This document shows positions 1 through 64,000 of a DNA stretch of 64,000 nucleotides, piece after piece. The first letter of the stretch is position 1. The number at the start of each line of letters is the position of its first letter. The notes beneath the pieces were generated by a model. The model ran no database searches and had not been told where the DNA came from. It saw only the letters and a list, made by a program, of their open reading frames with translations. The translations under genes were made by a program, and so were the position numbers. Source of the DNA: Pseudomonadales bacterium (GTDB lineage: Bacteria; Patescibacteriota; Microgenomatia; UBA1400; PJMF01); contig JACKFY010000002.1 in assembly GCA_020632235.1 (NCBI GenBank), forward strand, positions 96,894 through 160,893. Reading direction: 5' to 3'.

Positions 1-1295
1 AGATCATCTTTCTGTTGAGTGATAAGATCCTTTACTGCTTGAATAGTTTTACCACTAGCGGGAAATTTCACAGCTTCCCCTGTGCGTGGGTCAACTTGGA
101 TCTCCCATTTTAAGGTTTGGTCTGCCCCCGATGATGTTACTGTATACTGATAGAATAGTCTACCAGTATGTCCGTAGACATCCTCGGCGGAATCTAACAG
201 CATTTTCCCAAGTGTTGTACTTGGGCTTGGAAACGTTGATGCGTCCCATTCTGAATATGTGGCCCACCACTCGACTCTCTCTTGCATTTTTTCAAGGGAG
301 TAAATACGGTCAATCCAGTCTGGGACTTGACCAATTTGGTACTCGGTGATGGTGCCGTCAGTTGGGTCCACAACAATGACGGCGTCGGCGATCATACCAA
401 CGTTGCCAACGCTGTATCGCCACACAGTTCCGGTGTAAAAGGGATTACCCTCATTATCAATTTCTAGTACATCTAGGTTCTCAACCTCGCAACCACAATC
501 AAGCGTGAAGTTGAGGTAGACATGACGACCAAGGTCTTCCGACCAGCGAGCATCAGGGACAAACCGCAAGGCGTGCCCAGGAACAAATGTAGTTGTAGCA
601 TCCATTACTTTCGCGGGACGAATGAAGTAGCCTGGAAGGACTCCTCCCGCTTGTCGAAACCCCCGCCAGTTGGTAACACGGAGATCAGTGATATAGTATT
701 GATCTCCGTTGATCGTCTGCTCAAAGGTTTTCCCCACTTGAGCATAGGATCCAACATCGCCTGGCATCACACCTTGGGCTTCAAGGTTTGCCGCCGCTGG
801 TGAAATTTTGATTAAGTCATCATCAGAAGCGCTTGCTTCCAAATCAGATTGTGTAGCCTCTCTTGGTTCGAGGAGCGCTGCGATCTCGTCCCACTCACTA
901 TTATTGCCGAGTGACGCAGGACGAACAGCACAACTAGCAGTGACTATCCATACGATGAATAGTACAAATCCAATTGCTATTGTCAGTACAGATCCGTCTG
1001 CACTGAATTTGTGATTACCAAACCTATCGGTGTCGCCCCCCATCATTTCAGCGAGTAAAGTAGCGACAAGCGCGGATAAGAACACAATCAGTCCGCTGAT
1101 GAAAACCCCTCCACTACTCCAGTGAGCAAAGTGGGGCATTAGGGTGTAGAGAGCTAAGAGCTCCAGGAGCGCTCCAAGAATGAAGGCCGCAATACTGCGG
1201 CCAACTTTCAGTCCTCCTGTTACAGCACTGATGGCACCAGTTGTAACTAGTGCTGGGAGTCCGATAAGGAGAGAGTATAGTACCATAGTTGACAT
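1..1295 (-). CDS. hypothetical membrane protein, start in window, 3' end truncated by window edge (absent from ORF track because no stop falls in the window)
   Basis: Manual minus-strand translation from ATG 1295-1293 (AAAGGAG 6 nt upstream) gives an uninterrupted >430-codon frame MSTMVLYSLLIGLPALVTTGAISAVTGGLKVGRSIAAFILGALLELLALYTLMPHF... with 3-4 N-terminal hydrophobic helices then a soluble domain; frame verified at codons starting 1139, 839 and 35. Confidence 0.5.
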   Translation of the reverse strand, partial: MSTMVLYSLLIGLPALVTTGAISAVTGGLKVGRSIAAFILGALLELLALYTLMPHFAHWSSGGVFISGLIVFLSALVATLLAEMMGGDTDRFGNHKFSADGSVLTIAIGFVLFIVWIVTASCAVRPASLGNNSEWDEIAALLEPREATQSDLEASASDDDLIKISPAAANLEAQGVMPGDVGSYAQVGKTFEQTINGDQYYITDLRVTNWRGFRQAGGVLPGYFIRPAKVMDATTTFVPGHALRFVPDARWSEDLGRHVYLNFTLDCGCEVENLDVLEIDNEGNPFYTGTVWRYSVGNVGMIADAVIVVDPTDGTITEYQIGQVPDWIDRIYSLEKMQERVEWWATYSEWDASTFPSPSTTLGKMLLDSAEDVYGHTGRLFYQYTVTSSGADQTLKWEIQVDPRTGEAVKFPASGKTIQAVKDLITQQKDD

Positions 1296-1306
1296 TTCAA
1301 GCTCCT

Positions 1307-1882
1307 TTATTGCTTGATGAAGCTGATTTCCAGCTTCTGGTTTCGATCGATATGACTATTCAATTGTACATCTGACAGAGAGATAGGGGAGATGCTTGAG
1401 GCATCTATGACCCAAAGAGCTCTCTCTGCATCGACCATGACGATTTGCCCTGGGGCATCTCGCCAGGTGAATGGTTGTAGCGCGTTCAGATGAAACTGCC
1501 GCGCGCCAATTTGTACGACAACAGCGGTCCCGTCAAGCGACACGGCCTTCACGAATGATGGTCGTGTTTGTTCCCACTCCTCAGTGAGTTGAAAGCTTTG
1601 GGTAGAAGCGTAGCGTATTTCATCCTGATGAATCAGGGTAAAGTTCACTATATTTTCTTTTTCCCGTAACTCAAGTGACTCCGATGGAGTGAGCCAGCCA
1701 TCAATATCGGTTTCCCACCAGGGTGCTGAAACCTCGGGGGTTACTTCAGTGATGACTGCAGTGGGAGCTACTCTACGCAGCTCAGGGTTATTGAGTAAGC
1801 CTGGTGGGCCAAATGCAAAACAGGCGACCACAATTGCAATAAACAAACAAATTTCTAATATTGGCGCATATATTTTTTTCAT
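1307..1882 (-). CDS. hypothetical N-terminally membrane-anchored protein, 12 nt upstream of the previous gene (operon)
   Basis: 191-aa ORF with single N-terminal hydrophobic helix (ILEICLFIAIVVACFAF), no recognisable catalytic motif. Confidence 0.45.
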   Translation of the reverse strand: MKKIYAPILEICLFIAIVVACFAFGPPGLLNNPELRRVAPTAVITEVTPEVSAPWWETDIDGWLTPSESLELREKENIVNFTLIHQDEIRYASTQSFQLTEEWEQTRPSFVKAVSLDGTAVVVQIGARQFHLNALQPFTWRDAPGQIVMVDAERALWVIDASSISPISLSDVQLNSHIDRNQKLEISFIKQ

Positions 1883-2092
1883 ACCAACAACCTCCTTTTG
1901 TAAATTAAGTTGTTTTTAAAGAGCACCCTCACTCACCGCCCATTCCCTCACAAAAAGAGAGAAGAGCAATGGCAAGAGTACGTGCTAACGTGACGTTAGC
2001 AGCAAGAAGTATATCAGAACAAATCACTAATGTCAATAATAAATATATTATAGGTTTATTTAAAACAGAAGTTGGTGTATACTAGAGGGGTA

Positions 2093-3013
2093 ATGAACGA
2101 ACATGATTACTCGGTACTGTCTAAGCCTGGTTTTTCCTCGCAATCTCGAGAAGGCAGAGAGTTGCGCATGAGGTATTTCATGCTGACTGATAGGCTCATT
2201 CATACCATTCAAAGCGGCATAGAGGTAAGAGCTGCAGAGGGGGGGGTGGAGTATAAGTCGATTGATGTTGTTTTATTTTTAGACAAATCAGCGCGTCCGG
2301 TTTCGTGGTTGCTGCGAGATTTATGGCCAGTTTTGGCACAAGATAGTGCCGGATTTGTTCCTGCTATGCCTGAAATCCGCTATATAAATATAGGGAAAGA
2401 TCAACAGGTAACTCCTGATGATGTAATGCGCTTGCGGGCGGTATTTATGCAGCCAAAGAATAGGAGGCTTGTGGCGGAGGGCGTCATCGACAGACCTTCG
2501 TTTCTTGACAACAAAACAATCTTGGTGGTAGATGAGGTGCGCGCTACAGGCAAAACATTAAAAAATGCTTTGCTCGTGTTGAGGCGTTCGTTTCCCACAA
2601 CGCACTTTAGGGGAACCTACTGGATGGACTCAATCGGAGTGCAAAACCAAGGCCCTTTTGCAACAATGGGCGAAAACCCAGTGTGGTATCGATCTGACAC
2701 AGATATTGGTAGAGGTGTAAAGTCAAAGGGAGTTAGCATGCCAAACGGAGACAATAATCCCTACAGAGCTTCTCGGTTGTCTTGGGATTTTTTGAGCAGA
2801 AGATGGGAGTCTCCAGATTTACTTTCCCAAAAATTGAGAGAAGATATCAAGCACTTGACAACCCACCCAGATGTGCCTATTAGAGCCCATCCAGCCAGAT
2901 CAGAGGATGAAGGCTTTGAGTTATATAAAAGACGAATGGAGCGGCTAAATCCTGGACTCACGTTTACAGAAATAATGAAACAGATTCATGAAATTTTGGA
3001 TGTAAGGAGGTAG
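2093..3013 (+). CDS. phosphoribosyltransferase (PRTase)-domain protein
   Basis: PRTase PRPP-binding signature ILVVDEVRATGKTL; track ORF begins at TTG 2072, ATG at 2093 preceded by GAGGGG is the more likely start. Confidence 0.55.
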   Translation: MNEHDYSVLSKPGFSSQSREGRELRMRYFMLTDRLIHTIQSGIEVRAAEGGVEYKSIDVVLFLDKSARPVSWLLRDLWPVLAQDSAGFVPAMPEIRYINIGKDQQVTPDDVMRLRAVFMQPKNRRLVAEGVIDRPSFLDNKTILVVDEVRATGKTLKNALLVLRRSFPTTHFRGTYWMDSIGVQNQGPFATMGENPVWYRSDTDIGRGVKSKGVSMPNGDNNPYRASRLSWDFLSRRWESPDLLSQKLREDIKHLTTHPDVPIRAHPARSEDEGFELYKRRMERLNPGLTFTEIMKQIHEILDVRR

Positions 3014-3242
3014 TCTCTTGATAGAATAGAACATATGCCCCGACCATATACATAGCCGGGGCAAAAAAATTACTTGAGGGCTTTTCGTACTAGCAGAAAA
3101 GCTAGTGCGAGCCCTCCAACTACCAGTAGGGCAGTCATATGCCCTCCTTTCTTTTTGGCACAAACAAAAAAACGCATGTGTTTGATGGTTTATGCCATTT
3201 TAACATCTTTTATTATACACCTATCCTCTCAGTTATAAGTCT

Positions 3243-5414
3243 TTATCGCTTCTTTGCGTACCGTTCTCGACTCACCTTGATCACTTTTTCTCTATTTTGA
3301 TTGCTACTACTAGCCAGCGGGAGAGTGTGGGCGGGGAAGGGTTTGGAGGCAATATTATCTATAGTGAGCTTATTTATCACCTGGTGTTTGCCAAGTGAAA
3401 CGAGGTCGTCGGTAGTGTACAAACCGCCAAATTCTTTTTGGAACACCTGCGCGTCATCTGCCCCCATCACAAAACTAATCATACTGCCGCAGTTGCCAAA
3501 GATAGCCTTCTGCACGTCTTCAGGGATTTGGGCAATAAACTGGTTGGCCAGGGTAAGATTGAGTCGGTACTTTCGTGCCTCCGAAAGGATTTTATTAAAC
3601 GACTCAGTCGCAAAGTTTTGAAACTCGTCTACATATAGATAAAAATCACTACGTTCCTCCTCTGGCATCTTGACTCTACCCATAGCAGCCAGCTGTATCT
3701 TGGTAATAAGCATTGCCCCAAGTAATGTAGCGTTATCTTCGCCTAGCCTGCCCTGCGAGAGATTAACGAGTAGGATTTTTTTGTTGTCCATCAGCTCTTC
3801 GATGCTAAACGAGCTTTTATGAGCGTTAACCACGCTACGAACGATAGGTGACGAGACAAACTGCCCCACTTTATTGAGAATGGAAGCAATAGACTCAGTC
3901 CGCTGACGCTCGTTTAATTTGTTGTACTCATCTACCCAAAATGACTTGAGGATCTCATCGTCAAGGTTCTCGATCATCTTGTCGCGAAACTTTTTATTTA
4001 CCAATAGCTCAACAATATCTGACATCCGGGCGCTTTCTACCGTGAGAAGGGTTAGAAGCGTGTTGCGCAAGATATACTCGAGTCGTGGTCCCCAAGAGTA
4101 GCCGTAGAGCTTATGAAAAATAGAGATAATCCCAGAGGCAATTAGCTCTCGATGCACGACATTCTCACCCTCAAATAGGTTTATCTTGACTGTTCTCTCG
4201 GGGTCACTGGGATTAAAGTACACCACGTCATTAATGCGATGTGACGGGATGTAATCAAGTAGCGTCTCGACAAGGTCTCCATGTGGGTCTATCACGCACA
4301 GCCCCTCACCTTTCTTGATGTCGTGTATAGCCATGTTGGCGAGTAGTGTAGACTTCCCGGTACCGGTTTTGCCGATTACGTACATATGACGTCTTCTATC
4401 AGGTCTTTTAATGCCATAGATAGTGGGTGAGTTTTTATATATGGTTTTGGCAAATGGATTGGTATTTTGTTTTGCCTCTTCTGTGCTGTTACTAGTAATA
4501 ATAGGCAGGTTTTCTGGCGGCTCACCCAGCAAGGACTTTCCCCAGGCTATATTGGGAATAGTAGCAAGGTTTTTATTAGGCAGATGCCAAATGGTCGCTA
4601 GCTCTGAAGTATTGAGAAAGTATGAGTGTCCAAGCGAAAATGTTCGCTCCACAACGTGTTTGCGTGCTTTTTTCTTAAAAAAAAGTGGTTTTTTAAGTGT
4701 AAACTGGTTACTTTCGCTGAGCGAAAAAACTTGAGATGAGGCATATATTGCCTCAAGTATGTATCGTGTTCTCTCGTGTGTTGGGGCACTGGTGAGTGCG
4801 CGTACGCTTGTTTTGAGGGTCTGTTTGCTCATTTTTTTTGCAATATGCGCTTGTTGAGTGCTTGATAGAGATGGTTTTTCATCAGCGTTCAGGGTTGCTG
4901 GGGTGTGGATGAGCCCACCTCCTTGGGAGACGAGCACTTGAATAAGGGCGGAGTCATGTTCTTGAAACTTTGAGAGGGTGGAGAGAAGAGCGCTGAGCGG
5001 ATCGGTGTCAGCAAACTGGTCGTATGTTTTGATGGGAAGTGAAGAGTCTCTTCCAAGGTCTAAAAAAGCAAATTCTGTAATGGGTTGTGGTTGGTAGTTT
5101 TGCTCAAGGCCAGATTGGTGAGCGGAAAATACATGGATATAATCATCTTGAGTTGTGTTAATTAGTATTTGAGGAAAACTTGCGCTGAGCGAGCTTTCAA
5201 TGTAGCTTTGTACTTTTTTTGGGCACACACAGTAAAATGATACTGTTTGGTTGCGCGCCAATATTTCGAATGAAATAGGATCACTTTTGCCTAGTAGTTT
5301 GTGGAAAAGAGCATCTTTGATGGTTGGAATTGTTTCAAATAGATACTCGGCGGCAGAGGCAAGAGACTCACTATCTCTACCTGTTCTCAGCTCTAATACT
5401 ATGGGGTTTTGCAT
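3243..5414 (-). CDS. TraD/TraG (VirD4)-like coupling-protein-family P-loop ATPase (HerA/FtsK superfamily), soluble (no TM helices)
   Basis: Walker A VIGKTGTGKSTL, Walker B YLYVDEFQNF, C-terminal TraG-D_C-like block SEARKYRLNLTLANQFIAQIPEDVQKAIFGNCGSMISF; N-terminal ~340 aa unassigned. Confidence 0.65.
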   Translation of the reverse strand: MQNPIVLELRTGRDSESLASAAEYLFETIPTIKDALFHKLLGKSDPISFEILARNQTVSFYCVCPKKVQSYIESSLSASFPQILINTTQDDYIHVFSAHQSGLEQNYQPQPITEFAFLDLGRDSSLPIKTYDQFADTDPLSALLSTLSKFQEHDSALIQVLVSQGGGLIHTPATLNADEKPSLSSTQQAHIAKKMSKQTLKTSVRALTSAPTHERTRYILEAIYASSQVFSLSESNQFTLKKPLFFKKKARKHVVERTFSLGHSYFLNTSELATIWHLPNKNLATIPNIAWGKSLLGEPPENLPIITSNSTEEAKQNTNPFAKTIYKNSPTIYGIKRPDRRRHMYVIGKTGTGKSTLLANMAIHDIKKGEGLCVIDPHGDLVETLLDYIPSHRINDVVYFNPSDPERTVKINLFEGENVVHRELIASGIISIFHKLYGYSWGPRLEYILRNTLLTLLTVESARMSDIVELLVNKKFRDKMIENLDDEILKSFWVDEYNKLNERQRTESIASILNKVGQFVSSPIVRSVVNAHKSSFSIEELMDNKKILLVNLSQGRLGEDNATLLGAMLITKIQLAAMGRVKMPEEERSDFYLYVDEFQNFATESFNKILSEARKYRLNLTLANQFIAQIPEDVQKAIFGNCGSMISFVMGADDAQVFQKEFGGLYTTDDLVSLGKHQVINKLTIDNIASKPFPAHTLPLASSSNQNREKVIKVSRERYAKKR

Positions 5415-5433
5415 GGTAGATCAGTATAACACT

Positions 5434-6909
5434 TTACCCACTTCCATTTTCTCTGTCTATCACCCCGTAGTCTTCTACAGCTGCTTTTTGACCCTGACGA
5501 AAACCAATCGATATACCCTCATCAGTCACGTGTATAACACTAGAAAAACGCTGGGCAAATTCATTTTTTCTATCAGGCAAACCCTCATCAGAGCTTTCAC
5601 TCCTGACCGAGTCAAGAAGGTAGAGTATTTTTATCGCCTCGGCAGTCATTTCTGCTCCTTGTTCTTCGTCATCACACTCGGTAATTCTGCCAATGAGGTT
5701 TGAAAGCAGAGTCGAGAAATAGATTTGTAGTTCTTCGTAGCGCTTTATTTTTTTATCAAACTTGCTTTTTTCTTCATCTTCAGCGTTATTTTTCCAGACT
5801 TCTAGTTGTTTTTTTGATGGATGCAAGCCTGAAAAAAGTGCAAATTTCCACGCATCTACATCTGCAGTCTTTCCTTGACTACCAATAATTCGTTGTCTCC
5901 AGTACATCTCATATTCTTTGTATAGCTTTGTTTGAAAGTTGTTAAAAGACTGGGCAATATATGCTGCTAACGTAATTTTTTCTTCAGTGCTTGCTTCTGA
6001 CATCTTGACGAGAAGCTCCAGATTTTCTGGATCAATGTTTATTTGATAGTTGTCAGGGGATTGTGCAAGAATGTTTTCCAACTCATGCAAGAACGCCTCT
6101 CTATAATTGCCAGTGAGATGAGGTAGTTTTGAGAGGGCGTCGGTTATTTTTGCTAAGTGCTGGATTCTTTTGGAAACCTTCCCTCTTTTTAGTTCTGGCT
6201 CAGCATCACTGCTTTTAAATACAGCATACTTTGGGAGTGGCACCAGATTTAGTTTTTTTCTTCCACTCTCGGTGAGGCGCAACACTACATTAAAGTGCCC
6301 GAGTGGCGCACTCTGTGAGCCCCTTCCTAGGCCAGTTTGGGTCCTTGATTGGTCTATTTCTGTGACTGATGTAATGTTCGCGTAGCCAGTTAGGCCGTAT
6401 ATCTCTATACTATAGTCAACACCTTCTTGCAAATCACGTTTTTTAGCCAGGTTTTTTAAGACCCGTTTTGCTTCATCAATATGACGAGCAATAACCTCAA
6501 AAAAAGCAGCGTGTTGTTGAGGGCTTAATCGCAATAAGTCATGATCTAACTTTGTTTCTTCTACATCCCACCACACAATAATGTGCGGGGCATAGGGAGG
6601 TGTTTCATCGTGCTGGCCAACATGTTCTCTCATTATTTGTTGAAGAGAGACATCTGTGTGGGGCGAGGCAGCTGGGGCACTCATGACGATCCCGCTTGTC
6701 TGGGGGTCGTCAATTGTAGTACTTGGAGTGAGGTGTGTGCTGAACTGTTTTTGTAGATAGTGTGCTAGATTTTCAGCTTGGTCTTTCAAAATTTGCGCCA
6801 GACTTCGGTCGTCATCGTTTCGTGGCAGAACGGAAGGTATCACTAAATGAGCTAGTGGGTATGCTGCCATCTTTCTTAAGGTAGCCTGGACAGCTGCTTC
6901 AACACTCAT
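5434..6909 (-). CDS. hypothetical protein, 19-nt upstream operon partner of the ATPase; weak relaxase-like HDE(x6)PH motif
   Basis: 491 aa, ATG start; motif GQHDETPPYAPHIIVWWD reminiscent of MOB-family relaxase motif III (HxDE...PHxH) but the second His is missing. Confidence 0.45.
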   Translation of the reverse strand: MSVEAAVQATLRKMAAYPLAHLVIPSVLPRNDDDRSLAQILKDQAENLAHYLQKQFSTHLTPSTTIDDPQTSGIVMSAPAASPHTDVSLQQIMREHVGQHDETPPYAPHIIVWWDVEETKLDHDLLRLSPQQHAAFFEVIARHIDEAKRVLKNLAKKRDLQEGVDYSIEIYGLTGYANITSVTEIDQSRTQTGLGRGSQSAPLGHFNVVLRLTESGRKKLNLVPLPKYAVFKSSDAEPELKRGKVSKRIQHLAKITDALSKLPHLTGNYREAFLHELENILAQSPDNYQINIDPENLELLVKMSEASTEEKITLAAYIAQSFNNFQTKLYKEYEMYWRQRIIGSQGKTADVDAWKFALFSGLHPSKKQLEVWKNNAEDEEKSKFDKKIKRYEELQIYFSTLLSNLIGRITECDDEEQGAEMTAEAIKILYLLDSVRSESSDEGLPDRKNEFAQRFSSVIHVTDEGISIGFRQGQKAAVEDYGVIDRENGSG

Positions 6910-7084
6910 GGTGCTAGTTCTTCCTGTTTTTTATACACTCTCATCTCTATTGTTGAAAAATAGTATTTTTCCCTGAGTATTTTGTCATTAAATTATACTA
7001 TAAGATATCACATAGTTCAATGAAATTATATTATGAGTCTTTTTTAGTAGAAAAATAAGTTATAGCTTGATGAGTAGGGAATTA

Positions 7085-7345
7085 TAAAACCCTTTTACCA
7101 TGCTTTTGCTTGGTGTTTCCCCTTACAAGGGGAATATAAACCCCCCTGTCCCGTGCTCCGCTTGGGTTGCCCGCCCCGACTTCACATTAGGGCTTCCTTA
7201 CGAAAGTAAGAGTCAAACTTAGATTTCTCTCCGCCAGCTGGCGGATCGAACTGACAAGACAGAGTGATAAAGCAGACTCTGAAACACCCGCCTGTATCCC
7301 GACTTTTAGTCGAGGAAGAACTTCGGGCAGGAGTTCAGAGTCAGT
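7085..7345. repeat. mosaic hairpin-rich intergenic repeat, copy A (two modules)
   Basis: aaaacccttttaccatgcttttgcttggtgtttccccttacaaggggaa 7085-7135 is 52/56 identical to 11553-11603; second module taaaccccc..ctgtcccg ... atcccgacttttagtcgagg shares AAAACCC / CCCGAC-loop-GTCGGG parts with copies at 22148 and 49275. Confidence 0.55.
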
Positions 7346-7484
7346 AAAGAGGTGGGGGTCTAAAAAGCAAAAAAGCATTATTATCGCTGGGCAGATCCCA
7401 CGTATAACAATGCTTTTTCTTGAGCAATAACCTAGTAAACTAGGAAATAACTTGTACTTATGAAGTTACCAAGTATTTTTGTTA

Positions 7485-7513
7485 TTGTACAGCCCATCTT
7501 TATGCTCTATAAT
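7485..7513 (+). promoter_or_regulatory. near-consensus sigma70-type promoter (TTGTAC-17-TATAAT) upstream of rho, implying a ~365-nt leader
   Basis: TTGTAC 7485-7490, 17-nt spacer, TATAAT 7508-7513. Confidence 0.4.
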
Positions 7514-7562
7514 AGGTCAATATCTATCAATTTTCTTTAAAAATCTACAATAAGGGTGTTGT

Positions 7563-7621
7563 GTGGAGGTTCGGCAGTAGGGCAGGCAGCCGAGCTTCCA
7601 CCCAGCGCCTTTGTTTTTTTT
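7563..7621 (+). promoter_or_regulatory. 13-bp stem-loop followed by a U8 tract in the rho leader (candidate attenuator/autoregulatory structure)
   Basis: GTGGAGGTTCGGC (7563-7575) pairs with GCCGAGCTTCCAC (7589-7601) incl. 2 G-U pairs; ~11-nt spacer then TTTGTTTTTTTT. Confidence 0.35.
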
Positions 7622-7884
7622 CTTCAGAATATATCTTTTTTGATATGTTGCTTAACATAGTGTTATTTTTTGTAGTGGTATTGACAGAATGGATAAAAGC
7701 AATTATAGTAAAATTTGTTATTCCAACCCTTTCCCTGTAGAGCAAGAGGATTTTGGAGAAATCACATAACTATATTTCATATATCATGTTTGTTAGCCAG
7801 CGTGCGCGTCCTGCGCCATTATTCCCAAAGAAAAACGAGCCTTTGTGCTCAAGTAGGTAGTAAGTATGTTGTAACGAAAAGTAC

Positions 7885-9192
7885 GTGAACAATATGACAG
7901 ACATAACAAAAAAAAGCACAAAAACTCCAGTGACCAAGAAAAATTCTCCTAAACCAAAAAACGAGCCAGTAGTAAAAAAACGAACTGTTCCTCCAGTAAT
8001 TCCTCTCAAACAGGCAAAGTCTGACACTATGGGCGAAAAACCCCCGTCAGGCAATAAACGAGAAACAAAGATTATTGAAGGAGTGCTCGATACATCCCGA
8101 GATGGTCATGGAGTAGTCAGGGTGGGAATGGGGGGTAATGAAGAGTTTGATGCCTACATTGCCACCTCTCATATTCGTCGTTTGGGCTTAAGGGCGGGAG
8201 ATATCATCACCGGGCCGGTGCGTGAACCAAAGGACAACGAGCGATACTGGGGTCTGCTCAAGGTAGAGACCGTAAACGGCTTGTCACCAGCCGAGTTTAC
8301 TAAAGCAAAACGACCAAAGTTCCGCAACCTTACTCCGGTGTACCCTGACGAACAGATCAAGCTTGAGATAGGTCAAGAACCACTCGCGCTGCGTATTATC
8401 GATATGGTGGCACCAATAGGAAAAGGGCAGAGGAGCTTGATTGTTTCCCCTCCAAAAGCAGGAAAAACAACACTCTTAAAAGAGATTGCCACGGGTGTTG
8501 CCCAAAACCACCCAGAGATTCATATTATGGCAGTGTTGGTAGGCGAGCGGCCAGAAGAAGTAACCGACATTCGTCGTCACATTGAGCGTATTACCAAGGG
8601 TAAGGGTGAAGTAGCTGCTAGTAACTTTGACGAGTCGGCACAAAGTCAGTGTCATGTGGCAGAGTTAGCCCTTGAGCGAGCTATGCGTATGGTAGAGATG
8701 GGTGCCGATGTGCTTATATTACTTGACTCAATCACTCGTTTGGCGAGGGCGTACAACCTCGCCATTCCTACGTCTGGTAGGACGCTGTCTGGTGGCTTTG
8801 ACCCACAGGCGTTATTTCCGCCTAAAAAATTCTTTGGGGCAGCACGTAATTTCGAAGTGCCTGGAAGTTTGACCATTGTTGGCACAGCCCTTATTGATAC
8901 GGGTTCGCGCATGGATGAGGTGATTTTTGAAGAGTTTAAGGGTACGGGCAATCAAGAGGTTCATCTTGACAGACGCCTAGCAGAGAGGCGTACGTATCCA
9001 GCACTTGATGTACAACGATCTGGCACCCGCCGAGACGACTTACTTATCGAGCCTATGACGTACCAATCAATCCTCACGCTACATAGAATGCTTGATACAC
9101 TAGATCAAAATGAGCGTACGGCTACACTCATCAACCAAATGCGTCGCACCACAACGAATAAAGAATTTTTAGCTTCTCTCAAGACAGCGTAG
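7885..9192 (+). CDS. rho: transcription termination factor Rho with Lys-rich N-terminal extension
   Basis: Walker A GKGQRSLIVSPPKAGKTTLL, RecA-like core and C-terminal RTYPALDVQRSGTRRDDLL; track start is GTG 7885, ATG at 7894 is an alternative. Confidence 0.9.
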   Translation: MNNMTDITKKSTKTPVTKKNSPKPKNEPVVKKRTVPPVIPLKQAKSDTMGEKPPSGNKRETKIIEGVLDTSRDGHGVVRVGMGGNEEFDAYIATSHIRRLGLRAGDIITGPVREPKDNERYWGLLKVETVNGLSPAEFTKAKRPKFRNLTPVYPDEQIKLEIGQEPLALRIIDMVAPIGKGQRSLIVSPPKAGKTTLLKEIATGVAQNHPEIHIMAVLVGERPEEVTDIRRHIERITKGKGEVAASNFDESAQSQCHVAELALERAMRMVEMGADVLILLDSITRLARAYNLAIPTSGRTLSGGFDPQALFPPKKFFGAARNFEVPGSLTIVGTALIDTGSRMDEVIFEEFKGTGNQEVHLDRRLAERRTYPALDVQRSGTRRDDLLIEPMTYQSILTLHRMLDTLDQNERTATLINQMRRTTTNKEFLASLKTA

Positions 9193-9223
9193 TTGTCCTA
9201 CATTGTGCTAGAATGCAGTCTCA

Positions 9224-10363
9224 ATGAGAACGTGGCAGCGCACTAATCGCCCCCATACTATCTGGACAGACTTGAAGGAATTTTTTGCCTTTTGTAAAAA
9301 GTATGTCTGGACGCGGGGGTATGCTTACTTCTCTCGGTTTGAGGGTGCTAAAAATGTTGTGGTAGACGCTCTCTACAAGCGCAGAGGAAAGTACGCTCGA
9401 CCATTTTTACACTTTGGGGCGGTAGGTCTTACTTTTTTGGTTGTAACCATTGGTCCTTACATACTTTCGAGCAGAGACACCACAGAGCCGTCTCAGCCCA
9501 CCAGAAGCGTGCTTTCGGCAGCCAATGCAAACGAGAGTTTTTACACCCAACAGGCAGAAGAGGTAAAACAGTATAGAGGTGGCGAGATCATCATTCATAC
9601 TGTTGCGGAAAACGAAACACTTTCCCAAATAGCTGCTCGCTACGGGCTTTCTGTAGATACTATTTTGTGGGAAAATAATCTTTCTGAAAAAGATAGTCTC
9701 AAGCCAGGTACTGAGCTGCGCATTTTGCCGGTAGATGGAGTACGTCACAAGGTTTCTCGTGGTGAGACTATTTACTCAATTGGGAAAAAGTATGGACTGG
9801 ATGCAGCCCAGGTGCAGGTTATTGTTGACTATCCGTTTAATGAGTTTCTCAATGATGAAACATTTGAGTTGGCTACAGGTCAGTACGTGGTAGTGCCGGG
9901 GGGAAAACCTCCAGAGAAAACAACGAGTGCTGCTACCACTCGATCTGGGACGACAGTGGCGCGTGCTGCCCAACAAACACCAGACGCAGGGGCAGTGACG
10001 GCTACGGGTAGTTTTGTTTGGCCTGCGTCAGGGCGTATTACGCAGGGATATAGTTTTTACCACAAGGCATTTGATATTGCCAATCAGGGCGGTGGGCCTA
10101 TCTTGGCAGGCGATAGTGGTACCGTTACTGCTGCTGGTTGGGACTCTAGCGGATATGGTAATAGAGTGATCATTGACCATGGCAATGGATACAGCACCCT
10201 GTATGGACATATGCGGGTGCTGCAAGTGAGTGTTGGCCAGACGGTGAGCAGGGGTAGTGTGATAGGCCAGATGGGTAGTACGGGTAGATCAACCGGCACA
10301 CATCTTCATTTTGAGGTGCGACAAGGTGGAATATTGTTGAATCCAGGATCATTTTTGAGGTAG
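9224..10363 (+). CDS. membrane-anchored LysM-LysM-M23 family metallopeptidase
   Basis: N-terminal TM helix, two LysM repeats (TLSQIAARYGLSVDTILWENNL; ETIYSIGKKYGLDAAQ), M23 motifs GYGNRVIIDHGNGYSTLYGHM and GSTGRSTGTHLHFEV. Confidence 0.85.
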   Translation: MRTWQRTNRPHTIWTDLKEFFAFCKKYVWTRGYAYFSRFEGAKNVVVDALYKRRGKYARPFLHFGAVGLTFLVVTIGPYILSSRDTTEPSQPTRSVLSAANANESFYTQQAEEVKQYRGGEIIIHTVAENETLSQIAARYGLSVDTILWENNLSEKDSLKPGTELRILPVDGVRHKVSRGETIYSIGKKYGLDAAQVQVIVDYPFNEFLNDETFELATGQYVVVPGGKPPEKTTSAATTRSGTTVARAAQQTPDAGAVTATGSFVWPASGRITQGYSFYHKAFDIANQGGGPILAGDSGTVTAAGWDSSGYGNRVIIDHGNGYSTLYGHMRVLQVSVGQTVSRGSVIGQMGSTGRSTGTHLHFEVRQGGILLNPGSFLR

Positions 10364-10365
10364 TA

Positions 10366-11547
10366 ATGATAGATCTAGTAACTCTCACACTCAAAGGCGG
10401 TGATGGTGGCAACGGACGCGTTTCTTTTCGAAGAGAAGCGCGCGTGATGAAGGGAGGGCCAAACGGAGGGCGGGGAGGGGACGGAGGTAGTGTTTTAATC
10501 AGAGCCTCCAAGCATCTGGCAACACTCAAGCAGTATGCAGGAAAGACGCATTTTTCAGCAGAGGATGGTCGATTTGGGGGAAGACAAAAGCAAACAGGTA
10601 AAAATGGTGCTTCACTGGTGTTAGAAGTGCCACTGGGCACACAAGTAACCGTTACTGCAGAGAACAGCATCTCGGATTACAGAAGAAGGAAAAAGAAGAC
10701 TGATGGCCGCCTGAAAAGAGGTGACGCGCGTCTTCAGCGCTACTTACTGCCCAGAGAAGGTGCCCCTATTCCCGGCAGAGAGCCAGATGAACTGCAAGAA
10801 CTAACGCCACCACTTGTAGTTGCAGAGCTACTTGAAGACGGACAAGAGCTTCTCATATGCCAGGGAGGGTATGGTGGGCGGGGAAATGACTCGTTCAAAG
10901 GCCCTGAGCGCACAACGCCACTCATTGCTGAGTACGGCTCGTTTGGAGAGGAAAAAGTGGTGCAGCTAGAGCTAAAGCTCTTGGCTGATGTCGGGCTAGT
11001 TGGATATCCCAACGTTGGTAAAAGCACCATTGTGTCGTCTTTGACTGGTGCAAGCACAAAAATTGGCGCCTATCCATTTACTACATTGGAGCCTCATCTG
11101 GGTGTACTTCGTGTTTCTAGCTCGAGTAGTGTTGAGGAAGAGCTGGTGATAGCTGATATTCCTGGGCTGATAGAGGGGGCAAGTGAAGGCAAGGGTTTGG
11201 GTCATGACTTTTTGCGTCACATAGAAAACACCCGCGCGCTGTGGTTTGTGTTGGCGCTTGAAGAAGCAGATGTGTTTGATGAACAGAAAGATGCCTCTTT
11301 TCTCGCCAAGTTGCTCTATGAGCAGTATGCTGCCCTTCTGAGTGAACTTCACTCACACAACCCCGTTGTGTTAGAAAAGCAGCAAGTAGTAACGGTCAAC
11401 AAAGTTGATCTCTACTCTGAGGATGTGCGACAGGCCATCACTCAAGTATTTACACATAAGGGGATAGAGGTGTTGTTGATGAGTGCGGCGACCGGAGAGG
11501 GAGTTTCCCAAGTGAAAGAGCGAGTGTTTGAGGTTGTGTTGGTGTAG
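10366..11547 (+). CDS. obg: GTPase Obg/CgtA (with an insertion in the Gly-rich Obg fold)
   Basis: GGDGGNGRVSFRREA...GGPNGGRGGDGG Obg fold, G1 GYPNVGKST, 3-nt gap after the M23 peptidase. Confidence 0.9.
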   Translation: MIDLVTLTLKGGDGGNGRVSFRREARVMKGGPNGGRGGDGGSVLIRASKHLATLKQYAGKTHFSAEDGRFGGRQKQTGKNGASLVLEVPLGTQVTVTAENSISDYRRRKKKTDGRLKRGDARLQRYLLPREGAPIPGREPDELQELTPPLVVAELLEDGQELLICQGGYGGRGNDSFKGPERTTPLIAEYGSFGEEKVVQLELKLLADVGLVGYPNVGKSTIVSSLTGASTKIGAYPFTTLEPHLGVLRVSSSSSVEEELVIADIPGLIEGASEGKGLGHDFLRHIENTRALWFVLALEEADVFDEQKDASFLAKLLYEQYAALLSELHSHNPVVLEKQQVVTVNKVDLYSEDVRQAITQVFTHKGIEVLLMSAATGEGVSQVKERVFEVVLV

Positions 11548-11548
11548 T

Positions 11549-11606
11549 TAAAACCCTTTTACCACGCTCTTGCTTGGTTTTTCCCCTTACAAGGGGAAGG
11601 CAAAAT
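11549..11606. repeat. mosaic intergenic repeat, copy B (single module), immediately after obg stop
   Basis: aaaacccttttaccacgctcttgcttggtttttccccttacaaggggaagg, near-identical to 7085-7135. Confidence 0.55.
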
Positions 11607-11622
11607 CTTTCGAGATGACCGG

Positions 11623-13776
11623 CTATGTTGCTGGCGCCTCAGGCGACGGCGAGCTGGTGGTTTCTAGATCCTGCGTGGGGTCAGTCTCTTTGTCGCTAGC
11701 ATTTGGAGTTGCTTGCGCATCTATCTCTTCTGTTGTGGCAGGGTCACTGACTGCGTCTTCTGGGTTTTGCAGTGCTTCATTGAGTAAGCTTGGTTGTTCT
11801 ACCGTACTCTCGTCGGCAGCTTGTTCCTGATTTTGCGCTGCTGCCTGCTGTTCTGCCAGCGGCTGTACCTCTCCTAGTTCTTGCTGCACCTGCGCATACT
11901 CTGCGCTCGCAGGGTCAATGAGTGCGAGTGTTCTTTGATAGGCAATGACTGCATTTTGGTAGTCTCCGAGGTTGGCAAGTGAGATTGCAAGGTTATACTG
12001 TGCCTGTGGGTAGTCTGGCTTGAGGTCTGTGGCCTGCGCAAAGAGTTGCGCTGCTTGTGCATACTCTTCTGCGTTAAAGAAGATCGTCGCTAGGTTGTTG
12101 CGCAGAGCAGGGTTGGTGGGGTCAGTTTCTATAGCGGTAATGTAGCTTTGGACAGCAAATTGGTCTGCTCCCTCAATACTGCCGATGAGGTTGGCATATA
12201 TTTGTGCCAAAACTGTCCAATTTTGGGTATCAGATGGGTCCAATATTGTGGCAGACCGAGCTTCTCTGACGGCTTGCGTTATGAGCGTGTTGACCTGTTC
12301 CTGCTCTGCTTGGGTTATATCTTTGTTGCTTGATAGGGCAGCAGCAACCAGGATGTTGCTGGCAGCATACTCGCGCCTCATGTAGTCTAGGTACGGGTTT
12401 AGCTCTACTGCTTTTTGTTGATTGGTGTAGAGACCTACCCCGTCATCATTTTGTGCTGCTTTGGCAGACTCATTCATGTAAAAATGAGCGGCGTAAGCCC
12501 GCCCTGTTTGATAGATGAGCCAAGCCACCAGAAGTAATGGAATAACTCCTGCTGATAGAGAGAGTGCGCGCCTGAGAGTACTTTTAGACGACTGTGTTGT
12601 TTTTGTAGCATGTTGATCGCCATCAAGTAGTTTTACAGAGAATGGATGGAGTTGTAGTCGCCTAAACCTATCTTTTTCGGCTGCCGTATACAACATAATC
12701 ATCAAGGCTAATATGACCAGCAGAACAATATTACTTGGTAGAAACACCTGTGAGATAAACACGGTAGCTATGAGTAGCCCAAGAGCTTTCGAGGAGCTGC
12801 CGCTGTCACCCAGCTGCATAAGAAATGATCCGGCAAATAAAAGGTATGTGGTAACCCCCAAAACCCCCATGCTGACAATGAGTGTGAGCGGGGTGTTTGC
12901 AGCAAAGCCAAACGGTATGTTCCAGGCTGGACTTGTGTTTACAGTGACAGGTTTGTACTGCGTATACGCATTTGTGTACAAGCTACTACCGACACCAATT
13001 ACAGCAGTGCGAGGAGATCTGAGTGAGTCAAGCGCTATTGACCAACTGGTGCTAAAACTGGGGAGTATAACCTCAGCTGGTTTTCCAGGCAGAAGAGACC
13101 AAATATGCACACCTGCTCCTACTAACAAAATGGGCAGAAGCACGAGATGAAGTGTGCTTATTTTTTTTCTAAAGAAAGAAAGACTTATGACGCCAAGTAT
13201 TGAGAGCATAATAACTTCTAGAGATATCAGGGCAGATCCAGTCAGACTAAACACCAGGCTGGATGGGAGAGAGAGACCAAATAGAGCATTGAGTGCTTGA
13301 CTGGGTCCAAATCCAAGTAATTGCAGTGTGGCCAAGACACTTAGAATAGAAGAAGTAATAGCAAGGCAAGTGATAAGTGCTTCTGAAAGGTTTTTTTTAA
13401 TTAAGGATGGGCCGAGTACTCCGATGGCTGCCAGGCCGATGTAGACACCGCCCGCGCCAAGAATATTTTCTTGGGGATACGTAGTGGTAAAGAATGTACT
13501 TGCCGCTGCTGCTAGACCAAATAAAACAAGGGGAAGTGTAAAAGGCCCAGTAATGATCTCTACTGCTTTTATTTTGATTGAACGCAGTGTGTAGAGTGTT
13601 ACTGTGGCGAGTATAAAAAAGAAAAATGTATACAGCTTGGTAGTAGAAACAAAATTATCGGTGATGGGCAGCACAAACAAAATGATGGAGCACATCATGG
13701 CAAAAGAAAAAATAGTCATGAGTGATTGGAGGGCAGAGGCGTGTTTCATAGGCATCATACAGTGTAGTACATACAA
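11623..13776 (-). CDS. O-antigen ligase/polymerase-like (Wzy_C-type) polytopic membrane protein with C-terminal TPR repeats and acidic tail
   Basis: ~10 predicted TM helices over the first ~400 aa; C-terminal TPR-like repeats (AQIYANLIGSIEGADQFAVQSYITAIETDP..; AEEYAQAAQLFAQATDLKPDYPQAQYNLAISLANLGDYQNAVIAYQRTLALIDP); start uncertain (several Met near N-terminus). Confidence 0.55.
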   Translation of the reverse strand: MYVLHCMMPMKHASALQSLMTIFSFAMMCSIILFVLPITDNFVSTTKLYTFFFFILATVTLYTLRSIKIKAVEIITGPFTLPLVLFGLAAAASTFFTTTYPQENILGAGGVYIGLAAIGVLGPSLIKKNLSEALITCLAITSSILSVLATLQLLGFGPSQALNALFGLSLPSSLVFSLTGSALISLEVIMLSILGVISLSFFRKKISTLHLVLLPILLVGAGVHIWSLLPGKPAEVILPSFSTSWSIALDSLRSPRTAVIGVGSSLYTNAYTQYKPVTVNTSPAWNIPFGFAANTPLTLIVSMGVLGVTTYLLFAGSFLMQLGDSGSSSKALGLLIATVFISQVFLPSNIVLLVILALMIMLYTAAEKDRFRRLQLHPFSVKLLDGDQHATKTTQSSKSTLRRALSLSAGVIPLLLVAWLIYQTGRAYAAHFYMNESAKAAQNDDGVGLYTNQQKAVELNPYLDYMRREYAASNILVAAALSSNKDITQAEQEQVNTLITQAVREARSATILDPSDTQNWTVLAQIYANLIGSIEGADQFAVQSYITAIETDPTNPALRNNLATIFFNAEEYAQAAQLFAQATDLKPDYPQAQYNLAISLANLGDYQNAVIAYQRTLALIDPASAEYAQVQQELGEVQPLAEQQAAAQNQEQAADESTVEQPSLLNEALQNPEDAVSDPATTEEIDAQATPNASDKETDPTQDLETTSSPSPEAPAT

Positions 13777-13872
13777 AACGATGCTGTAAAGCCAGAGATT
13801 GTTGCCACTTGCTGATATTCTCGTACTTGCGATAGCAAAGCAGCTTTACTATGATGCAGAGAGGAAAAACTG

Positions 13873-14304
13873 ATGAAAAAAACTGGCTTTACCCTTATTG
13901 AAATACTTATTGTTGTGTCTATTATTGGTATCTTGGCGGCTCTTATTGTAGGAAACTTTTTGTCAGCCAGAGAAAGAGCAGCCGATGGAGCCATGAAAGG
14001 AGAGTTGGGTCAGCTGAAAACAGCTCTTCAGTTGTACTACAATGATAATCAGTCTTTTCCTTCCAGTCTTCCAGCAGAAGATCAGCAGTTTTCTGACAAT
14101 GGAACTACCTATATGGGTTCTATACCGAGAGTTGATTACTACGAGCAGCTAGACTCTGGTGATGATTTTCTTTCGTGTTCGGGGCTTGAACGCGCCGCTG
14201 ATGATCAAAAGGTGACACTAGAGAGATGTGATGTTGATGAATCTGTTGTTGAAACTTTGGCTTCTGAGGGAAGAGAAAATCCCTACTGTGTCTGTGCGGA
14301 TTAG
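13873..14304 (+). CDS. type IV pilin / pseudopilin (prepilin N-terminal cleavage-methylation domain)
   Basis: MKKTGFTLIEILIVVSIIGILAALIV class III signal with G|FTLIE cleavage/methylation site; Cys-rich C-terminus; divergent from the ligase-like gene (96-bp shared upstream region). Confidence 0.8.
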   Translation: MKKTGFTLIEILIVVSIIGILAALIVGNFLSARERAADGAMKGELGQLKTALQLYYNDNQSFPSSLPAEDQQFSDNGTTYMGSIPRVDYYEQLDSGDDFLSCSGLERAADDQKVTLERCDVDESVVETLASEGRENPYCVCAD

Positions 14305-17300
14305 TTGATAATCCACCAGTTAAAGGTGACGTCGTTTGATGATGGGTTATCAAAGCCAACGGTAAGTAGCGCCTCATTTTCTAGAGTTTCTGGATTATCT
14401 GTTTGTTGATTTTTGATATACAACACCTGATTGCCTGTACTCCCCACAGGCGTGATGTAGACGAGTGAGTCTTGCGTGAGGCTGCTAGCAATGATGGAGA
14501 GCTCTGTTTGATTACTCTTGATCGTTGCTTTGCCGGAAGAAGCGCTGGTTGCTAGGGGTTCTCCCTCTGGCTGCTGTGTGAAGTCTTGGGCGTTGAGCCC
14601 CAGCTTGCTAAATTGAGCCTCGCCGTCTGCATCAATGCTGGCAACAGCAGTCTGTGTTTCGTCAACAACTTCAAAGCTAGAATCTAGCACCTCGCCAGAG
14701 CTCGTAGCAACGCCGGCCACCTGTACGCGCAGTGGGTTTTCGTACGAGGTGGGTTGGAGTAAGTCTCCCAAGAGCGACCCTTCAACTGCAACGTCACCAG
14801 CAACTGTTAGGTTGCCATCAATTTTTGCCAGACCAGAATCATCAAGAGTGAGGAGTCCTGCCAGTAGCTCAATTGTACCCATTCCCTCTGGCTGAATGTG
14901 CAGGGTGTCTTGACTGTCTGCGGCCTGGTAGCTGAGTACTCCATCTGCCAGTGTGGTGCGCTCGCCAATAGCAATGCTACTTCCCACCCCCAGCATATCT
15001 GAAACATACGCAATACCATTTACATTAAAGTAGGTTGTGACGTACACAGCATCTGGCACAATGACGGTTTCAGTGGCACTGAGGTTTAAGTCCTCAAGAG
15101 AAAGATCTAATTCTGAGGTGCTCACTGGTGTGTAGCCCAGACCTTCTGCAACGCTGGCTGCCGCAGTGGCCGGGGCAGGGTTTTCCGGCTGGATACCACG
15201 AATGATGTCAATCAGGCTTTGCTCATTAAGTGATGAGGCAACTTTGTCATCAAGCCCATCGATGTTTTGTGCATATAATGTACCCGAGACAGTAGCGTTC
15301 ATAAACTCTGCTGTTTGGGCGTTTATCTCTCTCATTTGAGCAATTTCTGTTTCAAGGTAGGAAAGGCGGGCAGACTCTGCGGTGATACTTTCACTTGCTA
15401 AAGTACCCGATATGGTAGCTTCTTGTGCCAGTAATGTGCTCAAATTGGTTTCTTCTTGTACCACTAGGTTGTTGGTGGTCACTGTTTCTGCAGCTACCTT
15501 TCCGCTAAAGGTAGCGTTGCCTTGATTATCTATTTGAGCTACTACACTACCGTTACTATTTTTCACGGCTAGATTATTGATTACAGCATCTTCCGGCAAA
15601 CTTTGGCGTTGTTGTTCAGTATTGATAATCCTTTTAATCATGGACTCGATAGACTCGCCTTTGATAGAAAGAGCAGAGGTGTTCAAACTTTGCACCTCTG
15701 CCGTTTTGGTTACAACCAGCTCTTTAGTGTGTACGAGTCCGGCAGTCATATTCGCAATAAAGGCTTTAGAAGCACCAATGACTGCAGAGAGAGGAGAGCT
15801 GACACCTGCTGGCGTGGCTGTGTACGTGCCGTTTTGTTTTGCAATAATGACTGTGCCGTCTGGTGCGAGTGAGATCTTTTCTAGCTTAGTCAGTTTTGAC
15901 TTGTTGGACATAATAAGTGATTGTTGTTCTTGCACGGCATTCACCAGTACTGCAGTGAGTTGTTTGTACTTCACACCTTCTATTTGGCCATTGGCGTATG
16001 TTGCTAGTAGTGGATCAATTTGTTCTACCTCTTCTGCAACGAAACCAAGATCATGCATGCCATCTGCCTTCCAGTCAAATACAACTGGTCTCAGTTGCAT
16101 TACTTCATTCAGACCCAGGTCAAGGCTTTCAATGTTTTCTTTGTACCTTTGGCTGGAAGAACAGGTGCTTAAGGCATTGAGAGTATTTCTACATACGTCT
16201 GTAGCACCATTAAAAGATAATACACCAAGAAACAGGCCGCCTGTCAATGCGCCATTGCCATTAACATGAAGTGCTTGTGTTGGTGTTACGCCAATTCCTA
16301 ATTGGCCAGAACTATTGATTTCTAGAGCAGTGTTGCTACCTGGAGTTGTGCCGGTGCCAATAAAGAACGAGTCGTCGTTGTCGTTTCCCGCATCATCTTG
16401 CACACCCATCCAAAAGTCAGTATCTGTTGAGGTAGAAGTATCAAATATAATAGAAGAATCTGCTTTATTGAGTGTTAAATCACCACTAAGAGTTCCCCCA
16501 CTTAATGCTAAATATCTGCCGTCGAGCTGAGTTCTCGTGAGTAAGTCACCACCTGCATTATTATCAAGATAGCCTTCTGTACCCAGGTCTGAGTAGGCAG
16601 AAAATGAGTTGTCACTTACAGAGCCACCACTTATAGTGAGGTCATTTGCCACATATGCATCGGCGATTGCACTGCCTTGCCAGGTACCAGTACCAATAGT
16701 CCCCAGTGTCGTAATGCTTGTTTGTCCTGCATAGGTAGAAGCTATTCTCAAACCACTCGCACTCTTTGAAAGCGTAGAGCCATCTAGTTCAAGAGAGAAG
16801 ACAGTGCCAGACTCTTCTATGCCAAGACCATCTGCAGAGTAGGTGGTATTAGTATCATTACTGCCCGTAGCACTAATGGTAATAGTGTCTGTTGTAGCAT
16901 TGGTGGTGATAGTCACATTAGAGCCTGCTGCAAGAGTAAGAGTGTCATTGTTTTGATCAGATACGACGTTTGATTGTCCTGAGACTGCTATGTTTTTAAA
17001 GATGTTTTGTTGTGAACCTCTATCACTGTTGGTAACAGTAAAAGTAGTACCTTCACCAGCACTACCTGATACTGATATACCCGTACCTGCTGCAACTGAC
17101 CCAGCATAGTTGCCAGTGGTGTCAGTACCAAGAGCTACTGCATCAGGTTGGATAACAACACTGCCTAGTCCTGTTCCTGCTACATCACCTGCAATATCAA
17201 TAGCAGCTTCTAGTGTGCTTTCTGTAGTGGCATCAATACTATCAAGACCATTGAGGGTACCTGTTCCTGCAAGGTTGATGGTAGTAACAGTGTCTAGTAC

Positions 17301-20243
17301 TGTCTCTAGACTAAAGGTAGTGCCTGTAAGATCTAGATCACTCCCCGCAGAGTAGGTAGTATCACTATCAGTACCAGTGATAGTGAGGGTGTCACCAGTG
17401 ATACTGGTAGATATACTGCCTGCACCAGCAACAGTGAGAGTATCTGTAGTTGTGTCTGCACTGGTACTACCTGTATCTGCAGTGAATGTCTCCCACAAGT
17501 TCTGTGCGCCAGGAATACTAACCCAATCTACACCACTACCAGTAGAAGAGAGTACTTGACCACTTGTACCTACATCTCCATTGATGTCAGTGAGTGTGCC
17601 ATTGAGCTCTAGATCACTGTCCAAATCTACAGCACCTGTGAATCTACCAGTGCCATTGACATCGAGTTTGTAGGTAGGGGTGTCATCATTTATTCCTACA
17701 TTGCCATTTAAGTCTATTCTCATAAGTTCGTCATTGGCACTTGCATATGAGTTGCGAAAGATATACCCATGCTGGGCATCCAAAACCATATTGGTTCCTA
17801 TTCTTTGAAGAGAAAAGGTATTGCCTGTTATATAAAGCGCACCAGCTTGATTCGTGCCTCTTAACGTATTTCCTATAAAATCAAATCCATTGCTCGAAGC
17901 ATTTCGGTACTGAAAACTGTCTGATGTTAATGCAACTGCTGTTGGGCTTCCAGAAAAAAACTCTTTCTCCGGATATCCAGAACTTAATCGGATCGAATTG
18001 CGCGCATTTAAATGTAAGTACGTTGAAGAACCTGAATCATAAATTCTGCTAGAGCTACTCCCAAACTTTAAAGTTCCATCGCTCTTTATGTGTAAATCAG
18101 CTGTTGGATCAGTTACCCCAATTCCAACGTTGCCACTATTCGAGTTGTAAATATTATTCCCGTTTGCTGTCCAAAGACTTCCACCTCCGACTGCGTTATC
18201 TACATAGTCTTTTGTAGTCACAACCGTTCCTATATCACCGCTGACTGTTGATTGCGAGCGGATTTTGCCGTTCACGTCGAGTTTTGAGGCTGGGGTGGTG
18301 GTACCAATCCCCACACTCCCACTCGTATCAATCCTCATCCTCTCACTGCCATTTGTTTCGAAGGCTAGTGAGTTGTTGTCATTAGTACCAAGTGTGGCCA
18401 GGCCGCCAAAGCTATTGCCGTCTTGTTTGTAATATGTTGGGTCTAGAGTTGTACTAATACTGGACCATGCAGTGCCGGTGCCGGTAGATGAAAGGATTTG
18501 CCCACTGGTACCTGCTGATGAAGTGTTATCTATAAATGCGCCAGTTACTTCCAGATCTCCCGCAATGGTGCTGTTGCTATTAAGATTTATCTCTCCTGTG
18601 CCATCAGGACTCAAGTCAATATCGCCATTACTGCCAGCACCAGTTTCAAGCAATAATGACTGAGCGGTAATAGAAAACGTGCCAGAGTCAGATCTGATAG
18701 AGGGGGAGACTTCACCTAGTACTACCTGACCGTTGTCGTTCATGGTGAGAATGGTATTGACAGTGGCAGACTCGCTGGCGTTGATGGGGAACCCTTGGAT
18801 AGTCTCGGCGTTGAGGGCGTAGGCTACTGCTTTGATGGGCTGACGAGGGGAGAGGGTTTCGCTGGCAACAGTGACCTCCAGGTACACACCGGCGTTTTCG
18901 GTAAAGACATCTTCTGCTATTTCGCTGCCACACTCGTCACCCAGTCCTGTTGAAAATATGCCATCTTGGTCGGGGGTAACACTACACGCGCCAGAATCCC
19001 ACAGCTGCGTGCCTCCACTCGGGGAATCAAAGAGCTTAAACTGCATGTTGGTGGCTGTAGTGATGGGGGTTTGAGCAGTATCAGTCAGCCTACCCTGAAA
19101 TGAGAGCGAGCGGGTGGGGCGGGTGGGGGTGGAGGGGTAGGCGAGGGAGGGTATTGTTTCTCTAACGAGTTGCTGGTACCCAAAGAAGCCCATGAGCCCC
19201 AATAGGAACACAATAATACCAAAGTTGACAAAGCTAAGCCCCCGAGAAAACACATTTTTCTTGGTATCTGAGTGCAACTCAGCAATTCGTTTTTCAATTA
19301 CCAAGTTTGTTTTTTCCTGTTCTTCCCAGTTTTTTTGCACTTCAGCGGAGTAAAGTGCATCAGGAGGGACAACTTCTGGAGTGTCTTTTTTTTCAGTATG
19401 ATTACTAGCTTGATAGTTGTCCTCAGCCTCTTGTTGCTCTATTTTCTGGATCGTATTTTTTGGTCCAAGAGTAGGCCAATTATTTTCTTGTACTCTTTGT
19501 GTATCAAAAGAGTCTTTAGTAGGTACATATGTACTCAGTTGACTGGTAGCTATGTTTGGTTTTTGTTCACCAGAATAAAAACCATAGTGTTCATCTTGAC
19601 CATTTTTAAAAGAGGTCAACCAACCAAATGAATCTTTGGATATGTTGTTGTCTCTCATCCAGTAGGCAAACTGGGAAATGCTTGTTAATTTTCGTGTGAT
19701 GGTGTTCTCAGAAAGTCCCTTGCTTTTCTCATTTTTGAGGAATTTTGATAGTTTGGTTCTTGTGATAACCGGAGTGTTCGTCTGAGCTGGCGAAAAAGAT
19801 AAAAACTGCTTGATATCACTTTTATAATTTTTAATAGTTCCCTGCGAGCAGCCGGAGTCTTTGAGTGCTAAAAGGTACTCCTCCAGATACATCTCTCCCC
19901 AAGTATTAGGAAGTTGTGCTAAAAATCGTTGCAGAATGCTCCTCAACCTAACCGAGATCCCCCTATTTTTCATTTTTTCTTCGGATATATGGATTAGCTG
20001 TTTTGGGGAGTTTTTATCAGTAAGCTCTGTAGATGCGTCAAGGAGTACCTGAGAGATAACCTCTTGGTCTTCAGCGCTCATCAATTGCTGTGAGTAAAAG
20101 CGAGCTGCTTTTGCGTGCACAACTTGGAAAATGGGGGTATGGGTAGGCATGATTATTGGTGTAGTAAAAACGTGTAATCCAGGCTTAATAGACCGTATTG
20201 CAGATATGTAACTAGGATATCTTGATTCAAGAGAGGTAGTCAA
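14301..20243 (-). CDS. giant (1980 aa) single-pass surface protein: cytoplasmic integrase-N SAM-like domain, TM helix, phage tail-fibre-like repeat region, internal S74 (endosialidase intramolecular chaperone)-like domain, ~500-aa C-terminal extension
   Basis: Residues ~100-210 resemble XerC/D N-terminal SAM-like core-binding domain (EEYLLALKDSGCSQGTIKNYKSDIKQFLSF); TM ~334-357 (FVNFGIIVFLLGLMGFFGY); repeats GSVGIGTTTPASKLDVNGKIRS / GNVGINDDTPTYKLDVNGTGRF / GNVGIGVTDPTADLHIKS; S74-like block SSQRYKENIESLDLGLNEVMQLRPVVFDWKADGMHDLGFVAEEVEQIDPLLATYANGQIEGVKYKQLTAVLVNAVQEQ at residues ~1363-1470 (nt ~15836-16157); possible later start at MSAEDQ (nt 20081). Confidence 0.75.
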   Translation of the reverse strand: MTTSLESRYPSYISAIRSIKPGLHVFTTPIIMPTHTPIFQVVHAKAARFYSQQLMSAEDQEVISQVLLDASTELTDKNSPKQLIHISEEKMKNRGISVRLRSILQRFLAQLPNTWGEMYLEEYLLALKDSGCSQGTIKNYKSDIKQFLSFSPAQTNTPVITRTKLSKFLKNEKSKGLSENTITRKLTSISQFAYWMRDNNISKDSFGWLTSFKNGQDEHYGFYSGEQKPNIATSQLSTYVPTKDSFDTQRVQENNWPTLGPKNTIQKIEQQEAEDNYQASNHTEKKDTPEVVPPDALYSAEVQKNWEEQEKTNLVIEKRIAELHSDTKKNVFSRGLSFVNFGIIVFLLGLMGFFGYQQLVRETIPSLAYPSTPTRPTRSLSFQGRLTDTAQTPITTATNMQFKLFDSPSGGTQLWDSGACSVTPDQDGIFSTGLGDECGSEIAEDVFTENAGVYLEVTVASETLSPRQPIKAVAYALNAETIQGFPINASESATVNTILTMNDNGQVVLGEVSPSIRSDSGTFSITAQSLLLETGAGSNGDIDLSPDGTGEINLNSNSTIAGDLEVTGAFIDNTSSAGTSGQILSSTGTGTAWSSISTTLDPTYYKQDGNSFGGLATLGTNDNNSLAFETNGSERMRIDTSGSVGIGTTTPASKLDVNGKIRSQSTVSGDIGTVVTTKDYVDNAVGGGSLWTANGNNIYNSNSGNVGIGVTDPTADLHIKSDGTLKFGSSSSRIYDSGSSTYLHLNARNSIRLSSGYPEKEFFSGSPTAVALTSDSFQYRNASSNGFDFIGNTLRGTNQAGALYITGNTFSLQRIGTNMVLDAQHGYIFRNSYASANDELMRIDLNGNVGINDDTPTYKLDVNGTGRFTGAVDLDSDLELNGTLTDINGDVGTSGQVLSSTGSGVDWVSIPGAQNLWETFTADTGSTSADTTTDTLTVAGAGSISTSITGDTLTITGTDSDTTYSAGSDLDLTGTTFSLETVLDTVTTINLAGTGTLNGLDSIDATTESTLEAAIDIAGDVAGTGLGSVVIQPDAVALGTDTTGNYAGSVAAGTGISVSGSAGEGTTFTVTNSDRGSQQNIFKNIAVSGQSNVVSDQNNDTLTLAAGSNVTITTNATTDTITISATGSNDTNTTYSADGLGIEESGTVFSLELDGSTLSKSASGLRIASTYAGQTSITTLGTIGTGTWQGSAIADAYVANDLTISGGSVSDNSFSAYSDLGTEGYLDNNAGGDLLTRTQLDGRYLALSGGTLSGDLTLNKADSSIIFDTSTSTDTDFWMGVQDDAGNDNDDSFFIGTGTTPGSNTALEINSSGQLGIGVTPTQALHVNGNGALTGGLFLGVLSFNGATDVCRNTLNALSTCSSSQRYKENIESLDLGLNEVMQLRPVVFDWKADGMHDLGFVAEEVEQIDPLLATYANGQIEGVKYKQLTAVLVNAVQEQQSLIMSNKSKLTKLEKISLAPDGTVIIAKQNGTYTATPAGVSSPLSAVIGASKAFIANMTAGLVHTKELVVTKTAEVQSLNTSALSIKGESIESMIKRIINTEQQRQSLPEDAVINNLAVKNSNGSVVAQIDNQGNATFSGKVAAETVTTNNLVVQEETNLSTLLAQEATISGTLASESITAESARLSYLETEIAQMREINAQTAEFMNATVSGTLYAQNIDGLDDKVASSLNEQSLIDIIRGIQPENPAPATAAASVAEGLGYTPVSTSELDLSLEDLNLSATETVIVPDAVYVTTYFNVNGIAYVSDMLGVGSSIAIGERTTLADGVLSYQAADSQDTLHIQPEGMGTIELLAGLLTLDDSGLAKIDGNLTVAGDVAVEGSLLGDLLQPTSYENPLRVQVAGVATSSGEVLDSSFEVVDETQTAVASIDADGEAQFSKLGLNAQDFTQQPEGEPLATSASSGKATIKSNQTELSIIASSLTQDSLVYITPVGSTGNQVLYIKNQQTDNPETLENEALLTVGFDNPSSNDVTFNWWIIN

Positions 20244-20684
20244 GACCGCATAGAGTCTCTATTTTTGGGTGAGTAACTGCCTGGTGTAGAGTAATGCAAC
20301 CTTTGTTGATTCGGTAATTATTTCACTCATTTCACAAGTATCAAAGTGATGATATATATGGTTTTTATTTGCCTTTGTACATCAAAATATGCTTTTTATC
20401 TTTTTTTTCTTATTGCATACATTCCTGTTGATTTGTGCAGAAAAACTTGTTTTAATGAAGCAATAACTAAACATCACTAATAACAGTATTTTTTTCAGGC
20501 TAAACACATGATCTCTCTCATTGTTTTTCACACTTTTACGAAGAAACACGAGATTCGCATGATGATCTGTAGAAAACTATCTATTTTTGCAGAAAAGATG
20601 GTGGTTTATATACCGAGAAATAACGCGGGAAAAAGATGGAGGTGAAAAAGAGGTAGAATGATGTAGATGAAAAACGTGAAATAA

Positions 20685-21446
20685 ATGAGAACTACAACCG
20701 AAAAACTACTGCTTTTGACGTACCCTAGTACCCAAGAAGCCCGTGGAGTACCACTTGATACTTTGGCGCTGCTACTTCCAGATCACGCCCCAGAGGGGAG
20801 GAGGTCGCTCCTCTACTATCTAGAAAAACAAGGGTACGTTTCACTTGTGGAAGCTGGTGAAACTAGGCAGATCATCCTCTTGGATAGGGGGACGAGGCAC
20901 GTACATGATCGTTTTCCGTCTTTTTCTACAAATAATGATCAGGAGTGGGTGATAGTGATGTTTCGCACTGCTCCAAAGGCAGATGCACAGTTTCGCTACC
21001 TAAGGTCACTTCTCATGCAGAGAAGGGCAGCGTGCATCCAGTCGGGAGTGTACCTACTGCCAAGTAACTCTTTTCAGACCATCCAGCGTGAGCTGCAAGT
21101 AAAGTACGATGGGTCAGTCTTGGTTGCCGAGGTTGGACGGTGGATATTCGGATCTTCCAGCACTATAGGATTGGACTACTTTCATCTAAATGATGCGCTT
21201 GTTAACCTCTCAAGTATTAGCAGAGATATAAACACTATGCTAGAAAAAATAAACAGTAAAAAAAGATTGACCAGTAAAGTAAAAATGGACTATTTATCAA
21301 TTGTAGATAGGTACTATGCGGTGGTAGATCAAGACTCAGGTGCAACCAAGTATTGTTTTCCCGAGAGCAAAGGGGTAGGGCAGGTATTGGTAGAGTTGCA
21401 AAATCTTCACCACACACTTTCGTATTATTATCGCATATCAAAATAG
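20685..21446 (+). CDS. PaaX-like winged-helix transcriptional regulator (N-terminal wHTH plus PaaX_C-like domain)
   Basis: N-terminal LLLLTYPS..LLYYLEKQGYVSLVEAGETRQIILLDRGTRH wHTH pattern; C-terminal WVIVMFRTAPKADAQFRYLRSLLMQRRAACIQSGVYLLP resembles PaaX_C. Confidence 0.45.
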   Translation: MRTTTEKLLLLTYPSTQEARGVPLDTLALLLPDHAPEGRRSLLYYLEKQGYVSLVEAGETRQIILLDRGTRHVHDRFPSFSTNNDQEWVIVMFRTAPKADAQFRYLRSLLMQRRAACIQSGVYLLPSNSFQTIQRELQVKYDGSVLVAEVGRWIFGSSSTIGLDYFHLNDALVNLSSISRDINTMLEKINSKKRLTSKVKMDYLSIVDRYYAVVDQDSGATKYCFPESKGVGQVLVELQNLHHTLSYYYRISK

Positions 21447-21959
21447 CGCCTTTTACTATTTTTTACCTAGTATAGTAATATTTTTTCAGAATTTGGTTTC
21501 TATTTTTCTCTTGGCTTCATACAAATCTCTTTTTACTTAGTATATTTGGGTAGATGCGGTATGAAGCAGTCATCTATTTTTAATGAGGTATATCTATATC
21601 TATATAGCACGAACATATGGTTTGCAGTAATGTTGCACCAGGCTTTGCAGTAATATATCGGTGATGGTGCGGTAATAAAAATAAGGCATTTTTGCAGTTT
21701 TTTGCAAACAGAAAAAAGAGTTATAGCTGCGAATAAAACACAAATATACTTCTTTTTTTACTCAGTATGTTACCTTACACATACATTCGTGTATTATTTG
21801 TGTTTTGTGTACAACATCGAAATGAGTACAATTTATTTTTTACTATACTTTTAGATGAAGTACTGTTATAGAGACTCAACTATAAAAGTCACAAAGTATT
21901 TCTTTTGACTCTTTTGTTGAAACAATTTTGCGCATTACTGTGTGAAAAGAAGTATTGAA

Positions 21960-22216
21960 GACGAAAATGGAGCGTTTGAGAGGTGTTTAGTCTGGACCCC
22001 TCACCATTCTCTGGTGAGGGTTTCCCGCCTGTCACCCACCCTGTCACTTCGACTAGCCCTATCTGTCATGTCGACCGTGAGTGGAGACATCTGCTACGAC
22101 TGTCCGTCAGGTGACGGATTAGCGGGCAGGTCCCCTTATGAAGAGGAATGTAAACCCATCTGTCCCGACTTAAGTCGGGACGTCTTCCCTTACAAGGGAA
22201 GCGCTAAATACCGCAC
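21960..22216. repeat. mosaic intergenic repeat, copy C (multi-module); the 120-aa track ORF 21942..22304 lies inside it and is probably not coding
   Basis: contains cccgcctgtcacccaccctgtcacttcgac (cf. 35177-35204 and 7287-7296), gtaaacccatctgtcccgacttaagtcgggac and cttcccttacaagggaag (cf. copies A, B, E). Confidence 0.55.
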
Positions 22217-24214
22217 TCACTGTGCTGCAAGCAGCAGACTGTTGTTGGTAGACTCCATGAGACGATATCCATATTTGTATGCCGTAAGTGTTTGGTCTTT
22301 GTAAGCGAGGCGTGCGGAGCCGTTTTTATCGGTGATATAGATGGCTGTGGTATCTCCATTTTGGCCGGTGTACGTTATGCAGTGCGAGATGCCAGCTCCT
22401 GATTGGTCAAAAACTTTGATAAAGGGACCTTTTCTTTTTCGCACTAGCACAACACCAACGCATAACAGGTAGAAAACGAACACAATGCCATTAATGAAAG
22501 AAGGGTACAGTATGGTAATCCCTAGTGAAAATAAAAACCAAAAGAATCCAGAAACTCCTCTGGTAGCGGAAAACATCACGAGCGTCACTCTACGTAGTCT
22601 GTGCGCATGCATCTGTACTTCACAGGGAATACTAAGAACGCTTTCTTGAGTTGTTTCCAGCAACTCTCCTTTGTAAAACTGGTGATAGTTAAGGTAGGTA
22701 GGTCTCTCTTCCATGGTAGGAAACTGGGCGTAGGCGTCATCTATTTCTAGAGAGTATGCACCTGTTGGCACGAGAGGAAGTCGCCCGTCTTCATTAGAAA
22801 AAACAAGGGTTTGCTCTACTTCTTCACCTGTATCGCTATACTTCTTGTAAAGAACTGGCATAAAACTAGCTGGCTTGCCAGAAAATACATCAAATACAAG
22901 ACTGGGTCTTTTTCTTGCCAACAATGGAGCGCACACGGCGCTGAGTGCTGCCAGCATCCCTGCAATACTCGTCTGCAGACCTAGTATGCCGGCTACGACA
23001 AGTGTTTTTAGTAGTGCAAACATGATGAGGGTGAGTGGTAGAGCATATGACCACCATGTTAGCTGGCTTTTTTCTTCATCTTGCGTACTTGATTGAACTT
23101 CGCTACTTGGTGCAGCTTGAATTACTTGGCTGTGAGGTTTCATTCCAGGAAGAAGCAGGGGCGGAGTGACTAGGGGAGTAGTGATTGTTTCCAGCAGCGT
23201 TACTTCTTTTGGTGGTTGACTGCTGCCCACTTGTTCTTGACCAGCACTTGATGGAGAAGGTTGTAGGGTCCAAGGCGGTTTCCACCAAGGTTTTGGCGTG
23301 ATGTCTGGAGAAGGAGAAGGGGTAATGTACGATATCACTGGATTGGAGGGGTTGGGGGTTGGGGGAGGGTCGATCTGTGGTGCTTCTTCGTCATGAATGT
23401 AGATGGGAAAGTGCTCTATTAAGGAAATATTCCCGACTGAGTCGGTGATGGTAAAGCGCAAAAAAATGACAGAGTTTTTAGGAACATCAGGTAGTGAGAG
23501 TAGCCAGTTGGGACTAGTCAAAACAAACATTGTAGGGGTGGCTACTTCTACCCCTCCCCTGGTAAAAGAAACAGTGACCTGAGATCCCGTTTCGCCAGAG
23601 CCTCTCAACACCTCATTATCGTCCCAGAATTCTAGTGGTGATGTAGGCACGCTGGCAGTATTTTGCGATGTGGTGGCGAGTGAGTAGTTGCCCGCTTGAG
23701 TGATAATTAGGTATGGAGTAGTTGCATCCACCGTAAGTTGCCAAGAAGCAGAGGTTGTTTGATTGCCCGCAGCGTCAACTGCGGTGACTGCCCAGGTGTG
23801 ACTGCCATCAGGCACGATTTTATTACTCTGTAGCGTGTATATGTTGTCAACAGCGTTGTACGTAACAGTAAATAACCCAGCTGCTGTATCTGTAATGGGT
23901 ATACCGCTCAAAAATGGGGAGCCATCAACTACGATGGTATATGAAGAAATACCAACGTTATCACTTGCCCCATACCAAGAGAAAATAGGCGTGTTGTCAC
24001 TGGTGACAGTACCATCTGCAGGAGTAATGAGCACAGGCGTGCTGGGTGCTACCACGTCAGGCACGCTGCCACGCACATTTGTTCCATATGTTGACGTGCT
24101 TGTTTGGGCTACTACACCAACAATGTTGAAGGTGCATAGCAGTACAGCGCTTAATCCTAGAATAAGGCTCAACTGCACTCCCTGCTTCATAGCAACCACC
24201 TCTCTTGAGAGCAT
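22217..24214 (-). CDS. secreted/membrane surface protein with N-terminal Ig-like domains, Pro-rich linker, TM helices and a C-terminal domain
   Basis: signal peptide region LSLILGLSAVLLCTFNIVGVVA; Ig-like blocks (TPADGTVTSDNTPIFSWYGASDNVGISSYTIVVDGS.. repeated); PPPTPNPSNP / PSPSPDITPKPWWKPPW linker; hydrophobic helices around LTWWSYALPLTLIMFALLKTLVVAGILGL. Confidence 0.55.
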   Translation of the reverse strand: MLSREVVAMKQGVQLSLILGLSAVLLCTFNIVGVVAQTSTSTYGTNVRGSVPDVVAPSTPVLITPADGTVTSDNTPIFSWYGASDNVGISSYTIVVDGSPFLSGIPITDTAAGLFTVTYNAVDNIYTLQSNKIVPDGSHTWAVTAVDAAGNQTTSASWQLTVDATTPYLIITQAGNYSLATTSQNTASVPTSPLEFWDDNEVLRGSGETGSQVTVSFTRGGVEVATPTMFVLTSPNWLLSLPDVPKNSVIFLRFTITDSVGNISLIEHFPIYIHDEEAPQIDPPPTPNPSNPVISYITPSPSPDITPKPWWKPPWTLQPSPSSAGQEQVGSSQPPKEVTLLETITTPLVTPPLLLPGMKPHSQVIQAAPSSEVQSSTQDEEKSQLTWWSYALPLTLIMFALLKTLVVAGILGLQTSIAGMLAALSAVCAPLLARKRPSLVFDVFSGKPASFMPVLYKKYSDTGEEVEQTLVFSNEDGRLPLVPTGAYSLEIDDAYAQFPTMEERPTYLNYHQFYKGELLETTQESVLSIPCEVQMHAHRLRRVTLVMFSATRGVSGFFWFLFSLGITILYPSFINGIVFVFYLLCVGVVLVRKRKGPFIKVFDQSGAGISHCITYTGQNGDTTAIYITDKNGSARLAYKDQTLTAYKYGYRLMESTNNSLLLAAQ

Positions 24215-24234
24215 CTAGTAGAAGATAGCCGTTT

Positions 24235-25278
24235 TTATGCTTTCTTCTTGTTTAGTTTTGACTCTAACTCAGCAATGCGAGCGTCTCTGTCATCTTGGCG
24301 GTGCAGCATATGTCTTCGAACACTCACCATAGCAGCAATAAGGGCAAGAAGAGCTACCAGCACTGCTGTAATAAGCTTGACAGGCAAGAGCCAGAAAGAA
24401 GACTGAGCCATAATAACTTGTCCATTTTGACCGTAGTTTGCGGTTAGCTCGGCTGAGTATCTACCTGTTCCCCAAATAGCATCCCATTCACCAGAGAACA
24501 TTTTTTCTTTAAGGGGGAAGATATTTTTTGAACCACCATCGGGACTCTCGACCTCAAACGATGCCACCTCATTACCCCACATGCTTGTAATAGTCATCTT
24601 TAATGTGGGATTGATGTGAATATCAGATTGATTTTCGACAGTAAATGAGTACGGAACGGGACCAAACTCACTCAGAGAGGGAAGTGAAAAGTCTCTAATA
24701 AAGGCCTGTTCATTGATGGCACCATCAACTACGACATATAGGAGGGTTCCTACTTCTTGTTTTACCGCACTCTCATTTTCACTATCAACGGTTTGTGTCT
24801 GGCCAACAGGGGAGTGAAGGACCATTGCGTAGTGACCGCCAGGAAGGGCATCACTTGGTGCTTCAATAAGCACGTATACGGCAACTGTTTCTCCTGGTTG
24901 AATGGTCTGACCGCTTGGTGTAATGGTGAGCCAATCACTCAGCGCCCATCTATTTGACGTTTCCTCGTCTACCGGAAGAGGGGTGGTGCCATCTTCATCA
25001 ACAATAAAATCACGCGCGAGACTGGTGATTTGGATGGGGTTTGTCGAGGTATTACGCACGCGTAGCTCGACCTGCTTTTTTTCTCCTGGTTGAAGTGTGA
25101 GCTCTCTATTTTCTCCCTCTCTAGGAGGGATAGCAGTTAGTGTGGCTACTTCAGCAACAGCATTCTGAGTTGTTGTAGTGGGCTCGGCTTCTTGTGCCAA
25201 GGCTGGGGTGACAAAAACACCGCATGCCAGAGCTACTACCACAGCTGATCTTTTGAGTGAAACGAGGGCAGGTTTCAT
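24235..25278 (-). CDS. DUF916/DUF3324-like (WxL-locus CscB-type) cell-surface protein: signal peptide, two beta-rich domains, C-terminal TM anchor plus basic tail
   Basis: MKPALVSLKRSAVVVALACGVFVTPALA signal; LTLQPGEKKQVELRVRNTSTNPIQIT pattern typical of DUF916; C-terminus LLPVKLITAVLVALLALIAAMVSVRRHMLHRQDDRD. Confidence 0.5.
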   Translation of the reverse strand: MKPALVSLKRSAVVVALACGVFVTPALAQEAEPTTTTQNAVAEVATLTAIPPREGENRELTLQPGEKKQVELRVRNTSTNPIQITSLARDFIVDEDGTTPLPVDEETSNRWALSDWLTITPSGQTIQPGETVAVYVLIEAPSDALPGGHYAMVLHSPVGQTQTVDSENESAVKQEVGTLLYVVVDGAINEQAFIRDFSLPSLSEFGPVPYSFTVENQSDIHINPTLKMTITSMWGNEVASFEVESPDGGSKNIFPLKEKMFSGEWDAIWGTGRYSAELTANYGQNGQVIMAQSSFWLLPVKLITAVLVALLALIAAMVSVRRHMLHRQDDRDARIAELESKLNKKKA

Positions 25279-25301
25279 TACGTATTCCTTTCTTGAGTTT
25301 T

Positions 25302-26741
25302 TTAGAATGTGGCGGTTGCTCGATATGTTACGTTGTTTTCATACTCTCCTGCTTGCGTAGTCACAGCAGGGATAATGCGGTAGCACACGTCAAGGTTTTG
25401 GTTATCAGCCACTGTTGTTCCAGAGAAAATCTGAACAGGAGTTTCGGAGTTTTGTGCATCAGCAAAGTGTTTGGTAGAGAATGTGCGACTTGACTCATTA
25501 TAGCTAAATGCCTCAGTGGTAGTAGCACTTACGTCATGGAGTGAGTAACCAAAGCCTTTCTTGGTAGTATCAGAGCCCCATTCTGCTGAAGTTGTTTGGC
25601 TAATTCCACCCACATCTTCAAATGCATCTTGAATACAATTTGGATCGCCAGCGCTCGTTGGAGTAGCATTCGTACAGCCATCACCGTCCTTGCTCATTTG
25701 ATCATCTTCAATGGCGGTTACAACAAACCCTCCAGCAGCATTTGTAGAGACGGCTAGATTTTGGGCTGCTTGAGCAAATGAAGCGAGGCTCAGAGGACCA
25801 AATGGAACGGCAGTGGGAGTCGTGGCAACGGTTGTTGCTACTCCACAGCGACTAGCACTACTTGCTACGCCAGTAATAGTGAAGGTGAGCTGTGGATCAA
25901 CGCTAGCAGTAATGCGAACGGACTCGATAGTACCTACCGATACTGTGGTGCTGTCAATAACAGATGAAGAGTTATCTAGATTTTGTACAATAATTTTGTG
26001 CGAATCGGCCGTGCCTTCGGTGTGTGTTGCCGTGGGAGCAGGATTAATGAGGCCATTAATCACCATAGGGTTGGCAGCAAAACTAGAGCTTGTTGCGCCG
26101 GTTCCAGTGTATGGACAGGTAAAGCTATGATACAGCTGACTATTGATAGTTACTGCGCCAGCAGATGCAGCTGCAGTCCCAAAAACATAGGTACTACCAA
26201 CATCAGATGGACAAGTGACCGTTGCGCCAGCAGAAGTAAAGTCCCAAAAACCAGCGTCAGGATTGTCATCATTATTATTGCTTGCAGCAGCAGGAATAAG
26301 TACGCGGAAAGAGCCCGCATTTACCGCATTTGCAGTAGTAAATCGAACTGAGAGATCAGCTGACTGTGGTGAGTAGATGGTGTCTCCTGCAGTCTCATCT
26401 CCTGAAACAATGCCAGATCCAAGTTCGAGCGTGTCTGCATCAGACACGTTCTGTACGGTATATGAGTTTCCATTTATAACGATCGTATCATTATTTTGAA
26501 TACCAGCAGTAGAGACAGAAGTTCCGGTAGTAGGAGTAGTGTCTATGCCCAAAATACTTGATCCAACGGTATTTCCACTGCCCACTTCACCGAAGAACGA
26601 CAGGCGGGGAGTAGAGAGCGTAACGGAAGTATTGGTTAAACTAGCAGACTCACTTTGGTGGGAGAAGGCTGTAGCCCCCATGAGTAGCACGAGGATGCCC
26701 CCGATACATGCGCGTTTTGTAGATGAAGAGAGTGACAGCAT
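25302..26741 (-). CDS. secreted protein with C-terminal WxL-like domain (Tyr-variant motif), N-terminal Thr/Gly-rich beta region
   Basis: signal peptide MLSLSSSTKRACIGGILVLLMGATAFS; C-terminal EWGSDTTKKGFGYSL...QAGEYENNVTYRATATF-end shares the GFGY and AGEYExxΦxY(T/R)A blocks with the 247-aa neighbour and resembles the terminal aGxYxGxltWtLxxaP of WxL domains. Confidence 0.5.
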   Translation of the reverse strand: MLSLSSSTKRACIGGILVLLMGATAFSHQSESASLTNTSVTLSTPRLSFFGEVGSGNTVGSSILGIDTTPTTGTSVSTAGIQNNDTIVINGNSYTVQNVSDADTLELGSGIVSGDETAGDTIYSPQSADLSVRFTTANAVNAGSFRVLIPAAASNNNDDNPDAGFWDFTSAGATVTCPSDVGSTYVFGTAAASAGAVTINSQLYHSFTCPYTGTGATSSSFAANPMVINGLINPAPTATHTEGTADSHKIIVQNLDNSSSVIDSTTVSVGTIESVRITASVDPQLTFTITGVASSASRCGVATTVATTPTAVPFGPLSLASFAQAAQNLAVSTNAAGGFVVTAIEDDQMSKDGDGCTNATPTSAGDPNCIQDAFEDVGGISQTTSAEWGSDTTKKGFGYSLHDVSATTTEAFSYNESSRTFSTKHFADAQNSETPVQIFSGTTVADNQNLDVCYRIIPAVTTQAGEYENNVTYRATATF

Positions 26742-26852
26742 AAATAAGACTTTGTTTAAATTTTAGTACGTACAACCAAAATACTAGATAGATTTTGAGT
26801 GACACGCAAGTACTAAAAATTAGGTGGAGTGATGAGGAGTATGTTTTTAGGC

Positions 26853-27785
26853 TTAGTACTCGGTTGATGTTGTGGGCTGCTTTTGCTTCTTGTAGGTAAA
26901 AATTAAGATGCAGATGATGCATGTAGCTACAAAGAGCAGTGAGAAGGGAGCGGCAATAACGATGTATTCGGCGCTGTGTGTTTGTCCAGAAGGGTTTGAC
27001 ACGAGTAATGTTTGTACGCTGTACACTCCAAATAGAGGTGGAGAAACCACCATTTTTTGCATGGGTTTTGTTTCCTCCGAGAGGGGTTCGTCAGTAAAAA
27101 ACCGCAGCGGTCTACCACTGAAAGCAAGCGCAGCGTCTGGATAGATGTTGTAATGACCAATAGTGCTACCTCTCCAGTTTGTAATTTCTGCTGCGCCAGA
27201 TGCTTCTTGGGTGAGTGAGGCTGTGTTAGTAAGCCACCCTGAAGTCTCGATAGCTTGAAATGTGTCTACCACTTTTGGCAGGTGCAGGTGCGCCTCTAGT
27301 GCTGGCAGCACCTCTCCATCATCAATAGAAATAATAATGTTGCTGCCGATGACATTTTGTACTCTGGGTGCCCCAGAGGCTTCTGAGTCTGTTTGAAATA
27401 ACACAGTCAAATGGTACTCATTTTGTGCAGCCGCTTGATCAACAGTTATGGGAATCGTAATAACTCTTGACTCTGTTGGTGTAAGAGAGATGGGCTCTGT
27501 AAATGATGTGCTAGAAAAGTAGGGAAAGCTCGTGTGATCAGATAGAATGGGTTGTCCTGTTTTATCGCTTGCTGTAAAGTCTACTGCTGCTGGGGTGATG
27601 ATAAGCTCGGTCAAGCTATTGTTTGTGATGATTATCTCAACTGCGCGCGATTCTCCTGGATTTAGAGCGATATATTGAACAGGAGGGGAAACAGTAAGCG
27701 AGCTGTTAGCCTTCACTTCACTGTTTGGTTGGATAAGGAACAACCCCAGTGCGAGACAGAAAGAAAAACAGAGCTTTTTGATCAT
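26853..27785 (-). CDS. DUF916/DUF3324-like cell-surface protein (paralog of 24235..25278), C-terminal TM anchor
   Basis: start taken at MIKKLCFSFCLALGLFLIQP (track ORF extends to 27854, overlapping upstream gene); SLTVSPPVQYIALNPGESRAVEIIITNNSLTELIITP; C-terminal VIAAPFSLLFVATCIICILIFTYKKQKQ. Confidence 0.5.
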   Translation of the reverse strand: MIKKLCFSFCLALGLFLIQPNSEVKANSSLTVSPPVQYIALNPGESRAVEIIITNNSLTELIITPAAVDFTASDKTGQPILSDHTSFPYFSSTSFTEPISLTPTESRVITIPITVDQAAAQNEYHLTVLFQTDSEASGAPRVQNVIGSNIIISIDDGEVLPALEAHLHLPKVVDTFQAIETSGWLTNTASLTQEASGAAEITNWRGSTIGHYNIYPDAALAFSGRPLRFFTDEPLSEETKPMQKMVVSPPLFGVYSVQTLLVSNPSGQTHSAEYIVIAAPFSLLFVATCIICILIFTYKKQKQPTTSTEY

Positions 27786-27789
27786 AGTA

Positions 27790-28533
27790 TTAGTACCCCG
27801 GCACTGCTGTGTAGATAATACCCGTTTCGTACTCGCCTGCCGTTTCACTACCAAACATCCCTGCTTTGTAGGTAACAGTAGACTGTCTATCGCTCACTAC
27901 ACCAGTACCACTCATGACAACTTGTGCTGGTTCTGCTACTGCCTGATTGGCAAATGGCCGAAAGTGCGAGAGCGTACTAAAGTCTGCAGGTATATCTTGG
28001 CCTGACATGTTGTAGCCAAACCCCCCAATATTTTGATTGTTCCAGACTTTTGCCTCCGAGATGGTGCACGCCCCAGCATCGCAGGTTGTGTTGGGAATGG
28101 TTTGGCTGGGAGTAGTGGTGTGTTCGAGAGGGTGGAGCTCGCGCGCGTAGACTGTGTATCCACCAGCGCCTTTGGTTGAGACAGTTAGAGTGTGGGAGTC
28201 TGTGTTGTGTGTGCCTGCAGTGAGTGTTCCAAAATCAATAGCTGTCTTGGAAATAGTGAACGTAAATTCCTGAAGTGGATAGATGTACTGAAACCCACTA
28301 CCCACAAAGTATGAGTCGCTACCGTACTGTCCAAATGGCCCGGCTGCAGTTTGACCAACAGTATCGGTGACTTTGTAGTTGCTACTCGACTTTTCTCCAG
28401 AAGTAATATTAAAGTTGCCAAACTGGATTTTATACGAACTAGATTCTAGATTGTCCGCCTGGATTGGCATAGCACACACCATGAATGGTATGAGCATGAG
28501 TACTATTGTTCGTGCATATTGTTTTCTATTCAT
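27790..28533 (-). CDS. small secreted WxL-like domain protein (Tyr-variant terminal motif)
   Basis: signal MNRKQYARTIVLMLIPFMVCAMPIQA; C-terminal VWNNQNIGGFGYNMSG...TAGEYETGIIYTAVPGY-end homologous to C-terminus of 25302..26741. Confidence 0.5.
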   Translation of the reverse strand: MNRKQYARTIVLMLIPFMVCAMPIQADNLESSSYKIQFGNFNITSGEKSSSNYKVTDTVGQTAAGPFGQYGSDSYFVGSGFQYIYPLQEFTFTISKTAIDFGTLTAGTHNTDSHTLTVSTKGAGGYTVYARELHPLEHTTTPSQTIPNTTCDAGACTISEAKVWNNQNIGGFGYNMSGQDIPADFSTLSHFRPFANQAVAEPAQVVMSGTGVVSDRQSTVTYKAGMFGSETAGEYETGIIYTAVPGY

Positions 28534-29201
28534 AGAGATTGCTCTTGCTTTTCTACTTCGCTGATGACGAGTGAGAGCTGTGTTTTCATTTCGTCTCTGG
28601 TTATTTCTTCATCGGTAATCATTTTTTCTAGGGTGGCCAACTTTGGCATGATGTATTGCTCTACAAACACCACCTCTTTATTTTTTGCATCTTCTCCATT
28701 TTGGGCACGTTGTTCTTCCATTATTGCCTTGTGAGCATGTGTTACTGCACGCTCATGTTCTCTTTTGGTAAATAAAAACAGAATGAAAAGAAGCGGGAGT
28801 AAGAGTAGTGGGGCGAAGTCAAGTAGCGTGTTGATGGGGTGTTGGGTGAGTAGGAGTAATCCAGCGCCGAGTACGGCGATGAGTCCAGGCAAAAGGGGAA
28901 CAAAAAATGCCACTAAAAAGGTGAAGCTAGTCAAAAGGAGGCTTAAAAGTGATGGATAGTCTTTCAGCGAGCTTAAAGCAATAAGCATGATGACCACCAA
29001 ACACAACATCTCAAACGGTCCATAAGACACAGCACTTTTTGATTTTCGCTGCCGAAACTTCATCAAAACGACACACACAGATCCCACCGCAATTAACTGT
29101 GGTGAGTAGCTGGCTAGCGTGGCATGCATAGACCAGATATATGCGCCCAACACCACACAGGTCATGAAGATGGCGTACTTGGCAGATGACATAGTACACA
29201 T
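28530..29201 (-). CDS. hypothetical membrane protein with cytoplasmic coiled-coil C-terminus; heads the surface-protein gene string
   Basis: 4-5 hydrophobic helices (LIAVGSVCVVLM, LCLVVIMLIALSSL, FLVAFFVPLLPGLIAVLGAGLLLL..), C-terminal charged heptad-like region. Confidence 0.45.
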   Translation of the reverse strand: MCTMSSAKYAIFMTCVVLGAYIWSMHATLASYSPQLIAVGSVCVVLMKFRQRKSKSAVSYGPFEMLCLVVIMLIALSSLKDYPSLLSLLLTSFTFLVAFFVPLLPGLIAVLGAGLLLLTQHPINTLLDFAPLLLLPLLFILFLFTKREHERAVTHAHKAIMEEQRAQNGEDAKNKEVVFVEQYIMPKLATLEKMITDEEITRDEMKTQLSLVISEVEKQEQSL

Positions 29202-29217
29202 GATACACTATCTTGCT

Positions 29218-32200
29218 ATGAAACACTCGTATGACCCAGCAACACTAGAGAAGAGATGGCAGAAATTCTGGGAAGAGCAGCAGTTGTTTCAAGACACAGC
29301 GATAGTGCCGGAGGGGAAAAAGAAAGAGTACTTGTTGTTTGCCTTTGCCTACCCCTCAGGCTCTGGTTTACATGTGGGTCATGTTGAGAGTAAAGCCGCG
29401 CTTGATATCTTGGCGCGTTACTACCGAATGCAGGGAAAGCATGTATTTTTCCCGGTGGGGTGGGATGCGTTTGGCTTGCCGGCAGAAAACTATGCTATTA
29501 AGACAGGGGTGCATCCTGCCCAAACGACTGATGACGCCATTACTACCTTTCAAAAGCAGATCAAGAGAATTGGCATTTCGTATGACTGGAAAAATGAGCT
29601 TCGCACCAGTGACCCCACCTACTATCGCTGGACGCAGTGGATATTCTTAGAGCTTTTCAAAGCAGGTCTCGCCTATAAAAAATCAGCACCAGTCAACTGG
29701 TGCCCGTCATGCAACACCGTGCTGGCCAACGAGCAGGTAGTAAATGGTGAGTGTGAACGCTGTGGTGCTAGTGTTATTCAAAAAGAGATGAATCAATGGT
29801 TTTTTAAGATCACCCAGTATCAAGACGAGCTTATTTCTGGACTCGATCAGGTGGACTGGCCAGCACCAACCAAGCAACAACAACTCAACTGGATAGGCAA
29901 GAGTGAGGGGCTTTCCATCAGTTTTCCCTTGATGACTGCACCCACTAACCACTCCTGTAGTACAAATAGTTTATATGACCACCCATATCAACACACACTA
30001 CAAATTGCTCGAGATTTTTACTTGAGCTACTTGCAGGGCAAGCAGGTTTTTTCTCCTCTTTTAGATGATGTTGTGTTGCTCACCCGATCGTTTTGGAACC
30101 ACTTACTAGAAAAAGATAGAAAACAATCACAAGTATTGTTTCGTTTGTACGCCTTGCCCAAAGTGTACAATCTGCTTTCTGTTGCTGAGGGGACGCTACA
30201 ATACTCGAAAGGAAATGACACAAAAAAACATGTGGAGTTTTGGAGTTGGCAAGCAGAAATTGAAGGGGTGAGAGTAGGAGTAACGGTTCGGAGTGTTAAT
30301 AACACCCACAAACACTTGTATTCAATAACCTGGCTTAGTGAAACGGAAAACTTTTCTAATAAACAAAAAACCGCGCCGTCTCCAGCAGATCAGAGTCTGC
30401 TGCGTCAGGATTGTAAAAACAGTGTCCTTCAGCGCGATAATTTCGTTAATCATACCACGATAATGGAGTATTTGTCAATGTTGTTATCAAAGACTCCTAT
30501 TATAACTCTTAAAGCCTGGACCAAGTTTTGGGAAACAGTGTATGGTGTTACATTTCTTGTTATTGCCCCAGAAACGTTTGAACAGCTTGGGTTGTCTGAG
30601 TATCTTGCGCAAGATCTCCAGCAAAAAGTAGCTGACTACATCAACACAGCAAAGAATAAAACAGAGGAAGAGCGAGCTGTTGATGAAAAGAACAAGACGG
30701 GTGTGGACACTGGTTTGAAGGCTCAAAACCCAGTGACGGGGGAATTTATCCCGCTCTTTATAGCAGACTATGTACTTGAGGGGGTTGGTACAGGAGTAGT
30801 CATGGGCGTGCCTGCCCACGACCAAAGAGACTTTGCCTTTGCCAAAAAGTACAACTTGCCGATCAAGCAAGTAGTATCGTACGCAGACAAAGCTTTAAAT
30901 ATTCAAGTAAAAAACGGCGAGCGAGCAGCCGAGCAAGAAGGAATCCTGATAAACTCTGGCCAGTTTGATGGTCAAGAAGCCTGGGGCGAGGGCAAACAAA
31001 ACATGGCAGACTGGCTGGTAAAAGAAGGGCGTGCAGAGTGGAATACTACCTACAAACTTCGTGACTGGCTCATTTCCAGACAGCGCTATTGGGGTACGCC
31101 CATCCCGATTGTGTACGATCCAGACGGGAAGCCTCACCCGGTGAAAGAAGAGCACTTGCCTTGGACGCTTCCCACCGACGTTGATTTTAAGCCTACCGGT
31201 GAGTCTCCGCTGCGGTCTTCGCGCGAACTACAAGCGCGAGTCGAGCGGTTGTATGGTACAGGTTGGGTACCAGAATATGACACAATGGACACATTTGTGG
31301 ACTCAAGTTGGTACTATCTTCGGTATACATCTATTGATGACAACACACACGCATTTGATGCAAAAAAGGTTCAATCTCTGCTTCCTGTTGATTTGTACAT
31401 GATTGGCCCCGAGCACATCGTGCTTCACTTGCTCTACTCACGGTTTTTTACCAAGTTTTTACGCGATCAAGGTTTGTTAGATTTTGATGAGCCGTTTGTA
31501 AAGATGCGCCATCAAGGCATGATCTTGGGTCCTGATGGCAAAAAGATGAGTAAAAGCAAAGGTAACGTTATCAATCCCGACGACGTGGTAGACAAGTTTG
31601 GCGCCGACACCCTGCGTATGTACGAGATGTTTATGGGGCCGATAGACGCTGACAAACCATGGAGCACTACCTCGGTAGCTGGCGTGTATCGTTTCTTGAG
31701 CAGGTATAACTCGCTGGTGCGACAGGCGTTAGATTACAACTCCAGCACTAGCACAAAAAAGACACTGCCCAGCTCTTCCTTACAAAAAAAATTACACCAG
31801 GTAGGACTAAAAGTTTCGAGTGATATCCCCGAGATGCGGTTTAATACTGCTATTGCTGCCTTGATGGAGTTGGTTAATGAATGGCAAACAGAGGGGCAAG
31901 AGTTGTCACTCGGCGATACTGTGCGAGCAGCACTACTGATTGCGCCATTTGCGCCATTTTTAGCAGAAGAGCTCTACAGTCTATTACCAGCAGGACAAAG
32001 AAAGTGCAAGAGTGTGCACCTCGAAGATTGGCCAGAGTTCTCGCCAGAGCTAGCAAAAGAAGATGCTGTTATTATAGCAGCGCAGGTCAATGGCAAAGTA
32101 CGATCAGAGCTACTGGTCGATAGCTCTGCGATAGACAATCAAACTCTTATAGAAGAAAAAGCTCTAATGGATACAAAAGTTACCCATTGGATTGATGGCA

Positions 32201-32274
32201 AAACAGTTTTAAAAGTTATTTACGTACCAGGTAAAATCATTAATTTTGTACTCAATACAAATGAGGGGGCGTAG
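29218..32274 (+). CDS. leuS: leucine--tRNA ligase with ~195-aa lineage-specific insertion between catalytic core and CP1 editing domain
   Basis: start set at MKHSYDPATLEKRWQ (track ORF starts 29119); HIGH motif GLHVGHVESKAALD, KMSKS motif KMSKSKGNVI, CP1 remnants TFLVIAPE and GTGVVMGVPAHDQRDF; total ~1018 aa. Confidence 0.9.
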   Translation: MKHSYDPATLEKRWQKFWEEQQLFQDTAIVPEGKKKEYLLFAFAYPSGSGLHVGHVESKAALDILARYYRMQGKHVFFPVGWDAFGLPAENYAIKTGVHPAQTTDDAITTFQKQIKRIGISYDWKNELRTSDPTYYRWTQWIFLELFKAGLAYKKSAPVNWCPSCNTVLANEQVVNGECERCGASVIQKEMNQWFFKITQYQDELISGLDQVDWPAPTKQQQLNWIGKSEGLSISFPLMTAPTNHSCSTNSLYDHPYQHTLQIARDFYLSYLQGKQVFSPLLDDVVLLTRSFWNHLLEKDRKQSQVLFRLYALPKVYNLLSVAEGTLQYSKGNDTKKHVEFWSWQAEIEGVRVGVTVRSVNNTHKHLYSITWLSETENFSNKQKTAPSPADQSLLRQDCKNSVLQRDNFVNHTTIMEYLSMLLSKTPIITLKAWTKFWETVYGVTFLVIAPETFEQLGLSEYLAQDLQQKVADYINTAKNKTEEERAVDEKNKTGVDTGLKAQNPVTGEFIPLFIADYVLEGVGTGVVMGVPAHDQRDFAFAKKYNLPIKQVVSYADKALNIQVKNGERAAEQEGILINSGQFDGQEAWGEGKQNMADWLVKEGRAEWNTTYKLRDWLISRQRYWGTPIPIVYDPDGKPHPVKEEHLPWTLPTDVDFKPTGESPLRSSRELQARVERLYGTGWVPEYDTMDTFVDSSWYYLRYTSIDDNTHAFDAKKVQSLLPVDLYMIGPEHIVLHLLYSRFFTKFLRDQGLLDFDEPFVKMRHQGMILGPDGKKMSKSKGNVINPDDVVDKFGADTLRMYEMFMGPIDADKPWSTTSVAGVYRFLSRYNSLVRQALDYNSSTSTKKTLPSSSLQKKLHQVGLKVSSDIPEMRFNTAIAALMELVNEWQTEGQELSLGDTVRAALLIAPFAPFLAEELYSLLPAGQRKCKSVHLEDWPEFSPELAKEDAVIIAAQVNGKVRSELLVDSSAIDNQTLIEEKALMDTKVTHWIDGKTVLKVIYVPGKIINFVLNTNEGA

Positions 32275-32376
32275 CTCCATCTTCTCTGTGGGTGATAATT
32301 GACTATCATTGCTTTACTCGTACTGCTTAAGATGTAGTTGCGTTGTAGTTAGATTCCCCTCTATCATAGATAGTGC

Positions 32377-35151
32377 ATGCCACCCACCACACAAGAAAAG
32401 AGACGAGAGGGAAGTGTGTCTCGTACGCTCAAGCGTCTTGTTGGTGTACTTCTGTTTCTCATCGCTACCATCATCATTGTCATCTGGATTCTGTGCTGCC
32501 TTGGTTTGCGGTGTGTTTCTGCTGGCGGAGTGTTAGGATCACTTTTTTCTTTAACGGGCAATACTACTGTTAAAACTTCTACCACTGACCATAGAGCTGG
32601 CGTAACTTCATCTGTTCGCCCTACACACTCTCCGACTACTGCAACTTCTCCTTTTCCAACTACCCCATCATTGGTAATTGAAAATACTGACTCTAAAACA
32701 AGGCAAGAAGAGAGCAGACAGGCAGGAGGCGACACGTTTATTACTCAGTACTATTACCCGATTACTAAGCTGGGAGACACCCTCATAACCAAAGTGATAG
32801 AAGTGACCGAGACTATTACTGCGCCTAATATTGTTTATTCATTACTAGCAGGTGATGGCATTCACATTTCTGATACTCAAAGCCCCACCATTACTAATAC
32901 TGGCGTAACTTCTCTTCAGGGAAGCACGGGGGATATAGTGCTCTCGGCAGGAAGTGGTATTTCTATAGATGGGACCACTATTTCTGCTACTGCATATGGC
33001 GGTACGCCTGCGGAGTATCAACAGGCCACTGGTTTTACAAATGATGGCAGTGTTACACGACTTACAGATACCACCGACCTAGTAGGAATAGGAACGCTTA
33101 CTCCTGCATACAAGCTTGATGTCCAGGCGGGAACAGGCATTGTTGGCCAGTTTTCCGGCCGTGTTATAGGTGGTGATGCAGTAAGCAGCAATGAGTTTGC
33201 TACCCTCTCACAAGTGCAAGCTGCTAGTAACAATACATACATGCTTGATGGAAATAGTTTTGGCACACTTGCTACGCTTGGTACTAATGATAGCTATGAC
33301 CTAGCATTTGAAACAGCTGGGTTCGAAAAGATGAGGATTCTTCAGAACGGAAATGTAGGAATAGGTACTACTTCACCAGGATACAAGCTGGAACTAGCAG
33401 GCACTTCTTCAATAGAAGATAGAACAATTGGCATTAACGGTACTCCTGTAGTGTACTTGCCAGATCAAAATGATTTTACTGGCTCACTGATTGTGGGTAA
33501 TGGAGGTGCTAATCTGGCAACAAATACATATGAAGGAAAATATAATACGTATGTTGGAATAAATTCAGGCCTTTCTAACACTTTGGGAGATTTTAATACT
33601 GGCGTAGGAGCTGGTTCTCTCAGGAACCTTACAACTGGATTTAATAATGCTGTTTTAGGTACTAATGCGATGCAGAACGCAGTTTCTGCTGCCAAGAATA
33701 CGGTGCTAGGCGTTGCTGCTTTAGAAGTAGGTGATGCTGGTACCAATAATACTGTGGCTGGTTACTTGGGGGCGCGGTATGTAAATGGAAATAATAATGT
33801 TTCTCTTGGTTCATATAGTTTGTATCTGCCAACAGGCGTTACAAGTGACAACACAGTAGTCGGAGCATACGCAGGCAGAGGTGCGGGCAGCGGAGCAAGT
33901 GCTGATTTAGTAGGTAATACCTTATTGGGTTATCGGTCTGGATATGCATTGCGAACGGGTGGAAACGACAATACACTTTTAGGAAATAGAGCCGGAGAAA
34001 ATATTACCAGTGGTGCGCGAAATATTGTAATTGGCTACGATCTGAATGCTCCTGCAGCCACTGGCTCCAATCAATTAAACATCGGTAATCTTATTTTCGG
34101 AACTGGTGTGGATGGAATAAATGATACACTTTCTTCTGGCAATGTCGGCATCGGCACGACCACCCCTAACGCCAAGCTCGATGTCAACGGCCTCATCCTT
34201 GCCCAATCTTTGGGTAGTGCGCCTGCGGGGGTAAGTGGCCATGCAGGGATCTTTGCCCAAGACGTATCGGGAAGTAGCGAGCTGTTTGCCCTAGACGCAG
34301 CAGGAAATACGACACAGCTATCACCCCACAACCCAGCAACTGGTACTTGGTGGTTTAATTCTAGCAACACTATTACGGGTGAAAGTTTGCTTGTAGATAT
34401 GGAAGGTCTTATTAAACAGACTGACCTGCTCCTTGGAGGAGGCTACATTACTGAAAACGGTACTACTACCAGTAGCTCTACTAACTACCTGACTTCCACT
34501 CAAGCCAACACTACTCAGCTAGCAGCGCTCTCTGATACAGTGGCAGCGGTCGATCTCGACCAATATTTAGAGAAAACAACCCTAGAGAACAACGTGACTT
34601 TGACCCAGTCACTGACAAAATTTGTGAAGAAGGTGGTGTTTGCTGCCCAGGTGACGTTCCAACAATCAGTTTCATTTATGAGATCAGTGACATTTGATGG
34701 AGTAGCAACATTCTATGAAGCACCAGTGTTGAGTGACAATATGGCTGGGCAAGCGACTATCCTTTCTGGCAGCACTAGGGTAGAGGTGGCGTTTAGCACT
34801 TCGTTTAGTAGTACACCTGTAGTAACCGTTACTCCTCATGCATTCACTGATGGGCAGTACAGAATTACCCAGCAGAGCACAACAGGCTTTGTCATAGAGC
34901 TCTCGCAACCTCAAGGTGGTGACACCGTCTTTAGTTGGCAGGCGTTGCAAGTTTCTCAGGTTGGGCAGGCACAGTCATCAGGGTCACCTTTACCAACTCC
35001 GATACCTTCACCAGACCCAAGTTCTCCTAGCGTCGACCCGACGCCTTCACCCACTCCAGAGCCAAGCGTTACTCCGTTATCTAGTCCATCACCCACTCCA
35101 GAACCGAGTGTGAGTCCCTCGCCTAGTCCTGAGGCGTCTCCTGGTCCGTAG
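32377..35151 (+). CDS. 924-aa signal-anchored surface protein with phage tail-fibre-like repeats (paralog of the giant protein repeat region) and Pro/Ser/Thr-rich C-terminal tail
   Basis: N-terminal TM LVGVLLFLIATIIIVIWILCCLGL; DGNSFGTLATLGTNDSYDLAFETAGFEKMRILQNGNVGIGTTSPGYKLELAG and GNVGIGTTTPNAKLDVNG match repeats in 14301..20243; C-terminus PTPIPSPDPSSPSVDPTPSPTPEPSVTPLSSPSPTPEPSVSPSPSPEASPGP. Confidence 0.7.
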   Translation: MPPTTQEKRREGSVSRTLKRLVGVLLFLIATIIIVIWILCCLGLRCVSAGGVLGSLFSLTGNTTVKTSTTDHRAGVTSSVRPTHSPTTATSPFPTTPSLVIENTDSKTRQEESRQAGGDTFITQYYYPITKLGDTLITKVIEVTETITAPNIVYSLLAGDGIHISDTQSPTITNTGVTSLQGSTGDIVLSAGSGISIDGTTISATAYGGTPAEYQQATGFTNDGSVTRLTDTTDLVGIGTLTPAYKLDVQAGTGIVGQFSGRVIGGDAVSSNEFATLSQVQAASNNTYMLDGNSFGTLATLGTNDSYDLAFETAGFEKMRILQNGNVGIGTTSPGYKLELAGTSSIEDRTIGINGTPVVYLPDQNDFTGSLIVGNGGANLATNTYEGKYNTYVGINSGLSNTLGDFNTGVGAGSLRNLTTGFNNAVLGTNAMQNAVSAAKNTVLGVAALEVGDAGTNNTVAGYLGARYVNGNNNVSLGSYSLYLPTGVTSDNTVVGAYAGRGAGSGASADLVGNTLLGYRSGYALRTGGNDNTLLGNRAGENITSGARNIVIGYDLNAPAATGSNQLNIGNLIFGTGVDGINDTLSSGNVGIGTTTPNAKLDVNGLILAQSLGSAPAGVSGHAGIFAQDVSGSSELFALDAAGNTTQLSPHNPATGTWWFNSSNTITGESLLVDMEGLIKQTDLLLGGGYITENGTTTSSSTNYLTSTQANTTQLAALSDTVAAVDLDQYLEKTTLENNVTLTQSLTKFVKKVVFAAQVTFQQSVSFMRSVTFDGVATFYEAPVLSDNMAGQATILSGSTRVEVAFSTSFSSTPVVTVTPHAFTDGQYRITQQSTTGFVIELSQPQGGDTVFSWQALQVSQVGQAQSSGSPLPTPIPSPDPSSPSVDPTPSPTPEPSVTPLSSPSPTPEPSVSPSPSPEASPGP

Positions 35152-35159
35152 CACTCCTT

Positions 35160-35290
35160 CCGCTCGCACTTCTGCCTTGTCACCCAACCTGTCATCTCGA
35201 CCGCAAGTGGAGAGATCTTTGTGAGATTTCTTCCCCCCCCCACTTTGTTCCAGTGGATATGACAACGTAAGCTTTCTGTAAGGTACTGCG
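35160..35290. repeat. mosaic intergenic repeat, copy D (partial)
   Basis: gccttgtcacccaacctgtcatctcgaccgcaagtggagagatct aligns with 22027-22090 of copy C. Confidence 0.4.
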
Positions 35291-35305
35291 CGTATACTCA
35301 CGCCT

Positions 35306-35947
35306 ATGTTTGAGGAAGCTCGTCATAGGTTGACTTTTTCTTCTTTTTCTAAAGGTACAATATTGTCACTAATTAGTACCATTTTTGGAATATGTTTGGC
35401 TTTCTATGGTATATATATGGTCTATTCTGATGCCAATACTCCACAACCAGTATTTTCCAGCTTTGACCAACTGGAGCCAGAAGTAGTCGTGATTGATGTT
35501 TCAGGAGCAGTTGTGCACCCTGGGGTTATTGAAGTACTTTCAAACCAAAGAGTTGCAACGGCAATTGAAAAAGCAGGCGGGTTTCACACAGAGGCGGATG
35601 AGGCATACATCCAAAGTACGCTCAACTTAGCCAGAGTGGTGAGTGATGGTGAGAAAATATATGTGCCGTTTGAGGGGGAGTTGGCAGCTCAGCAAGCTCT
35701 TGTTGCCGCTCAGGTGGCAGATGACCCCCTGAATAGCTTTGCAGTCAATAGCTCTTCTACTACGACAGGGGGTATTTCCCTCAATACTGCGACTGCTAGT
35801 GAACTCATGGAGCTAAAAGGTATTGGCGAGAAACGTGCTGAAGATATTATTGCTGGTCGGCCATACAGCACTGTGGATGAGCTATTAAAGCAAAGCATTA
35901 TTTCTGAATCACTGTTCAATAGCATCCAATCAGAATTAGTATTATAG
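35306..35947 (+). CDS. comEA: competence protein ComEA (SLBB domain plus helix-hairpin-helix DNA-binding domain)
   Basis: N-terminal TM; SLBB VVVIDVSGAVVHPGVIEV..RVATAIEKAGG; HhH ISLNTATASELMELKGIGEKRAEDIIAGRPYSTVDEL. Confidence 0.85.
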   Translation: MFEEARHRLTFSSFSKGTILSLISTIFGICLAFYGIYMVYSDANTPQPVFSSFDQLEPEVVVIDVSGAVVHPGVIEVLSNQRVATAIEKAGGFHTEADEAYIQSTLNLARVVSDGEKIYVPFEGELAAQQALVAAQVADDPLNSFAVNSSSTTTGGISLNTATASELMELKGIGEKRAEDIIAGRPYSTVDELLKQSIISESLFNSIQSELVL

Positions 35948-36083
35948 AGACGAAGCTATTGGACGTAGTAGAGCCGTATTACAGTTATATGAAGACACTT
36001 TGTAAATAAAAAAGGACTGATGTACCTATGGTAGGAAGAAAGCCTTTGCTAGCTTATTGAAGGGTAGTTCTCATCTGTATTGA

Positions 36084-37484
36084 TTGGGGAAAAGTATGAA
36101 GACAAAATCACCAATACAGTATGGTCATTTGATTCTCTTACTACTACTTATATTTTTGTGTGTATCTCGCGTATTATATTTTTATGCAAAAAAAGCCAAA
36201 CAACCTGGTAGTTCGGAACTTGTTCACTCGGTTATCATGCGAGAAGAACCCAAATACTGCAGTGTGTATGGATTAGAGTATATATATTATGTACCGAACT
36301 GTTGGCAGTACGCAGATGGCAAGAGGTATGCAGTAATACTCAAGACAGTTGAAGACAAACGTACTCAAAGCAGTACAGTTAGCAGTCAAGGTGGTCGGTT
36401 TGATAGTGGCATTTTTCAGCGTAAAAAGGCTGACGTAATCAGCATTGATAGGTATGACTACTCTCCATTTTCATTAGCAGATTACTATAGGTACTTTGAG
36501 GAAATATGGTCTCGTGTGCTTGCCGGTCTTTCACGAACATTTGCGCGCCTTGCTCCGGCTGATACCAACTGGATGACGCAGGCAGCGTTGTTTGGTTTTA
36601 CTACTCAAATGCCAGAAGATGTGCAACAGTCGCTAAAAATACTTGGTATACAGCACATGATTGCTGTTTCAGGATATCATATTAGCTTTTTTGTGTTGCT
36701 GTTTTCTCCGTTACTTACCCGATTTTTCCAGAGAAAACAGCTTATTTTTATCATCACTTTTTTCACTATAGGGTACTGGATGATGATAGGGTTAGTTCCA
36801 TCTGTTGATAGGGCAGTGCTGAGTGCGGTTATAGCACTGTGTTTAAAAAAAGCCGTTTTTCGGCAGGTTGATGCGGTCCGCCTCTGTATAGTAGTTGGGT
36901 GTATTTGGGTGTTTCTGCGTCCGGCAGTGATAGCATCGCTTTCATTTCAGCTTTCGTACCTGGCCACTCTTGGCATCTGTTTATTTTCTCGCTTGCAGCG
37001 AGAGTACTCTATTGCCAGCGCGCTTGAAACCATGGATGTGGGAGAAGAGCAGGTTTCGTTTCACCTCTTTACAGTACTAAAAGAAAGTTTTCTTGTTTCT
37101 CTGGTTGCGCAGCTATGGACGCTGCCTGTGCTGTGGTACACGTTTCAAGAGTATCCATTGGTATCACTTGCGGCCAACACTGTGTTGTTTTGGCTTTCTC
37201 CATTGATGATAGTAACGAGTTTGTATGTCTACGGAGTATTTTTTGTTGGATTACTGTCGTTTTCTACTGCATCAATACTAAGTTTTATGCTGATTCAGCC
37301 AACAAAATTTGCATCAGAAGGGATTTCATATTTGCTATCGATAAGTAGGTATTATCAAGATACAATCCTGTCGCTGCCTGATGTGACGCTGCCGTTTGTT
37401 GCTGGATACTATGGCGTGTTACTGATACTTTTTACAGTGTTGCCACACTATGTTTTGAGACGAGCAAAGGCATGGCATGCGTAA
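36084..37484 (+). CDS. comEC: ComEC/Rec2 N-terminal part (DUF4131-like plus competence membrane domain)
   Basis: polytopic; competence-domain signature GIQHMIAVSGYHISFFVLL; stop overlaps the next ORF start (ATGCGTAA). Confidence 0.7.
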   Translation: MGKSMKTKSPIQYGHLILLLLLIFLCVSRVLYFYAKKAKQPGSSELVHSVIMREEPKYCSVYGLEYIYYVPNCWQYADGKRYAVILKTVEDKRTQSSTVSSQGGRFDSGIFQRKKADVISIDRYDYSPFSLADYYRYFEEIWSRVLAGLSRTFARLAPADTNWMTQAALFGFTTQMPEDVQQSLKILGIQHMIAVSGYHISFFVLLFSPLLTRFFQRKQLIFIITFFTIGYWMMIGLVPSVDRAVLSAVIALCLKKAVFRQVDAVRLCIVVGCIWVFLRPAVIASLSFQLSYLATLGICLFSRLQREYSIASALETMDVGEEQVSFHLFTVLKESFLVSLVAQLWTLPVLWYTFQEYPLVSLAANTVLFWLSPLMIVTSLYVYGVFFVGLLSFSTASILSFMLIQPTKFASEGISYLLSISRYYQDTILSLPDVTLPFVAGYYGVLLILFTVLPHYVLRRAKAWHA

Positions 37485-38391
37485 CGTAGCACTAGCGTTA
37501 TGTTGTGTGGTTGTGCTGATGAGTGTTGTCGTCACCTTGTTCCAATTTCCTGATCAAAACCTGTATGTGACAACCTGTGATGTGGGCCAAGGGGATGGAA
37601 TTTTAATACAAAAAGGCTACACACAGGTTATTATTGACACAGGCAATGATGCTTACAAGTTGTTCTCATGTCTTGATCAGTTTATGCCTAGAGGTGATAG
37701 GGTGGTAGAGTTACTGGTGATTACCCATCCAGACCTTGATCACTACGGGGTAGCCCGCTCATTACTTGATAGATACCAGGTACAAACACTTTTTACGCTG
37801 CCGTACGCAAAAGATGACGAAGAGTTTGATGCTTTTGTAGCAGCAGTTCGTGCTGAAGAGTCTACAGGAATGCGGGTCCTTTTCCCCGAGAAAACACCCC
37901 GATCATTTCTCTTTTCTGGCGTTGCACTGCGCCAGCTATGGCCAAGAATAGCACCTCATTATGCCAAAGCAAAAAGTACTCATAGCAGCAATGATGCCGA
38001 AGGAGATGACCCACGATTTTTTGCTACAACCGAAGATGTAAATGACCAGTCTATAGTGTTTCTTCTTGAGTATGGAGATTTTTCAGCGCTTTTCACAGGA
38101 GATCTGGAGGCAACAGGAGAACTAGCGCTTGTAGTGAGTGATGTGCTAATAGATGTTGATGTGTTAAAAGTAGGGCATCACGGCTCAAAAACCAGCACAA
38201 CAGAGAGTTTTTTGCACAACACACGCCCCGAAATCGCCGTAATTAGCGCGGGTCGTGACAATACATACGGTCACCCCGCATCGGAAACGCTAGAGCGACT
38301 GCATAACTATGCTGTTGCAGAAATTGTGCGAACTGATAGCGAGGGCACCATTACTATTGGTATAAACAAAACAGCATATTGGATAGAGTAA
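37477..38391 (+). CDS. comEC: ComEC/Rec2 C-terminal metallo-beta-lactamase domain encoded as a separate ORF
   Basis: TCDVGQGDGILIQ and ITHPDLDHYGV (HxHxDH-type) motifs, VGHHGSKTSTT; 8-nt overlap with upstream ORF. Confidence 0.7.
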   Translation: MRNVALALCCVVVLMSVVVTLFQFPDQNLYVTTCDVGQGDGILIQKGYTQVIIDTGNDAYKLFSCLDQFMPRGDRVVELLVITHPDLDHYGVARSLLDRYQVQTLFTLPYAKDDEEFDAFVAAVRAEESTGMRVLFPEKTPRSFLFSGVALRQLWPRIAPHYAKAKSTHSSNDAEGDDPRFFATTEDVNDQSIVFLLEYGDFSALFTGDLEATGELALVVSDVLIDVDVLKVGHHGSKTSTTESFLHNTRPEIAVISAGRDNTYGHPASETLERLHNYAVAEIVRTDSEGTITIGINKTAYWIE

Positions 38392-38779
38392 TGCGGTTCG
38401 GTGTGTATTCGCTCTCGGACAATACTGCAAATATATTTTGATCGTACACGAACGTGAAAGTGTACGCAAGTAGCACATGTGCTGTGTTTTTGATTTTTAT
38501 ACGAATAAGTATTTTTTTGAGTATATATTGACGGCATGAAGTACGTATTTTATTAAAAGAAACAAAAACCAAAAAGAATACAATAAATACTCAACTTTGT
38601 TTGTGTTTTATACGGTCTATGAGTATTGATTAGTCAAGTAGAAAGAAGATACTTTGTACTAGAAAGTTTGCTTGACTGCATATGGTGTTGCGCGAACGTC
38701 AATATAAGATATAAAGTAGTACTATTTGAACACAAAGTGTTCTAGCGTAGTTTTTTGGTAGCTGGTATACTTGCGGGTG

Positions 38780-40090
38780 ATGTCACTTGCACCACACACC
38801 ACAACACTACCCACAGGCCTTACACTCATCACTATTCCCATGGAGTCGGTGCGCTCTGTTACAACTATGGCGATGGTAAACACCGGCTCGCGATATGAAG
38901 ATGAGAGCAGGGCGGGCATCGCCCACTTTTTAGAGCACATGGTGTTTAAAGGAACCAAGCAGTACCCTGACGCACAAACCATTGCCCGCAGCGTTGATGC
39001 TATTGGGGGTGAGAGTAATGCATTTACTTCCAAAGAATACACGGGTTACTACGTGACTGCTGCCAGCCAACACATACAAACAGCAGTGAGCATAGTTTCA
39101 GACCAGATGTTGCAACCACTGTTTCGTCAAGAGGATATAGATCGTGAAAGTGGGGTGATTATAGAGGAGATCAACATGTACGCAGACACCCCAGCCCGCC
39201 AAGTAGGTGTGCAGTTTGAGTCACTCCTGTATGCTGGCGGCCTCAAGCGAGACGTACTTGGGACAAAGGAAACAGTTGCATCTCTTACTACGGCAGACTT
39301 TCAAGCTTTCATGAACGAGTGGTATGGGCAGGAAAATATGGTATTGGTGCTTGCTGGTGATAGTACTGTAGTAGATCATAGCGATACCCTTGCATATGTT
39401 ACTGAATGCTTTGATATAGAAAGTAACAGAAGTGGAAAAAAAGACGTACGCTCTGGTATGAAAACGACACCATTTACCTTTGACTTACTTTCCGTTCAGC
39501 ACAAAGATACCGAACAAGCACATCTGGTGTTGGGCTGGCCGCAGGAGGGCAGGCATGCTGGCAACAAACATGCGCGTATTTTGGTTGCCACTATTCTTGG
39601 TGGAACGATGAGCTCTCGGTTGTTCTCGGAAGTGCGTGAAAAACGAGGGCTGTGCTACTACGTGCACAGCGATAGTGATGTGTACCACGATAGTGGGAGC
39701 ATGGGTGCCTCGGCTGGGGTTGATCCAACCCGCATTCATGAGGCGCTAGAGGTTATTACGAGTGAATTCGCTGCCACTGCAGATGGAAGTAAGCCGTTGA
39801 CAACAGAAGAACTAGAAACAGCGAAAGCTTATATTTCTGGCAGCACAACGTTGCGTATGGAGAGCAGTAAAAGTGTGGCCCAACACTTTGGGCTGAGGCG
39901 GATTTTGGAAGACAGCGACGAAACAGTAGAAGAGACGCTTGAGAAAATCAATGCGGTGAGCTTAAAACAGGTAAACGAGTTGTGTGCAAAACTGTTTCAG
40001 CCAGGCGCAATGCGCCTGGCAGTTATTGGTCCGTACAAAGACGAGGATGAGTTTAGGAAGTATACTAATCTTACCAAGACACACTTATAA
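38780..40090 (+). CDS. M16 family (insulinase/pitrilysin-like) zinc peptidase
   Basis: inverted zinc motif HFLEHMVFKGT; ATG 38780 preferred over track TTG 38771. Confidence 0.85.
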   Translation: MSLAPHTTTLPTGLTLITIPMESVRSVTTMAMVNTGSRYEDESRAGIAHFLEHMVFKGTKQYPDAQTIARSVDAIGGESNAFTSKEYTGYYVTAASQHIQTAVSIVSDQMLQPLFRQEDIDRESGVIIEEINMYADTPARQVGVQFESLLYAGGLKRDVLGTKETVASLTTADFQAFMNEWYGQENMVLVLAGDSTVVDHSDTLAYVTECFDIESNRSGKKDVRSGMKTTPFTFDLLSVQHKDTEQAHLVLGWPQEGRHAGNKHARILVATILGGTMSSRLFSEVREKRGLCYYVHSDSDVYHDSGSMGASAGVDPTRIHEALEVITSEFAATADGSKPLTTEELETAKAYISGSTTLRMESSKSVAQHFGLRRILEDSDETVEETLEKINAVSLKQVNELCAKLFQPGAMRLAVIGPYKDEDEFRKYTNLTKTHL

Positions 40091-40108
40091 AGTAACACTA
40101 GGAACACT

Positions 40109-40582
40109 ATGCCTAATACACGAACAGCAGTATTGGTAAAGCCAGATGGCTTGCAGCGAGGTTTGATCGGTGAGATCATCACTCGTTTTGAGAGAAAGGG
40201 GTTAAAGTTGGTTGGCCTGAAAATGCTTGATATGACAGACGAACAGCTTTCTGAGTGGTACGCCGAGCACAAAGAAAAAAACTTCTTTGATGATCTCAAG
40301 TCATTCATGGGCTCAAAACCTATTGTAGCTATGGTGTGGCAAGGTATCGATGCGGTGCCTGTGGTGCGCAAGTTGGTTGGCACCACTTTGGGTAGAGAGG
40401 CCGAGGCGGGCTCCATTCGCGGTGATTTTGGCATGAGCCAGCAGTATAACTTGATCCATGCATCCGCTAACAACGATGATGCTGTGAGAGAAGTTGCTAT
40501 AGTTTTTAGCGAGAACGAGTTATTTGACTACCAAACAGTTATGGAAGGCGTGATCTACGCTGATTATGAGATGGGCTCGTAG
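40109..40582 (+). CDS. ndk: nucleoside-diphosphate kinase
   Basis: NTRTAVLVKPDGLQRGLIGEIITRFERKGLKLVGLKM, active-site region NLIHASAN. Confidence 0.9.
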   Translation: MPNTRTAVLVKPDGLQRGLIGEIITRFERKGLKLVGLKMLDMTDEQLSEWYAEHKEKNFFDDLKSFMGSKPIVAMVWQGIDAVPVVRKLVGTTLGREAEAGSIRGDFGMSQQYNLIHASANNDDAVREVAIVFSENELFDYQTVMEGVIYADYEMGS

Positions 40583-40590
40583 CGCTTGGC

Positions 40591-41016
40591 TCAAGAGAGA
40601 AGAGCGAGCAGTTCTTTTGGGGTGTGTGCTGTGACGGTGTCTATTTTTTGAAAGTCTTTGCCATACGTGCATAGCAAGCAGTTTTTTGGTACCTGGAGGG
40701 CGATGATGCAGTCGGCCAGTTTGATCTTGGTTTTTTTGTGCAGCTTGATAGCATCTGTAATGTTTGTTTTCTCGATAAGAGTAAGATGTTGGAGATTAAA
40801 AATATTTTCTAAAAAAAGAAGAGCACGATCTTTTTTAAGCCTGTATGTTTTTGTAAGCACATAGTACACCTCAAGGCACACAGCGCTTGACGTATGGGGA
40901 ATAATATATTTTTGCTCACTTAGAGTAAAAAGAGTTTGACATTCAGTATACTGTTGCTCATTATCCCTCAAGTAATACCGAAGAAACGTATTGGTATCAA
41001 AAAAAACCGAATACAT
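40591..41016 (-). CDS. vapC: PIN-domain ribonuclease toxin (VapC-like)
   Basis: N-terminal FFDTNTFLRYYL PIN signature, 141 aa, 2 nt downstream of antitoxin ORF. Confidence 0.7.
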   Translation of the reverse strand: MYSVFFDTNTFLRYYLRDNEQQYTECQTLFTLSEQKYIIPHTSSAVCLEVYYVLTKTYRLKKDRALLFLENIFNLQHLTLIEKTNITDAIKLHKKTKIKLADCIIALQVPKNCLLCTYGKDFQKIDTVTAHTPKELLALLS

Positions 41017-41018
41017 GT

Positions 41019-41261
41019 TTATAAATCTGAGTAATCTATGTAGTCTCGAATATTATCGATATCAATATTTGGGTTTTTTTTATGATATTTGTTTAAGGCA
41101 CCACCCAACTCAAGGAATCTACTCTTAGTTGGCTTTAACACCAATGAGTTATCTTTAACCGTTGCTTCAAAAAGAGTGGGTGCATCAATCCCCATTGATT
41201 TTCTAATCTGCTCGGGAATATAGACTTGCCAAGATCGAGTCATGTTTATTGTTGTTTGCAT
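41019..41261 (-). CDS. vapB: AbrB/MazE/SpoVT-type antitoxin (VapB-like)
   Basis: start placed at MQTTINMTRSWQVYIPEQIRKSMGIDAP (swapped-hairpin beta-barrel pattern); track ORF extends to 41327 through the tRNA remnant. Confidence 0.6.
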   Translation of the reverse strand: MQTTINMTRSWQVYIPEQIRKSMGIDAPTLFEATVKDNSLVLKPTKSRFLELGGALNKYHKKNPNIDIDNIRDYIDYSDL

Positions 41262-41348
41262 ACCAATACTGATTATACAACAATAATGATATAAACGTGC
41301 CCCCGCTAGAAATCCTTGCCTGCGCAAGCAGGGAACCTAGATGTAACG

Positions 41349-41420
41349 TGCCCCCGCTAGGAATCGAACCTAGATTTAAGGTTTAGGAAACCTCCGTTCT
41401 ATCCATTGAACTACGGGAGC
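41349..41420 (-). tRNA. tRNA-Arg (anticodon CCT)
   Basis: manual fold of reverse complement: acceptor GCTCCCG/CGGGGGC, D-arm GTTC-AATGGAT-GAAC, anticodon stem GAGGT/ACCTT loop TTCCTAA (CCT), T-arm CTAGG-TTCGATT-CCTAG, discriminator A; no encoded CCA. Confidence 0.85.
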
Positions 41421-42530
41421 TACTGTTTGTGTGCTATTATACCAGGTGTGAAGCAGTCATACCCAGCAGTGAAAAATATCGCCAGCGGCTCATCGTTGCT
41501 CAGACCTGACGGCACTTCGTTTTGGCAGTTTCTCAAAAAAGAAAAAATTGCCTATCAAAAAGACCACTTTCCATTTTTGACCGCTCATAAAATCCCAAGA
41601 TTAAAAGAAGTGTATGACTTTGAGGCGTTTATGGCGCTACAGTCACGCGGCCAGGCTTTGGCCTATCTGTACCAGGGTTTTGGAAGGTCTCTTGACTACG
41701 TGGGTCCCGTACTTGATAGTGAACTAGAGCATGGCTTTAATGATCACACCGACAGGCACACCTTGTGGGTGAGTCAAGTAGTAGCAGAGCTCTTGCATCG
41801 TTCTGGAAAAAGCTACCTGGGAAAGAAAGACTACAATGAAAAAACAGAAGTGCTTGCTACTTTGGTAGGTATGACGCATGACATTGGTAACTTTGTGAGT
41901 AGAAAAGAGCACTCCACCTATAGTGCGTGGATGTTAGGAAAGCTGTTTGGTAATACCTATAGCGATGTAAAAGCCTGGGAGGCGGTAGAGTACAGTATAT
42001 TGTTTCATGAAGAGCCGGTGTTGGTGCAGCAGGGCGTGCATCTCTCGGACGGTATCCCACTACAGTGGGCGCTTGTTTTGGCCGACAAAATGCATGTGGG
42101 CAGAGATAGAATTGGTGGGCGATCGGTGGAATCTGGGGTCAAAAAACGGGCGTTTGATAAAGATGTGCATATTTTGCTTAATGCACTTATTGTGCGCTCG
42201 ACGTGGTACTTTGAAGTCAATACATTTGTATGGCATCTTGATTTTAGTGTTGACCAGTTGGGCGAAAAGTTTGCCTCGTTTAGCAAGGGCAACAAACGTC
42301 TGTGGTTGCCGCGGTTTTTTCAAAAGCATTTCTTGAAAAAGGGGACGATCTATAGAGAGTCGTTTGCCAAGCTCTTTTCTGATGTGTATGGTGATCGCAT
42401 GAGTATGGCTGCCGAGTCTGCATTTTTACTCTTTCCCTACATCAACACGTTCAAAGTACGTCTGGTAGACAACGACACCAGGCAAAAGGTGGGGAGCGGT
42501 GAAATGGTAGTGTGGGAGAAGAAGCGGTAG
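41406..42530 (+). CDS. HD-domain phosphohydrolase family protein
   Basis: HD motif region MTHDIGNFVSRKEHSTYSAW and upstream H..H; track start 41406 overlaps the opposite-strand tRNA by 15 nt, true start may be downstream. Confidence 0.55.
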   Translation: MNYGSYCLCAIIPGVKQSYPAVKNIASGSSLLRPDGTSFWQFLKKEKIAYQKDHFPFLTAHKIPRLKEVYDFEAFMALQSRGQALAYLYQGFGRSLDYVGPVLDSELEHGFNDHTDRHTLWVSQVVAELLHRSGKSYLGKKDYNEKTEVLATLVGMTHDIGNFVSRKEHSTYSAWMLGKLFGNTYSDVKAWEAVEYSILFHEEPVLVQQGVHLSDGIPLQWALVLADKMHVGRDRIGGRSVESGVKKRAFDKDVHILLNALIVRSTWYFEVNTFVWHLDFSVDQLGEKFASFSKGNKRLWLPRFFQKHFLKKGTIYRESFAKLFSDVYGDRMSMAAESAFLLFPYINTFKVRLVDNDTRQKVGSGEMVVWEKKR

Positions 42531-42533
42531 TGG

Positions 42534-43874
42534 CTACCTAATTTCAACAGCATATAAGTTAACTGGTGCATCAAGGCTCAAGACAGTAGCAATCACCACT
42601 CTGCTGCCATCTGGCCACGGGTACAAAAAGTTATTTTCAAATGGGCCCGAGTACAGCACTGTTTGGTTGGTGCCGTCATAGTTTATGATGTTGATGGCGG
42701 CATCTTTGATGTAGATCAGGTGTTTGGAGTCAGGGAACCACTGGAGCGTATCCACCGCGACACTGGTGTGATAAGCAGCAAACTGCTGTGCAGTTTGGGC
42801 AGCTGCTGTTGCCTGGAGGGTGGCAAAGGCACTAGGTGAAGCAACGCTCGTCAAGAGAGTTGGTCGCGCGGTAGCAGACAGAAATACTTTTTCAGTAGTA
42901 TCAGCCGAGGGGCTAGCGGCTCCCACCATGAAGTTAGTATCTTCCTCTCTGTCATAGACATAGATAGTTTCTGGCGTGAGCGTCCTCGTCTGCTGTTGAG
43001 AGTTGATGCTGGGTGGGGCAGTAACAAGAGATTCTGGTATGGTGAGGCTTTCTTTTGCTGTGTAGAGCAATCGTTTTTTATCAGGTGAGATATAGGTATT
43101 TGTAGCACTTTGCGTGGCAATCTGGCGAATTTCTGGTGGAAACTCTCGCAGGTACTCGACCTCTCGCAGGTACATTTCTTCTTCCCAGGTAGAAAGAAGC
43201 GTGCTGAGGCGCAGTTCTTGGTCTGGTAGGGTGCGTAGTTCATTTGTCTTACTGATGTCAAGCAACATTGTTTTAACAGGGGTTTGTACCAAAAGTTCGG
43301 TACTATCAGGCGACCAAATGTAATTGGCTTGGCCTAGTTCATACTCCGGAACATCAACTGCAACCTGTTTTGCACCTTTTTGAAATCCCAGAGGATTATC
43401 TGAAAGTTCGAGGACGTAGATACCTTTTTTCAGCTCTGATGACGCTGAGGCGTTGTAGTAGGCAATCTTGAGTCCGTCTGGTGAGGGAGAAAGCGAGCTG
43501 ATGCCGGTAAACGTGAGAGCAGTTAGGTTAGGAGAGATAGGAAACAGCGTGGCGTTTGTTTGAGTGACCAGCTCTGATTCAAGGAGGAGTTGTTTTTTCC
43601 AAGTGTTGTAGCCTTCTTTTTTAATCTCAACATTGTATGTTCCGGGTGTAAGGTACAGCGTATCATCGGTGGCTGTAGTGAGGGTGCCATCAACATATAC
43701 TTCCGCCCCGGTAGGGAACGAGTTGGCTGCTAGCAAGGCAGAGCCCTGGGTGATGTTTTCGTCAAAACTGCGAAATTTTCCCTGGGCATACTGGATGGCA
43801 ATGAGTGTACCCAAAAAAATAATGAGCCCTGAAAAAACGGTGTAGATTACTCGATGATTTATACGACGCTTCAT
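42534..43874 (-). CDS. N-terminally anchored PEGA-domain plus TolB-like beta-propeller protein
   Basis: start taken at MKRRINHRVIYTVFSGLIIFLG (track ORF to 43916); PEGA block PTGAEVYVDGTLTTATDDTLYLTPGTYNVEIKKEGYNTWKK; recurring propeller-like SPDG/SPD motifs (LSPSPDGLKIAY, WSPDSTELL, YISPDKKRLLY, WFPDSKHLIY). Confidence 0.55.
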   Translation of the reverse strand: MKRRINHRVIYTVFSGLIIFLGTLIAIQYAQGKFRSFDENITQGSALLAANSFPTGAEVYVDGTLTTATDDTLYLTPGTYNVEIKKEGYNTWKKQLLLESELVTQTNATLFPISPNLTALTFTGISSLSPSPDGLKIAYYNASASSELKKGIYVLELSDNPLGFQKGAKQVAVDVPEYELGQANYIWSPDSTELLVQTPVKTMLLDISKTNELRTLPDQELRLSTLLSTWEEEMYLREVEYLREFPPEIRQIATQSATNTYISPDKKRLLYTAKESLTIPESLVTAPPSINSQQQTRTLTPETIYVYDREEDTNFMVGAASPSADTTEKVFLSATARPTLLTSVASPSAFATLQATAAAQTAQQFAAYHTSVAVDTLQWFPDSKHLIYIKDAAINIINYDGTNQTVLYSGPFENNFLYPWPDGSRVVIATVLSLDAPVNLYAVEIR

Positions 43875-43927
43875 TGTTGTATAGTATAGCAAGATGTGAG
43901 AAGTATGAGCAAGCAAGTGGTATTCCT

Positions 43928-44950
43928 ATGAGTGTGTTTAAAAGGACAATCGGTGTTGACATGGGTACGGCTCGCACTCGCCTCTGGAGTAGTGATGTGC
44001 CAGAAAGCATACTAGATGAGGCAAGTTGTATAGCAGTCGACACTCGATCAGAGACTGTTGTGGCAGTAGGTGATGAAGCAGCCCAGATGCAGGGGAGGGT
44101 AGGCGCACACCTTACTACCGTGTGGCCCGTGCGGCAGGGAGAGGTGGTTGATCCAGCTGCTGCAAAAGCACTTCTGCGTCATCTTGTATCGAGTCGATCG
44201 AGTAGAGTAACCTCTGTGTTTCCTGCAAGCGTTATGATCGCGACCCCCAGTATGGCTACTGCTGTTGGGAGAGAATTTTTTTCTTTTGCTGCAGGTGCTG
44301 TTGGCACCCGAGAGGTGGTAAGTATTGCCCAACCCTTGGCTGCGGGGATTGGTGCGGGAGTACCCATTGCTGACGCATCTGGAGCGTTTGTATTGCAGTT
44401 GGGTGCAGGGGTAGTAGAAGCAGCCGCGGTATCACTGGGGAGTGTTGTTGCACACCGCTCGGGTGTTTTTGGTGGAAACTGGTTGTTGGAACGCCTGCAG
44501 CGAGATGTAGAAAAAGCATATGGGATACGAGTCAGCCTGGATGATGTAAGAATATTGTTACATACTTGCACCACTTTTATACCAAAAAAGGAACACATAT
44601 TCCCGTTGTTTGGTCAAGATCGGCATACAGGTGAGCCAAAACAAGTTGAAGTATCTTCAAGTATATTTACTACTACGCTTGCGTCATGGCTTGATTTGTG
44701 CGCAAAACAACTGCAAGAATTGTTAATGGCGGTGCCCACGCAGCTTGTTTCAGATAGCATGAATAAGGGTGTTTTGCTATCTGGCGGTTTGGCACACATC
44801 CCTGGGGTGAGCGAGGCTCTTGCTACTGCAGCTGGAGTGCCAATGAGTGTGGTTGATGAGCCAGGCACAGCGGTTATTCATGGCGTGCAGACAGCCGTTA
44901 CTCATCTGGATGAGTTCAAAAAAAGCGTTATGTATCAAAGTGATGAGTAG
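43928..44950 (+). CDS. actin-like ATPase, MreB/Mbl family (divergent)
   Basis: phosphate-1 IGVDMGTARTRL, C-terminal LLSGGLAHIPGVSEAL (cf. MreB LTGGGALLRGL); start at MSVFKRTIGVDMG preferred over track start 43874. Confidence 0.6.
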   Translation: MSVFKRTIGVDMGTARTRLWSSDVPESILDEASCIAVDTRSETVVAVGDEAAQMQGRVGAHLTTVWPVRQGEVVDPAAAKALLRHLVSSRSSRVTSVFPASVMIATPSMATAVGREFFSFAAGAVGTREVVSIAQPLAAGIGAGVPIADASGAFVLQLGAGVVEAAAVSLGSVVAHRSGVFGGNWLLERLQRDVEKAYGIRVSLDDVRILLHTCTTFIPKKEHIFPLFGQDRHTGEPKQVEVSSSIFTTTLASWLDLCAKQLQELLMAVPTQLVSDSMNKGVLLSGGLAHIPGVSEALATAAGVPMSVVDEPGTAVIHGVQTAVTHLDEFKKSVMYQSDE

Positions 44951-44952
44951 TA

Positions 44953-46410
44953 CTACGCGTGTGTCTTCAGCTTGGTTACTTCTTGCTTAAACTGGTTTCC
45001 CCTATCGGCGTAGTTTGTAAATGTGCCAAAGCTAGGGCTGCCTGGACTGAGCAACACAATGTTTCCTGGCGAGGCGTGCTGCTGTGCTTCTCGTGCTGCC
45101 TGCTGCATTGTTGCTACAAAGACAATCGAGATAGTATGTGTTGGGTTGATCTTTGTTAGTTCTTTTTGTATGTCCTCACCTGTTGGGCGAAACAAGACGA
45201 GGTGCGCCACCGAGTTTGCGAGTAATTCTTGGGCAAGTGCGTGAAATGACAGCCCTCGGCTGTAGCCGCCTGCAATGAGCACAACTGGAGTGTCTGGAAA
45301 TGACTTGAGTGCAGCAATGGTTGCGTCTGGTGTGGTAGAGAGTGAGTCGTTGTAGTACTGTACTTCTTTGATTGTGTCTACATACTCGAGTCGGTGGGCA
45401 AGAGGTTGAAAGTGCTCGATGCTCGTCTGCACTCTTTGCTGAGGAATACTGTACATCTTGGCAATGGCGAGAGCGGGGAGAATGTTGTAGCAGTTGTGGT
45501 CTCCTGGTAGCTGCACCCTTGATCTCTCAATAACTGTTTTTCCCTTCAGCTTGATTGTACTTGGGGCAATACGGTACTCACTAGTGTCAACTTTTACACC
45601 AGTAGAGAGGTGGGCTATATCTGTTGATTCGCTAAACGCTGCATTATAGATGACTGTGTCGCGTGTTGTTTGAAAACGAGTAATAGATGCTTTTGCCTGT
45701 TTGTATTCTTCATACGAACTGTAGTAGTCAAGGTGTTCGGGCGTGACGTTTTGCACAACTGCGATGTGGGGACTTACGGTGAGTGGGGAGAGCTGGTGGC
45801 TGGAGAGCTCTAGCACAAAGATGGTTTTTTTTGTCTCTTGGCTACTTGTTTTGTCAATTGGTTGTTTTTGATGTGTGTCTGTTGCTATTCGCCATTTTTC
45901 CCAGACATCCAGTGGGGGAACACCGATGTTGCCACCCAGAAAAACGTGGGTTGTTCCTAGAAAGTCGGAAAGTACGGTGTAGATAAGGCTTGCAGTGGTG
46001 CTCTTTCCCTTGGTTCCTGTCACACCAATGATGGTGGAAGTATCACAGGCACACTTGAAAAATAGGTCGGTATTACTTGTTTTTTTTGCATGAGGAAACG
46101 CACGCTCTAGCGCTTGTATAACTGGCGCATTTGGTGGAATACCGGGAGAGAGGGAGAGTGTGACATGCTCTTTTGTTGGTGCGCGGCTAGGTATCTCTTT
46201 TGCTGAGAGTACTGCGTGATCGCCTTGCTTGAGTATTGTTTGCCACCGGGCGCTCAACTCTGCCATAGGCTTATCGTCAACAAAGAGAATGGCTGTTGTA
46301 GGGAAGTGTTGCGTTAAGAATTGATAGGTAGAAAATCCCTCCCGACCCAACCCCACAATAACGACAGTGCCACTACAAAGCTCAATAACTGACTGGGGAA
46401 ACACACTCAT
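44953..46410 (-). CDS. murD: UDP-N-acetylmuramoyl-L-alanine--D-glutamate ligase (MurD-type Mur ligase)
   Basis: N-terminal Rossmann VVIVGLGREGFSTYQFL, Mur ligase P-loop IIGVTGTKGKSTTASLI; start at MSVFPQSV (track ORF to 46506 would overlap the upstream gene). Confidence 0.75.
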   Translation of the reverse strand: MSVFPQSVIELCSGTVVIVGLGREGFSTYQFLTQHFPTTAILFVDDKPMAELSARWQTILKQGDHAVLSAKEIPSRAPTKEHVTLSLSPGIPPNAPVIQALERAFPHAKKTSNTDLFFKCACDTSTIIGVTGTKGKSTTASLIYTVLSDFLGTTHVFLGGNIGVPPLDVWEKWRIATDTHQKQPIDKTSSQETKKTIFVLELSSHQLSPLTVSPHIAVVQNVTPEHLDYYSSYEEYKQAKASITRFQTTRDTVIYNAAFSESTDIAHLSTGVKVDTSEYRIAPSTIKLKGKTVIERSRVQLPGDHNCYNILPALAIAKMYSIPQQRVQTSIEHFQPLAHRLEYVDTIKEVQYYNDSLSTTPDATIAALKSFPDTPVVLIAGGYSRGLSFHALAQELLANSVAHLVLFRPTGEDIQKELTKINPTHTISIVFVATMQQAAREAQQHASPGNIVLLSPGSPSFGTFTNYADRGNQFKQEVTKLKTHA

Positions 46411-47903
46411 ATACCAAGACTTTCTCTTGCGCTTGGTATATCTACAGCCAGCTGGTTTTGCAAGTTTTCTGCTAGATTTATAGGCACTGCGTGCTCTGTG
46501 TTCCAACCAGTAATAAGTGCTTTTGCTCTTTCTGGCAGGTTTTTTTCGTGCAGGAGTACTCTCTGTTGCACTTTTTGAAGTACTACAGGCAGGTTTTTTT
46601 TATTTTCTTGATAGACTCTGACAGCAAGCCAGAACGAAATAATAGACTCTTCGTACAGACCCACGCACTCAAGTGGTTTGTTTTTCCCATATCCTGTCAA
46701 GTCAACTGCAGTAGTAATGAGTTTTTTATTTTCAAATAGGTTGCTACCAAAGTAGTTCTCGATGTCACTTTGTTCTAAAAACGGAAAGAGAATAATAAAG
46801 GCAAAGAGGCATTTGGGGCAGTCTTGACACCAGGTATTTGTTTTTCGACCACGGTTGCAACTACGAAAGACGGGGTGAAAGCGCTCTTGATGAGCAAATA
46901 ACATACCAATTTGTAGCTCGTAGAGCGGTCGGAGGAGCGAAAAATAGTAGGGGGGAATGGTGTTTTTACTGGAGAGTGTGCGATGTGCGTACTCTTGAAA
47001 TGCAGTTTCAAAGTGAAATGATTTTGAGTACTGGTGGTTTATTTCTTGGCCAAACAGCGTCGTATTACCTTCGTTAGCACTTCTTTCATTGGAAAGGGCG
47101 ATAGCATCAAAGTCTTTGAGTCTTGCCAAGAGTGTGGTCAGGAACGCAACACTCGCAGAAAATGGCACGTGACCATTACGGTAGCCTTCTTGATTGAGCC
47201 GCAGTACTGTTGGATCTAGTATCCTATCTATTACGAAATGTTTTGATAGATTGCTTAATGCTATGATATCTTTTGTTGCTTGGGTGGGGTTGATAGCAAC
47301 ACTCGCAAGTGATTGCTGTGCTTGGTCGGCGTACAGATTTTGTAGTTGGGTCAGGGTGACGACTGAGTCTTTTCCGCCTCCAATAGGAATGAGTGCCGTG
47401 TGGGGTTTTGGTGGCACCCCGCCCGCACCAAGATCTACAGTAGCGTCCGAGTGGAGCGAGAGAGGCATAGCATCTGTATTACTTACAATCTGTACAAAGT
47501 CTTTCTCGTTGGGGTCAATCTGGTTGACGAAAAAGAACTCACCCATGCCATGGAGCAACAGGGAGTGCCACCAAGCCACCTGCCAGTCATCTAAATAGGC
47601 GACGCGTACATCAATGACCGGAGAAACGGTTGATTTCCAGTAGCTGAGGAGCTCTACCAGGCCTAGAGAGGCGAGAAGACTATGCAGTTCACTCGGGGGA
47701 ATGGCTACGACATCGTGCTGGGTGACATTGTGGAGTGTGAGCGTGTGGGTGAAGGAGTGATCTGGTGGGGTGCTGTAGCGAAAGGTGATGTGAAGCGCGT
47801 TATCGGTGACGCGCCACTCTATAGCATCAAAAGAAATGGTGGGGTACTGTGATCGAAGTACTGCAGTTGTTTTCATGTAGCATTCATTATAGCGTATGTA
47901 CAA
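46407..47903 (-). CDS. PP-loop ATP pyrophosphatase superfamily protein with CxxCxxC cluster, function unknown
   Basis: LIPIGGGKDSVVTL (SGGKDS-type PP-loop) at residue ~175; CQDCPKC near residue 360; 4-nt overlap with murD start. Confidence 0.45.
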   Translation of the reverse strand: MYIRYNECYMKTTAVLRSQYPTISFDAIEWRVTDNALHITFRYSTPPDHSFTHTLTLHNVTQHDVVAIPPSELHSLLASLGLVELLSYWKSTVSPVIDVRVAYLDDWQVAWWHSLLLHGMGEFFFVNQIDPNEKDFVQIVSNTDAMPLSLHSDATVDLGAGGVPPKPHTALIPIGGGKDSVVTLTQLQNLYADQAQQSLASVAINPTQATKDIIALSNLSKHFVIDRILDPTVLRLNQEGYRNGHVPFSASVAFLTTLLARLKDFDAIALSNERSANEGNTTLFGQEINHQYSKSFHFETAFQEYAHRTLSSKNTIPPYYFSLLRPLYELQIGMLFAHQERFHPVFRSCNRGRKTNTWCQDCPKCLFAFIILFPFLEQSDIENYFGSNLFENKKLITTAVDLTGYGKNKPLECVGLYEESIISFWLAVRVYQENKKNLPVVLQKVQQRVLLHEKNLPERAKALITGWNTEHAVPINLAENLQNQLAVDIPSARESLGI

Positions 47904-48376
47904 AAGAGCTTCATCAAAAAGTTATAAGATATCTTTGCATCGTCTGAACATTGGTGACTGATCACTTGTTTTTTTGCACCCTTCTCTTTAAAGGCGAAGT
48001 ATTTTTTTTGGCAGAGTTATGCTCTTTTTTTGTGAAAAAAAGCACGTTTTTACTCTAGAAAAAATATACTCATTTTGTGCAGTGTGGCGGTGTTTAAAGT
48101 AGATGGAGTAACAGTGGCTTTCAGCTCGTTGCAGCAGGGCATGCATCTGCTATTCATTTCGTACGTTTGGTTTTTGTTTACCGAAGTGGAAAGATGCTGA
48201 AGTGTACTATTTTTAATAGAGTATCCCCCTTTAAAGGGAGTGCAAGCCCAGAGCTTGTTTGTCTTGCATGTTCTGATATAAAAACCAGCTTGCGAGAATG
48301 GATGAGAGTGCCTAAAATGGGCAGAAACGTTTGGATGCTGTTTGGACAGCGAATATACGTATACAGGAGGCACTGA

Positions 48377-49273
48377 GTGAAAAAAAATAATGATACAAAA
48401 GTGAAAATTTTTGACTTATCTTTTTTTGGCAGTAAAAAGCATCAACTGCTAGATTCAATAAACCTACAGAAACCCCCAAGACAGGCTAAAAATAGTCCTA
48501 TAACAGTGATTTTTACACCAAATCCGGAGCACATCGTGCAGTCCAAGAGCGACGTAGAGTTTTACCATCTCTTGCTGCAAGCAGACATTCGCATACCCGA
48601 TGGAATAGGCCTTATAGTTTCATCTCGGTTGCTATTTTTGCTTGGAAAGCTCCCAAAGCCACTTGCAGAGCGCATCACGGGTGTAGACCTGAGCACATCA
48701 TTACTTCATTTAGCCTGGCAGGCAGATACAACTGCTTTGCTTGTTGGTGGAAAAGACTATCAAACAGGGAAAAAATATACTGTCCGAATACATCTTGGTG
48801 ATATCTCATATACTGTGCGCGATGTAGAGCAACTGAGTGGTTCTCGCACCCAAGCTCCAGGTAAGAAATCAACAGATGGCAGTAAAAACGGCTTGGTTTA
48901 TCATGAATTATGGTGGAGTGGTGGTTTTGCAGATGTTTCTAGACCTACGCAAACAGAGGTTGCTCGGCTACACGCTGCGATCCAAACTCTTCGCCCTGCA
49001 GTTGTGTTTGTGGCGTTTGGCGCGCCATACCAAGAGCGTTGGGTGATGCAAGAGAAGGAGTTTTTGCGCCAAAACGGTGTTCGGGTAGTGTTGGTGGTGG
49101 GTGGGGCGTTTGATATGTTGCTTGGCAAATTACCTCGCGCGCCACGATGGATGCGCGCGGTAGGGCTCGAGTGGCTGTTTCGTTTGGTGCGTGAGCCGTG
49201 GCGCTGGCGACGCCAGCGCGCACTCTTGGTGTATGTGTGGCTCACGCTCAAAGAAGCGTTTCGTCGTGGGTGA
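48377..49273 (+). CDS. WecB/TagA/CpsF-family glycosyltransferase
   Basis: N-terminal VKIFDLSFFGSKKHQLLDSI and RIPDGIGLIVSSRLL match the family's conserved N-terminal and DG-containing blocks. Confidence 0.7.
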   Translation: MKKNNDTKVKIFDLSFFGSKKHQLLDSINLQKPPRQAKNSPITVIFTPNPEHIVQSKSDVEFYHLLLQADIRIPDGIGLIVSSRLLFLLGKLPKPLAERITGVDLSTSLLHLAWQADTTALLVGGKDYQTGKKYTVRIHLGDISYTVRDVEQLSGSRTQAPGKKSTDGSKNGLVYHELWWSGGFADVSRPTQTEVARLHAAIQTLRPAVVFVAFGAPYQERWVMQEKEFLRQNGVRVVLVVGGAFDMLLGKLPRAPRWMRAVGLEWLFRLVREPWRWRRQRALLVYVWLTLKEAFRRG

Positions 49274-49274
49274 T

Positions 49275-49365
49275 ACAAAACCCCTCTATCCCGACTAAAG
49301 TCGGGATGTCCCTGCCCCCCCGATGTTTCATCGGGGGGTCTCCTTACAAAAGGGAGAGGGGGCTG
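49275..49365. repeat. mosaic intergenic repeat, copy E
   Basis: acaaaacccctctatcccgactaaagtcgggat + inserted hairpin cccccccgatgtttcatcgggggg + tctccttacaaaagggagagg; same AAAACCC / CCCGAC-loop-GTCGGG / CCTTACAAGGG parts as copies A-C. Confidence 0.5.
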
Positions 49366-49369
49366 GATT

Positions 49370-49651
49370 TTATTCGTCAGAGATGGTAGTTATACCAAGT
49401 AGCCAGAGCACTGACTCTTTTTTGTATCGGCGGTCACCTCGAGAATTAATACGGATAGGGTTGAGTTTACCCCTCTTGCCCCATCTTTTTATAGTCAGTG
49501 GCGAGACACGCAGGAGGTCTGCTACTTCGCGTACGGTGAGTAAATCTGGCAGATTGCTAATATCTAGCTTATTAGCATCATCAGCTCTGCCTGTTTTTTT
49601 TACTTTTTGGTCAGACGCGCTGTCACTGGTTGCGGGGACGGCGGTGTTCAT
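49370..49651 (-). CDS. excisionase/MerR-family helix-turn-helix DNA-binding protein
   Basis: LLTVREVADLLRVSPLTIKRWGKRGKLNPIRINSRGDRRYK; start at MNTAV with AGGAG 4 nt upstream (track ORF extends to 49720). Confidence 0.55.
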   Translation of the reverse strand: MNTAVPATSDSASDQKVKKTGRADDANKLDISNLPDLLTVREVADLLRVSPLTIKRWGKRGKLNPIRINSRGDRRYKKESVLWLLGITTISDE

Positions 49652-49904
49652 GCTACTCCTTTCGTAGGTGAGCGTACTTGGTATACATCTGGCAGGACAA
49701 AGACATACATTGCAGATCAAAATCTGCGCAATTTGTCTTTAGTACTCTTAAAAGTAGCAGAGTAGTACCAAGTAGGTCAACAGAGTATTTTATCTGTCTC
49801 AGCAAGCTAAATAGAGTTATCTTTACTTTTCCACAATTACATCTTATAATTGTCAAAACAGTAGTAGAAAATATCTTATAGTTATTTGATGGGGAAAAGT
49901 TTGT

Positions 49905-50168
49905 ATGATTAGGCTCAACCAAAGGCAGCCAGTAGACCAGCAAAAAGCAATAGCTGCCAAATATATTTACGAGCATGGGGGGGGCGAGGATTTAGCTGCT
50001 ACTCTCAAGCAGCTCGACTCTGGAATTCAAGCTCAGCTTTTTTATATTTTTATAAGGGGTATAAATCCTGTTGGTCAGCCTTTGCCCGGGGTTTCCTCAG
50101 AAGGAATTGCGCAGTTAGCCTCACTGATATTTAGTTGGATGGCAAATAATAGAGAAGAGTGGAAGTAA
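49905..50168 (+). CDS. hypothetical small protein
   Basis: 87-aa ORF ending immediately before a strong terminator; no recognisable motif. Confidence 0.3.
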   Translation: MIRLNQRQPVDQQKAIAAKYIYEHGGGEDLAATLKQLDSGIQAQLFYIFIRGINPVGQPLPGVSSEGIAQLASLIFSWMANNREEWK

Positions 50169-50225
50169 AACCCCTCACTTTTCTGCTTGGTGGTAGCCAG
50201 GCGCGAAAGTGAGGGGTTTTTGATT
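50167..50225. terminator. bidirectional intrinsic terminator (serves rplL on minus strand and the small ORF on plus)
   Basis: aaaacccctcacttt ... aaagtgaggggttttt: 11-bp GC-rich stem flanked by A-run upstream and T-run downstream. Confidence 0.7.
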
Positions 50226-50237
50226 TTCTAGCTTAAC

Positions 50238-50645
50238 TTACTTCAGCTCGACAACACAACCAGCCTCTTCAAGTGATTTCTTGGCGGCCTCGGCGTCTTC
50301 TTTTTTAGCACCTTCCAGAACTGTCTTTGGGGCACTTTCAACAAACGTCTTGGCATCACCTAGGCCGAGTTCTGGCTTGAGAGCACGCACAGCTTTGATA
50401 GCACCGATCTTGTTTGAGCCTGCATCTTTGAGGATAACGTCAAACTCGGTTTGTTCTTCAGCTGCTGCTGCCTCGCCACCTGCTGCAGGCATGGCGCCCG
50501 CCATCATCATAGGTGCAGCGGCACTCACACCGAAGGTGTCTTCAAGGGCTGTTACGAGTTCTGATACTTCCATCAGGGAGAGTTCAGACACAGCATCAAC
50601 GATGCTTTGTACCTTTTTGGAAAGGTCTTTTTTTTCTTCTGTCAT
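50238..50645 (-). CDS. rplL: 50S ribosomal protein L7/L12
   Basis: Ala/Glu-rich hinge and C-terminal [51 protein letters not shown]. Confidence 0.9.
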
Positions 50646-50689
50646 AGGTTTCCTTTTTAGATATGACTACTTGTATTACTTACTACTGT

Positions 50690-51208
50690 TTATGCTGTTT
50701 CCTGTGCTTTCTTATCTTGTAGGGCCTTGAGTGCATAGACAAGGTTTTTTTGCCCTGCCTTTAAGACATTCACTAAACCATATGATGGACCCTGGATGCG
50801 CGCAATAAGAGTTGCGATGAGTTCGTCCTTGCCAGGTAGTTTGCTTAGTGCCAGTACTTCTTCAATAGAGAGCACCTTGTCTTCCATGTAGCCTTGCTTG
50901 ATGGTTAGTTTTTCCGTCTCGTCGTGAAAGGAAAAGAGCGCTTTGATAGCGGCAACTGCGTCGCTGTTGGAGAACACAATGGCGTTCATGCCAGTGAGGG
51001 AGTCGGTCAGCTTTCCTTTGCCTACCGCAATATCGATGAGGGTGTTTTTGGTCACCAGCATCTCGCCACCAGCGGCCGCAATTTGCTTTCTCAGCTCTAC
51101 TTGGTCATTGACAGTAGTGCCAGAGTAATCAACGATGGTAATTGATGCAGCATTCGCTACTTTATCTCTCAAAAGAGCAATTTGATCTTGGTTTTTTTGA
51201 CTTGGCAT
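50690..51208 (-). CDS. rplJ: 50S ribosomal protein L10
   Basis: 172 aa, position upstream of rplL, L10-like N-terminal [39 protein letters not shown]. Confidence 0.85.
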
Positions 51209-51626
51209 AGTTTTTGTCGTACCTAGTGTATGTAATAATTAGTTAGTTGGTTCACAAGAGAGTACGCTCAAACGCTTGCAGCGTGCGCGTAGTTGGTTTT
51301 TTACCAAGGGGAGAGTATATAGCTTTGGTAGTCTTTTGGTTAGACTGCGTAAAAGCTAGTGTGTCTTCCTCGGTGCGACTTATGTTTGCACACTGTCTTT
51401 GGAACAAGGGCTAGTATATCACGGATTACCTACCCTGCAATCTTCAAAGTTCTTGACATGCCTACCTGCGCAATTACAACAGGTCATTGTGCTTTGCCAA
51501 AACTGTGTTACTATCTGTTCTATGTATAGATGGAGTGTGTCCACCATTACTTTTAAGAAGCAACAACTTCGCGGCGCGCGGGTTGGCTTTTATGTAGCAT
51601 AAGACACACCACACATAAAACGCTCA

Positions 51627-51655
51627 CACCCGCTTAAGACAAGCGGGTTTTTTGC
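51627..51655 (+). terminator. orphan plus-strand intrinsic terminator ~290 nt upstream of thrS
   Basis: cccgctt-aagac-aagcggg followed by TTTTTT. Confidence 0.6.
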
Positions 51656-51946
51656 TTTTACACCATCGCAACTATAGGTTGGTTGGTTGAAAGCAGGGCG
51701 GTTTTTTATAAAATTGATGCAGTAGCATCCATGGTGATTGATGCGAGTATTTACTTGCAGCTATTTGATAGTCATACAGACCGAGAAACCATCCGATGCA
51801 TTCGTGATATCTTTGAGCAAACAGCACTGCAGCTTGATGCATCGTTGTTAACGGCAGATGCGCAGCTACTACAGGCTCATCCAGCCTGTATTTCTCTGGG
51901 GGAGTATCAAAAACTGTGTTAGACTAACAAAGTCTGAAAGTCTGAT

Positions 51947-53701
51947 ATGAAACAACACGCATCTAATGAAAAAAACTATCTTCAACGCCTTCGTCACTCG
52001 GCAGCGCATCTACTAGCAGCTGCAGTGCTCCAGCTCTATCCAGATGCCAAGCCAACCATAGGCCCTGCCATTGATGATGGGTTTTATTATGACTTTGACT
52101 TCCCAGAGCCGGTGGGCGAGGCCGAGCTAGCGGCTATCGAACAAAAGATGCACGCACTTCTCTCCCGCTGGAAAGAGTTTTCCCATAGGGAAGTTTCACC
52201 AAAAGAGGCACGCGCGCAGTTTGCGCGCAATGCATACAAACTGGAACTGATTGACGAACTTGACCAACAAAAAGAAGCGATCACTCTGTACACCTCGGGC
52301 GCCTTCACCGACTTGTGTCGTGGTGGACACGTAGAAAAACCCAGCGAAGAACTACAGCACTTTAAGCTCCTTTCGGTTGCTGGTGCGTACTGGCGGGGAA
52401 GTGAAAAAAATAGCATGTTGACGCGCATCTATGGCACCGCATTTTCTTCCAAAAAAGAGCTAGATGAGTATCTCCAGATGAAAGAAGAGGCAAAGAAGCG
52501 CGACCACAAAGTGCTCGGACCGCAACTTGACCTATTTACCTTTTCAGAACTTGTTGGCTCTGGCTTGCCACTCTGGACGCCCAAAGGCATGGTTATACGC
52601 TCAGAGCTTGACAACTTTGTGTGGCAGTTGCGCCAGGAAAAGGGCTACCAGCGGGTAGAAATTCCCCACATTACCAAAAAAGATCTATATGAAACCAGTG
52701 GTCATTGGGATAAGTTTAAAGATGAGTTGTTTCGTATCGTGACGCGTGAAGGGCATGAGTTTGCCATGAAGCCGATGAACTGTCCGCATCACACCCAGAT
52801 TTTTGCTAGAAAGCCGCACAGCTACCGAGAGATGCCTCAGCGGTATGCCAACACCACGATGGTTTATCGCGACGAGCAGAGTGGTGAGCTGGCTGGGCTT
52901 TCTCGAGTACGTTCGATCACCCAGGACGATGCCCATGTATTTTGTCGGCCATCTCAGATAAAAGAGGAAATGTTTAAAATCTGGGATATTATCGACACCT
53001 TTTACTCAGCCGTGGGGTTTGACCTTGACCTACGTATTTCTTTGTCTGACCCAGCAGAGCCAAAAAAATACCTGGGGAAACGAGATGACTGGTTGGTCGC
53101 CGAGGCAACGCTGCGCGAGATGGCTGATGAGCGAGGAGTAGAGGCTCAGGAAGTGGAGGGAGAAGCTGCCTTTTACGGCCCCAAGCTAGACTTTATGGCG
53201 CGGGACGCACTCGGTCGCGAGTGGCAGGTGGCGACTATTCAGCTTGATATGAACATGCCCGAACGCTTTGATCTCTATTGTATTAACGAGAGTGGTGAAA
53301 AAGAGCGGGTGGTGATGATCCACGCGGCGATTATGGGCGCTATTGAGCGCTATTTATCAATCTTAATTGAGCACTATGCAGGCGCATTTCCTGTGTGGCT
53401 GTCACCTGTGCAAGTCAAGATTTTGCCTATTTCTGATAAATTTTTGGAATACGCGCACAGTGTGGAGAAGACTTTGCAAGAGCAAGGGGTGAGGGTAGAG
53501 CTTGATGAGCGTTCCGAGCGACTTTCAGCTAAAATTCGTGATGCACAGCTAGAAAAAACTCCCTACATGTTGGTAGTAGGGGAGAAAGAACAAGCAGACA
53601 ACTCTGTTGCTGTGCGCACGCGTGAGGGTGGCGCGCAAGAGGTGCTGGCTCTTGATAGCTTTGTAGAGCAGGTTGTTAGAGAGATTAGCGAGAGAGCTTG
53701 A
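51947..53701 (+). CDS. thrS: threonine--tRNA ligase lacking the N-terminal TGS domain
   Basis: begins in the N2 editing domain (RHSAAHLLAAAV), class II motifs FRDEQSGELAGLSRVRSITQDDAHVFC, anticodon-binding C-terminus; TGA stop. Confidence 0.9.
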   Translation: MKQHASNEKNYLQRLRHSAAHLLAAAVLQLYPDAKPTIGPAIDDGFYYDFDFPEPVGEAELAAIEQKMHALLSRWKEFSHREVSPKEARAQFARNAYKLELIDELDQQKEAITLYTSGAFTDLCRGGHVEKPSEELQHFKLLSVAGAYWRGSEKNSMLTRIYGTAFSSKKELDEYLQMKEEAKKRDHKVLGPQLDLFTFSELVGSGLPLWTPKGMVIRSELDNFVWQLRQEKGYQRVEIPHITKKDLYETSGHWDKFKDELFRIVTREGHEFAMKPMNCPHHTQIFARKPHSYREMPQRYANTTMVYRDEQSGELAGLSRVRSITQDDAHVFCRPSQIKEEMFKIWDIIDTFYSAVGFDLDLRISLSDPAEPKKYLGKRDDWLVAEATLREMADERGVEAQEVEGEAAFYGPKLDFMARDALGREWQVATIQLDMNMPERFDLYCINESGEKERVVMIHAAIMGAIERYLSILIEHYAGAFPVWLSPVQVKILPISDKFLEYAHSVEKTLQEQGVRVELDERSERLSAKIRDAQLEKTPYMLVVGEKEQADNSVAVRTREGGAQEVLALDSFVEQVVREISERA

Positions 53702-53767
53702 TGTTGTGAAGAGAAATTGCTATTTTGATGCTTTGATGCTAAAATGCTCTAAATAAGTAAGAGAGGC

Positions 53768-53992
53768 ATGAGTATGCGCACCACAATTTCATTTAATGAT
53801 TCGGTCTACACAGCTTTAAAAACTCAAGCAACAGAGGCAGGCACGACTGTTTCACAGCTGGTACAGGACGCTGCCATTCATAGCTTACTTGAAAATGCAG
53901 AAGATATTGATGATGCGCTGGCGCGCTTGAGCGAGCCTACGTATTCATTTGATGATCTTCTCAAGACATTCAAGCTTGAGGGTTTGCTGTGA
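53768..53992 (+). CDS. ribbon-helix-helix (CopG/ParD-like) antitoxin
   Basis: TISFNDSVYTALKTQATEAGTTVSQLVQDA; 4-nt ATGA overlap with toxin gene. Confidence 0.7.
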   Translation: MSMRTTISFNDSVYTALKTQATEAGTTVSQLVQDAAIHSLLENAEDIDDALARLSEPTYSFDDLLKTFKLEGLL

Positions 53993-54249
53993 AGTACACT
54001 ATCAAGTACAAGAAAAGTGTTGAAAAAGATCTACGCAAACTTTCACAGAAAGATAGATCTGCAGTAGTGCGCAAGATTGTATCTCTCGGAGAGACTCCTC
54101 GTCCTGCATACAGCATTAAACTAAAAGGATCGGTCAATTTATATCGCCTACGACACGGTGCATACAGAATTATATATCAGATCTTTGATACAACGGTGAT
54201 GGTGGTAGTGGTAAAAGTAGGTCATCGCAAAGATGTATACAAACCGTAG
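53989..54249 (+). CDS. RelE/ParE-family toxin
   Basis: 86 aa, LYRLRHGAYRIIYQIFDTTVMVVVVKVGHRKDVY matches RelE/ParE C-terminal core. Confidence 0.75.
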   Translation: MKYTIKYKKSVEKDLRKLSQKDRSAVVRKIVSLGETPRPAYSIKLKGSVNLYRLRHGAYRIIYQIFDTTVMVVVVKVGHRKDVYKP

Positions 54250-55335
54250 TTAGATTGAGTTATCGCTCCATCGCTTTATCATCTTTTTTACATCAATGGC
54301 ATGCAAAAGTAGCCCCGCAGACCAAAACATCTCTGACATCTCTTCCCAGTGTCCCCAGACAGCATAGCTTTCAGTTTCTCTGAGTGGTACGTACAAAAGC
54401 ATAGGCACAAACCAGCCAAAGAGTTTGGGTGATGGGCAAAATACATCAAGTGCGTTGGCAACTGATTGACGGCCCATTTTCTTTAGTACAAACGGAATGA
54501 TCCAGGCGGTTGCGCAGTACACAGAGATGATCCAGTAGGCATAGTATACGTACTCAATAATGCCATCCAGATTATGAATGGTAATTTCTTGCTGAGAGTT
54601 TACTTTTGCTATTTCTTCGGGTGTTTCGATTCCTAGCAACCGCTGTCCCCAGCTGATTTCCTCCCCTCCAGCTACAAAGAAGACCAACCCACCAGTACAC
54701 AGCACGACGGCCAGTAGTTTAAGAAGCGCTGTTTTCGAGTGACGAAGACTCCAGCCGGCAACGCTCAGTGTTGCGGCTGCTCCAAAAAAGAAAAAGCACG
54801 TAAGGTACTCAAAGACACTATCCTCACCTTTCAAGAAGTAAAACACGGTGTGAAAATAATGCTGCTCGACAACAAATAGTAGCGAGAGTAAGAGAAACGG
54901 CAGGGAAAACTGACTGTATGGCTGCAGTTGTCTGTAGCGCTGTTTTGAACCAAACAACAAGAGAAAACTGCTGAGTAGGGCAGTGATAAGGACTAACGCG
55001 CTGGGGTGGATGTGGAACATACCAAAGGTGTAGTTTTCAAAAGTAAAAAAGTTGATCACAAGCAACAATGCGGTTAGTGGTAAAAGAAACCATTGGGCTT
55101 TGCATACTTGTGTGTGCCAGTTGTTGGAGACGCGAGCAGAGAAGAAAACCCTACTCATGATCTGTAAGCCTAGTCCTCCATAAAACACCTCCAGTAGAGT
55201 AAGAGAGAGCTTGGTTTCAATAAAGCCAGGATAGATAATAGCGTCAGCTAGCAAGAGGGCGGTAGGAGTGAGCCACGCCCACGCTAGCACACTACGCACT
55301 ATAGTGCTCCAAGATTGCTTTGTTTGCGTGCTCAT
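54250..55335 (-). CDS. hypothetical polytopic membrane protein (~10 TM helices)
   Basis: hydrophobic segments throughout, no catalytic motif recognised. Confidence 0.45.
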   Translation of the reverse strand: MSTQTKQSWSTIVRSVLAWAWLTPTALLLADAIIYPGFIETKLSLTLLEVFYGGLGLQIMSRVFFSARVSNNWHTQVCKAQWFLLPLTALLLVINFFTFENYTFGMFHIHPSALVLITALLSSFLLLFGSKQRYRQLQPYSQFSLPFLLLSLLFVVEQHYFHTVFYFLKGEDSVFEYLTCFFFFGAAATLSVAGWSLRHSKTALLKLLAVVLCTGGLVFFVAGGEEISWGQRLLGIETPEEIAKVNSQQEITIHNLDGIIEYVYYAYWIISVYCATAWIIPFVLKKMGRQSVANALDVFCPSPKLFGWFVPMLLYVPLRETESYAVWGHWEEMSEMFWSAGLLLHAIDVKKMIKRWSDNSI

Positions 55336-55392
55336 ACCATCAGGTTATACCCACTTCGCTTTTTACTTGCAAACTCATTGTGCCAAATCTTT

Positions 55393-57189
55393 TTACTCGT
55401 CCAAAAACCCGCCACTTTGATGACTCCACAGCGAAGCGTAGATGCCGTTTTTTTTAAGTAGCTTTGAGTGTGAGCCAGACTCAACAATTTTCCCCTCATC
55501 CAGCACAACGATGGCATCGAGCTTAGCAATGGTGCTTAATCTATGGGCAATCACGATGCTGGTGCGATTTTGAAATAGTTCATCAAGCGACTCTTGGATG
55601 CGCGCCTCGCTCTCGCTATCAAGCGACGAGGTGGCCTCATCGAGTACCAATATTGGCGTGTCACGTAGCATTGCGCGAGCAATAGCGATGCGCTGGCGTT
55701 GACCACCACTTAGTTTGACTCCTCGCTCGCCCACCAGTGTGTCATAGCCATCTGGCAGCGTCTCGATGAACGAGTGGGCATGTGCTTTTCTGGCAGCAGC
55801 TATGACCTGTTCTCGACTTACCTGTTGTGATCCATATCCAATGTTTTCTAGCACTGAGCGATGAAAGAGCGTGGTGTCTTGGGGTACGTATGAGATAAGC
55901 TGAGTGGCGATGTCTCGGGTTAGCTCTTTCCCATCAACCGTGATGCTTCCTTTTGGAGTGTCATATAGGCACAAAAGTAGCTTGGTCAGCGTGCTTTTTC
56001 CTCCACCACTTTTGCCTACTACACCCACTTTTTTTCCTTTTTTGATACGCAAAGAGATGCCATCAATGGCTACTTCGTTCGGGCTTTCTGGATAAGAAAA
56101 CGAGAGGTTGGTGAGTTGCAGTTCTTTGTTAAACGTGTGTTTGTGTTTCTTTTTTTCTTTTGTTGTTTCGATCTGCCGGTTGGCGGAGAGAAATCTCACA
56201 GAATCATGCCCACTTTCTACCTCTTCCAAGTTTGCAAAGAGGTAGCTATGGGCTTCTTCCCCGCGGGCTAGTTTTCTCCCAAATTCAGACAAATACCACA
56301 CAGCATCCCAAATAGTAGCGGTGAAGAGGAGTACTGTTGCCAGCAGAGTAGAGAGCTGCCCGAGCGTAATACCACCCTGGAAGTAGAGCCAAACATTCAA
56401 GACAATACTGGCAGGCCAGATGAAGTCGCGTACAAAAAAACTCATACTTCCCCAAAAAATCATGCCGTAGAGAAATGATTTTTGGGCAGCATCAAGCGCG
56501 ATGTTTTGTTTTTTTGCAACGGCTTGTACTTCCTGCTCTCTGCTGTTGTAGGCAAAAATAGCCTGGAAGTTGGCAATAGCGTCAAAGATAATGGCGTTTT
56601 TGTCTGCACCTTTGTCGGTCTCGATAGCGTTATAGTGCATGTCTCTCTCCAGCGTATACCTACCCACCAGCAGCATGCCGATAACCCCAGCCAAAAATAC
56701 AGCTCCTGTTTGCCAGTTAAGAGAACTCAAGATCAAGAATATGCCGATGATGTCCACGAGTCTGGTGATGTACTCAAAGCAAAAACTGGTCAGCACCTCT
56801 TTTGTTTCGTTCGTCAGTGTGTTGATGTGTGAGGCAATTTTTCCTGTAAATGAGTTGATGAAGTAACTATACTTTCGCTCTAGAACTCTAGAAAAAAGCC
56901 AGTTTTCATAGTGGTAGGTGATGGGCTGGATGTACTTTCGAAATAGATACTCTGAAAAGCGCCAGCTGGCGTTGTGCAGAGAGCTGGCTGTGATTAAGGC
57001 GACAACAGGCACCCAGACATCGCCGACTCCAGACGCGGTAGGCAGTGCGTCTACCAGCTGACCGATAAAGACGGGAATAGTAGCAAGGAATGCACTAGAA
57101 GCTGCAAAAGAGATTGCCACACCAGCTACCACCGTGCGGTAGGGACGCAGGTACTGCCAGAATGTTGTGAGCGACTGGTAGCGTTTCAT
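55393..57189 (-). CDS. ABC transporter fused permease/ATPase (MsbA-type exporter)
   Basis: six-helix TMD then Walker A GKSGGGKSTLTKLL, signature LSGGQRQRIAIARA, Walker B ILVLDEATSSLD. Confidence 0.85.
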   Translation of the reverse strand: MKRYQSLTTFWQYLRPYRTVVAGVAISFAASSAFLATIPVFIGQLVDALPTASGVGDVWVPVVALITASSLHNASWRFSEYLFRKYIQPITYHYENWLFSRVLERKYSYFINSFTGKIASHINTLTNETKEVLTSFCFEYITRLVDIIGIFLILSSLNWQTGAVFLAGVIGMLLVGRYTLERDMHYNAIETDKGADKNAIIFDAIANFQAIFAYNSREQEVQAVAKKQNIALDAAQKSFLYGMIFWGSMSFFVRDFIWPASIVLNVWLYFQGGITLGQLSTLLATVLLFTATIWDAVWYLSEFGRKLARGEEAHSYLFANLEEVESGHDSVRFLSANRQIETTKEKKKHKHTFNKELQLTNLSFSYPESPNEVAIDGISLRIKKGKKVGVVGKSGGGKSTLTKLLLCLYDTPKGSITVDGKELTRDIATQLISYVPQDTTLFHRSVLENIGYGSQQVSREQVIAAARKAHAHSFIETLPDGYDTLVGERGVKLSGGQRQRIAIARAMLRDTPILVLDEATSSLDSESEARIQESLDELFQNRTSIVIAHRLSTIAKLDAIVVLDEGKIVESGSHSKLLKKNGIYASLWSHQSGGFLDE

Positions 57190-57203
57190 AGGTGCGTGCC
57201 ATG

Positions 57204-57938
57204 TTATTTTGCAAGTTCTACTTTTATGCCGGGACTCATGGTGGCAGCAATAGAGAGCTTTCTTGTTTTTGTCTTGGTTGCCGTGAGGAGTGCGGTGAGG
57301 TTTTCAACAAGGTCCTTTGTCTCCATATCAGTTTTGCCGATCACCACGTGGTAGAGTGGTGCTTTTTTTTCTGTTTTGATGGTGACTGTTCCAGAGGAAA
57401 GTTGTTTCTTCTTACCTTCGATGTCTTGGGTGAGCGTGCCATTTTTGGGGTTTGGCATCAGGCCTTTGGGGCCAAGGCTGCGGGCAAACTTGGTGAGTTT
57501 TGGCATGTCAGCTGGGGTGGCTAGCAACACATCAAAATCTATGTTTCCGTCTTCAATCTGCTTGGCCACTTCTTCTGAAAATACCGCTACAGTGTATGTT
57601 TTACCTGTGTTATGTGGTAGCGCTACGCTGCCTACCTCACCCGCACTCTCCACCACCCCATGAGCGGTAATAGTGCCAGGAAATGACGAGTATGACAGCT
57701 TTTTTATCATCTCGATGGCAGAGAAGGGGTCGTACTTTCTGGTTTTGTCTACATGAGCGCGAACAGCGCTGTACTTAGCACTACGATTTTTTCTTGGTTT
57801 CTTGGCGGCCTTGATTGCTGTTGGCTTTGCTTCGCCCTCGCTTGCTGGCTCTGCAGACTGTTCTACAACATCTGCCTTGACTACCTTTGGCAAGTCTTTT
57901 GGGTCGATAGACATATCGACGTTTTTGGTGCTACCCAT
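57204..57938 (-). CDS. rplA: 50S ribosomal protein L1 (with N-terminal Lys/Ala-rich extension)
   Basis: GPKGLMPNPKNGT and core L1 blocks. Confidence 0.9.
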   Translation of the reverse strand: MGSTKNVDMSIDPKDLPKVVKADVVEQSAEPASEGEAKPTAIKAAKKPRKNRSAKYSAVRAHVDKTRKYDPFSAIEMIKKLSYSSFPGTITAHGVVESAGEVGSVALPHNTGKTYTVAVFSEEVAKQIEDGNIDFDVLLATPADMPKLTKFARSLGPKGLMPNPKNGTLTQDIEGKKKQLSSGTVTIKTEKKAPLYHVVIGKTDMETKDLVENLTALLTATKTKTRKLSIAATMSPGIKVELAK

Positions 57939-58020
57939 ATTTTCCTATTCTCCCACGTCCCCAATAGTTATCGGGATGAGTGGTGCTATTGAATACTTTT
58001 TTGTTGTGTTTGATTGGCTT

Positions 58021-58443
58021 TTACTTGACTGTTAGCCCCATGCTGCGGGCCGAGCCCATGACGATCTTCATGGCACTCTCCACACTAGTAGTGTTGAGGT
58101 CTGGTAGTTTTTCCTCTGCTATGGCTTTAATTTGGTCCATGGTGACAGTACCGGCCGACTCTCTCCCTGGTTTTTGACTGCCAGATTTTAGTTTGACCGC
58201 GCGTTTTAAGAGGTCGGTGACAGGCGGTAGCTTGAGCTCAAAGGTAAACGATTTGTCTTTATAGACTGTGATAAGGGCAGGAATGACCTGACCCCGCTTG
58301 TCTGCGGTGGCATCATTGTACTGTTTTATGAAGTCCATCATGTTGATGCCTGCCTGCCCCAAGATAGGTCCTACCGGTGGTGCGGGGGTGGCTGCGCCAG
58401 CAGGAAGGTTTAGCTTGAGTGTTGTGTCTATTTTTTTTGCCAT
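58021..58443 (-). CDS. rplK: 50S ribosomal protein L11
   Basis: PAGAATPAPPVGPILGQAGINMMDFIKQYN. Confidence 0.9.
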   Translation of the reverse strand: MAKKIDTTLKLNLPAGAATPAPPVGPILGQAGINMMDFIKQYNDATADKRGQVIPALITVYKDKSFTFELKLPPVTDLLKRAVKLKSGSQKPGRESAGTVTMDQIKAIAEEKLPDLNTTSVESAMKIVMGSARSMGLTVK

Positions 58444-58537
58444 AGATTGGGTTGCTTTTTGCTTATTACGTGCTTGGTTCTCTTGCTAAAAACAAGACGC
58501 ATGTTTTAGCGCGAGGGAGTAGTGATTGTATCACAGC

Positions 58538-59167
58538 CTACACCTTCTGCACCTGCAAGAAGTCAAGCTCAACAGGTGTTTCACGACCAAAGATATTGAC
58601 CAAGACCTCTACCTGACCTTTTTCTTCGTTAATGGTGCGTACGGTAGCTAGGAAGTCATTAAATGGACCTTCGACAATCTTGACCGCCTCGCCCTCGACA
58701 AACTCTGCCTTGAATTGTGGGGCTGCTTGGCTCATGTATTTTTGAATAGCCTCGACCTCGTGTTTGGGCAGGGCAGAGGGCTTGTTGCCAATGCCCACAA
58801 AGCCAGTTACGCCTTGAGTCGTGCGGACCGCAAGCCAAGAGTCATCAGTTAGCTCCATGTGTACTAACATATAACCAGGAAAGATTTTTTCATTGACTGT
58901 TTTTCGTTGCCCGCGCTTGATCTGGATTTTTTCCTGGGTAGGGATCAACACCTCGAGGACCTTATCGGTAAGATTGAGTGTCTCGGCACGCTGCTTGAGT
59001 GTCTCGGCTACTTTGTTTTCGTGTCCCGAGTAGGTGTGCACCACGTACCAGCGAGCTTTTTTGTTGGTTACGTCAGAAATAACCACTAGATTGGGTGAAG
59101 AAACTGTCGCTTCTTGTACCTCTGGTACCTCGGGAATATCAGTTTGGGGAGTGTCGTTGGTGTTCAT
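58538..59167 (-). CDS. nusG: transcription antiterminator NusG (with N-terminal extension)
   Basis: NGN domain KARWYVVHTYSGHENKV, KOW motif GEAVKIVEGPFNDFLATV. Confidence 0.9.
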   Translation of the reverse strand: MNTNDTPQTDIPEVPEVQEATVSSPNLVVISDVTNKKARWYVVHTYSGHENKVAETLKQRAETLNLTDKVLEVLIPTQEKIQIKRGQRKTVNEKIFPGYMLVHMELTDDSWLAVRTTQGVTGFVGIGNKPSALPKHEVEAIQKYMSQAAPQFKAEFVEGEAVKIVEGPFNDFLATVRTINEEKGQVEVLVNIFGRETPVELDFLQVQKV

Positions 59168-59201
59168 AATGCTTGGTTATTTGTACTATACTACCTGCTT
59201 T

Positions 59202-59381
59202 TTAAAAAAATAAGCTGAGTATTCTTTGGAATACATAGTCAATTACCCCGATGTAGAGGGCGATACCGCCACACACAACAACAACTAAAAGGGTGAGTTG
59301 CTGTGTCTCACTTCGAGTAGGCCAGGTGACTCGCTTTACTTCTTCAGCTACTTGACGCAGGTACTCGGCAGGGTTCAACAT
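59202..59381 (-). CDS. secE: preprotein translocase subunit SecE (59 aa; below ORF-track size cutoff)
   Basis: manual translation MLNPAEYLRQVAEEVKRVTWPTRSETQQLTLLVVVVCGGIALYIGVIDYVFQRILSLFF; position directly upstream of nusG. Confidence 0.7.
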   Translation of the reverse strand: MLNPAEYLRQVAEEVKRVTWPTRSETQQLTLLVVVVCGGIALYIGVIDYVFQRILSLFF

Positions 59382-59456
59382 AGGTATTCTTTTTACTGGA
59401 CAGCCGATTGTATCAAAGAGGGTGCAGGAAAGAAAGTGGTATCACAGGTTTTGTGA

Positions 59457-59942
59457 TTACTTTGCACCTGAAAATACATGTATTATTTTTTGTTGGTTGA
59501 GGTGATCTTCTCTGTTTGTGCCTCTATCGTCAATGGTGTTTACTACGAGATGGCGTGTTCTAATGGTTTGTCGCAGACGTAGGCGACGCAGGTACTTTGA
59601 CAGTAAAATGAGCATGCTAACGCCAATGCCAAACCCAAGTACTATTGGTGCTGGGGAGGGGTCGGCGGGGTAGGCTTGGGTGGTGGCCAGTAATCCAGCC
59701 GAGGGAGTGGCAGTGCCACTAGCGGTGCTCTCAACTGCAGCTGCGACTACTCCTTCCTCTTTTTTACTACTGCAGGAAGTGCTGCTTGGGTTGCTTGGCA
59801 GTCGGCAGCTACCAGATACGCAAGTCAGACCTCGTGCGCACTCAAGACTACTGCCGCAACTGGTGTTACAGCTGGCACGCACTTGGGCTTGTTCTGTTGT
59901 GCTTAGGGGGGTACAAGCTACGCTTTGTGTATTTTCGGGCAA
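59457..59942 (-). CDS. hypothetical Cys-rich protein with C-terminal TM helix
   Basis: CNTSCGSSLECARGLTCVSGSCRLPSNPSSTSCSS then PIVLGFGIGVSMLILL. Confidence 0.35.
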   Translation of the reverse strand: MPENTQSVACTPLSTTEQAQVRASCNTSCGSSLECARGLTCVSGSCRLPSNPSSTSCSSKKEEGVVAAAVESTASGTATPSAGLLATTQAYPADPSPAPIVLGFGIGVSMLILLSKYLRRLRLRQTIRTRHLVVNTIDDRGTNREDHLNQQKIIHVFSGAK

Positions 59943-60787
59943 GCGACAACGATTGCTCCAACAGGTGAGTGTGCCTGCACAGTCGCTATCACTGCTGCAT
60001 ACTTGGTTGCACTGCAGAGAGCCGGCGGTGGCAGCTTGGGTGTTTTCTGATTGTTCAGTACTAGAGCTTTGGTTGGTCTGTTCATCGTCTGATTCTTGAG
60101 GAGGCGGCGTGCTGGTTGGGTTGGTGTTGGGTGGTAGGGGTGGGTGGTGGGCGCTGGACTCTGGCTGGCGGGGGTAGGTGAGGGGGAGGCTGGTTGTACT
60201 TCTTTGATGGGGAAGGTGTGCGAGTAGGGGTTGTAGGCATACTTTGTTGTATCTGTGAGCAGGAAGGAACTTCCTGTTTCAATCGATACAGTGATACTTT
60301 CCGGCTGGGTTGTATGAAACGAGAGAGTAAGTGATTGGTTGCTATCAGCATACGCCTCGTCTTGGTTTAGGCCAGTAAACTCGGTAAAAACACGATACCC
60401 ACCGTCTGTTTGCTCTACCTCACTTTTTATCAATGAGAGTGGGCCACTGCCCGCAGATACTTGGAGGTCGGCGATGGCGTCACTTTGAATGAAGAGTACC
60501 AGACGTGCTGTCTGTGTGTGTTCGGGTGGGAGGGTGGTAGTAGTTCTGATTTCTTGCGCTGATGTATTCGGGTGGGTGAGAGGGAGGGGGGCGGAGGCAG
60601 TGAGTTTTGGCTGAAATACTTCATCAGTAGCCTCTTGAGCAGCTGGCTGGAGGCGACTATTGTGATCTATCAAAACACCCATTACACCAGAGACAATACA
60701 GAGGGCAGCAACGCCTGTCCAAAAAAACCGCGCGGCCTTCATGATGCGTTTTTTTCCTGTTTTGAGTGCTCTTTGCCACGGTTTCAT
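59918..60787 (-). CDS. hypothetical secreted protein with Pro/Thr-rich segment
   Basis: signal-anchor FFWTGVAALCIVSGVMGVLI; PASPSPTPASQSPAPTTHPYHPTPTQP; 25-nt overlap with downstream ORF. Confidence 0.4.
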   Translation of the reverse strand: MKPWQRALKTGKKRIMKAARFFWTGVAALCIVSGVMGVLIDHNSRLQPAAQEATDEVFQPKLTASAPLPLTHPNTSAQEIRTTTTLPPEHTQTARLVLFIQSDAIADLQVSAGSGPLSLIKSEVEQTDGGYRVFTEFTGLNQDEAYADSNQSLTLSFHTTQPESITVSIETGSSFLLTDTTKYAYNPYSHTFPIKEVQPASPSPTPASQSPAPTTHPYHPTPTQPARRLLKNQTMNRPTKALVLNNQKTPKLPPPALCSATKYAAVIATVQAHSPVGAIVVACPKIHKA

Positions 60788-60896
60788 ACGTACTACTATA
60801 ACAGGTTCGTCTAGGTAGTGTAGAATGGTTGCGCGCGTACTACGCTATAGTGTACAACGTGGCTATAAGTACTGTGTATTTTGAAGAAAGGAATGT

Positions 60897-61769
60897 ATGT
60901 CCCAGACAGCTGTTCAAAAGGCCATTATCACCGATGCAGGCTTTGCCAGTAGGTACCTTCCTATTACCAAAACAATACCCAAAGCTATGTTGCCACTGGG
61001 CAATAGACCTATTATGCAGTTTATGGTGGAGGAGTGTGCCCAGGCAGGCATTAAAGAAATTATCATTGTTGCTACACCCGAAGGAAAACCAATCTATGAA
61101 GACTACTTTAATAACAGCGTGAATCGCATTAGAAAACAACTAGCCTCGCAGGGTAAAGAAGATAGATACGAGCCTGTCCAGCAGGTGCTTGATTTCCCCA
61201 AGATTGTGGTGATTACCCAAGACCCTAGTTTGCCGTATGGCAATGGCTCGCCGGTAGCATCAGCCAAAAAATTTGTGGAAGGAGAACAGGCTTTTCTTGT
61301 GATGTACAGCGATGATGTGGTGTATGGAGCTGTAGGAGATGCCCAGACTATGGTGAGTGCGTACGCACAGAATCCAGGTGTATCTGGTGTGATCATGGCG
61401 CAGGAAGTTGATGCGAGTGTTGTCGATAAGTACGGCATTATCTCTTTGAAAGAAGATGGAGTGTCACTTGATACCATCATCGAAAAGCCAGATAAAGGCA
61501 GTGAGCCGTCCCGACTGGCGTCGTACGGGCGATATCTGCTTACGCCTGCTATTTTTGAGCACTTGGCGCCTCAAAACACAGGTAAAGATGCAGAGCTGTG
61601 GACGGTGGATGCTATCACCAAAGTTGCCCAAGATGCCCCGGTGCTTGTTGAACACACCAAGGGCGAGTGGATGACCACAGGTGACCCGGAAAACTACTTT
61701 CATGCTCATTTAGAGTACGTGCGAAAGTACGAGTCGTATGGGAGTAAAGTGGAAGAGTGGCTGGACTAG
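60897..61769 (+). CDS. galU: UTP--glucose-1-phosphate uridylyltransferase
   Basis: KAIITDAGFASRYLPITKTIPKAMLPLGNRPIMQFMVEE nucleotidyltransferase signature. Confidence 0.8.
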   Translation: MSQTAVQKAIITDAGFASRYLPITKTIPKAMLPLGNRPIMQFMVEECAQAGIKEIIIVATPEGKPIYEDYFNNSVNRIRKQLASQGKEDRYEPVQQVLDFPKIVVITQDPSLPYGNGSPVASAKKFVEGEQAFLVMYSDDVVYGAVGDAQTMVSAYAQNPGVSGVIMAQEVDASVVDKYGIISLKEDGVSLDTIIEKPDKGSEPSRLASYGRYLLTPAIFEHLAPQNTGKDAELWTVDAITKVAQDAPVLVEHTKGEWMTTGDPENYFHAHLEYVRKYESYGSKVEEWLD

Positions 61770-61773
61770 CTAG

Positions 61774-62269
61774 CTACGACCTTTCTTTACCAGCGGATCT
61801 TTCTTCTTCAAGCCAAAATCTAAAAGACTTTGATTGTAAAGAGTGGGGAACAATCATCATAAGCAAGTGCATTTCTTTCTTAATTACTTTGATAGGGTAG
61901 TCAAGAAATGATCGCCAAGCACCATCGCGCATCATGCTGAGTACTGCGGCAACCAAAGTTGGTCCATTCATACTTAATTTTGTGCACCCGTGTTGATTAT
62001 TTTTTGATGCAAGAATTTGGATCGGTAATTGCTACTTTTGGATCATGGTGGGTAGAAGAAAATTGTTTTTTCACGAGTTTTGTAGGGTCATCAGTTACAC
62101 CTAGTAGGTCTAAAAGAGGCTTGAGTCTTTCACCAGTCATAGAAGCTGTTTTAGTACCACTTCCTTGCATAACTCTTCGCACTAAGACCAAAGCCTGGGG
62201 GGGGAGATTCTCCAGTATCAGGGTTTCTCCATCTGGGTTCTGAAGCCCAAGCAAAACTAATAATCTCAT
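61774..62269 (-). pseudogene. possible frameshift-disrupted flavodoxin-like (NAD(P)H-dependent FMN reductase-like) gene split into two ORFs
   Basis: ORF 61997..62269 begins MRLLVLLGLQNPDGETL (flavodoxin-fold-like start), ends at TAA, and ORF 61774..61971 continues in the +1 frame a few nt later. Confidence 0.3.
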
Positions 62270-62640
62270 GCTGGTGTTCTCTACTTTTTGGCATTATTCC
62301 TTTTGTCTGGCAAAAAATGCATTATATCACCTATCTGGCAGAGCGCCAGATTTGAAAACATTTTTTATTTGCTATAGTCTTATCTAGTCGTAGTAGGTTG
62401 GCACTTTAATATCTTGTAGGTTGCTAGAGCGTGGGGGAACACAGCAATTTTCCTCAACAGTTCTTTGTACGGGCCTATGGGTTGTTCTCTCATCATGCGT
62501 GGTGCGGGACGCCCTGCCCACTTATTTCTTTCGGGGAATAAGGTGTTCCCTCGCGTTGTGGTGGCCTCTGTGATGTGTATTTTTGAAAAAAGTGTTTTCG
62601 CTCTGCAGTGAATGGGGTACAATTGGGCTACCTACGAAAT

Positions 62641-62712
62641 GCCGAAGTGGCTCAGTGGCAGAGCACCATCTTGGTAAGATGGGGGTCACGGGTTCGATTC
62701 CCGTCTTCGGCT
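62641..62712 (+). tRNA. tRNA-Thr (anticodon GGT)
   Basis: acceptor GCCGAAG/CTTCGGC, D-arm GCTC-AGTGGCA-GAGC, anticodon stem CCATC/GATGG loop TTGGTAA, T-arm ACGGG-TTCGATT-CCCGT. Confidence 0.9.
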
Positions 62713-62756
62713 CATGTTTTTGCTCGGGCATCTGTAAGTGTGATAACATACCCAGT

Positions 62757-63338
62757 ATGGCAGTACGAAGAACCGCACAGGTAGGACATCCAGCACTTCA
62801 GAGCGCGAATGAAATAATTTCAAATTTTTCTGATACAAAACTTCTTTCTTTGATTCAAGACCTAGAAGACACCATGCTAGCAGCAGACCTGATAGGTTTG
62901 GCAGCCCCACAGATAGGGGAGAACCATCAGGTGTTCATTACCCAACCCAGAAAAACAAAGTCTCGACCAGAGATTGCCGATGAGCTGCGGGTGTACATCA
63001 ACCCCACCATCACCCAGTTTTCAGATGAGACAGTTACTATTTTTGAAGGGTGTGGCAGCGTGGTGCATGGTCAGCTCTTTGGCCCGGTTTCTCGTCCTAA
63101 AACGATCACGATCGAGGCATTTGATAGGGTAGGGAAGAAGTTTTCTTTGACGTGCGATGGTATTTTGGCTAGGGTTATCCAGCACGAATACGACCACCTG
63201 CAGGGCGTGGAGTTTCTTGAAAAAGTCTCCGATTACAGAGAAATGATGGCGCTAGAGCACTACAAAGAAAATGTGGCTACTTCGCAACCTCATATTGATG
63301 CTTCGCAGATTTCTGCACTTGAATTCAAGTATCTCTAG
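62757..63338 (+). CDS. def: peptide deformylase
   Basis: GLAAPQIG, EGCGSV, QHEYDHLQG (HExxH) motifs; start at MAVRRTAQ after the tRNA (track ORF 62583 reads through the tRNA). Confidence 0.85.
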   Translation: MAVRRTAQVGHPALQSANEIISNFSDTKLLSLIQDLEDTMLAADLIGLAAPQIGENHQVFITQPRKTKSRPEIADELRVYINPTITQFSDETVTIFEGCGSVVHGQLFGPVSRPKTITIEAFDRVGKKFSLTCDGILARVIQHEYDHLQGVEFLEKVSDYREMMALEHYKENVATSQPHIDASQISALEFKYL

Positions 63339-63414
63339 GTTGTTTTGATCGCGCTGCTATATCTTGTTTTTGCCCAAAGGCCTCCCTCATGATAAAATTC
63401 GGTAGCAAAAATAC

Positions 63415-63497
63415 GCTAGGTTACCCAAGTGGCCAACGGGGGCAGACTGTAAATCTGCTGGCACACGCCTACATAGGTTCGAATCCTATACCTAGCA
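63415..63497 (+). tRNA. tRNA-Tyr (anticodon GTA), long variable arm
   Basis: acceptor GCTAGGT/ACCTAGC, anticodon stem GCAGA/TCTGC loop CTGTAAA, T-arm ATAGG-TTCGAAT-CCTAT. Confidence 0.85.
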
Positions 63498-63592
63498 CTT
63501 GTGCTATCTTAGCTCAGTTCCCCGACGCACAGTCGGGAGAGCCAAGAGTGTTGATAGTAAGGTGAGAGAACGGCAAACATTGGAAATATAGC

Positions 63593-63666
63593 GCCATCTT
63601 AGCTCAGTTGGTTAGAGCGGCTGTTTTGTAAACAGTAGGTCCGGGGTTCGAATCCCCGAGATGGCT
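63593..63666 (+). tRNA. tRNA-Thr (anticodon TGT)
   Basis: acceptor GCCATCT/AGATGGC, D-arm TAGCTCAGTTGGTTAGAGC, anticodon loop TTTGTAA, T-arm CGGGG-TTCGAAT-CCCCG. Confidence 0.85.
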
Positions 63667-63713
63667 CAAAATGGCCTCTCCCAAAACCCATTTTTGTGTG
63701 TATAATCGTGTGT

Positions 63714-64000
63714 ATGAGTAAACACACCACGTACCTACAACTGCGCGATGCGCAAGTTGCCCTATCTGTGGGGAAATTACGCTCTGATACAAGGGTGCAG
63801 GTAAAAATGCCGGCATTTGTAGTCAAAGCGCTTGATGCACTTTTTCCTGACACCGATAGAAGCACGCTTTTAACCAGCCTGGCTGTTGATACCTTGGTGC
63901 GGAGACTAGAGCTAGATCACGATGCGCCTGCTAGACTAGCAGCACAAGACCAAGCGGGCCTAGACACGCTCATTTTATATTTAGAAGAGAGAGAGCGTGC
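63714..64000 (+). CDS. hypothetical protein, 5' part only (runs off window end); TATAAT at 63693-63698
   Basis: manual translation MSKHTTYLQLRDAQVALSVGKLRSDTRVQVKMPAFVVKALDALFPDTDRSTLLTSLAVDTLVRRLELDHDAPARLAAQDQAGL... no stop before window end. Confidence 0.3.
   Translation, partial: MSKHTTYLQLRDAQVALSVGKLRSDTRVQVKMPAFVVKALDALFPDTDRSTLLTSLAVDTLVRRLELDHDAPARLAAQDQAGLDTLILYLEERER

Follow-up and report, generated by a model that had tools for sequence, protein, structure and literature searches.

A soluble type IV coupling protein homologue and its apparently lineage-specific neighbour gene in a Candidatus Woesebacteria genome

Introduction

Do two adjacent genes on a Patescibacterial chromosome, one for a coupling-protein-like ATPase and the other for a protein with a relaxase-like string, represent a mobilisation module, be it the core or a remnant of one? 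The question arises from a 64,000-nt stretch of DNA (hereafter the window), in which a 723-aa ATPase and a 491-aa partner are encoded 19 nt apart on the same strand, each from an ATG start, just as a preliminary description had laid out (Table 1). In Patescibacteria, relaxases are nearly absent (PMC12102498), and the essential T4SS cluster of Saccharibacteria is without a recognisable coupling protein or relaxase (PMC10633639). The Saccharibacterial setting of the preliminary description is wrong here, the genome being a Candidatus Woesebacteria (Microgenomates) MAG.

We herein argue, with a probability of roughly 80%, that the ATPase is a chromosomally fixed, soluble homologue of type IV coupling proteins (T4CPs), that the partner is a lineage-specific insertion other than a relaxase, and that the two do not constitute a mobilisation module.

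Table 1. Features of the locus, in positions of the window
Feature	Position	Strand	Remarks
Terminator-like hairpin, 12-bp stem	3036..3063	(-)	~180 nt downstream of ATPase stop codon
ATPase ORF	3243..5414	(-)	723 aa, soluble T4CP-type, ATG start
TrwB/VirD4-type nucleotide-binding domain, aa 338-663	3426..4403	(-)	Pfam and model
Walker B YLYVDE, aa 592-597	3624..3641	(-)	D596 and E597 invariant, 28 sequences
Walker A GKTGTGKS, aa 348-355	4350..4373	(-)	near-complete invariance, 28 sequences
N-terminal soluble alpha/beta domain, aa 1-~330	4425..5414	(-)	DUF8128 on homologues, model, hydropathy
Weak promoter-like TAGACA-17-TAAAGT, 9/12	5431..5459	(-)	partner 3' end, just upstream of ATPase ATG; consensus match only
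Partner ORF	5434..6909	(-)	491 aa, ATG start, rare uncharacterised family
Partner-family conserved core, aa ~72-240	6190..6696	(-)	alignment of 11 members
Relaxase-like string GQHDETPPYAPHII, partner aa 98-111	6577..6618	(-)	HDE in variable indel, H109 conserved
Promoter-like TTGAAC-17-TATAAT, 10/12	6992..7020	(-)	~83 nt upstream of partner ATG; consensus match only
GC-rich, strongly structured 266-nt stretch	7095..7360	(-)	only in this genome
Block B, conserved 21-bp hairpin and U-run	7357..7424	(-)	leader or terminator element; 11 related loci
Block A, conserved covarying hairpin	7555..7609	(-)	invariant GCCUGCCCAAC-type loop; T-run follows on + strand reading

A soluble ATPase of the coupling-protein type

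The identity of the ATPase is well defined by its profile matches. In Pfam, it scores above the cut-offs of TrwB_AAD_bind (46.2 bits vs 20.5, across aa 340-663), DUF87 (38.5 vs 23.2) and TraG-D_C (PF12696, aa 592-656, 26.7 vs 22), the last of which bears out the C-terminal resemblance that had been proposed. The Walker A and B motifs, also recognised beforehand, belong to an alignment of 28 homologues with a mean column identity of 69%, and an AF2 model (pLDDT 75) predicts a helical bundle inserted between them (aa ~417-529). The top NCBIfam matches are VirD4-like or TraD models, although all equivalog cut-offs are missed (best conju_CD1115, 55.3 bits vs 250) and the scores for TraD_Ftype, SXT_TraD and conj_TOL_TraD lie far under theirs; in NCBI the protein already goes by the name 'type IV secretion system DNA-binding domain-containing protein'. 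The N-terminal domain owes its PF26449 (DUF8128) label to precomputed annotations of homologues. Hydropathy confirms the early impression that N-terminal TM helices are missing: the top Kyte-Doolittle 19-residue window reaches 1.24, and the maxima of 27 homologues range from 1.08 to 1.43, all below 1.6.

TrwB of R388 (PDB 1e9r), the canonical T4CP, shares with the window ATPase the Walker A/B motifs and TraG-D_C, as do DotL and Cag-beta, at an identity of only ~13-14%, and the predicted helical insert of the ATPase may correspond to theirs. TrwB, however, is held by an N-terminal transmembrane anchor and acts together with the TrwC relaxase and oriT, whereas the window ATPase carries a 330-aa soluble domain in place of the anchor, and neither relaxase nor oriT was found at its locus. 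In VirB4/TrwK, too, a soluble N-terminal domain precedes the ATPase domain at the C-terminus. Yet AAA_10, CagE_TrbE_VirB and P-loop_TraG are absent from the Pfam matches of the window ATPase at E<=1, whereas the VirB4-like genes of related loci do match these profiles, and a separate, genuine VirB4-like gene co-occurs with the ATPase family in relatives and in plasmid clusters. An assignment to VirB4 was rejected.

Relatives of the ATPase are abundant, with at least 7,980 protein clusters matching it at about 60% identity and at least 584 species-level genome loci, mostly of Microgenomates and including one of Saccharimonadales. The gene is an ordinary, phylum-wide chromosomal copy, and nearly all Patescibacteria have such a coupling ATPase; it is the Woesebacterial orthologue of a Patescibacteria-wide DUF8128+TrwB_AAD_bind+DUF87+TraG-D_C family. 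A published survey (Microb Genom 2025, PMC12102498) counted 5,713 VirD4-type T4CP homologues across 2,918 Patescibacteria genomes, just 148 of them near virB4, although these matches may differ from the DUF8128 family. The surveyed proteins have the phylum, the VirD4/TrwB-type profile matches and the NCBI name class in common with the window ATPase, and they too are chromosomal, mostly distant from virB4 and without a relaxase; the DUF8128 N-domain, the missing TM anchor and the local synteny do not figure in that survey.

More distant homologues sit in plasmid conjugation clusters. On the B. subtilis plasmid NZ_CP032854, the 886-aa WP_121549396.1 (annotated 'DUF87 domain-containing protein') is likewise TM-less and matches the ATPase over its full length (24.8% identity over aa 6-693, E 1e-43), N-terminal domain included; 3' of its gene lie Replic_Relax, a conjugal transfer protein, TcpE and an AAA_10 VirB4-like gene. 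The T4CP of an Embleya plasmid, WP_331738717.1, matches at 28% over aa 109-698 (E 2e-79), in the gene order PrgI, VirB4-like, T4CP, Replic_Relax and NlpC/P60. In contrast to these genes, that of the window ATPase stands isolated on a chromosome, between housekeeping genes. The profile matches and conjugation-cluster homologues together support the proposed soluble TraD/TraG/VirD4-type ATPase.

Genomic neighbourhood

In the closest relatives, the ATPase gene belongs to a block of housekeeping synteny that runs Obg, M23/LysM, Rho, a variable slot, ATPase and RadA, and in other relatives the gene adjoins TopA, helicases or FtsH. The partner occupies the variable slot, with other orphan genes at its flanks. 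A check for VirB4 and VirB6 neighbours, suggested at the outset, gave a divided answer. In the window, a Pfam scan of the 32 largest ORFs found no VirB4, VirB6 or relaxase, and a six-frame search found no Replic_Relax; among 83 related Patescibacterial loci, on the other hand, the ATPase gene divergently adjoins a PrgI-like gene, a 242-aa gene and a VirB4-like gene in seven.

The partner gene and the relaxase question

The partner stands almost alone in sequence space. A word-index search of 5.8 billion sequences returned only the protein itself, and an exhaustive HMMER search yielded 10 remote homologues, which measure 240-521 aa, or 479-521 aa in nine cases. Pfam, NCBIfam, PADLOC, PHROG and PDB gave no match; the AF2 model averages a pLDDT of just 49, and Foldseek against PDB found nothing at E<0.3. 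The 11-member alignment nevertheless delimits a core with invariant SPHT (82-85), H109 with WW113-114, YG171-172, GH175-176, GLxRGxQS (193-200), H205 and K232. Three histidines (H84, H109 and H205) are invariant and H176 nearly so. A profile comparison (hhalign) of the partner core with a HINT1 sequence aligned GRGSQSAPLGHFNVV to SDGGQSVYHVHLHVL at a probability of only 1.4%, and none of the 11 members has a Pfam match to the HIT family. From its sequence, the partner appears to represent a rare family with an invariant, His-rich core that is not a relaxase.

The relaxase idea had grown from the string at aa 98-111, which is indeed present and had been read as an HDE..PH motif akin to relaxase motif III. 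As a conserved motif it does not hold: HDE falls in a gapped, variable stretch, and invariance is confined to the His of PH, which is H109 within PAHLxVWW. The second His expected after PH is absent (the partner reads PHII, not PHxH), and there is no invariant Tyr within the first 100 residues of the alignment. Relaxase profiles of Pfam and NCBIfam gave no partner match at E<=1, no family member matches a Pfam relaxase family, and blastp and profile searches against two Replic_Relax proteins found nothing. The stretch 6910-7084, where an oriT-like inverted repeat had been envisaged, contains none, only AT-rich direct repeats that overlap the promoter-like site. With no family match, His triad, N-terminal invariant Tyr or nearby oriT-like repeat, the partner was rejected as a relaxase.

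The adjacency of the two genes is equally restricted. Neither tblastn nor a profile search found the partner gene at any of the 83 related ATPase loci, and six further family members sit among unrelated housekeeping genes, with no T4CP or VirB4 nearby. Partner and ATPase adjoin in this lineage only, where a second assembly keeps the arrangement.

Leader elements and the insertion slot

Upstream of the ATPase unit, Block B is found at a distance of 250-490 nt in 11 related loci. It precedes the ATPase alone in six relatives, again by 250-490 nt, while in four others it is followed by the ATPase and, ahead of that, by another gene, whose product is a single-TM protein of 800-1160 aa unrelated to the partner. 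In the window it precedes partner and ATPase, with the partner in between. These comparisons indicate that the insertion of the partner, confined to this lineage, took place downstream of a conserved leader hairpin and ahead of the ATPase gene. The GC-rich stretch at 7095..7360, which has no match in Rfam, may have arrived with the partner.

Discussion

Conjugation modules of monoderms (MPF-FATA-type) probably supplied the T4CP from which the ATPase family descends, an ancestry to which the full-length homologues beside VirB4, PrgI, TcpE and Replic_Relax point. Its DUF8128 N-terminal domain stands where a T4CP usually has its membrane anchor. The protein would form an ATP-driven hexameric ring, which would recognise its substrate, either DNA or a nucleic-acid-bound protein, and feed it to a chromosomal T4SS that has no relaxase and whose genes would lie elsewhere in the genome; or else the protein may have been exapted to T4SS-independent nucleic-acid handling. 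The partner is probably co-transcribed with the ATPase, which does not imply a joint function. Given the 19-nt gap, the common strand and an upstream leader that serves both genes, the two may yet be functional partners; the comparison concerns a single lineage.

The reading of the pair as a mobilisation module, whether core or remnant, in which the 491-aa protein would be a degenerate relaxase acting with its coupling protein, has largely been refuted by the results above, and we regard it as exceedingly improbable. It can draw on the same-strand, 19-nt arrangement, on the invariance of H109, and on the Bacillus and Embleya clusters, where a T4CP homologue directly adjoins the relaxase-like Replic_Relax gene, so that T4CP-relaxase pairs do exist in this lineage of systems. 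In those clusters, however, the relaxase-like gene lies downstream of the T4CP, whereas the window partner lies upstream. The partner, moreover, lacks a relaxase-family, Replic_Relax or structural match as well as a conserved HDE, a PHxH and an invariant Tyr in its N-terminal 100 residues; it is missing at the 83 orthologous loci, its homologues are never near T4CP or VirB4, no oriT-like inverted repeat lies in 6910-7084, and the locus is flanked by housekeeping genes whose synteny is conserved. Very improbable, too, is a two-gene conflict (defence) system that combines a HerA/DndH-like ATPase scaffold with a lineage-specific enzymatic effector. PADLOC mad8 does match the ATPase (53.8 bits, 4.9e-15), as do HerA models in part, the invariant His/Arg/Gln-rich core of the partner looks enzyme-like, and the gene sits in a variable slot among orphan genes. 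But the HerA models cover only short segments, namely the P-loop or aa ~596-660, PADLOC gave no match for the partner, and no Sir2, DUF4297, NurA or other nuclease effector domain was detected nearby, nor is a Dnd partner linked. The ATPase is near-universal, syntenic in the closest relatives and part of the core genome, unlike the patchy island genes of HerA, DndH(DptH) or MADS mad8 defence; no other genome has a partner-family gene beside such an ATPase, and an absence of presence/absence co-variation between the two is indicated. A HerA-type defence ATPase was rejected for want of a full-length defence-model match and of an effector domain nearby, and in view of its phylum-wide occurrence. 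Nor do the data point to a place among HerA-like defence ATPases, an outcome that the preliminary description had named as contrary to its view, since its profiles are T4CP-type and its full-length homologues occupy the T4CP position of Gram-positive conjugation clusters.

Exaptation, a possibility that has been raised for Patescibacterial T4CP homologues (PMC12102498), would make the ATPase a soluble DNA/RNA translocase of a T4SS-free chromosomal process, such as recombination/repair (jointly with RadA), the processing of DNA taken up from outside, or segregation, and would leave the partner a bystander. We consider this unlikely, though by no means negligible. About 97% of the T4CP homologues in Patescibacteria show no linkage to virB4, and in S. 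epibionticum t4cp is non-essential whereas T4SS genes are essential (PMC12102498); the window ATPase has no membrane anchor, is conserved to a degree that is extreme for an accessory transfer protein, and belongs to a family that adjoins RadA in the closest relatives and TopA, helicases or FtsH elsewhere. On the other hand, the gene still lies directly beside PrgI and VirB4 in 7/83 loci. Solubility does not imply exaptation, since the TM-less architecture is already found in a bona fide Bacillus plasmid conjugation cluster, and the heterogeneity of the neighbours argues against any single chromosomal pathway. The partner might also serve the T4CP as a lineage-specific substrate, adaptor or effector, captured in the conserved slot between leader and T4CP gene and co-expressed with it, which we think quite improbable. 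The same strand, the 19-nt gap with no strong terminator within it and the persistence of the arrangement in a second assembly are consistent with such a client, as is the placing of different genes between Block B and ATPase, in the same orientation, by two independent lineages. The slot genes are mutually unrelated, however (the partner vs the 800-1160-aa single-TM proteins), at other loci the co-directional gene upstream has a plain housekeeping role, as with FtsH and TopA, members of the partner family in other neighbourhoods have no T4CP beside them, and a secretion signal is not known for this system.

The reading that we prefer remains that of a chromosomally fixed T4CP homologue beside a non-relaxase insertion. 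A more far-reaching proposal, to which we give little credence, is that a pair of conserved, structured RNA elements in the Rho-T4CP intergenic region of this Woesebacteria-related clade controls expression of the T4CP homologue, that the gap between leader and T4CP is a capture slot, and that the 491-aa protein is a client or effector of the T4CP. Block A would then be a covarying hairpin with an invariant C-rich loop, forming a previously undescribed pair with Block B, which would be a highly conserved leader hairpin or terminator behind a conserved promoter; different lineages would have inserted unrelated genes into the slot, co-expressed with the T4CP. If this were true, the 491-aa protein would be the founding member of a rare family whose core is His-rich and perhaps HIT-like, and it would be a lineage-specific component rather than a bystander.

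Coupling-protein lineage of the ATPase

The preliminary description had proposed a TraD/TraG-like ATPase gene and, upstream of it on the same strand, a partner gene with a relaxase-like motif. Both open reading frames (ORFs) were confirmed, each with an ATG start and separated by 19 nt. The ATPase, a protein of the type IV coupling protein (T4CP) kind, contains the Walker A (GKTGTGKS, aa 348–355) and Walker B (YLYVDE, aa 592–597) motifs and the TraG-D_C block described for it, with TrwB_AAD_bind (46.2 bits, aa 340–663), DUF87 (38.5 bits) and TraG-D_C (26.7 bits, aa 592–656) all above their Pfam gathering scores. The reported lack of N-terminal transmembrane (TM) helices also held, the maximal Kyte–Doolittle 19-residue window being 1.24, and by the same measure no membrane-spanning hydrophobic segment was found in the ATPase or 27 homologues. 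Its NCBI record (MCB9801870.1) reads 'type IV secretion system DNA-binding domain-containing protein'.

At around 60% full-length identity, the ATPase matches at least 7,980 protein clusters, whose precomputed architecture is PF26449 (DUF8128, the N-terminal domain), PF10412, PF01935 and PF12696. Carried by at least 584 species-level genomes, this is a core Patescibacterial gene; the family has already been annotated and surveyed, and the present gene adds one member to a functionally uncharacterised kind. A 28-member alignment, with a mean column identity of 69% and no variation in the P-loop, in Walker B and at numerous further sites, points to an active enzyme kept under strong purifying selection. 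Judged from sequence, the protein is a soluble, catalytically intact P-loop ATPase of the T4CP lineage, phylum-wide and under strong constraint.

Coordinates of the features discussed
Feature	Position (nt)	Strand	Description
w191, orphan ORF	1307-1882	-	191 aa, no Pfam/PHROG match
w313, orphan ORF	2072-3013	+	313 aa, no Pfam/PHROG match
ATPase ORF	3243-5414	-	723 aa
Partner ORF	5434-6909	-	491 aa
Promoter-like site	7020-6992	-	about 83 nt upstream of partner
GC-rich structured stretch	7095-7360	-	266 nt, non-coding, beside partner
Block B	7357-7424	- (ATPase strand)	21-bp hairpin, then U-run
Block A	7555-7609	- (ATPase strand)	hairpin, 19 predicted pairs
Rho	7885-9192	+	housekeeping neighbour
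Prepilin-type ORF	13873-14304	+	small protein, N-methylation motif
Giant ORF	14301-20243	-	1980 aa
Big_13 ORF	22217-24214		665 aa
Five consecutive ORFs	24235-29201	-	347, 479, 333, 247 and 223 aa, no Pfam match
Competence cluster	35306-38391	+	ComEA, then ComEC
ComEC, Competence domain	36084-37484	+	overlaps next ORF
ComEC, Lactamase_B domain	37477-38391	+	

For the ATPase, profiles favoured the T4CP models TrwB_AAD_bind, conju_CD1115, SXT_TraD and TraD; no NCBIfam equivalog cut-off was reached, and the PADLOC defence model mad8 scored similarly to the T4CP models. Foldseek ranked full-length TrwK/VirB4 first and TrwB second.

Comparison of the ATPase with related ATPases
Protein	Value
TrwB	17.6
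DptH/DndH C-domain	17.3
DotL	16.9
VirB4	16.8 and 15.4
Cag-beta	15.3
HerA	11.4
TcpA	6.9
FtsK	6.8

A plasmid tblastn search with the ATPase returned 674 records. On a 24.7-kb plasmid of B. subtilis, an 886-aa TM-less 'DUF87' homologue (24.8% identity over aa 6–693, E 1e-43) is followed by Replic_Relax, a conjugal transfer protein, TcpE and an AAA_10 VirB4-like ATPase, and an Embleya plasmid has the order PrgI – XF1762 – VirB4-like – T4CP (E 2e-79) – Replic_Relax – NlpC/P60. When the neighbours in related genomes were checked for VirB4, as the preliminary description had advised, the ATPase was found divergently adjoining PrgI-like, 242-aa and VirB4-like genes in 7 of 83 Patescibacterial loci (L025, L026, L027, L030, L034, L038 and L046), whose VirB4-like gene matches its Embleya counterpart at 1e-117 to 1e-122. 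Because of the Bacillus, Embleya and seven-locus contexts, which we regard as decisive, the family is the second ATPase, in coupling-protein position, of monoderm-type type IV secretion system (T4SS) modules, and in most Patescibacteria, this window included, it is now separated from the remaining T4SS. Profiles and plasmid clusters together thus bear out the TraD/TraG-like identity first proposed. Modestly new here are the TM-less DUF8128 architecture, common to the window ATPase and genuine Gram-positive conjugation clusters, and the PrgI–VirB4 adjacency kept in a subset of Microgenomates. In agreement with this, a published survey of 2,918 Patescibacterial genomes counted 5,713 VirD4-type T4CP homologues, of which just 148 have virB4 close by, and found relaxases almost absent from these genomes (PMC12102498).

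The seven linked loci belong to Gottesmanbacteria-type genomes, with the gene cluster at about 1.7–5.9 kb in each; their PrgI-like gene encodes 442–488 aa with a CarboxypepD_reg-like C-terminus, and the middle gene 218–249 aa. The Embleya plasmid comes from the Actinomycetota. Weaker ATPase homologues (22–29% identity, often wrongly annotated 'MsbA') occur in the Bacillus SPO1-like phages Shanette, JL and CP-51, in phage G (gp156), a Microcystis phage and the thermophilic phage D6E, and phrog_5156, of unknown function, matches ATPase aa 188–720 at 1e-76.

A rare protein family beside the ATPase

The partner (MCB9801871.1, 'hypothetical protein') found itself alone in a word-index search of 5.8 billion proteins, while exhaustive HMMER against 1.84 billion representatives gave 10 remote homologues (E 3e-8 to 8e-4), nine of 479–521 aa and one of 240 aa. 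A further alignment-based word-index search recovered P0129 alone, and a scan of viral contigs gave no relatives. Positions invariant or nearly so in the family include SPHT (82–85), PAHLxVWW (H109, W113, W114), IEIYGLxGH (Y171, G172, G175, H176), GLxRGxQSxPxGH (193–205), K232 and a C-terminal S...R...K...ED...R pattern. The family is real but rare, His-rich and newly delineated here.

The HDE..PH string on which the relaxase proposal had rested is present (GQHDETPPYAPHII, aa 98–111); its H-D-E lies where most members have gaps and shows no conservation, and of 'PHII' the first His alone is kept across the family. A Pfam scan of all 11 members yielded no relaxase family and no shared Pfam family; TraC_F_IV (E 0.0017) and Gam (E 0.0025), each in a single member and below cut-off, were treated as chance. 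The partner itself had no match in Pfam, NCBIfam, PADLOC or PHROGs, and its PDB sequence searches returned helical low-complexity matches alone (protein A repeats, designed helical bundles). Its AF2 model (pLDDT 49) is unreliable, and Foldseek of this model against the PDB gave no match. Comparison with Replic_Relax of the Bacillus and Embleya clusters, the relaxase-like gene that does accompany this T4CP lineage, was negative by blastp, phmmer and profile, nor was any Replic_Relax similarity detected in w313, w191, the 83 loci or the whole window. The partner as a relaxase was thus not borne out. A HIT-type fold for its core was also considered and is kept as a lead, not as evidence: the order of the conserved motifs resembles one, but hhalign aligned GRGSQSAPLGHFNVV to the GQSV-HxHxH strand of a HINT1 sequence at a probability of only 1.4%.

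Searches of the 83 orthologous ATPase loci by tblastn and family profile found no partner homologue, and the pairing recurs nowhere except in a second assembly from this organism, so that the pair did not hold up as a mobilisation module. Each of six other family members is surrounded by a different set of housekeeping genes (MreB/MreC/PBP, DnaB, CarB/DHOase and K+ transport among them), and none has a T4CP-like or VirB4-like gene nearby; proteins of 510 aa and 521 aa that adjoin partner homologues and carry no annotation are related to neither the partner nor the ATPase. Most likely, the partner acts independently as a small enzyme-like protein. Because its GC3 of 0.37 lies inside the range of the other window genes, composition cannot date its insertion.

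Genomic neighbourhood

The second assembly is labelled Candidatus Woesebacteria, and the related ATPase loci are overwhelmingly from Microgenomates (Woese-, Gottesman-, Levy-, Roizman- and Shapirobacteria), so the Saccharibacteria framing initially offered is wrong for this genome. In addition to Rho, the pair is surrounded by genes for an M23/LysM peptidase, Obg, a TPR protein, LeuS, ThrS, MreB, a Mur ligase, ComEA and ComEC; beyond four tRNAs, no Rfam family was found in the window. A scan of the 32 largest ORFs of the window found no VirB4, VirB6 or relaxase domain.

In the closest relatives (58–63% identity) the order is Obg – M23/LysM – Rho – variable slot of 0.9–2.1 kb – ATPase – RadA. 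The window has the Obg–M23–Rho side of this block; RadA is absent from all of it, and its position downstream of the ATPase is taken by w313 and w191, neither with a homologue in the 83 related loci. Elsewhere the genes upstream of the ATPase vary (FtsH, TopA, a DEAD helicase, sortases), and include large proteins that fall into unrelated membrane-protein clusters with no Pfam or PDB match.

These large proteins, encoded directly upstream of the ATPase and codirectional with it (gaps −22 to +156 nt; L011, L012, L013, L014, L019, also L007, L059, L064), form two unrelated families, one of about 800–1160 aa, whose N-terminus is basic and whose single TM segment lies near residue 155–190, the other of about 980–1330 aa, polytopic, with an N-terminal GWDN motif. 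Elsewhere in the window, a giant ORF, with a Phage_int_SAM_1-like region at its N-terminal end and also a Peptidase_S74 (endosialidase chaperone) domain, adjoins the prepilin-type ORF; the Big_13 ORF precedes the five Pfam-less ORFs; and in the competence cluster ComEA has SLBB and HHH domains, while ComEC is split between two ORFs that overlap.

Conserved hairpins and an apparent insertion slot in the Rho–ATPase spacer

Two elements of the Rho–ATPase spacer, Blocks A and B, are conserved in nucleotide sequence across genomes that share only 55–63% identity in their proteins (homologous sites in L001, L003–L006, L008, L009, L011, L012, L014, L015 and L019). Block A shows compensatory changes in 11 of its 19 pairs and an invariant C-rich loop of the GCCUGCCCAAC type. 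Block B, about 90% identical across these genomes, has a dG of −27.6 kcal/mol (z −4.4) and compensatory changes in 4 pairs. Between them, the ATPase strand carries a conserved promoter-like element, TTTACA-N17-TGnTAnnnT. No Rfam family was detected in the intergenic region or in four related loci. The blocks may serve the T4CP unit as a leader or attenuator, or may represent small RNAs.

Block B stands 250–490 nt upstream of the first gene of the ATPase unit, and is followed by the ATPase alone (L001, L003, L004, L008, L009, L015), by an 800–1160-aa single-TM protein and the ATPase (L011, L012, L014, L019) or, in the window, by the partner and the ATPase. Because Block B precedes these three alternative forms, the partner appears to occupy an insertion slot lying between the ATPase and a conserved leader. 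The two conserved RNA hairpins, with this apparent gene-capture slot behind them, are likewise modestly new.

The GC-rich stretch (MFE −102.9 kcal/mol, z −4.3), which has no Rfam match, separates the Block B terminator from the promoter-like site of the partner; relatives lack it and have AT-rich, mostly unstructured DNA there. It may be a non-coding RNA or a relic that came with the partner gene. The oriT-like inverted repeat sought in 6910–7084 was not found. A weaker promoter-like site lies inside the partner's 3' end, directly before the ATPase ATG, and the 19-nt spacer has no obvious Shine–Dalgarno sequence; co-transcription of the two genes is plausible but unproven.

Possible function of the ATPase

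We consider it probable, at about 60%, that the ATPase still works with a chromosomal T4SS. By analogy with established knowledge of TrwB/VirD4-type proteins, it would form a hexameric ring that uses ATP to recognise a substrate and translocate it toward a VirB4-type channel, with the DUF8128 domain standing in for the membrane anchor and perhaps docking onto VirB4/PrgI or onto the substrate. Exaptation to a T4SS-independent nucleic-acid process, explicitly left possible in the published survey, is suggested by the RadA, TopA and helicase neighbours and by the reported non-essentiality of t4cp in S. epibionticum (PMC12102498); we hold it to be unlikely, the PrgI/VirB4-linked loci being on the side of a retained T4SS role.

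The remaining explanations concern the partner. That it is a client or adaptor of the ATPase is improbable. A two-gene defence system, to which the mad8 score might be referred, seems very improbable. Least credible is a relaxase, for which the HDE..PH string had spoken.

Implications

What looked like a relaxase-plus-coupling-protein locus is an ordinary, phylum-wide orphan T4CP homologue next to an unrelated, lineage-specific neighbour, and it should be counted neither as what is left of a mobile element nor as evidence for conjugation. Except where some Microgenomates keep it beside PrgI and VirB4, the ATPase is fixed in a housekeeping neighbourhood, with RadA adjoining it in the closest relatives. 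The partner family and the leader hairpins are small new leads. The comparative data help to decide whether the relaxase-less T4SS of Patescibacteria still uses a coupling protein, a question that bears on the exchange of macromolecules between epibionts and their hosts.

Follow-up and report, generated by a model that had tools for sequence, protein, structure and literature searches.

The closest described counterparts of the sequences analyzed here are the REP/BIME elements of Enterobacteria and Pseudomonas, which are associated with RAYT transposases, and the BOX elements of Streptococcus pneumoniae (boxA-boxB-boxC). Like the units of the present locus, REP/BIME elements consist of a short imperfect palindrome closely preceded on its 5′ side by a conserved unpaired motif, are strictly extragenic and often located right past stop codons, are stable as RNA stem-loops at 3′ ends, and are sometimes clustered as mosaics with other motifs. 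BOX elements resemble the present family in that modules are combined in varying number and order, in that they are intergenic and lineage-specific, and in that they have predicted stable RNA structures without coding capacity. Within the CPR, TIGR-Tas systems have been found, in which the array provides hairpin loops with two 8–12 nt spacers flanked by box C/D motifs, and in one type of which tandem stem-loops are so variable in sequence that they are overlooked by repeat finders (PMC12045711).

The host of the DNA studied here belongs to the Woesebacteria (CPR) and has a tiny genome of roughly 1 Mb, of which 68.6 kb was sampled, comprising the 64,000-nucleotide stretch that was analyzed as a whole (the window) and 4.6 kb beyond it. 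Five sites are considered: A (7085–7345), B (11549–11606), C (21960–22216), D (35160–35290) and E (49275–49365). They contain five core units (U1–U5, Table 1), all on the + strand and with the tandem pair U1–U3 in direct orientation, which correspond to four independent loci; the 4.6 kb of the same genome outside the window holds zero further units. To call these five units in 68.6 kb a “family” is thus to rely on a small number of copies, which do not demonstrate an abundance like that of REP elements.

Each core unit spans 50–90 nt and begins with an unpaired TAAA(A)CCC leader and a 3–6 nt spacer, followed by hairpin 1 (a 7–8 bp stem with a 3–4 nt loop, 17–20 nt in total, with a T·T or C·T mismatch in the palindrome of U1–U3), an optional GC-rich hairpin, and the terminal hairpin 2 (7 bp, 18–19 nt in total, with CCUUAC kept in and around the loop). 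Leader, hairpin 1 and hairpin 2 follow one another in this sequence in 5/5 units. At the two large sites the core unit is accompanied by two extra modules in variable order, namely V, a CCCGCCTG...CGGGCAGG frame enclosing hairpins, and W, the CTGTCAYYTCGAC hairpin, such that the order of U, V and W varies from site to site. We note that sites A and C are composites rather than single copies. U3 is itself mixed, with a leader resembling that of U4, a hairpin 1 resembling that of U1, and a 3′ half that aligns with U5 at 49313–49358 (nhmmer E = 8.7e-7 for U3). The sequence-only reading had each copy start with (T)AAAACCC and end with the palindrome; site D has neither the AAACCC start nor the CCTTAC end, lacks a U unit, and is linked to the others via site C alone.

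Table 1. Coordinates of the units, modules and hairpins of the repeat family in the window.
Feature	Position	Strand	Description
Decayed hairpin-2 half	7067–7084		adjoins U1 on its upstream side
U1	7085–7134	+	site A; leader TAAAACCC; 47/50 identity to U2
U1 hairpin 1	7097–7114	+	ACCATGC/GCTTGGT
U1 terminal hairpin 2	7117–7134	+	TTCCCCT-TACA-AGGGGAA
U3	7135–7215	+	site A; tandem three-hairpin copy; leader TATAAACCCCCC
U3 hairpin 1	7150–7166	+	CCCGTGC/GCTTGGG, then decayed middle hairpin
U3 terminal hairpin	7197–7210	+	remodelled, CTTAC-GAAA-GTAAG
Extra site A hairpin	7225–7250	+	core TCCGCC-AGCT-GGCGGA; resembles 56167–56196 (minus strand, within ABC exporter gene), 27/30
Module V, site A	7275–7342	+	outer stem GACTCTGAAAC/GTTCAGAGTC; from computed fold and pairing
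Module V frame, site A	7287–7331	+	CCCGCCTG...CGGGCAGG; same frame at 22024–22130
Inner CCCGAC hairpin, site A module V	7297–7315	+	imperfect (TCCCGAC/GTCGAGG); the sequence-only reading had put it at 7283
U2	11549–11598	+	site B; starts 1 nt past obg stop codon
Site C hairpin	21997–22021	+	CCCCTCACCA-TTCTC-TGGTGAGGG; opens GC-rich part of site C
Module V, site C	22024–22130	+	frame CCCGCCTG...CGGGCAGG around W repeats and hairpin 22100–22122
W repeats, site C	22041; 22063–22092	+	CTGTCACTTCGAC; CTGTCATGTCGAC...
Decayed hairpin 2, then U4	22131–22201	+	site C; decayed piece is CCCCTTATGAAGAGG
U4	from 22148	+	leader GTAAACCC; hairpin 1 GTCCCGAC-TTAA-GTCGGGAC; hairpin 2 CTTCCCT-TACA-AGGGAAG
Module W, site D	35175–35218	+	GCCTTGTCACCCAACCTGTCATCTCGACCGCAAGTGGAGAGATCT; 31/36 identity to 22057–22092
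Further site D hairpin	35240–35256	+	CCACT-TTGTTCC-AGTGG
U5	49276–49361	+	site E; leader CAAAACCCC; three hairpins
U5 hairpins		+	ATCCCGAC-TAAA-GTCGGGAT; CCCCCCGATG-TTT-CATCGGGGGG; TCTCCTT-ACAAA-AGGGAGA
U5 closing stem		+	CCCCTCT/AGAGGGG, around all three hairpins
Lone CCCGAC...GTCGGG hairpin module	63520–63538	+	stands where a tRNA-Thr 5′ fragment, located between tRNA-Tyr and tRNA-Thr, would have its D-loop GGTT

The alignments between sites argue that the copies are homologous. Pairwise local alignments were scored against 300 dinucleotide shuffles, and four site pairs reached z ≥ 11, with the observed score reached by 0/300 shuffles: A–B (7085–7134 vs 11549–11598, 47/50 identical, z = 30), C–E (22152–22184 vs 49278–49310, 29/33, z = 12.8), A–C (7118–7153 vs 22131–22167, 32/37, z = 12.3) and C–D (22057–22092 vs 35183–35218, 31/36, z = 11). 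Weaker scores were obtained for B–C (z = 6.7) and A–E (z = 3.3), and the A–D, B–D, B–E and D–E alignments are individually not significant against the shuffles. The claim of the sequence-only reading that five intergenic sites share modules is thus borne out beyond chance, as is that of a block common to sites C and D, and low-complexity coincidence, which it had named as a possible undoing, is contradicted by the shuffles; its 56-nt repeat with 52/56 identity at 7085 and 11553 is actually 50 nt long, with the second copy starting from 11549. In leave-one-out nhmmer searches, a U4 model recovered U5 (E = 1e-3) and a U1+U2+U3 model recovered U4 (E = 1e-4) and U5 (E = 0.05), the best non-self match being a family member in every case, and identity among the diverged copies is about 50–90%. 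As for individual motifs, CCCGACNNNNGTCGGG occurs 2 times against 0.02 expected, and CTGTCANNTCGAC has 3 exact matches and one 1-mismatch match against 0.85 expected. The palindrome CCTTACAAGG, by itself, is not above chance (3 found against 4 expected with 1 mismatch); it had been reported at four positions, and is exact at 7121, 11585 and 22188, while position 49342 has CCTTACAAAAGG, a variant, instead. Sites A, B, C and E hold 9/51 of the perfect GC-rich hairpins of the window, and site D holds zero.

Hairpin formation is maintained by selection, because the stems differ among copies through compensatory changes. In hairpin 1, pairing is preserved despite three double changes between U1/U2 and U4/U5, and in hairpin 2 it survives a pair of double changes in each of U4 and U5; the hairpin shared by sites C and D likewise shows a compensatory change (ATCTC/GAGAT vs ATGTC/GACAT) in which G-C is swapped for C-G. 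Between U1 and U2, 3/3 differences fall at unpaired positions. The predicted folds are more stable than those of shuffled sequences (z = −3.2 to −5.0), with U5 predicted to form a closed multi-branch structure of −49.5 kcal/mol (+ strand, z = −5.0; minus strand, z = −3.5). We note that, as the functional strand, the + strand is favoured by G·U pairs (U3 hairpin 1, U5 hairpin 2) and slightly better z-scores, and the minus strand by GGGUUUU tails.

The family is restricted to intergenic DNA, where all of its units lie. U2 occupies a 75-nt convergent gap between obg and a TPR gene, and U5 a 96-nt convergent gap between wecG and a BldC-like gene, with sites B and E beginning 1–3 nt past the stop codons of obg and wecG; the spacing of the convergent gene pairs elsewhere in the window, seven in number, is −4 to 8 nt. 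The end of U4 is 16 nt from the stop codon of a minus-strand Big_13 gene, and site D is the 3′ UTR of a 924-aa gene, upstream of comEA. The proposed placement at gene ends therefore stands for sites B, C, D and E, but the proposed location of site A in the rho leader does not: the likely rho promoter (7681–7709) lies >330 nt downstream of this site, and the interval holds a terminator-like hairpin (7363–7420), kept in a distant relative, as well as a small RNA gene of its own. There is also no gene end upstream of site A for the units to serve. AT-rich, promoter-like stretches precede sites A and C.

Comparisons outside this genome suggest that the family is specific to one lineage. Recurrence in related genomes, to which the sequence-only reading had pointed as a check, was not found: copies are absent from the syntenic loci of the closest relatives, which share the gene order and have an Obg that is 54% identical, and the sequence of their obg–TPR gap is unrelated. 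Public genome, metagenome and viral collections gave chance-level matches only, single ones in unrelated phyla. A match to a known RNA family, raised earlier as a possible refutation, did not materialize either, as Rfam returned none for any of the five sites, whether the gathering threshold or E ≤ 10 was applied, including focused 1-kb searches. The statement that such repeats are uncharacterised in the CPR is in agreement with our literature search, which found no description of them among the papers searched.

Taking these observations together, we favour, at a probability of about one in two, a small family of extragenic repeats, mosaic, dispersed and specific to one lineage, of REP/BIME- or BOX-like character, probably serving as 3′-end stem-loop clusters. 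Transcripts of the flanking genes would end in these units, which would act as stable clusters of stem-loops, either stopping the transcripts or protecting them, and they may insulate neighbouring genes in a genome where convergent genes otherwise abut with 0–8 nt between them; new copies would have arisen by duplication and dispersal of whole modules. The structured RNAs or terminators offered as an alternative in the sequence-only reading are thus part of the best explanation for function. The rplL terminator (50168–50225) resembles the units in its A-tract and C-rich 5′ arm (AAAACCCC...) and in occupying a gap at a gene end, and the first 10 nt of U5, AAAACCCCTC, are the 5′ arm of this canonical terminator at 50168. 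On the minus strand, UUUU follows the closing stems of U1, U2 and U5, directly so in U5, and hairpin 1 of U2, the stem of which is weak, is followed by UUUUU. Unlike rho-independent terminators, however, most units have no matching GGGG and U-tract directly after the stem, a consensus terminator scan flagged 0 units on either strand, and the copies are mutually homologous rather than just alike in shape.

It is possible, if unlikely, that the units are instead non-autonomous elements mobilized as single-strand DNA by an HUH/Y1 transposase that acts in trans from another part of the genome (REP/RAYT- or IS200/IS605-like), with the unpaired AAACCC leader as the counterpart of GTAG or of a cleavage motif. 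Such elements would account for a conserved short motif 3–6 nt 5′ of an imperfect palindrome, mismatched in U1–U3, for sharp unit ends that lack target duplications, a trait of that transposon family, and for the hairpin module that replaces the D-loop in a tRNA 5′ fragment. Moreover, IS608-type transposition prefers the lagging-strand template, and the G-rich strand, to which all five units belong, is this template, the GC skew being monotonic across the window. However, four independent loci give this orientation bias only p ~0.06–0.12, Pfam scans of the ~43 ORFs of the window found no RAYT, Y1 (Y1_Tnp), HUH or other transposase and no reverse transcriptase, the copies are too diverged to be recent, and the other assemblies of this organism are 99.9–100% identical over the window overlap, a comparison that covers only regions outside C, D and E. 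The further proposal that the modules are mobile single-strand DNA, copied in trans by a putative HUH-type or CPR-specific enzyme and landing in terminator loops, intergenic gaps and even RNA genes (the tRNA D-loop fragment), is doubtful; if true, no REP/RAYT-like system would precede it in Patescibacteria, and it would be active in a streamlined genome of roughly 1 Mb.

We also regard as rather improbable that the units are cis-acting RNA motifs or small RNAs, with a specific protein or RNA partner that binds their conserved loop (UUACAA/UACA) and AAACCC leader, and with the corollary that sites A and C would be independent non-coding RNA genes of ~250–330 nt made of these modules. The covarying stems, the conserved loop and leader, the significantly stable folds, the promoter-like stretches ahead of A and C, and the conserved terminator-like hairpin that follows site A are all consistent with this possibility; on the other hand, the relatives show no conservation at their syntenic loci even though the neighbouring small RNA is conserved there, an Rfam match is absent, and the varying module order would be unusual for one functional RNA.

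A coincidental likeness of ordinary GC-rich terminator hairpins, or of decayed coding remnants, is very improbable. Short pieces such as CCTTACAAGG with 1 mismatch do recur by chance, ordinary terminators of this genome also begin with AAAACCC, exact-pattern matches in unrelated phyla also resemble two-hairpin terminators, and the ABC exporter gene is similar to a 30–38 nt stretch of site A. Coincidence is nevertheless largely refuted by the four site pairs whose scores no shuffle matched and by the constant order of leader and hairpins across the five units, while tblastx matches are inter-site only, extended protein similarity is absent, and the ABC exporter stretch, rather than being an insertion, codes for a motif that is normally conserved in this protein. 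That the sites are guide-RNA arrays of an RNA-guided CPR system is scarcely credible: although TIGR-Tas systems are present in the CPR, with one type that evades repeat finders, the loops here are 3–5 nt and therefore leave no room for two 8–12 nt spacers flanked by box C/D motifs, tandem units number ≤2, and no Nop-domain or nuclease protein adjoins any site (the 491-aa neighbour at 5434–6909 is assigned to no family), nor is there a Nop protein in the window.

CPR genomes, at about 1 Mb, are tightly packed and usually considered repeat-poor. Under the favoured reading, a selected family of dispersed hairpins suggests that such genomes maintain, or at least tolerate, REP-like elements, and it provides a handle on transcript ending and stabilisation in organisms with poorly understood terminators. 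The units could be used as strain markers and as candidate 3′-end signals in Woesebacteria annotation, a value limited by a single lineage, few copies and a function that we infer.

Several other classes of element were compared. The ends of the units (TAAAACCC... and ...AAGGGGAA) are not inverted copies, so that the terminal inverted repeats of a MITE are absent, and the sharp 50-nt boundaries show no target-site duplication, neither at U2, which is flanked by GT / GG, nor at U5; only U1 has TA on both sides, the source of which is its tandem neighbour. Integron attC sites and CRISPR were rejected, as neither RYYYAAC...GTTRRRY core sites nor a regular spacing is present in the window, and intI and cas genes are absent from it. 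Mobile hairpins such as Rickettsia palindromic elements (RPE) are similar in that hairpin modules appear in new contexts (here one CCCGAC hairpin at the D-loop position of a tRNA 5′ fragment), but the only protein-gene candidate here, the ABC exporter, carries a native motif, with no in-frame insertion demonstrated.

From the earlier suggestion of REP/BIME- or MITE-like elements, the mosaic, hairpin-rich and intergenic character stands, and the MITE traits and the alternating orientation typical of BIMEs do not; “REP/BIME-like” is a fair description because the family is real, mosaic, hairpin-rich and intergenic, with no Rfam match. Hairpin 1 and hairpin 2 have the size of REP palindromes (~20–40 nt), at 17–20 and 18–19 nt, respectively. 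The family nevertheless shares no sequence similarity with REP/BIME, has (T)AAACCC 3–6 nt upstream of the palindrome as its 5′ motif rather than GTAG, and, unlike BIMEs and REPINs, contains no inverted pairs, every unit having the same orientation; REP elements number tens to hundreds of copies per genome, compared with five in the 68.6 kb read here. BOX elements, compared by description, keep a constant A...C polarity in which the B modules are repeated, in contrast to the varying order of U, V and W, and their modules and sizes differ. The family is of the same kind as REP/BIME, ERIC and Correia repeats, to which it is unrelated in sequence, and, again by description, as BOX: it is real yet fairly ordinary, akin to the REP or BOX elements of better-known bacteria.

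Pairwise alignments of the five intergenic sites A–E, each scored against 300 dinucleotide shuffles, show that the sites share modules, as the sequence-only reading had proposed, with z-scores of up to 30 (see the table), and self-BLAST and a repeat finder agree with the pairs listed there. The pairs A-D, B-D, B-E and D-E are by themselves without significance in the same shuffles. The CCCGAC-N4-GTCGGG hairpin occurs twice, vs 0.02 expected, and CTGTCANNTCGAC occurs three times exactly and once with one mismatch, vs 0.85 expected. The 10-mer CCTTACAAGG shows no excess over chance on its own, and is counted as evidence because its place within the unit is always identical. Of the 51 perfect GC-rich hairpins in the window, nine lie inside sites A, B, C and E, and none in D. 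It is firmly established that the repeats are homologous and extragenic and form a small mosaic family. We note that some details had to be corrected: the long repeat read as 52/56 identical is actually 50 nt long with 47/50 identity, its second copy starting at 11549 instead of 11553, the hairpin placed at 7283 lies at 7297–7315 and is imperfect, and the palindrome at 49342 is indeed a copy, but of variant sequence.

Sites, units, modules and pairwise matches of the repeat family (window coordinates)
Feature	Position	Strand	Identity	z	Description
Site A	7085–7345				intergenic
Site B	11549–11606				intergenic
Site C	21960–22216				intergenic
Site D	35160–35290				between the 924-aa surface gene and comEA
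Site E	49275–49365				intergenic
U1	7085–7134	+			core unit
U2	11549–11598	+			core unit; starts 1 nt past obg stop, in 75-nt gap ahead of convergent TPR gene
U3	7135–7215	+			core unit, tandem to U1
U4	22148–22201	+			core unit; ends 16 nt from stop of minus-strand Big_13 surface gene, at far end of 770-nt spacer
U5	49276–49361	+			core unit; starts 3 nt past wecG stop, fills 96-nt gap ahead of convergent BldC/MerR-type gene
Module V	7287–7331; 22024–22130				frame CCCGCCTG...CGGGCAGG around other hairpins
Module W	22041; 22063–22092; 35189–35218				CTGTCAYYTCGAC plus hairpin; twice in site C, once in site D
A-B	7085–7134 / 11549–11598		47/50	30	site pair
C-E	22152–22184 / 49278–49310		29/33	12.8	site pair
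A-C	7118–7153 / 22131–22167		32/37	12.3	site pair
C-D	22057–22092 / 35183–35218		31/36	11	site pair
B-C	11584–11606 / 22187–22209		not counted	6.7	site pair
A-E	7168–7212 / 49313–49358		not counted	3.3	site pair

The core units share one order of parts: an unpaired leader, TAAA(A)CCC, a spacer of 3–6 nt, a first hairpin (hairpin 1; 7–8 bp with a 3–4 nt loop), an extra GC-rich middle hairpin in U3 and U5, and a terminal hairpin with CCUUAC (hairpin 2) that closes each unit. As a further correction, the AAACCC start and the CCTTAC end are both absent from site D. U3 forms a bridge between two subtypes, with a leader like that of U4 (AAACCC..CTGTCCCG), a hairpin 1 like that of U1 (CC.TGC...GCTTGG) and a 3' half that aligns with U5. 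In the A-C alignment, a terminal hairpin with AAT(A/G)TAAACCC after it is seen to recur, and units therefore tend to adjoin head to tail; decayed hairpin 2 remnants lie upstream of U1 (7067–7084) and U4 (22131–22146). Since module order varies by site (U-U-...-V in A, V(W,W)-U in C), the label "mosaic" is apt. At 63499–63545, between tRNA-Tyr and tRNA-Thr, the 5' part of tRNA-Thr is copied (GCTATCTTAGCTCAGTT...AGAGC), with an isolated CCCGAC...GTCGGG hairpin, CCCCGACGCACAGTCGGG, in place of the D-loop GGTT; we regard this copy as a fragment because no T-arm lies downstream.

As MAFFT and RNAalifold could not hold the hairpins in register, we relied on a script that lists their pairs explicitly in structural register. 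In hairpin 1, pairing survives three two-sided changes between U1/U2 (AT CG CG AT xx GC CG) and U4/U5 (TA CG CG CG GC AT CG), while in hairpin 2 both sides have changed at two pairs in U4 and at two in U5, and the hairpin shared by sites C and D exchanges G-C for C-G. All three differences between U1 and U2 fall at unpaired positions. That selection has kept these hairpins is firmly supported. The informative G.U pairs (U3 hairpin 1, U5 hairpin 2) occur in the + sense only, and folding z-scores are slightly better on the + strand (for example, –5.0 vs –3.5 for U5); both point weakly to a + strand RNA. Neither the V frames nor the 7297–7315 hairpin is informative on strand, as each T.G there stands alongside a C.A (a wobble in the – sense). 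Whole-site folding z-scores are –3.2 for site A and –4.0 for site C.

In seven other convergent pairs of the window, the genes lie –4 to 8 nt apart, and the elements therefore seem to have been added to spacers that are minimal elsewhere. Such pairs abut or overlap, for example at 40583–40590, 42531–42533, 44951–44952, 54249/54250 and 61770–61773, which leaves no room for terminators and poses the problem of how this organism ends such transcripts. A further hairpin-dense convergent spacer at 3014–3242 (229 nt, –69 kcal/mol) holds three GC-rich hairpins, one beginning GCCCCGAC and one forming a + strand terminator, in which a T-run comes after AGGGCAGTCATATGCCCT, with no detectable homology to the repeat family. 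The sequence TTTTTACYYAGTAT, a possible promoter-like or binding motif, has three exact + strand copies (21460, 21530, 21755) in the 770-nt spacer that precedes site C, all in its AT-rich half. Allowing two mismatches gives eight matches, vs 2.2 expected. Elsewhere, the intervals 14301–20243 and 3243–5414 hold a 1980-aa protein that combines a phage-integrase SAM-like N-terminal domain with Peptidase_S74 (a tail-fibre chaperone) and, nearby, a TrwB/TraG-type coupling ATPase; the window also encodes pilins and comEA/comEC.

Site A is not in the rho leader, where it had been placed: the likely rho promoter lies at 7681–7709 (11/12 match), and relatives have one at the same relative position. Between site A and this promoter lie two blocks that are ~90–95% conserved with a relative whose Obg is 54% identical (L018). 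The first, at 7363–7420, is a long hairpin, AAAAAGCATTATTATCGCTGGGCAGATCCCACGTATAACAATGCTTTTT, between A and T runs (~95% identical in L018), which is a conserved non-coding element, because a 2-nt loop indel breaks any reading frame, and may act as a terminator in both directions or as a binding site. The second, at 7486–7625, has a promoter-like TGTACA-16-TATAAT, then a long hairpin of ~95 nt with an invariant apical loop, AGUAGGGCAGGCA, and a T-run; its differences from L018 include several compensatory or G.U-to-A.U changes. This block, which matches nothing in Rfam, probably encodes a small RNA on the + strand, upstream of rho.

The window is from a MAG of Candidatus Woesebacteria (CPR/Patescibacteria), with 99.97% identity between positions 4203–17284 and a 13-kb contig of GCA_020429115.1. 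One Obg record names Woesebacteria and another Pseudomonadales; the 245-kb NCBI contig carrying the genes of proteins P0001/P0241 is labeled "Pseudomonadales bacterium", probably a taxonomic error, and GCA_020429115.1 assigns the identical proteins to Candidatus Woesebacteria. The window has a GC content of ~45%, and its cumulative GC skew climbs throughout, so that the + strand is the G-rich strand across its whole length. Among 5.8 billion proteins, the next closest Obg is only 54% identical, leaving no close relatives for comparison. The L018 contig begins (1–30) with a tandem hexamer, (AGGGAT)n, which may reflect either a genuine simple repeat or an artefact of the assembly end.

Searching the window for AAACCC with a hairpin of 6 bp or more starting within the next 0–7 nt gave eight + strand matches (the five units and three within genes), vs ~1.5 in simulated sequences, and three on the minus strand, vs ~2.3. 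An nhmmer search with the unit alignment recovered only U1–U5 in the window, and in leave-one-out models the omitted members were the best non-self matches (U4 finding U5 at E=1e-3, and U1+U2+U3 finding U4 at E=1e-4). The search with the unit alignment found no unit in 4.6 kb of this genome outside the window (L021, L022), nor in 28.5 kb of the nearest relatives. Neither homologous units nor a repeat family of a comparable kind occur in the syntenic rho-M23-obg/TPR loci (Obg 54% identity), the obg/TPR gap of the closest relatives being filled by unrelated sequence. Scanning 596 Gb of genomes for AAACCC-N18-40-TYCCCTTACAAGGGRA returned 15 single matches, vs ~6 expected, some of them within ORFs and none from CPR; exact-pattern scans gave 0 and 24 single matches in a metagenome collection and 0 and 6 (the latter probably chance) in IMG/VR viral sequences. 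Overall, such matches are single, scattered over unrelated phyla and roughly at chance numbers, and Rfam gave no family at the matched positions in the genome-scan loci L002–L016. Several matches (in L005, L008, L010 and L026/L032/L047) are intergenic and share a layout of AAACCC, short spacer, hairpin, short spacer and TCCCCTTACAAGGGGA, with stems that outreach the pattern; we read these as convergent two-hairpin terminators. The absence of the repeats from the relatives' syntenic loci, together with the chance-level scans, indicates that the family is specific to this lineage.

Taking these observations together, we consider it most likely, with a probability of roughly one half, that the units are transcribed together with the genes beside them and act at 3' ends as stem-loop clusters, which would terminate, stabilize or insulate transcripts and would spread by module duplication. 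A consensus terminator scan flagged none of the units; U5 folds into a closed multibranch structure, with a 7-bp closing stem on the minus strand followed directly by UUUU. Mobilization of the units by a REP/RAYT- or IS200/IS605-type mechanism would also fit, in view of their design of a leader and imperfect hairpins, their sharp ends without duplications, and their uniform orientation on the lagging-strand template at four loci. Among the ~43 ORFs scanned there is no transposase, reverse transcriptase, integron-type integrase, Cas or Nop-domain protein.

Site A matches an ABC exporter gene (7214–7258 vs 56160–56203, minus strand; ~34/38 nt) at its conserved VRFLSANRQIE linker motif, and a 12-mer next to this stretch is found in site D as well; the match arose either by chance or through capture of a gene fragment. 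An RPE-like insertion in the exporter is rejected, as the matching stretch is the native motif, which aligns with ABCB1. TIGR-Tas stem-loop arrays, which are present in CPR, depend on a Tas protein and on large loops whose spacers are flanked by box C/D motifs (PMC12045711), and neither such loops nor the protein is present here. A pseudogene remnant is dismissed because tblastx matches are only site-to-site, a DNA uptake sequence because the hexamers show no enrichment outside the sites, and integron attC and CRISPR because their defining features are missing.

As for known families, Rfam searches of the whole window and of 1-kb slices, run both at the gathering threshold and with a cutoff of E<=10, gave only chance-level matches at the sites (all E>=0.39, far under gathering scores). 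In the literature collection searched, we found no paper linking REP, RAYT or MITE elements with CPR, in line with the suggestion that such repeats are uncharacterized there. Of the proposed REP/BIME- or MITE-like mosaic, the mosaic structure and the extragenic palindromic-repeat class stand, but the MITE component is ruled out, with terminal inverted repeats and target duplications both absent. The first ten bases of U5 equal those of the 5' arm in the canonical terminator of rplL (50168). Extragenic palindromic repeats have long been known from bacteria, and the family described here, one more of that class, is noteworthy mainly for its setting in a streamlined CPR genome.

Follow-up and report, generated by a model that had tools for sequence, protein, structure and literature searches.

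A His-less WaaL-fold/TPR membrane protein of CPR bacteria encoded head-to-head with a type IV prepilin

The 64-kb window (the whole stretch of DNA analysed here) encodes a polytopic membrane protein with C-terminal TPR repeats, the gene of which lies head-to-head with that of a type IV prepilin. At the level of fold the protein belongs to the O-antigen ligase/Wzy_C superfamily, having the polytopic WaaL membrane fold, and it is one of a large family, so far uncharacterised, that occurs only in CPR bacteria. We propose, at a probability of roughly 0.45, that it is a His-less variant of the WaaL/Wzy fold with a role in handling the lipid-linked glycans of the envelope. The first-pass annotation had read the gene pair as a pilin O-glycosylation module. 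Of this, the head-to-head placement of a WaaL-fold/TPR protein and a genuine prepilin stands, and is conserved across the lineage, whereas the assignment to enzymes of the PglL/TfpO kind does not.

CPR bacteria (Patescibacteria) are thought to rely on type IV pili and giant adhesins for attachment to host cells. For CPR, glycosylation of pilins is a prediction to which no enzyme has yet been matched (PMC11623550). Recognition of a WaaL fold with an apparently rebuilt active site provides a concrete candidate for the attachment of glycans to the CPR envelope or to surface proteins, and is a case in which the WaaL scaffold persists without the His regarded as indispensable in all members characterised so far.

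The membrane protein and its family

The ORF of the membrane protein was recovered as first annotated (Table 1), with the true start probably at the internal ATG (Met10), judging from the database copy (P0001, NCBI MCA9369827.1) and from where 17 homologues begin. Residue numbers given here are those of the resulting 708-aa form. Entry MCA9369827.1 is annotated only as 'tetratricopeptide repeat protein', as are the family members listed with source names.

Table 1. Features of the membrane protein/pilin region (window positions).
Feature	Position	Strand	Remarks
WaaL-fold/TPR membrane protein, entire ORF	11623..13776	-	717 aa (TTG 13776); 708 aa from ATG 13749
Polytopic membrane domain, WaaL O-antigen-ligase fold, 10 TM helices	12670..13749	-	residues 1-360
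Large loop, predicted extracytoplasmic	12895..13095	-	residues 219-285; most conserved family residues here
Extra 11th TM helix (predicted)	12505..12579	-	residues 391-415; from AF2 helices and positive-inside count
TPR domain, predicted extracytoplasmic	11815..12441	-	residues about 437-645
Disordered, acidic, Ser/Thr/Pro-rich C-terminal tail	11626..11814	-	residues 646-708; pLDDT below 50
Divergent intergenic spacer	13777..13872	.	promoter-like hexamers 13827-13855 (+), 13790-13761 (-)
Type IV prepilin, class III signal MKKTG/FTLIE	13873..14304	+	143 aa; four Cys; ends ...NPYCVCAD
Giant surface protein	14301..20243	-	1980 aa; convergent with pilin, 4-bp overlap of gene ends

The membrane domain is followed by a Lys/Arg-rich cytoplasmic linker and then by the eleventh TM helix, which in the model would place the TPR domain outside the cell (N-terminus in, TPR out). 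The C-terminal TPRs reported at first pass are confirmed as tandem 34-residue helix-turn-helix repeats, matched at residues about 500-650 by TPR_1 (E 1e-9), TPR_17 (4e-9) and others. Searches with Pfam and NCBIfam gave TPR matches only, and no direct family assignment; the NCBIfam scores of these repeats are all far under the cut-offs, and the similarity is generic, with MamA, OGT and APC subunits scoring equally well. Homology of the TPR domain to PilF/PilW was considered and rejected, the similarity being of the kind common to TPRs. Within the C-terminal tail, the alignment shows a short conserved motif, PS[IL][IL]xQNLE.

The structural matches to WaaL have modest Foldseek TM-scores (0.44-0.47). 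Homology to WaaL at the level of sequence is not demonstrable (profile-profile probability 0.35%, hhalign against a 27-sequence WaaL profile), and no PDB sequence was matched by phmmer or by profile search. The earlier description of the protein as 'Wzy_C-like' is not supported at sequence level, as it has no match to Wzy_C (PF04932) at E<=0.1. Only two of 18 homologues, P0017 (28.8 bits) and P0018 (26.3 bits), match this profile, both below its gathering threshold of 31.7 bits; these two are 27-31% identical to the query and supply a remote sequence link to Wzy_C. The PglL_A motif (PF15864), a mark of PglL, was found neither in the query (Pfam, E<=0.1) nor in the 18 homologues (E<=0.01). Two other identities were rejected: RodA/FtsW (SEDS) are absent among the structural matches listed, and among GT-C enzymes PglB appears only at a Foldseek E of 1.5.

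Clustered at 50% identity, the family has at least 4,300 groups: a threshold of E<=1e-3 yields 4323 representatives, and one of E<=1e-30 yields 557. Nearly every one of the 150 members listed is about 700 aa long, and the architecture at this length is a WaaL-fold membrane domain, an extra TM helix and a predicted extracytoplasmic TPR domain. A literature search for this combination in CPR returned nothing relevant. In Paceibacterota, Zambryskibacteria and Saccharibacteria, relatives some 800 aa long have MurJ (PF03023, E 1e-47 to 1e-56) directly downstream, and at a fourth locus MurJ lies 3 kb off. The MurJ link was seen only in this distant subfamily (24-27% identity) and not in the orthologue group; no MurJ was found in the 64-kb window or in any of 43 orthologous loci.

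Lost and conserved residues

Residue roles for WaaL-type enzymes were drawn from three studies (PMC3643930, PMC12800693, PMC9829042). According to these, WaaL and PglL share a conserved catalytic His (H338 in E. coli WaaL, H349 in N. meningitidis PglL; H324 in PglS and H286 in TfpM), and its mutation inactivates TfpM (H286A) and PglS (H324A); two arginines are also highlighted, E. coli WaaL R215 (N. meningitidis PglL R224) and R288 (PglL R298). In the membrane protein the His position is occupied by Ala284, and among 154 relatives by Ser in 70, Ala in 32, Arg in 15 and Thr in 14. No conserved His was found anywhere in the membrane domain of the family. The register of this position (N-x9-G-x2-G) was set by hhalign and, since the hhalign probability was so low, cross-checked via Pfam profile coordinates: the second Gly of the motif falls at profile position 144 in EcWaaL, P0017 and P0018. 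Despite its low probability, the hhalign register agrees with the manual motif alignment.

At the two arginine positions no conserved Arg was found, the alignment at R288 being weak. The region aligned with R215 (residues 166-176, VFSLTGSALIS) is without a basic residue, as it is in P0017 and P0018, while the equivalent of R288 falls, at low confidence, on F232, with conserved basic residues nearby (K/R244, R/K247). The distant 800-aa relatives retain an Arg three residues ahead of an SW motif (EVRPSW). With the catalytic His gone and no conserved Arg detected at either position, any catalysis by this protein would have to depart from canonical WaaL chemistry.

Conserved residues of the large loop comprise W236, D/E241, K/R244, R/K247, G252-x-G254, K/R266, P267, N271, W276 and N285; Ala284, at the position of the catalytic His, lies in the loop as well. 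The conserved polar residues predicted to face outward are K38, D/E241, K/R244, R/K247, K/R266, N271 and N285, of which N271 is invariant and K38 and K/R266 are kept in 152-153 of the 154 relatives.

The prepilin and the divergent spacer

The pilin ORF, too, is as first described. Its product (N-terminus MKKTG/FTLIEILIVVSIIGILAALIV) has a class III signal (the processing and methylation motif G/F-x-x-x-E, then a hydrophobic helix), the only such motif across the 64-kb window, and its identity as a prepilin is borne out by matches to N_methyl (PF07963, E 1.2e-6) and TIGR02532 (E 3.7e-7); the N-terminus resembles GspG (E 1.8e-13) and PilA (E 1.3e-10). By orthology it is 'pilin 3', the distal member of a conserved operon of three pilins. 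Its C-terminus (...CVCAD) lacks a terminal Ser/Thr. The same is true of every pilin 3 orthologue listed, the last residues being C-[AESG]-[DYRK] or similar. In relatives the pilin facing the membrane-protein gene is the Cys-rich pilin 1, unlike the pilin 3 of the window, and pilin 2 carries a Ser/Thr/Pro-rich tail (SSNxTLPTP), a typical kind of O-glycosylation site. Among the pilins, pilin 2 is the most plausible acceptor. Remnants of pilin 1 or pilin 2 were not found in the window, where all 75 tblastn matches hit one pilin gene.

The two starts are separated by 96 bp, in agreement with the first-pass annotation, or by 123 bp if the membrane protein begins at the internal ATG. The plus-strand hexamers sit 18 nt before the pilin ATG; a promoter scan of the spacer gave 6 sites against 3.8 +/- 2.4 in shuffled sequence, which is not above expectation.

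Gene order across the lineage

Orthologous loci were gathered by a search with 13 closer full-length sequences. Of 39 species-level genomes, 35 have divergent pilin genes, usually three, upstream of the orthologue, and in 33 the distance is no more than 600 bp, so that the head-to-head arrangement is conserved across the lineage and reflects more than chance adjacency. At one locus (L038) the pilins and the membrane-protein gene have been inverted in one piece, and at four others (L014, L017, L025, L028) the orthologue has no adjacent pilin. In the Microgenomates/Pacebacteria lineage the membrane-protein gene is fixed in one block. At one side of it stands the gene of a giant surface protein, which converges with pilins 3, 2 and 1 (in that order, pilin 1 being nearest to the membrane protein); the WaaL-fold/TPR gene is divergent from the pilins and converges in turn with Obg, M23 peptidase and Rho. 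The window carries a reduced block, with pilin 3 alone. The giant protein, also conserved in the block, combines a Phage_int_SAM_1 domain at the N-terminus with a single hydrophobic segment, an extended fibre-like region and, at residues 1363-1411, a Peptidase_S74 chaperone domain.

The housekeeping neighbours Obg, M23 peptidase and Rho are as conserved as the pilins (41 of 41 loci), and adjacency alone is therefore no proof of a functional link. The connection to the pilin that had been drawn from adjacency is weakened by this equal synteny, and also by the different facing pilin in relatives, the absence of pilin 2 here and the association of distant relatives with MurJ. Where gene order is frozen to this degree, a pilin glycosylation module is not to be inferred from adjacency alone.

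Elsewhere the window encodes a WecG/TagA-family glycosyltransferase (48377-49273), of a type whose substrates are Und-PP-linked sugars, as well as Mur ligase-family (MurD-like) and MreB genes. Beside the membrane-protein gene itself, no pathway for a glycan donor was recognised.

Possible function

If the membrane protein handles lipid-linked envelope glycans, as we propose, it would act on the external side of the cytoplasmic membrane. Its WaaL-type cavity would receive a polyprenyl-(pyro)phosphate-linked glycan supplied by a flippase of the MurJ/Wzx type, and an extracytoplasmic acceptor recruited by the TPR domain would then take on the glycan, by transfer or by polymerisation. As acceptors, the pilins or the giant fibre protein would be plausible, a pilin being only one candidate.

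Three alternatives were weighed. That the protein is a dedicated pilin O-oligosaccharyltransferase, passing a lipid-linked glycan to pilin Ser/Thr residues, capturing the pilin with its TPRs and co-regulated with it through the shared spacer, is unlikely: the divergent pilins at 35 of 39 loci, the intact inversion in L038, the SSNxTLPTP tail of the relatives' pilin 2 and the predicted outward-facing TPR domain would fit such a role, but the catalytic His, a conserved Arg at the WaaL positions and the Wzy_C and PglL_A signatures were all not found, and the window lacks pilins 1 and 2 and retains a pilin ending in CVCAD. The four orthologues with no pilin beside them, the equal synteny of Obg, M23 and Rho, and the pairing of distant relatives with MurJ instead of pilins also speak against it. 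Residues that no characterised WaaL-fold transferase can do without were not found here, and the protein may therefore not be catalytic; in that case it could be a WaaL-fold pseudo-enzyme serving in assembly or anchoring, with the external TPRs as a scaffold for the pilus or the giant fibre in the manner of PilF/PilW/Tgl. We consider this role doubtful, given that the TPR similarity is generic and far under the NCBIfam cut-offs, and that the strong conservation of polar residues in an outward-facing loop (N271, K38, K/R266) suggests a ligand-binding or active site, not a mere anchor.

An enzyme of peptidoglycan or another cell-wall polymer, i.e. a Wzy-like polymerase or ligase working on MurJ-flipped Und-PP precursors, with its position beside the pilins simply an inherited gene order, is rather improbable. 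It would account for the MurJ genes immediately downstream in three other CPR lineages and for a neighbourhood that is frozen as a whole, housekeeping genes included (Obg in 41 of 41 loci), and the WecG/TagA, MurD-like and MreB genes of the window are in keeping with it, as is the loss of the WaaL His, which Wzy polymerases are not known to possess either; against this, no MurJ was found in the window or in the 43 orthologous loci, and some coupling to the pilins is suggested because the spacer is short and divergent and the pair was inverted as a unit in L038. A further, speculative extension of the envelope-glycan reading, which we consider unlikely, is that the His-less CPR proteins form a new class of extracytoplasmic glycan transferases with an active site of their own (K38, D/E241, K/R244, R/K247, K/R266, N271) and a TPR module that selects the acceptor, recruited in Microgenomates to glycosylate the pilins and/or the giant surface fibre with which these episymbionts would contact hosts.

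Comparison with known systems

The CPR protein has no detectable sequence homology to WaaL of Cupriavidus metallidurans (7TPG/7TPJ) or E. coli. It has Ala284 in place of H338 of the E. coli enzyme, no conserved Arg was found in its family at positions aligned with R215 and R288 (the latter weakly aligned), and it adds an extra TM helix, a predicted external TPR domain and an acidic tail. To our knowledge, CPR bacteria are generally held to have neither an outer membrane nor LPS.

The pilin-modifying enzymes PglL, PglS, TfpO (PilO) and TfpM all have a detectable Wzy_C domain and the conserved His, whereas the CPR protein has neither, nor does it have the PglL_A motif of PglL (PMC3643930). The genes of TfpO and TfpM lie directly downstream of the pilin gene in the same orientation, and the partner pilin ends in Ser/Thr (PMC9829042); the CPR pair is divergent, and its pilin ends in ...CVCAD. 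A TPR domain such as that of the CPR protein is not described for PglL, PglS, TfpO or TfpM in the papers cited. Since the His is lost, no conserved Arg was found and the pilin does not end in Ser/Thr, the membrane protein is, on sequence grounds, not a member of the PglL, TfpO, TfpM or PglS families, and the PglL/TfpO-type O-oligosaccharyltransferase first suggested is not retained.

In diderm bacteria, PilF, PilW and Tgl are lipoproteins of the outer membrane and serve as pilots for the PilQ secretin. The TPRs of the CPR protein are instead fused to a protein of 11 TM helices, and no secretin turned up in those window ORFs that were scanned. The Wzy polymerases of O-antigen and ECA are related to WaaL (Wzy_C spans both) and have as substrates, outside the membrane, repeat units linked to Und-PP; so far as we know, they do not depend on the WaaL His. 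WsaB and WsfB, the S-layer O-oligosaccharyltransferases of Gram-positives, reportedly carry a recognisable Wzy_C domain, and are enzymes of the Wzy_C type that glycosylate surface proteins in single-membrane bacteria.

The gene pair and its setting

The first-pass annotation described a polytopic TPR protein encoded divergently from a type IV pilin, and the ORFs, the TPR matches and the prepilin signal were all found. The small ORF is a genuine prepilin, as judged from its signal, MKKTG/FTLIE, followed by a hydrophobic helix, and from its matches to PF07963 (E 1.2e-6), TIGR02532 and the N-termini of GspG (E 1.8e-13) and PilA (E 1.3e-10). No other class III signal occurs anywhere in the 64-kb window. 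The 96 bp said to separate the two starts is correct for the ORFs as called. The deposited protein, P0001 (NCBI MCA9369827.1/MCB9801875.1, named 'tetratricopeptide repeat protein'), is identical to the long ORF and has 708 aa, starting at Met10 (ATG 13749), in agreement with the N-termini of 17 aligned homologues, so that the true spacer is probably 123 bp.

The setting is typical for a CPR bacterium of the Microgenomates group, with genes for Rho, a LysM/M23 peptidase, Obg, LeuRS, ComEA, ComEC, a TrwB-like coupling protein, MreB, a Mur ligase-family (MurD-like) protein and a WecG/TagA glycosyltransferase. Public records place the source organism in 'Candidatus Woesebacteria' and, wrongly, in 'Pseudomonadales'. 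The title 'Pseudomonadales bacterium' is borne by many MAG records with the CPR synteny block (L013, L016, L018, L020-L027 and others), apparently a systematic error in the taxonomy given to Pacebacteria/Microgenomates genomes. The coupling protein gene also occurs in the syntenic Woesebacteria locus of P0014, a homologue of the membrane protein. The Pfam matches to the LeuRS ORF leave residues ~263-463 uncovered, a sign of either a sizeable insertion or a start called too far upstream.

Features of the window and of related loci (residues in the numbering of the 708-aa protein)
Feature	Position	Strand	Remarks
TrwB/VirD4-like type IV secretion coupling protein	3243-5414	-	TrwB_AAD_bind, DUF87, TraG-D_C
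Membrane protein ORF	11623-13776	-	717 codons, TTG start
Outer loop	residues 219-285		67 residues, after TM7; predicted topology
Cytoplasmic linker	residues 358-390		Lys/Arg-rich, before eleventh helix; predicted topology
TPR domain	residues ~437-645		outside cell; predicted topology
Disordered acidic tail	11626-11814	-	outside cell; predicted topology
Prepilin ORF	13873-14304	+	143 codons
Giant protein	14301-20243	-	1980 aa; gene end overlaps pilin stop by 4 bp
Leucyl-tRNA synthetase ORF	29119-32274	+	1051 aa vs 840 aa in related locus L003
WecG/TagA/CpsF-family glycosyltransferase	48377-49273	+	E 4.6e-35
Pilin 1, conserved operon of relatives			~200-260 aa; 10-16 Cys
Pilin 2, conserved operon of relatives			~160-180 aa; Ser/Thr/Pro-rich C-terminal tail, e.g. 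SSNxTLPTP
Pilin 3, conserved operon of relatives			~125-152 aa; typical end Y-x-x-C-[AES]-[DY]
WaaL-fold/TPR gene and MurJ pair	L053:9432-11147, L054:5339-7009, L057:9474-11147		conserved across three CPR groups

The membrane protein family and its putative active site

The Wzy_C/PglL profile search proposed in the first-pass annotation came back negative: neither Wzy_C nor PglL_A (Pfam and NCBIfam) matched the membrane protein, which hit TPR families alone (residues ~500-650), and no PDB sequence matched either the protein (phmmer) or the family profile. Wzy_C was touched by two of 18 homologues, the two most distant (P0017 and P0018, 27-31% identity), at 28.8 and 26.3 bits, both below the gathering threshold of 31.7 bits. 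By sequence, the protein is not O-antigen-ligase-like. Applied to the predicted helices, a positive-inside count places the N-terminus inside and yields 11 TM helices, a topology in which the TPR domain and the acidic tail would be extracytoplasmic. The tail holds a short motif, PS[IL][IL]xQNLE, kept in most of 18 aligned homologues, outside which it is not alignable among them. A profile run against 1.84 billion cluster representatives recovered 4323 proteins with E<=1e-3, of which 557 reach E<=1e-30; nearly all among the best 150 of the 4323 are ~700 aa long, and these 150 therefore probably have the same architecture. Loci from species-representative genomes are labelled CPR or unclassified MAG, besides the many mislabelled 'Pseudomonadales'.

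In E. coli WaaL, R215, R288 and H338 are functionally important, with R224, R298 and H349 as PglL counterparts (PMC3643930), and mutation of the equivalent His inactivates the OTases PglS (H324A; PMC12800693) and TfpM (H286A; PMC9829042). With the register taken from E. coli K-12 WaaL as aligned to 7TPG, the WaaL His sits in the motif H-N-[DE]-x-x-E-x4-G-x2-G; the query shows equal spacing, N285-x9-G295-x2-G298, with Ala284 at the His position. A profile-profile alignment, itself statistically insignificant (probability 0.35%), reproduced this register, and the second Gly is Wzy_C profile position 144 (Pfam coordinates) in E. coli WaaL, P0017 and P0018; two independent checks thus confirm it. 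Among 154 aligned family representatives, most have Ser (70), Ala (32), Arg (15) or Thr (14) at position 284, and the membrane domain contains no conserved His at all. The R215-aligned region lacks a basic residue, and the R288 equivalent is apparently F232, in a low-confidence alignment. The same 154 representatives have an invariant N271, K38 in 152 and K/R266 in 153; W236, W276, D/E241, K/R244, R/K247 and N285 are also conserved in the family. This conserved polar set differs from that of WaaL and lies in parts predicted to face outward.

Gene order and the pilins

Forty-eight loci were taken from species-representative genomes, of which 43 are orthologous (identity 28-44%). Across these the arrangement is remarkably constant: the giant protein gene upstream on the strand of the membrane protein, three opposite-strand pilins, the membrane protein, then Obg, M23 peptidase and Rho downstream on the opposite strand. 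Obg adjoins the membrane protein in 41/41 loci. Divergent pilins were found, with a slightly relaxed motif, at 35/39 loci having enough upstream sequence, the nearest lying <=600 bp away in 33 of the 35, and ~30 loci have the full set. The three-pilin operon lies upstream of the match in L010-L052 (e.g. L016:6466-7717, L019:6421-7648). The window pilin is orthologous to pilin 3 along its full length (identity 36-44%), and pilins 1 and 2 left no trace within the window; in most relatives it is pilin 1 that faces the membrane protein. Since the window retains pilin 3 alone, its head-to-head pair is a reduced, derived state in which pilins 1 and 2 have been lost.

In the giant protein, a Phage_int_SAM_1 (recombinase N-terminal) domain occupies the N-terminus, a single hydrophobic segment lies near residue 345, a long fibre-like region is rich in Ser, Thr and Gly, and a Peptidase_S74 intramolecular-chaperone domain sits mid-protein (1363-1411); the protein may act at the cell surface as a fibre or adhesin that cleaves itself. 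In most of the genomes whose upstream sequence is long enough, a relative of the giant protein (1,400 to >2,900 aa) lies beside the locus. Toxin-antitoxin (PIN) genes and a ~376-aa unannotated gene, the latter seen at L049 and again at L017, interrupt the order of pilins, membrane protein and giant gene at varying points (L037:1395-1992, L049:5689-6819, L001:3552-4176); small mobile insertions, it appears, do not break up the block. At L038 (583-11416) the divergent pair of pilins and WaaL-fold/TPR gene has been flipped as a whole with respect to the Rho-M23-Obg block and the giant gene, the sole rearrangement observed among the 43 loci.

Five loci hold ~800-aa relatives (identity 24-27%), which have SW...GxGP...KP..N..FW motifs in common with the query family and likewise lack the His. 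At L053 (Paceibacterota), L054 (Zambryskibacteria) and L057 (Saccharibacteria), MurJ, the lipid II flippase (PF03023, E 1e-47 to 1e-56), is directly downstream on the same strand, followed by LepA; at L055 it is 3 kb off, and at L056 the contig ends. No MurJ occurs in the window or the orthologous loci. Because MurJ adjoins these distant relatives, the wider family is tied to lipid-linked envelope precursors rather than pili.

Proposed function of the membrane protein

Whether the pilins and the membrane protein form a functional unit is a matter on which gene order speaks both ways. The short conserved intergenic distance and the one-piece inversion at L038 favour it, while the equal synteny of the housekeeping genes, the persistence of the membrane protein at loci that lack pilins or have them displaced (L014, L017, L025, L028) and the P0017 and P0018 loci, which have no pilin neighbours, disfavour it; at the Woesebacteria locus of P0014, too, no pilin intervenes and the giant gene directly abuts the membrane protein. 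The gene pair itself is as described, and its interpretation as a pilin O-glycosylation module has only partial support: the WaaL fold and the conserved divergent pilins stand, but the His is replaced, housekeeping genes are equally syntenic and some orthologues are pilin-less, and a specific pilin OTase is unlikely. A non-catalytic scaffold, credible because the canonical catalytic residues are all gone (the R288 position in a low-confidence alignment), is about as improbable. Somewhat less probable still, though likewise credible, is a cell-wall role with purely inherited pilin adjacency.

The best reading of the membrane protein is an envelope enzyme with a divergent WaaL/Wzy fold that lacks the histidine, in view of its fold, the conserved polar residues clustered in its outward-facing parts, the link to MurJ and the window's WecG/TagA gene. 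WecG/TagA-type enzymes use Und-PP-linked sugars as substrates, and the presence of this gene, near those for MreB, the Mur ligase-family protein and a PEGA-domain protein, suggests that the genome makes a lipid-linked wall glycopolymer. We infer the donor, chemistry and acceptor as follows: the enzyme would take up a polyprenyl-phosphate-linked glycan at the outer face of the membrane and transfer it to an acceptor bound by the external TPR domain, with the giant fibre protein and the pilins, above all the pilin 2 of relatives, as candidates. The proteins described here make up a large unannotated CPR family that combines the WaaL fold with a remodelled active site and fused TPRs; less probably, they may form a novel class of transferases that act on glycans or glycosylate proteins.
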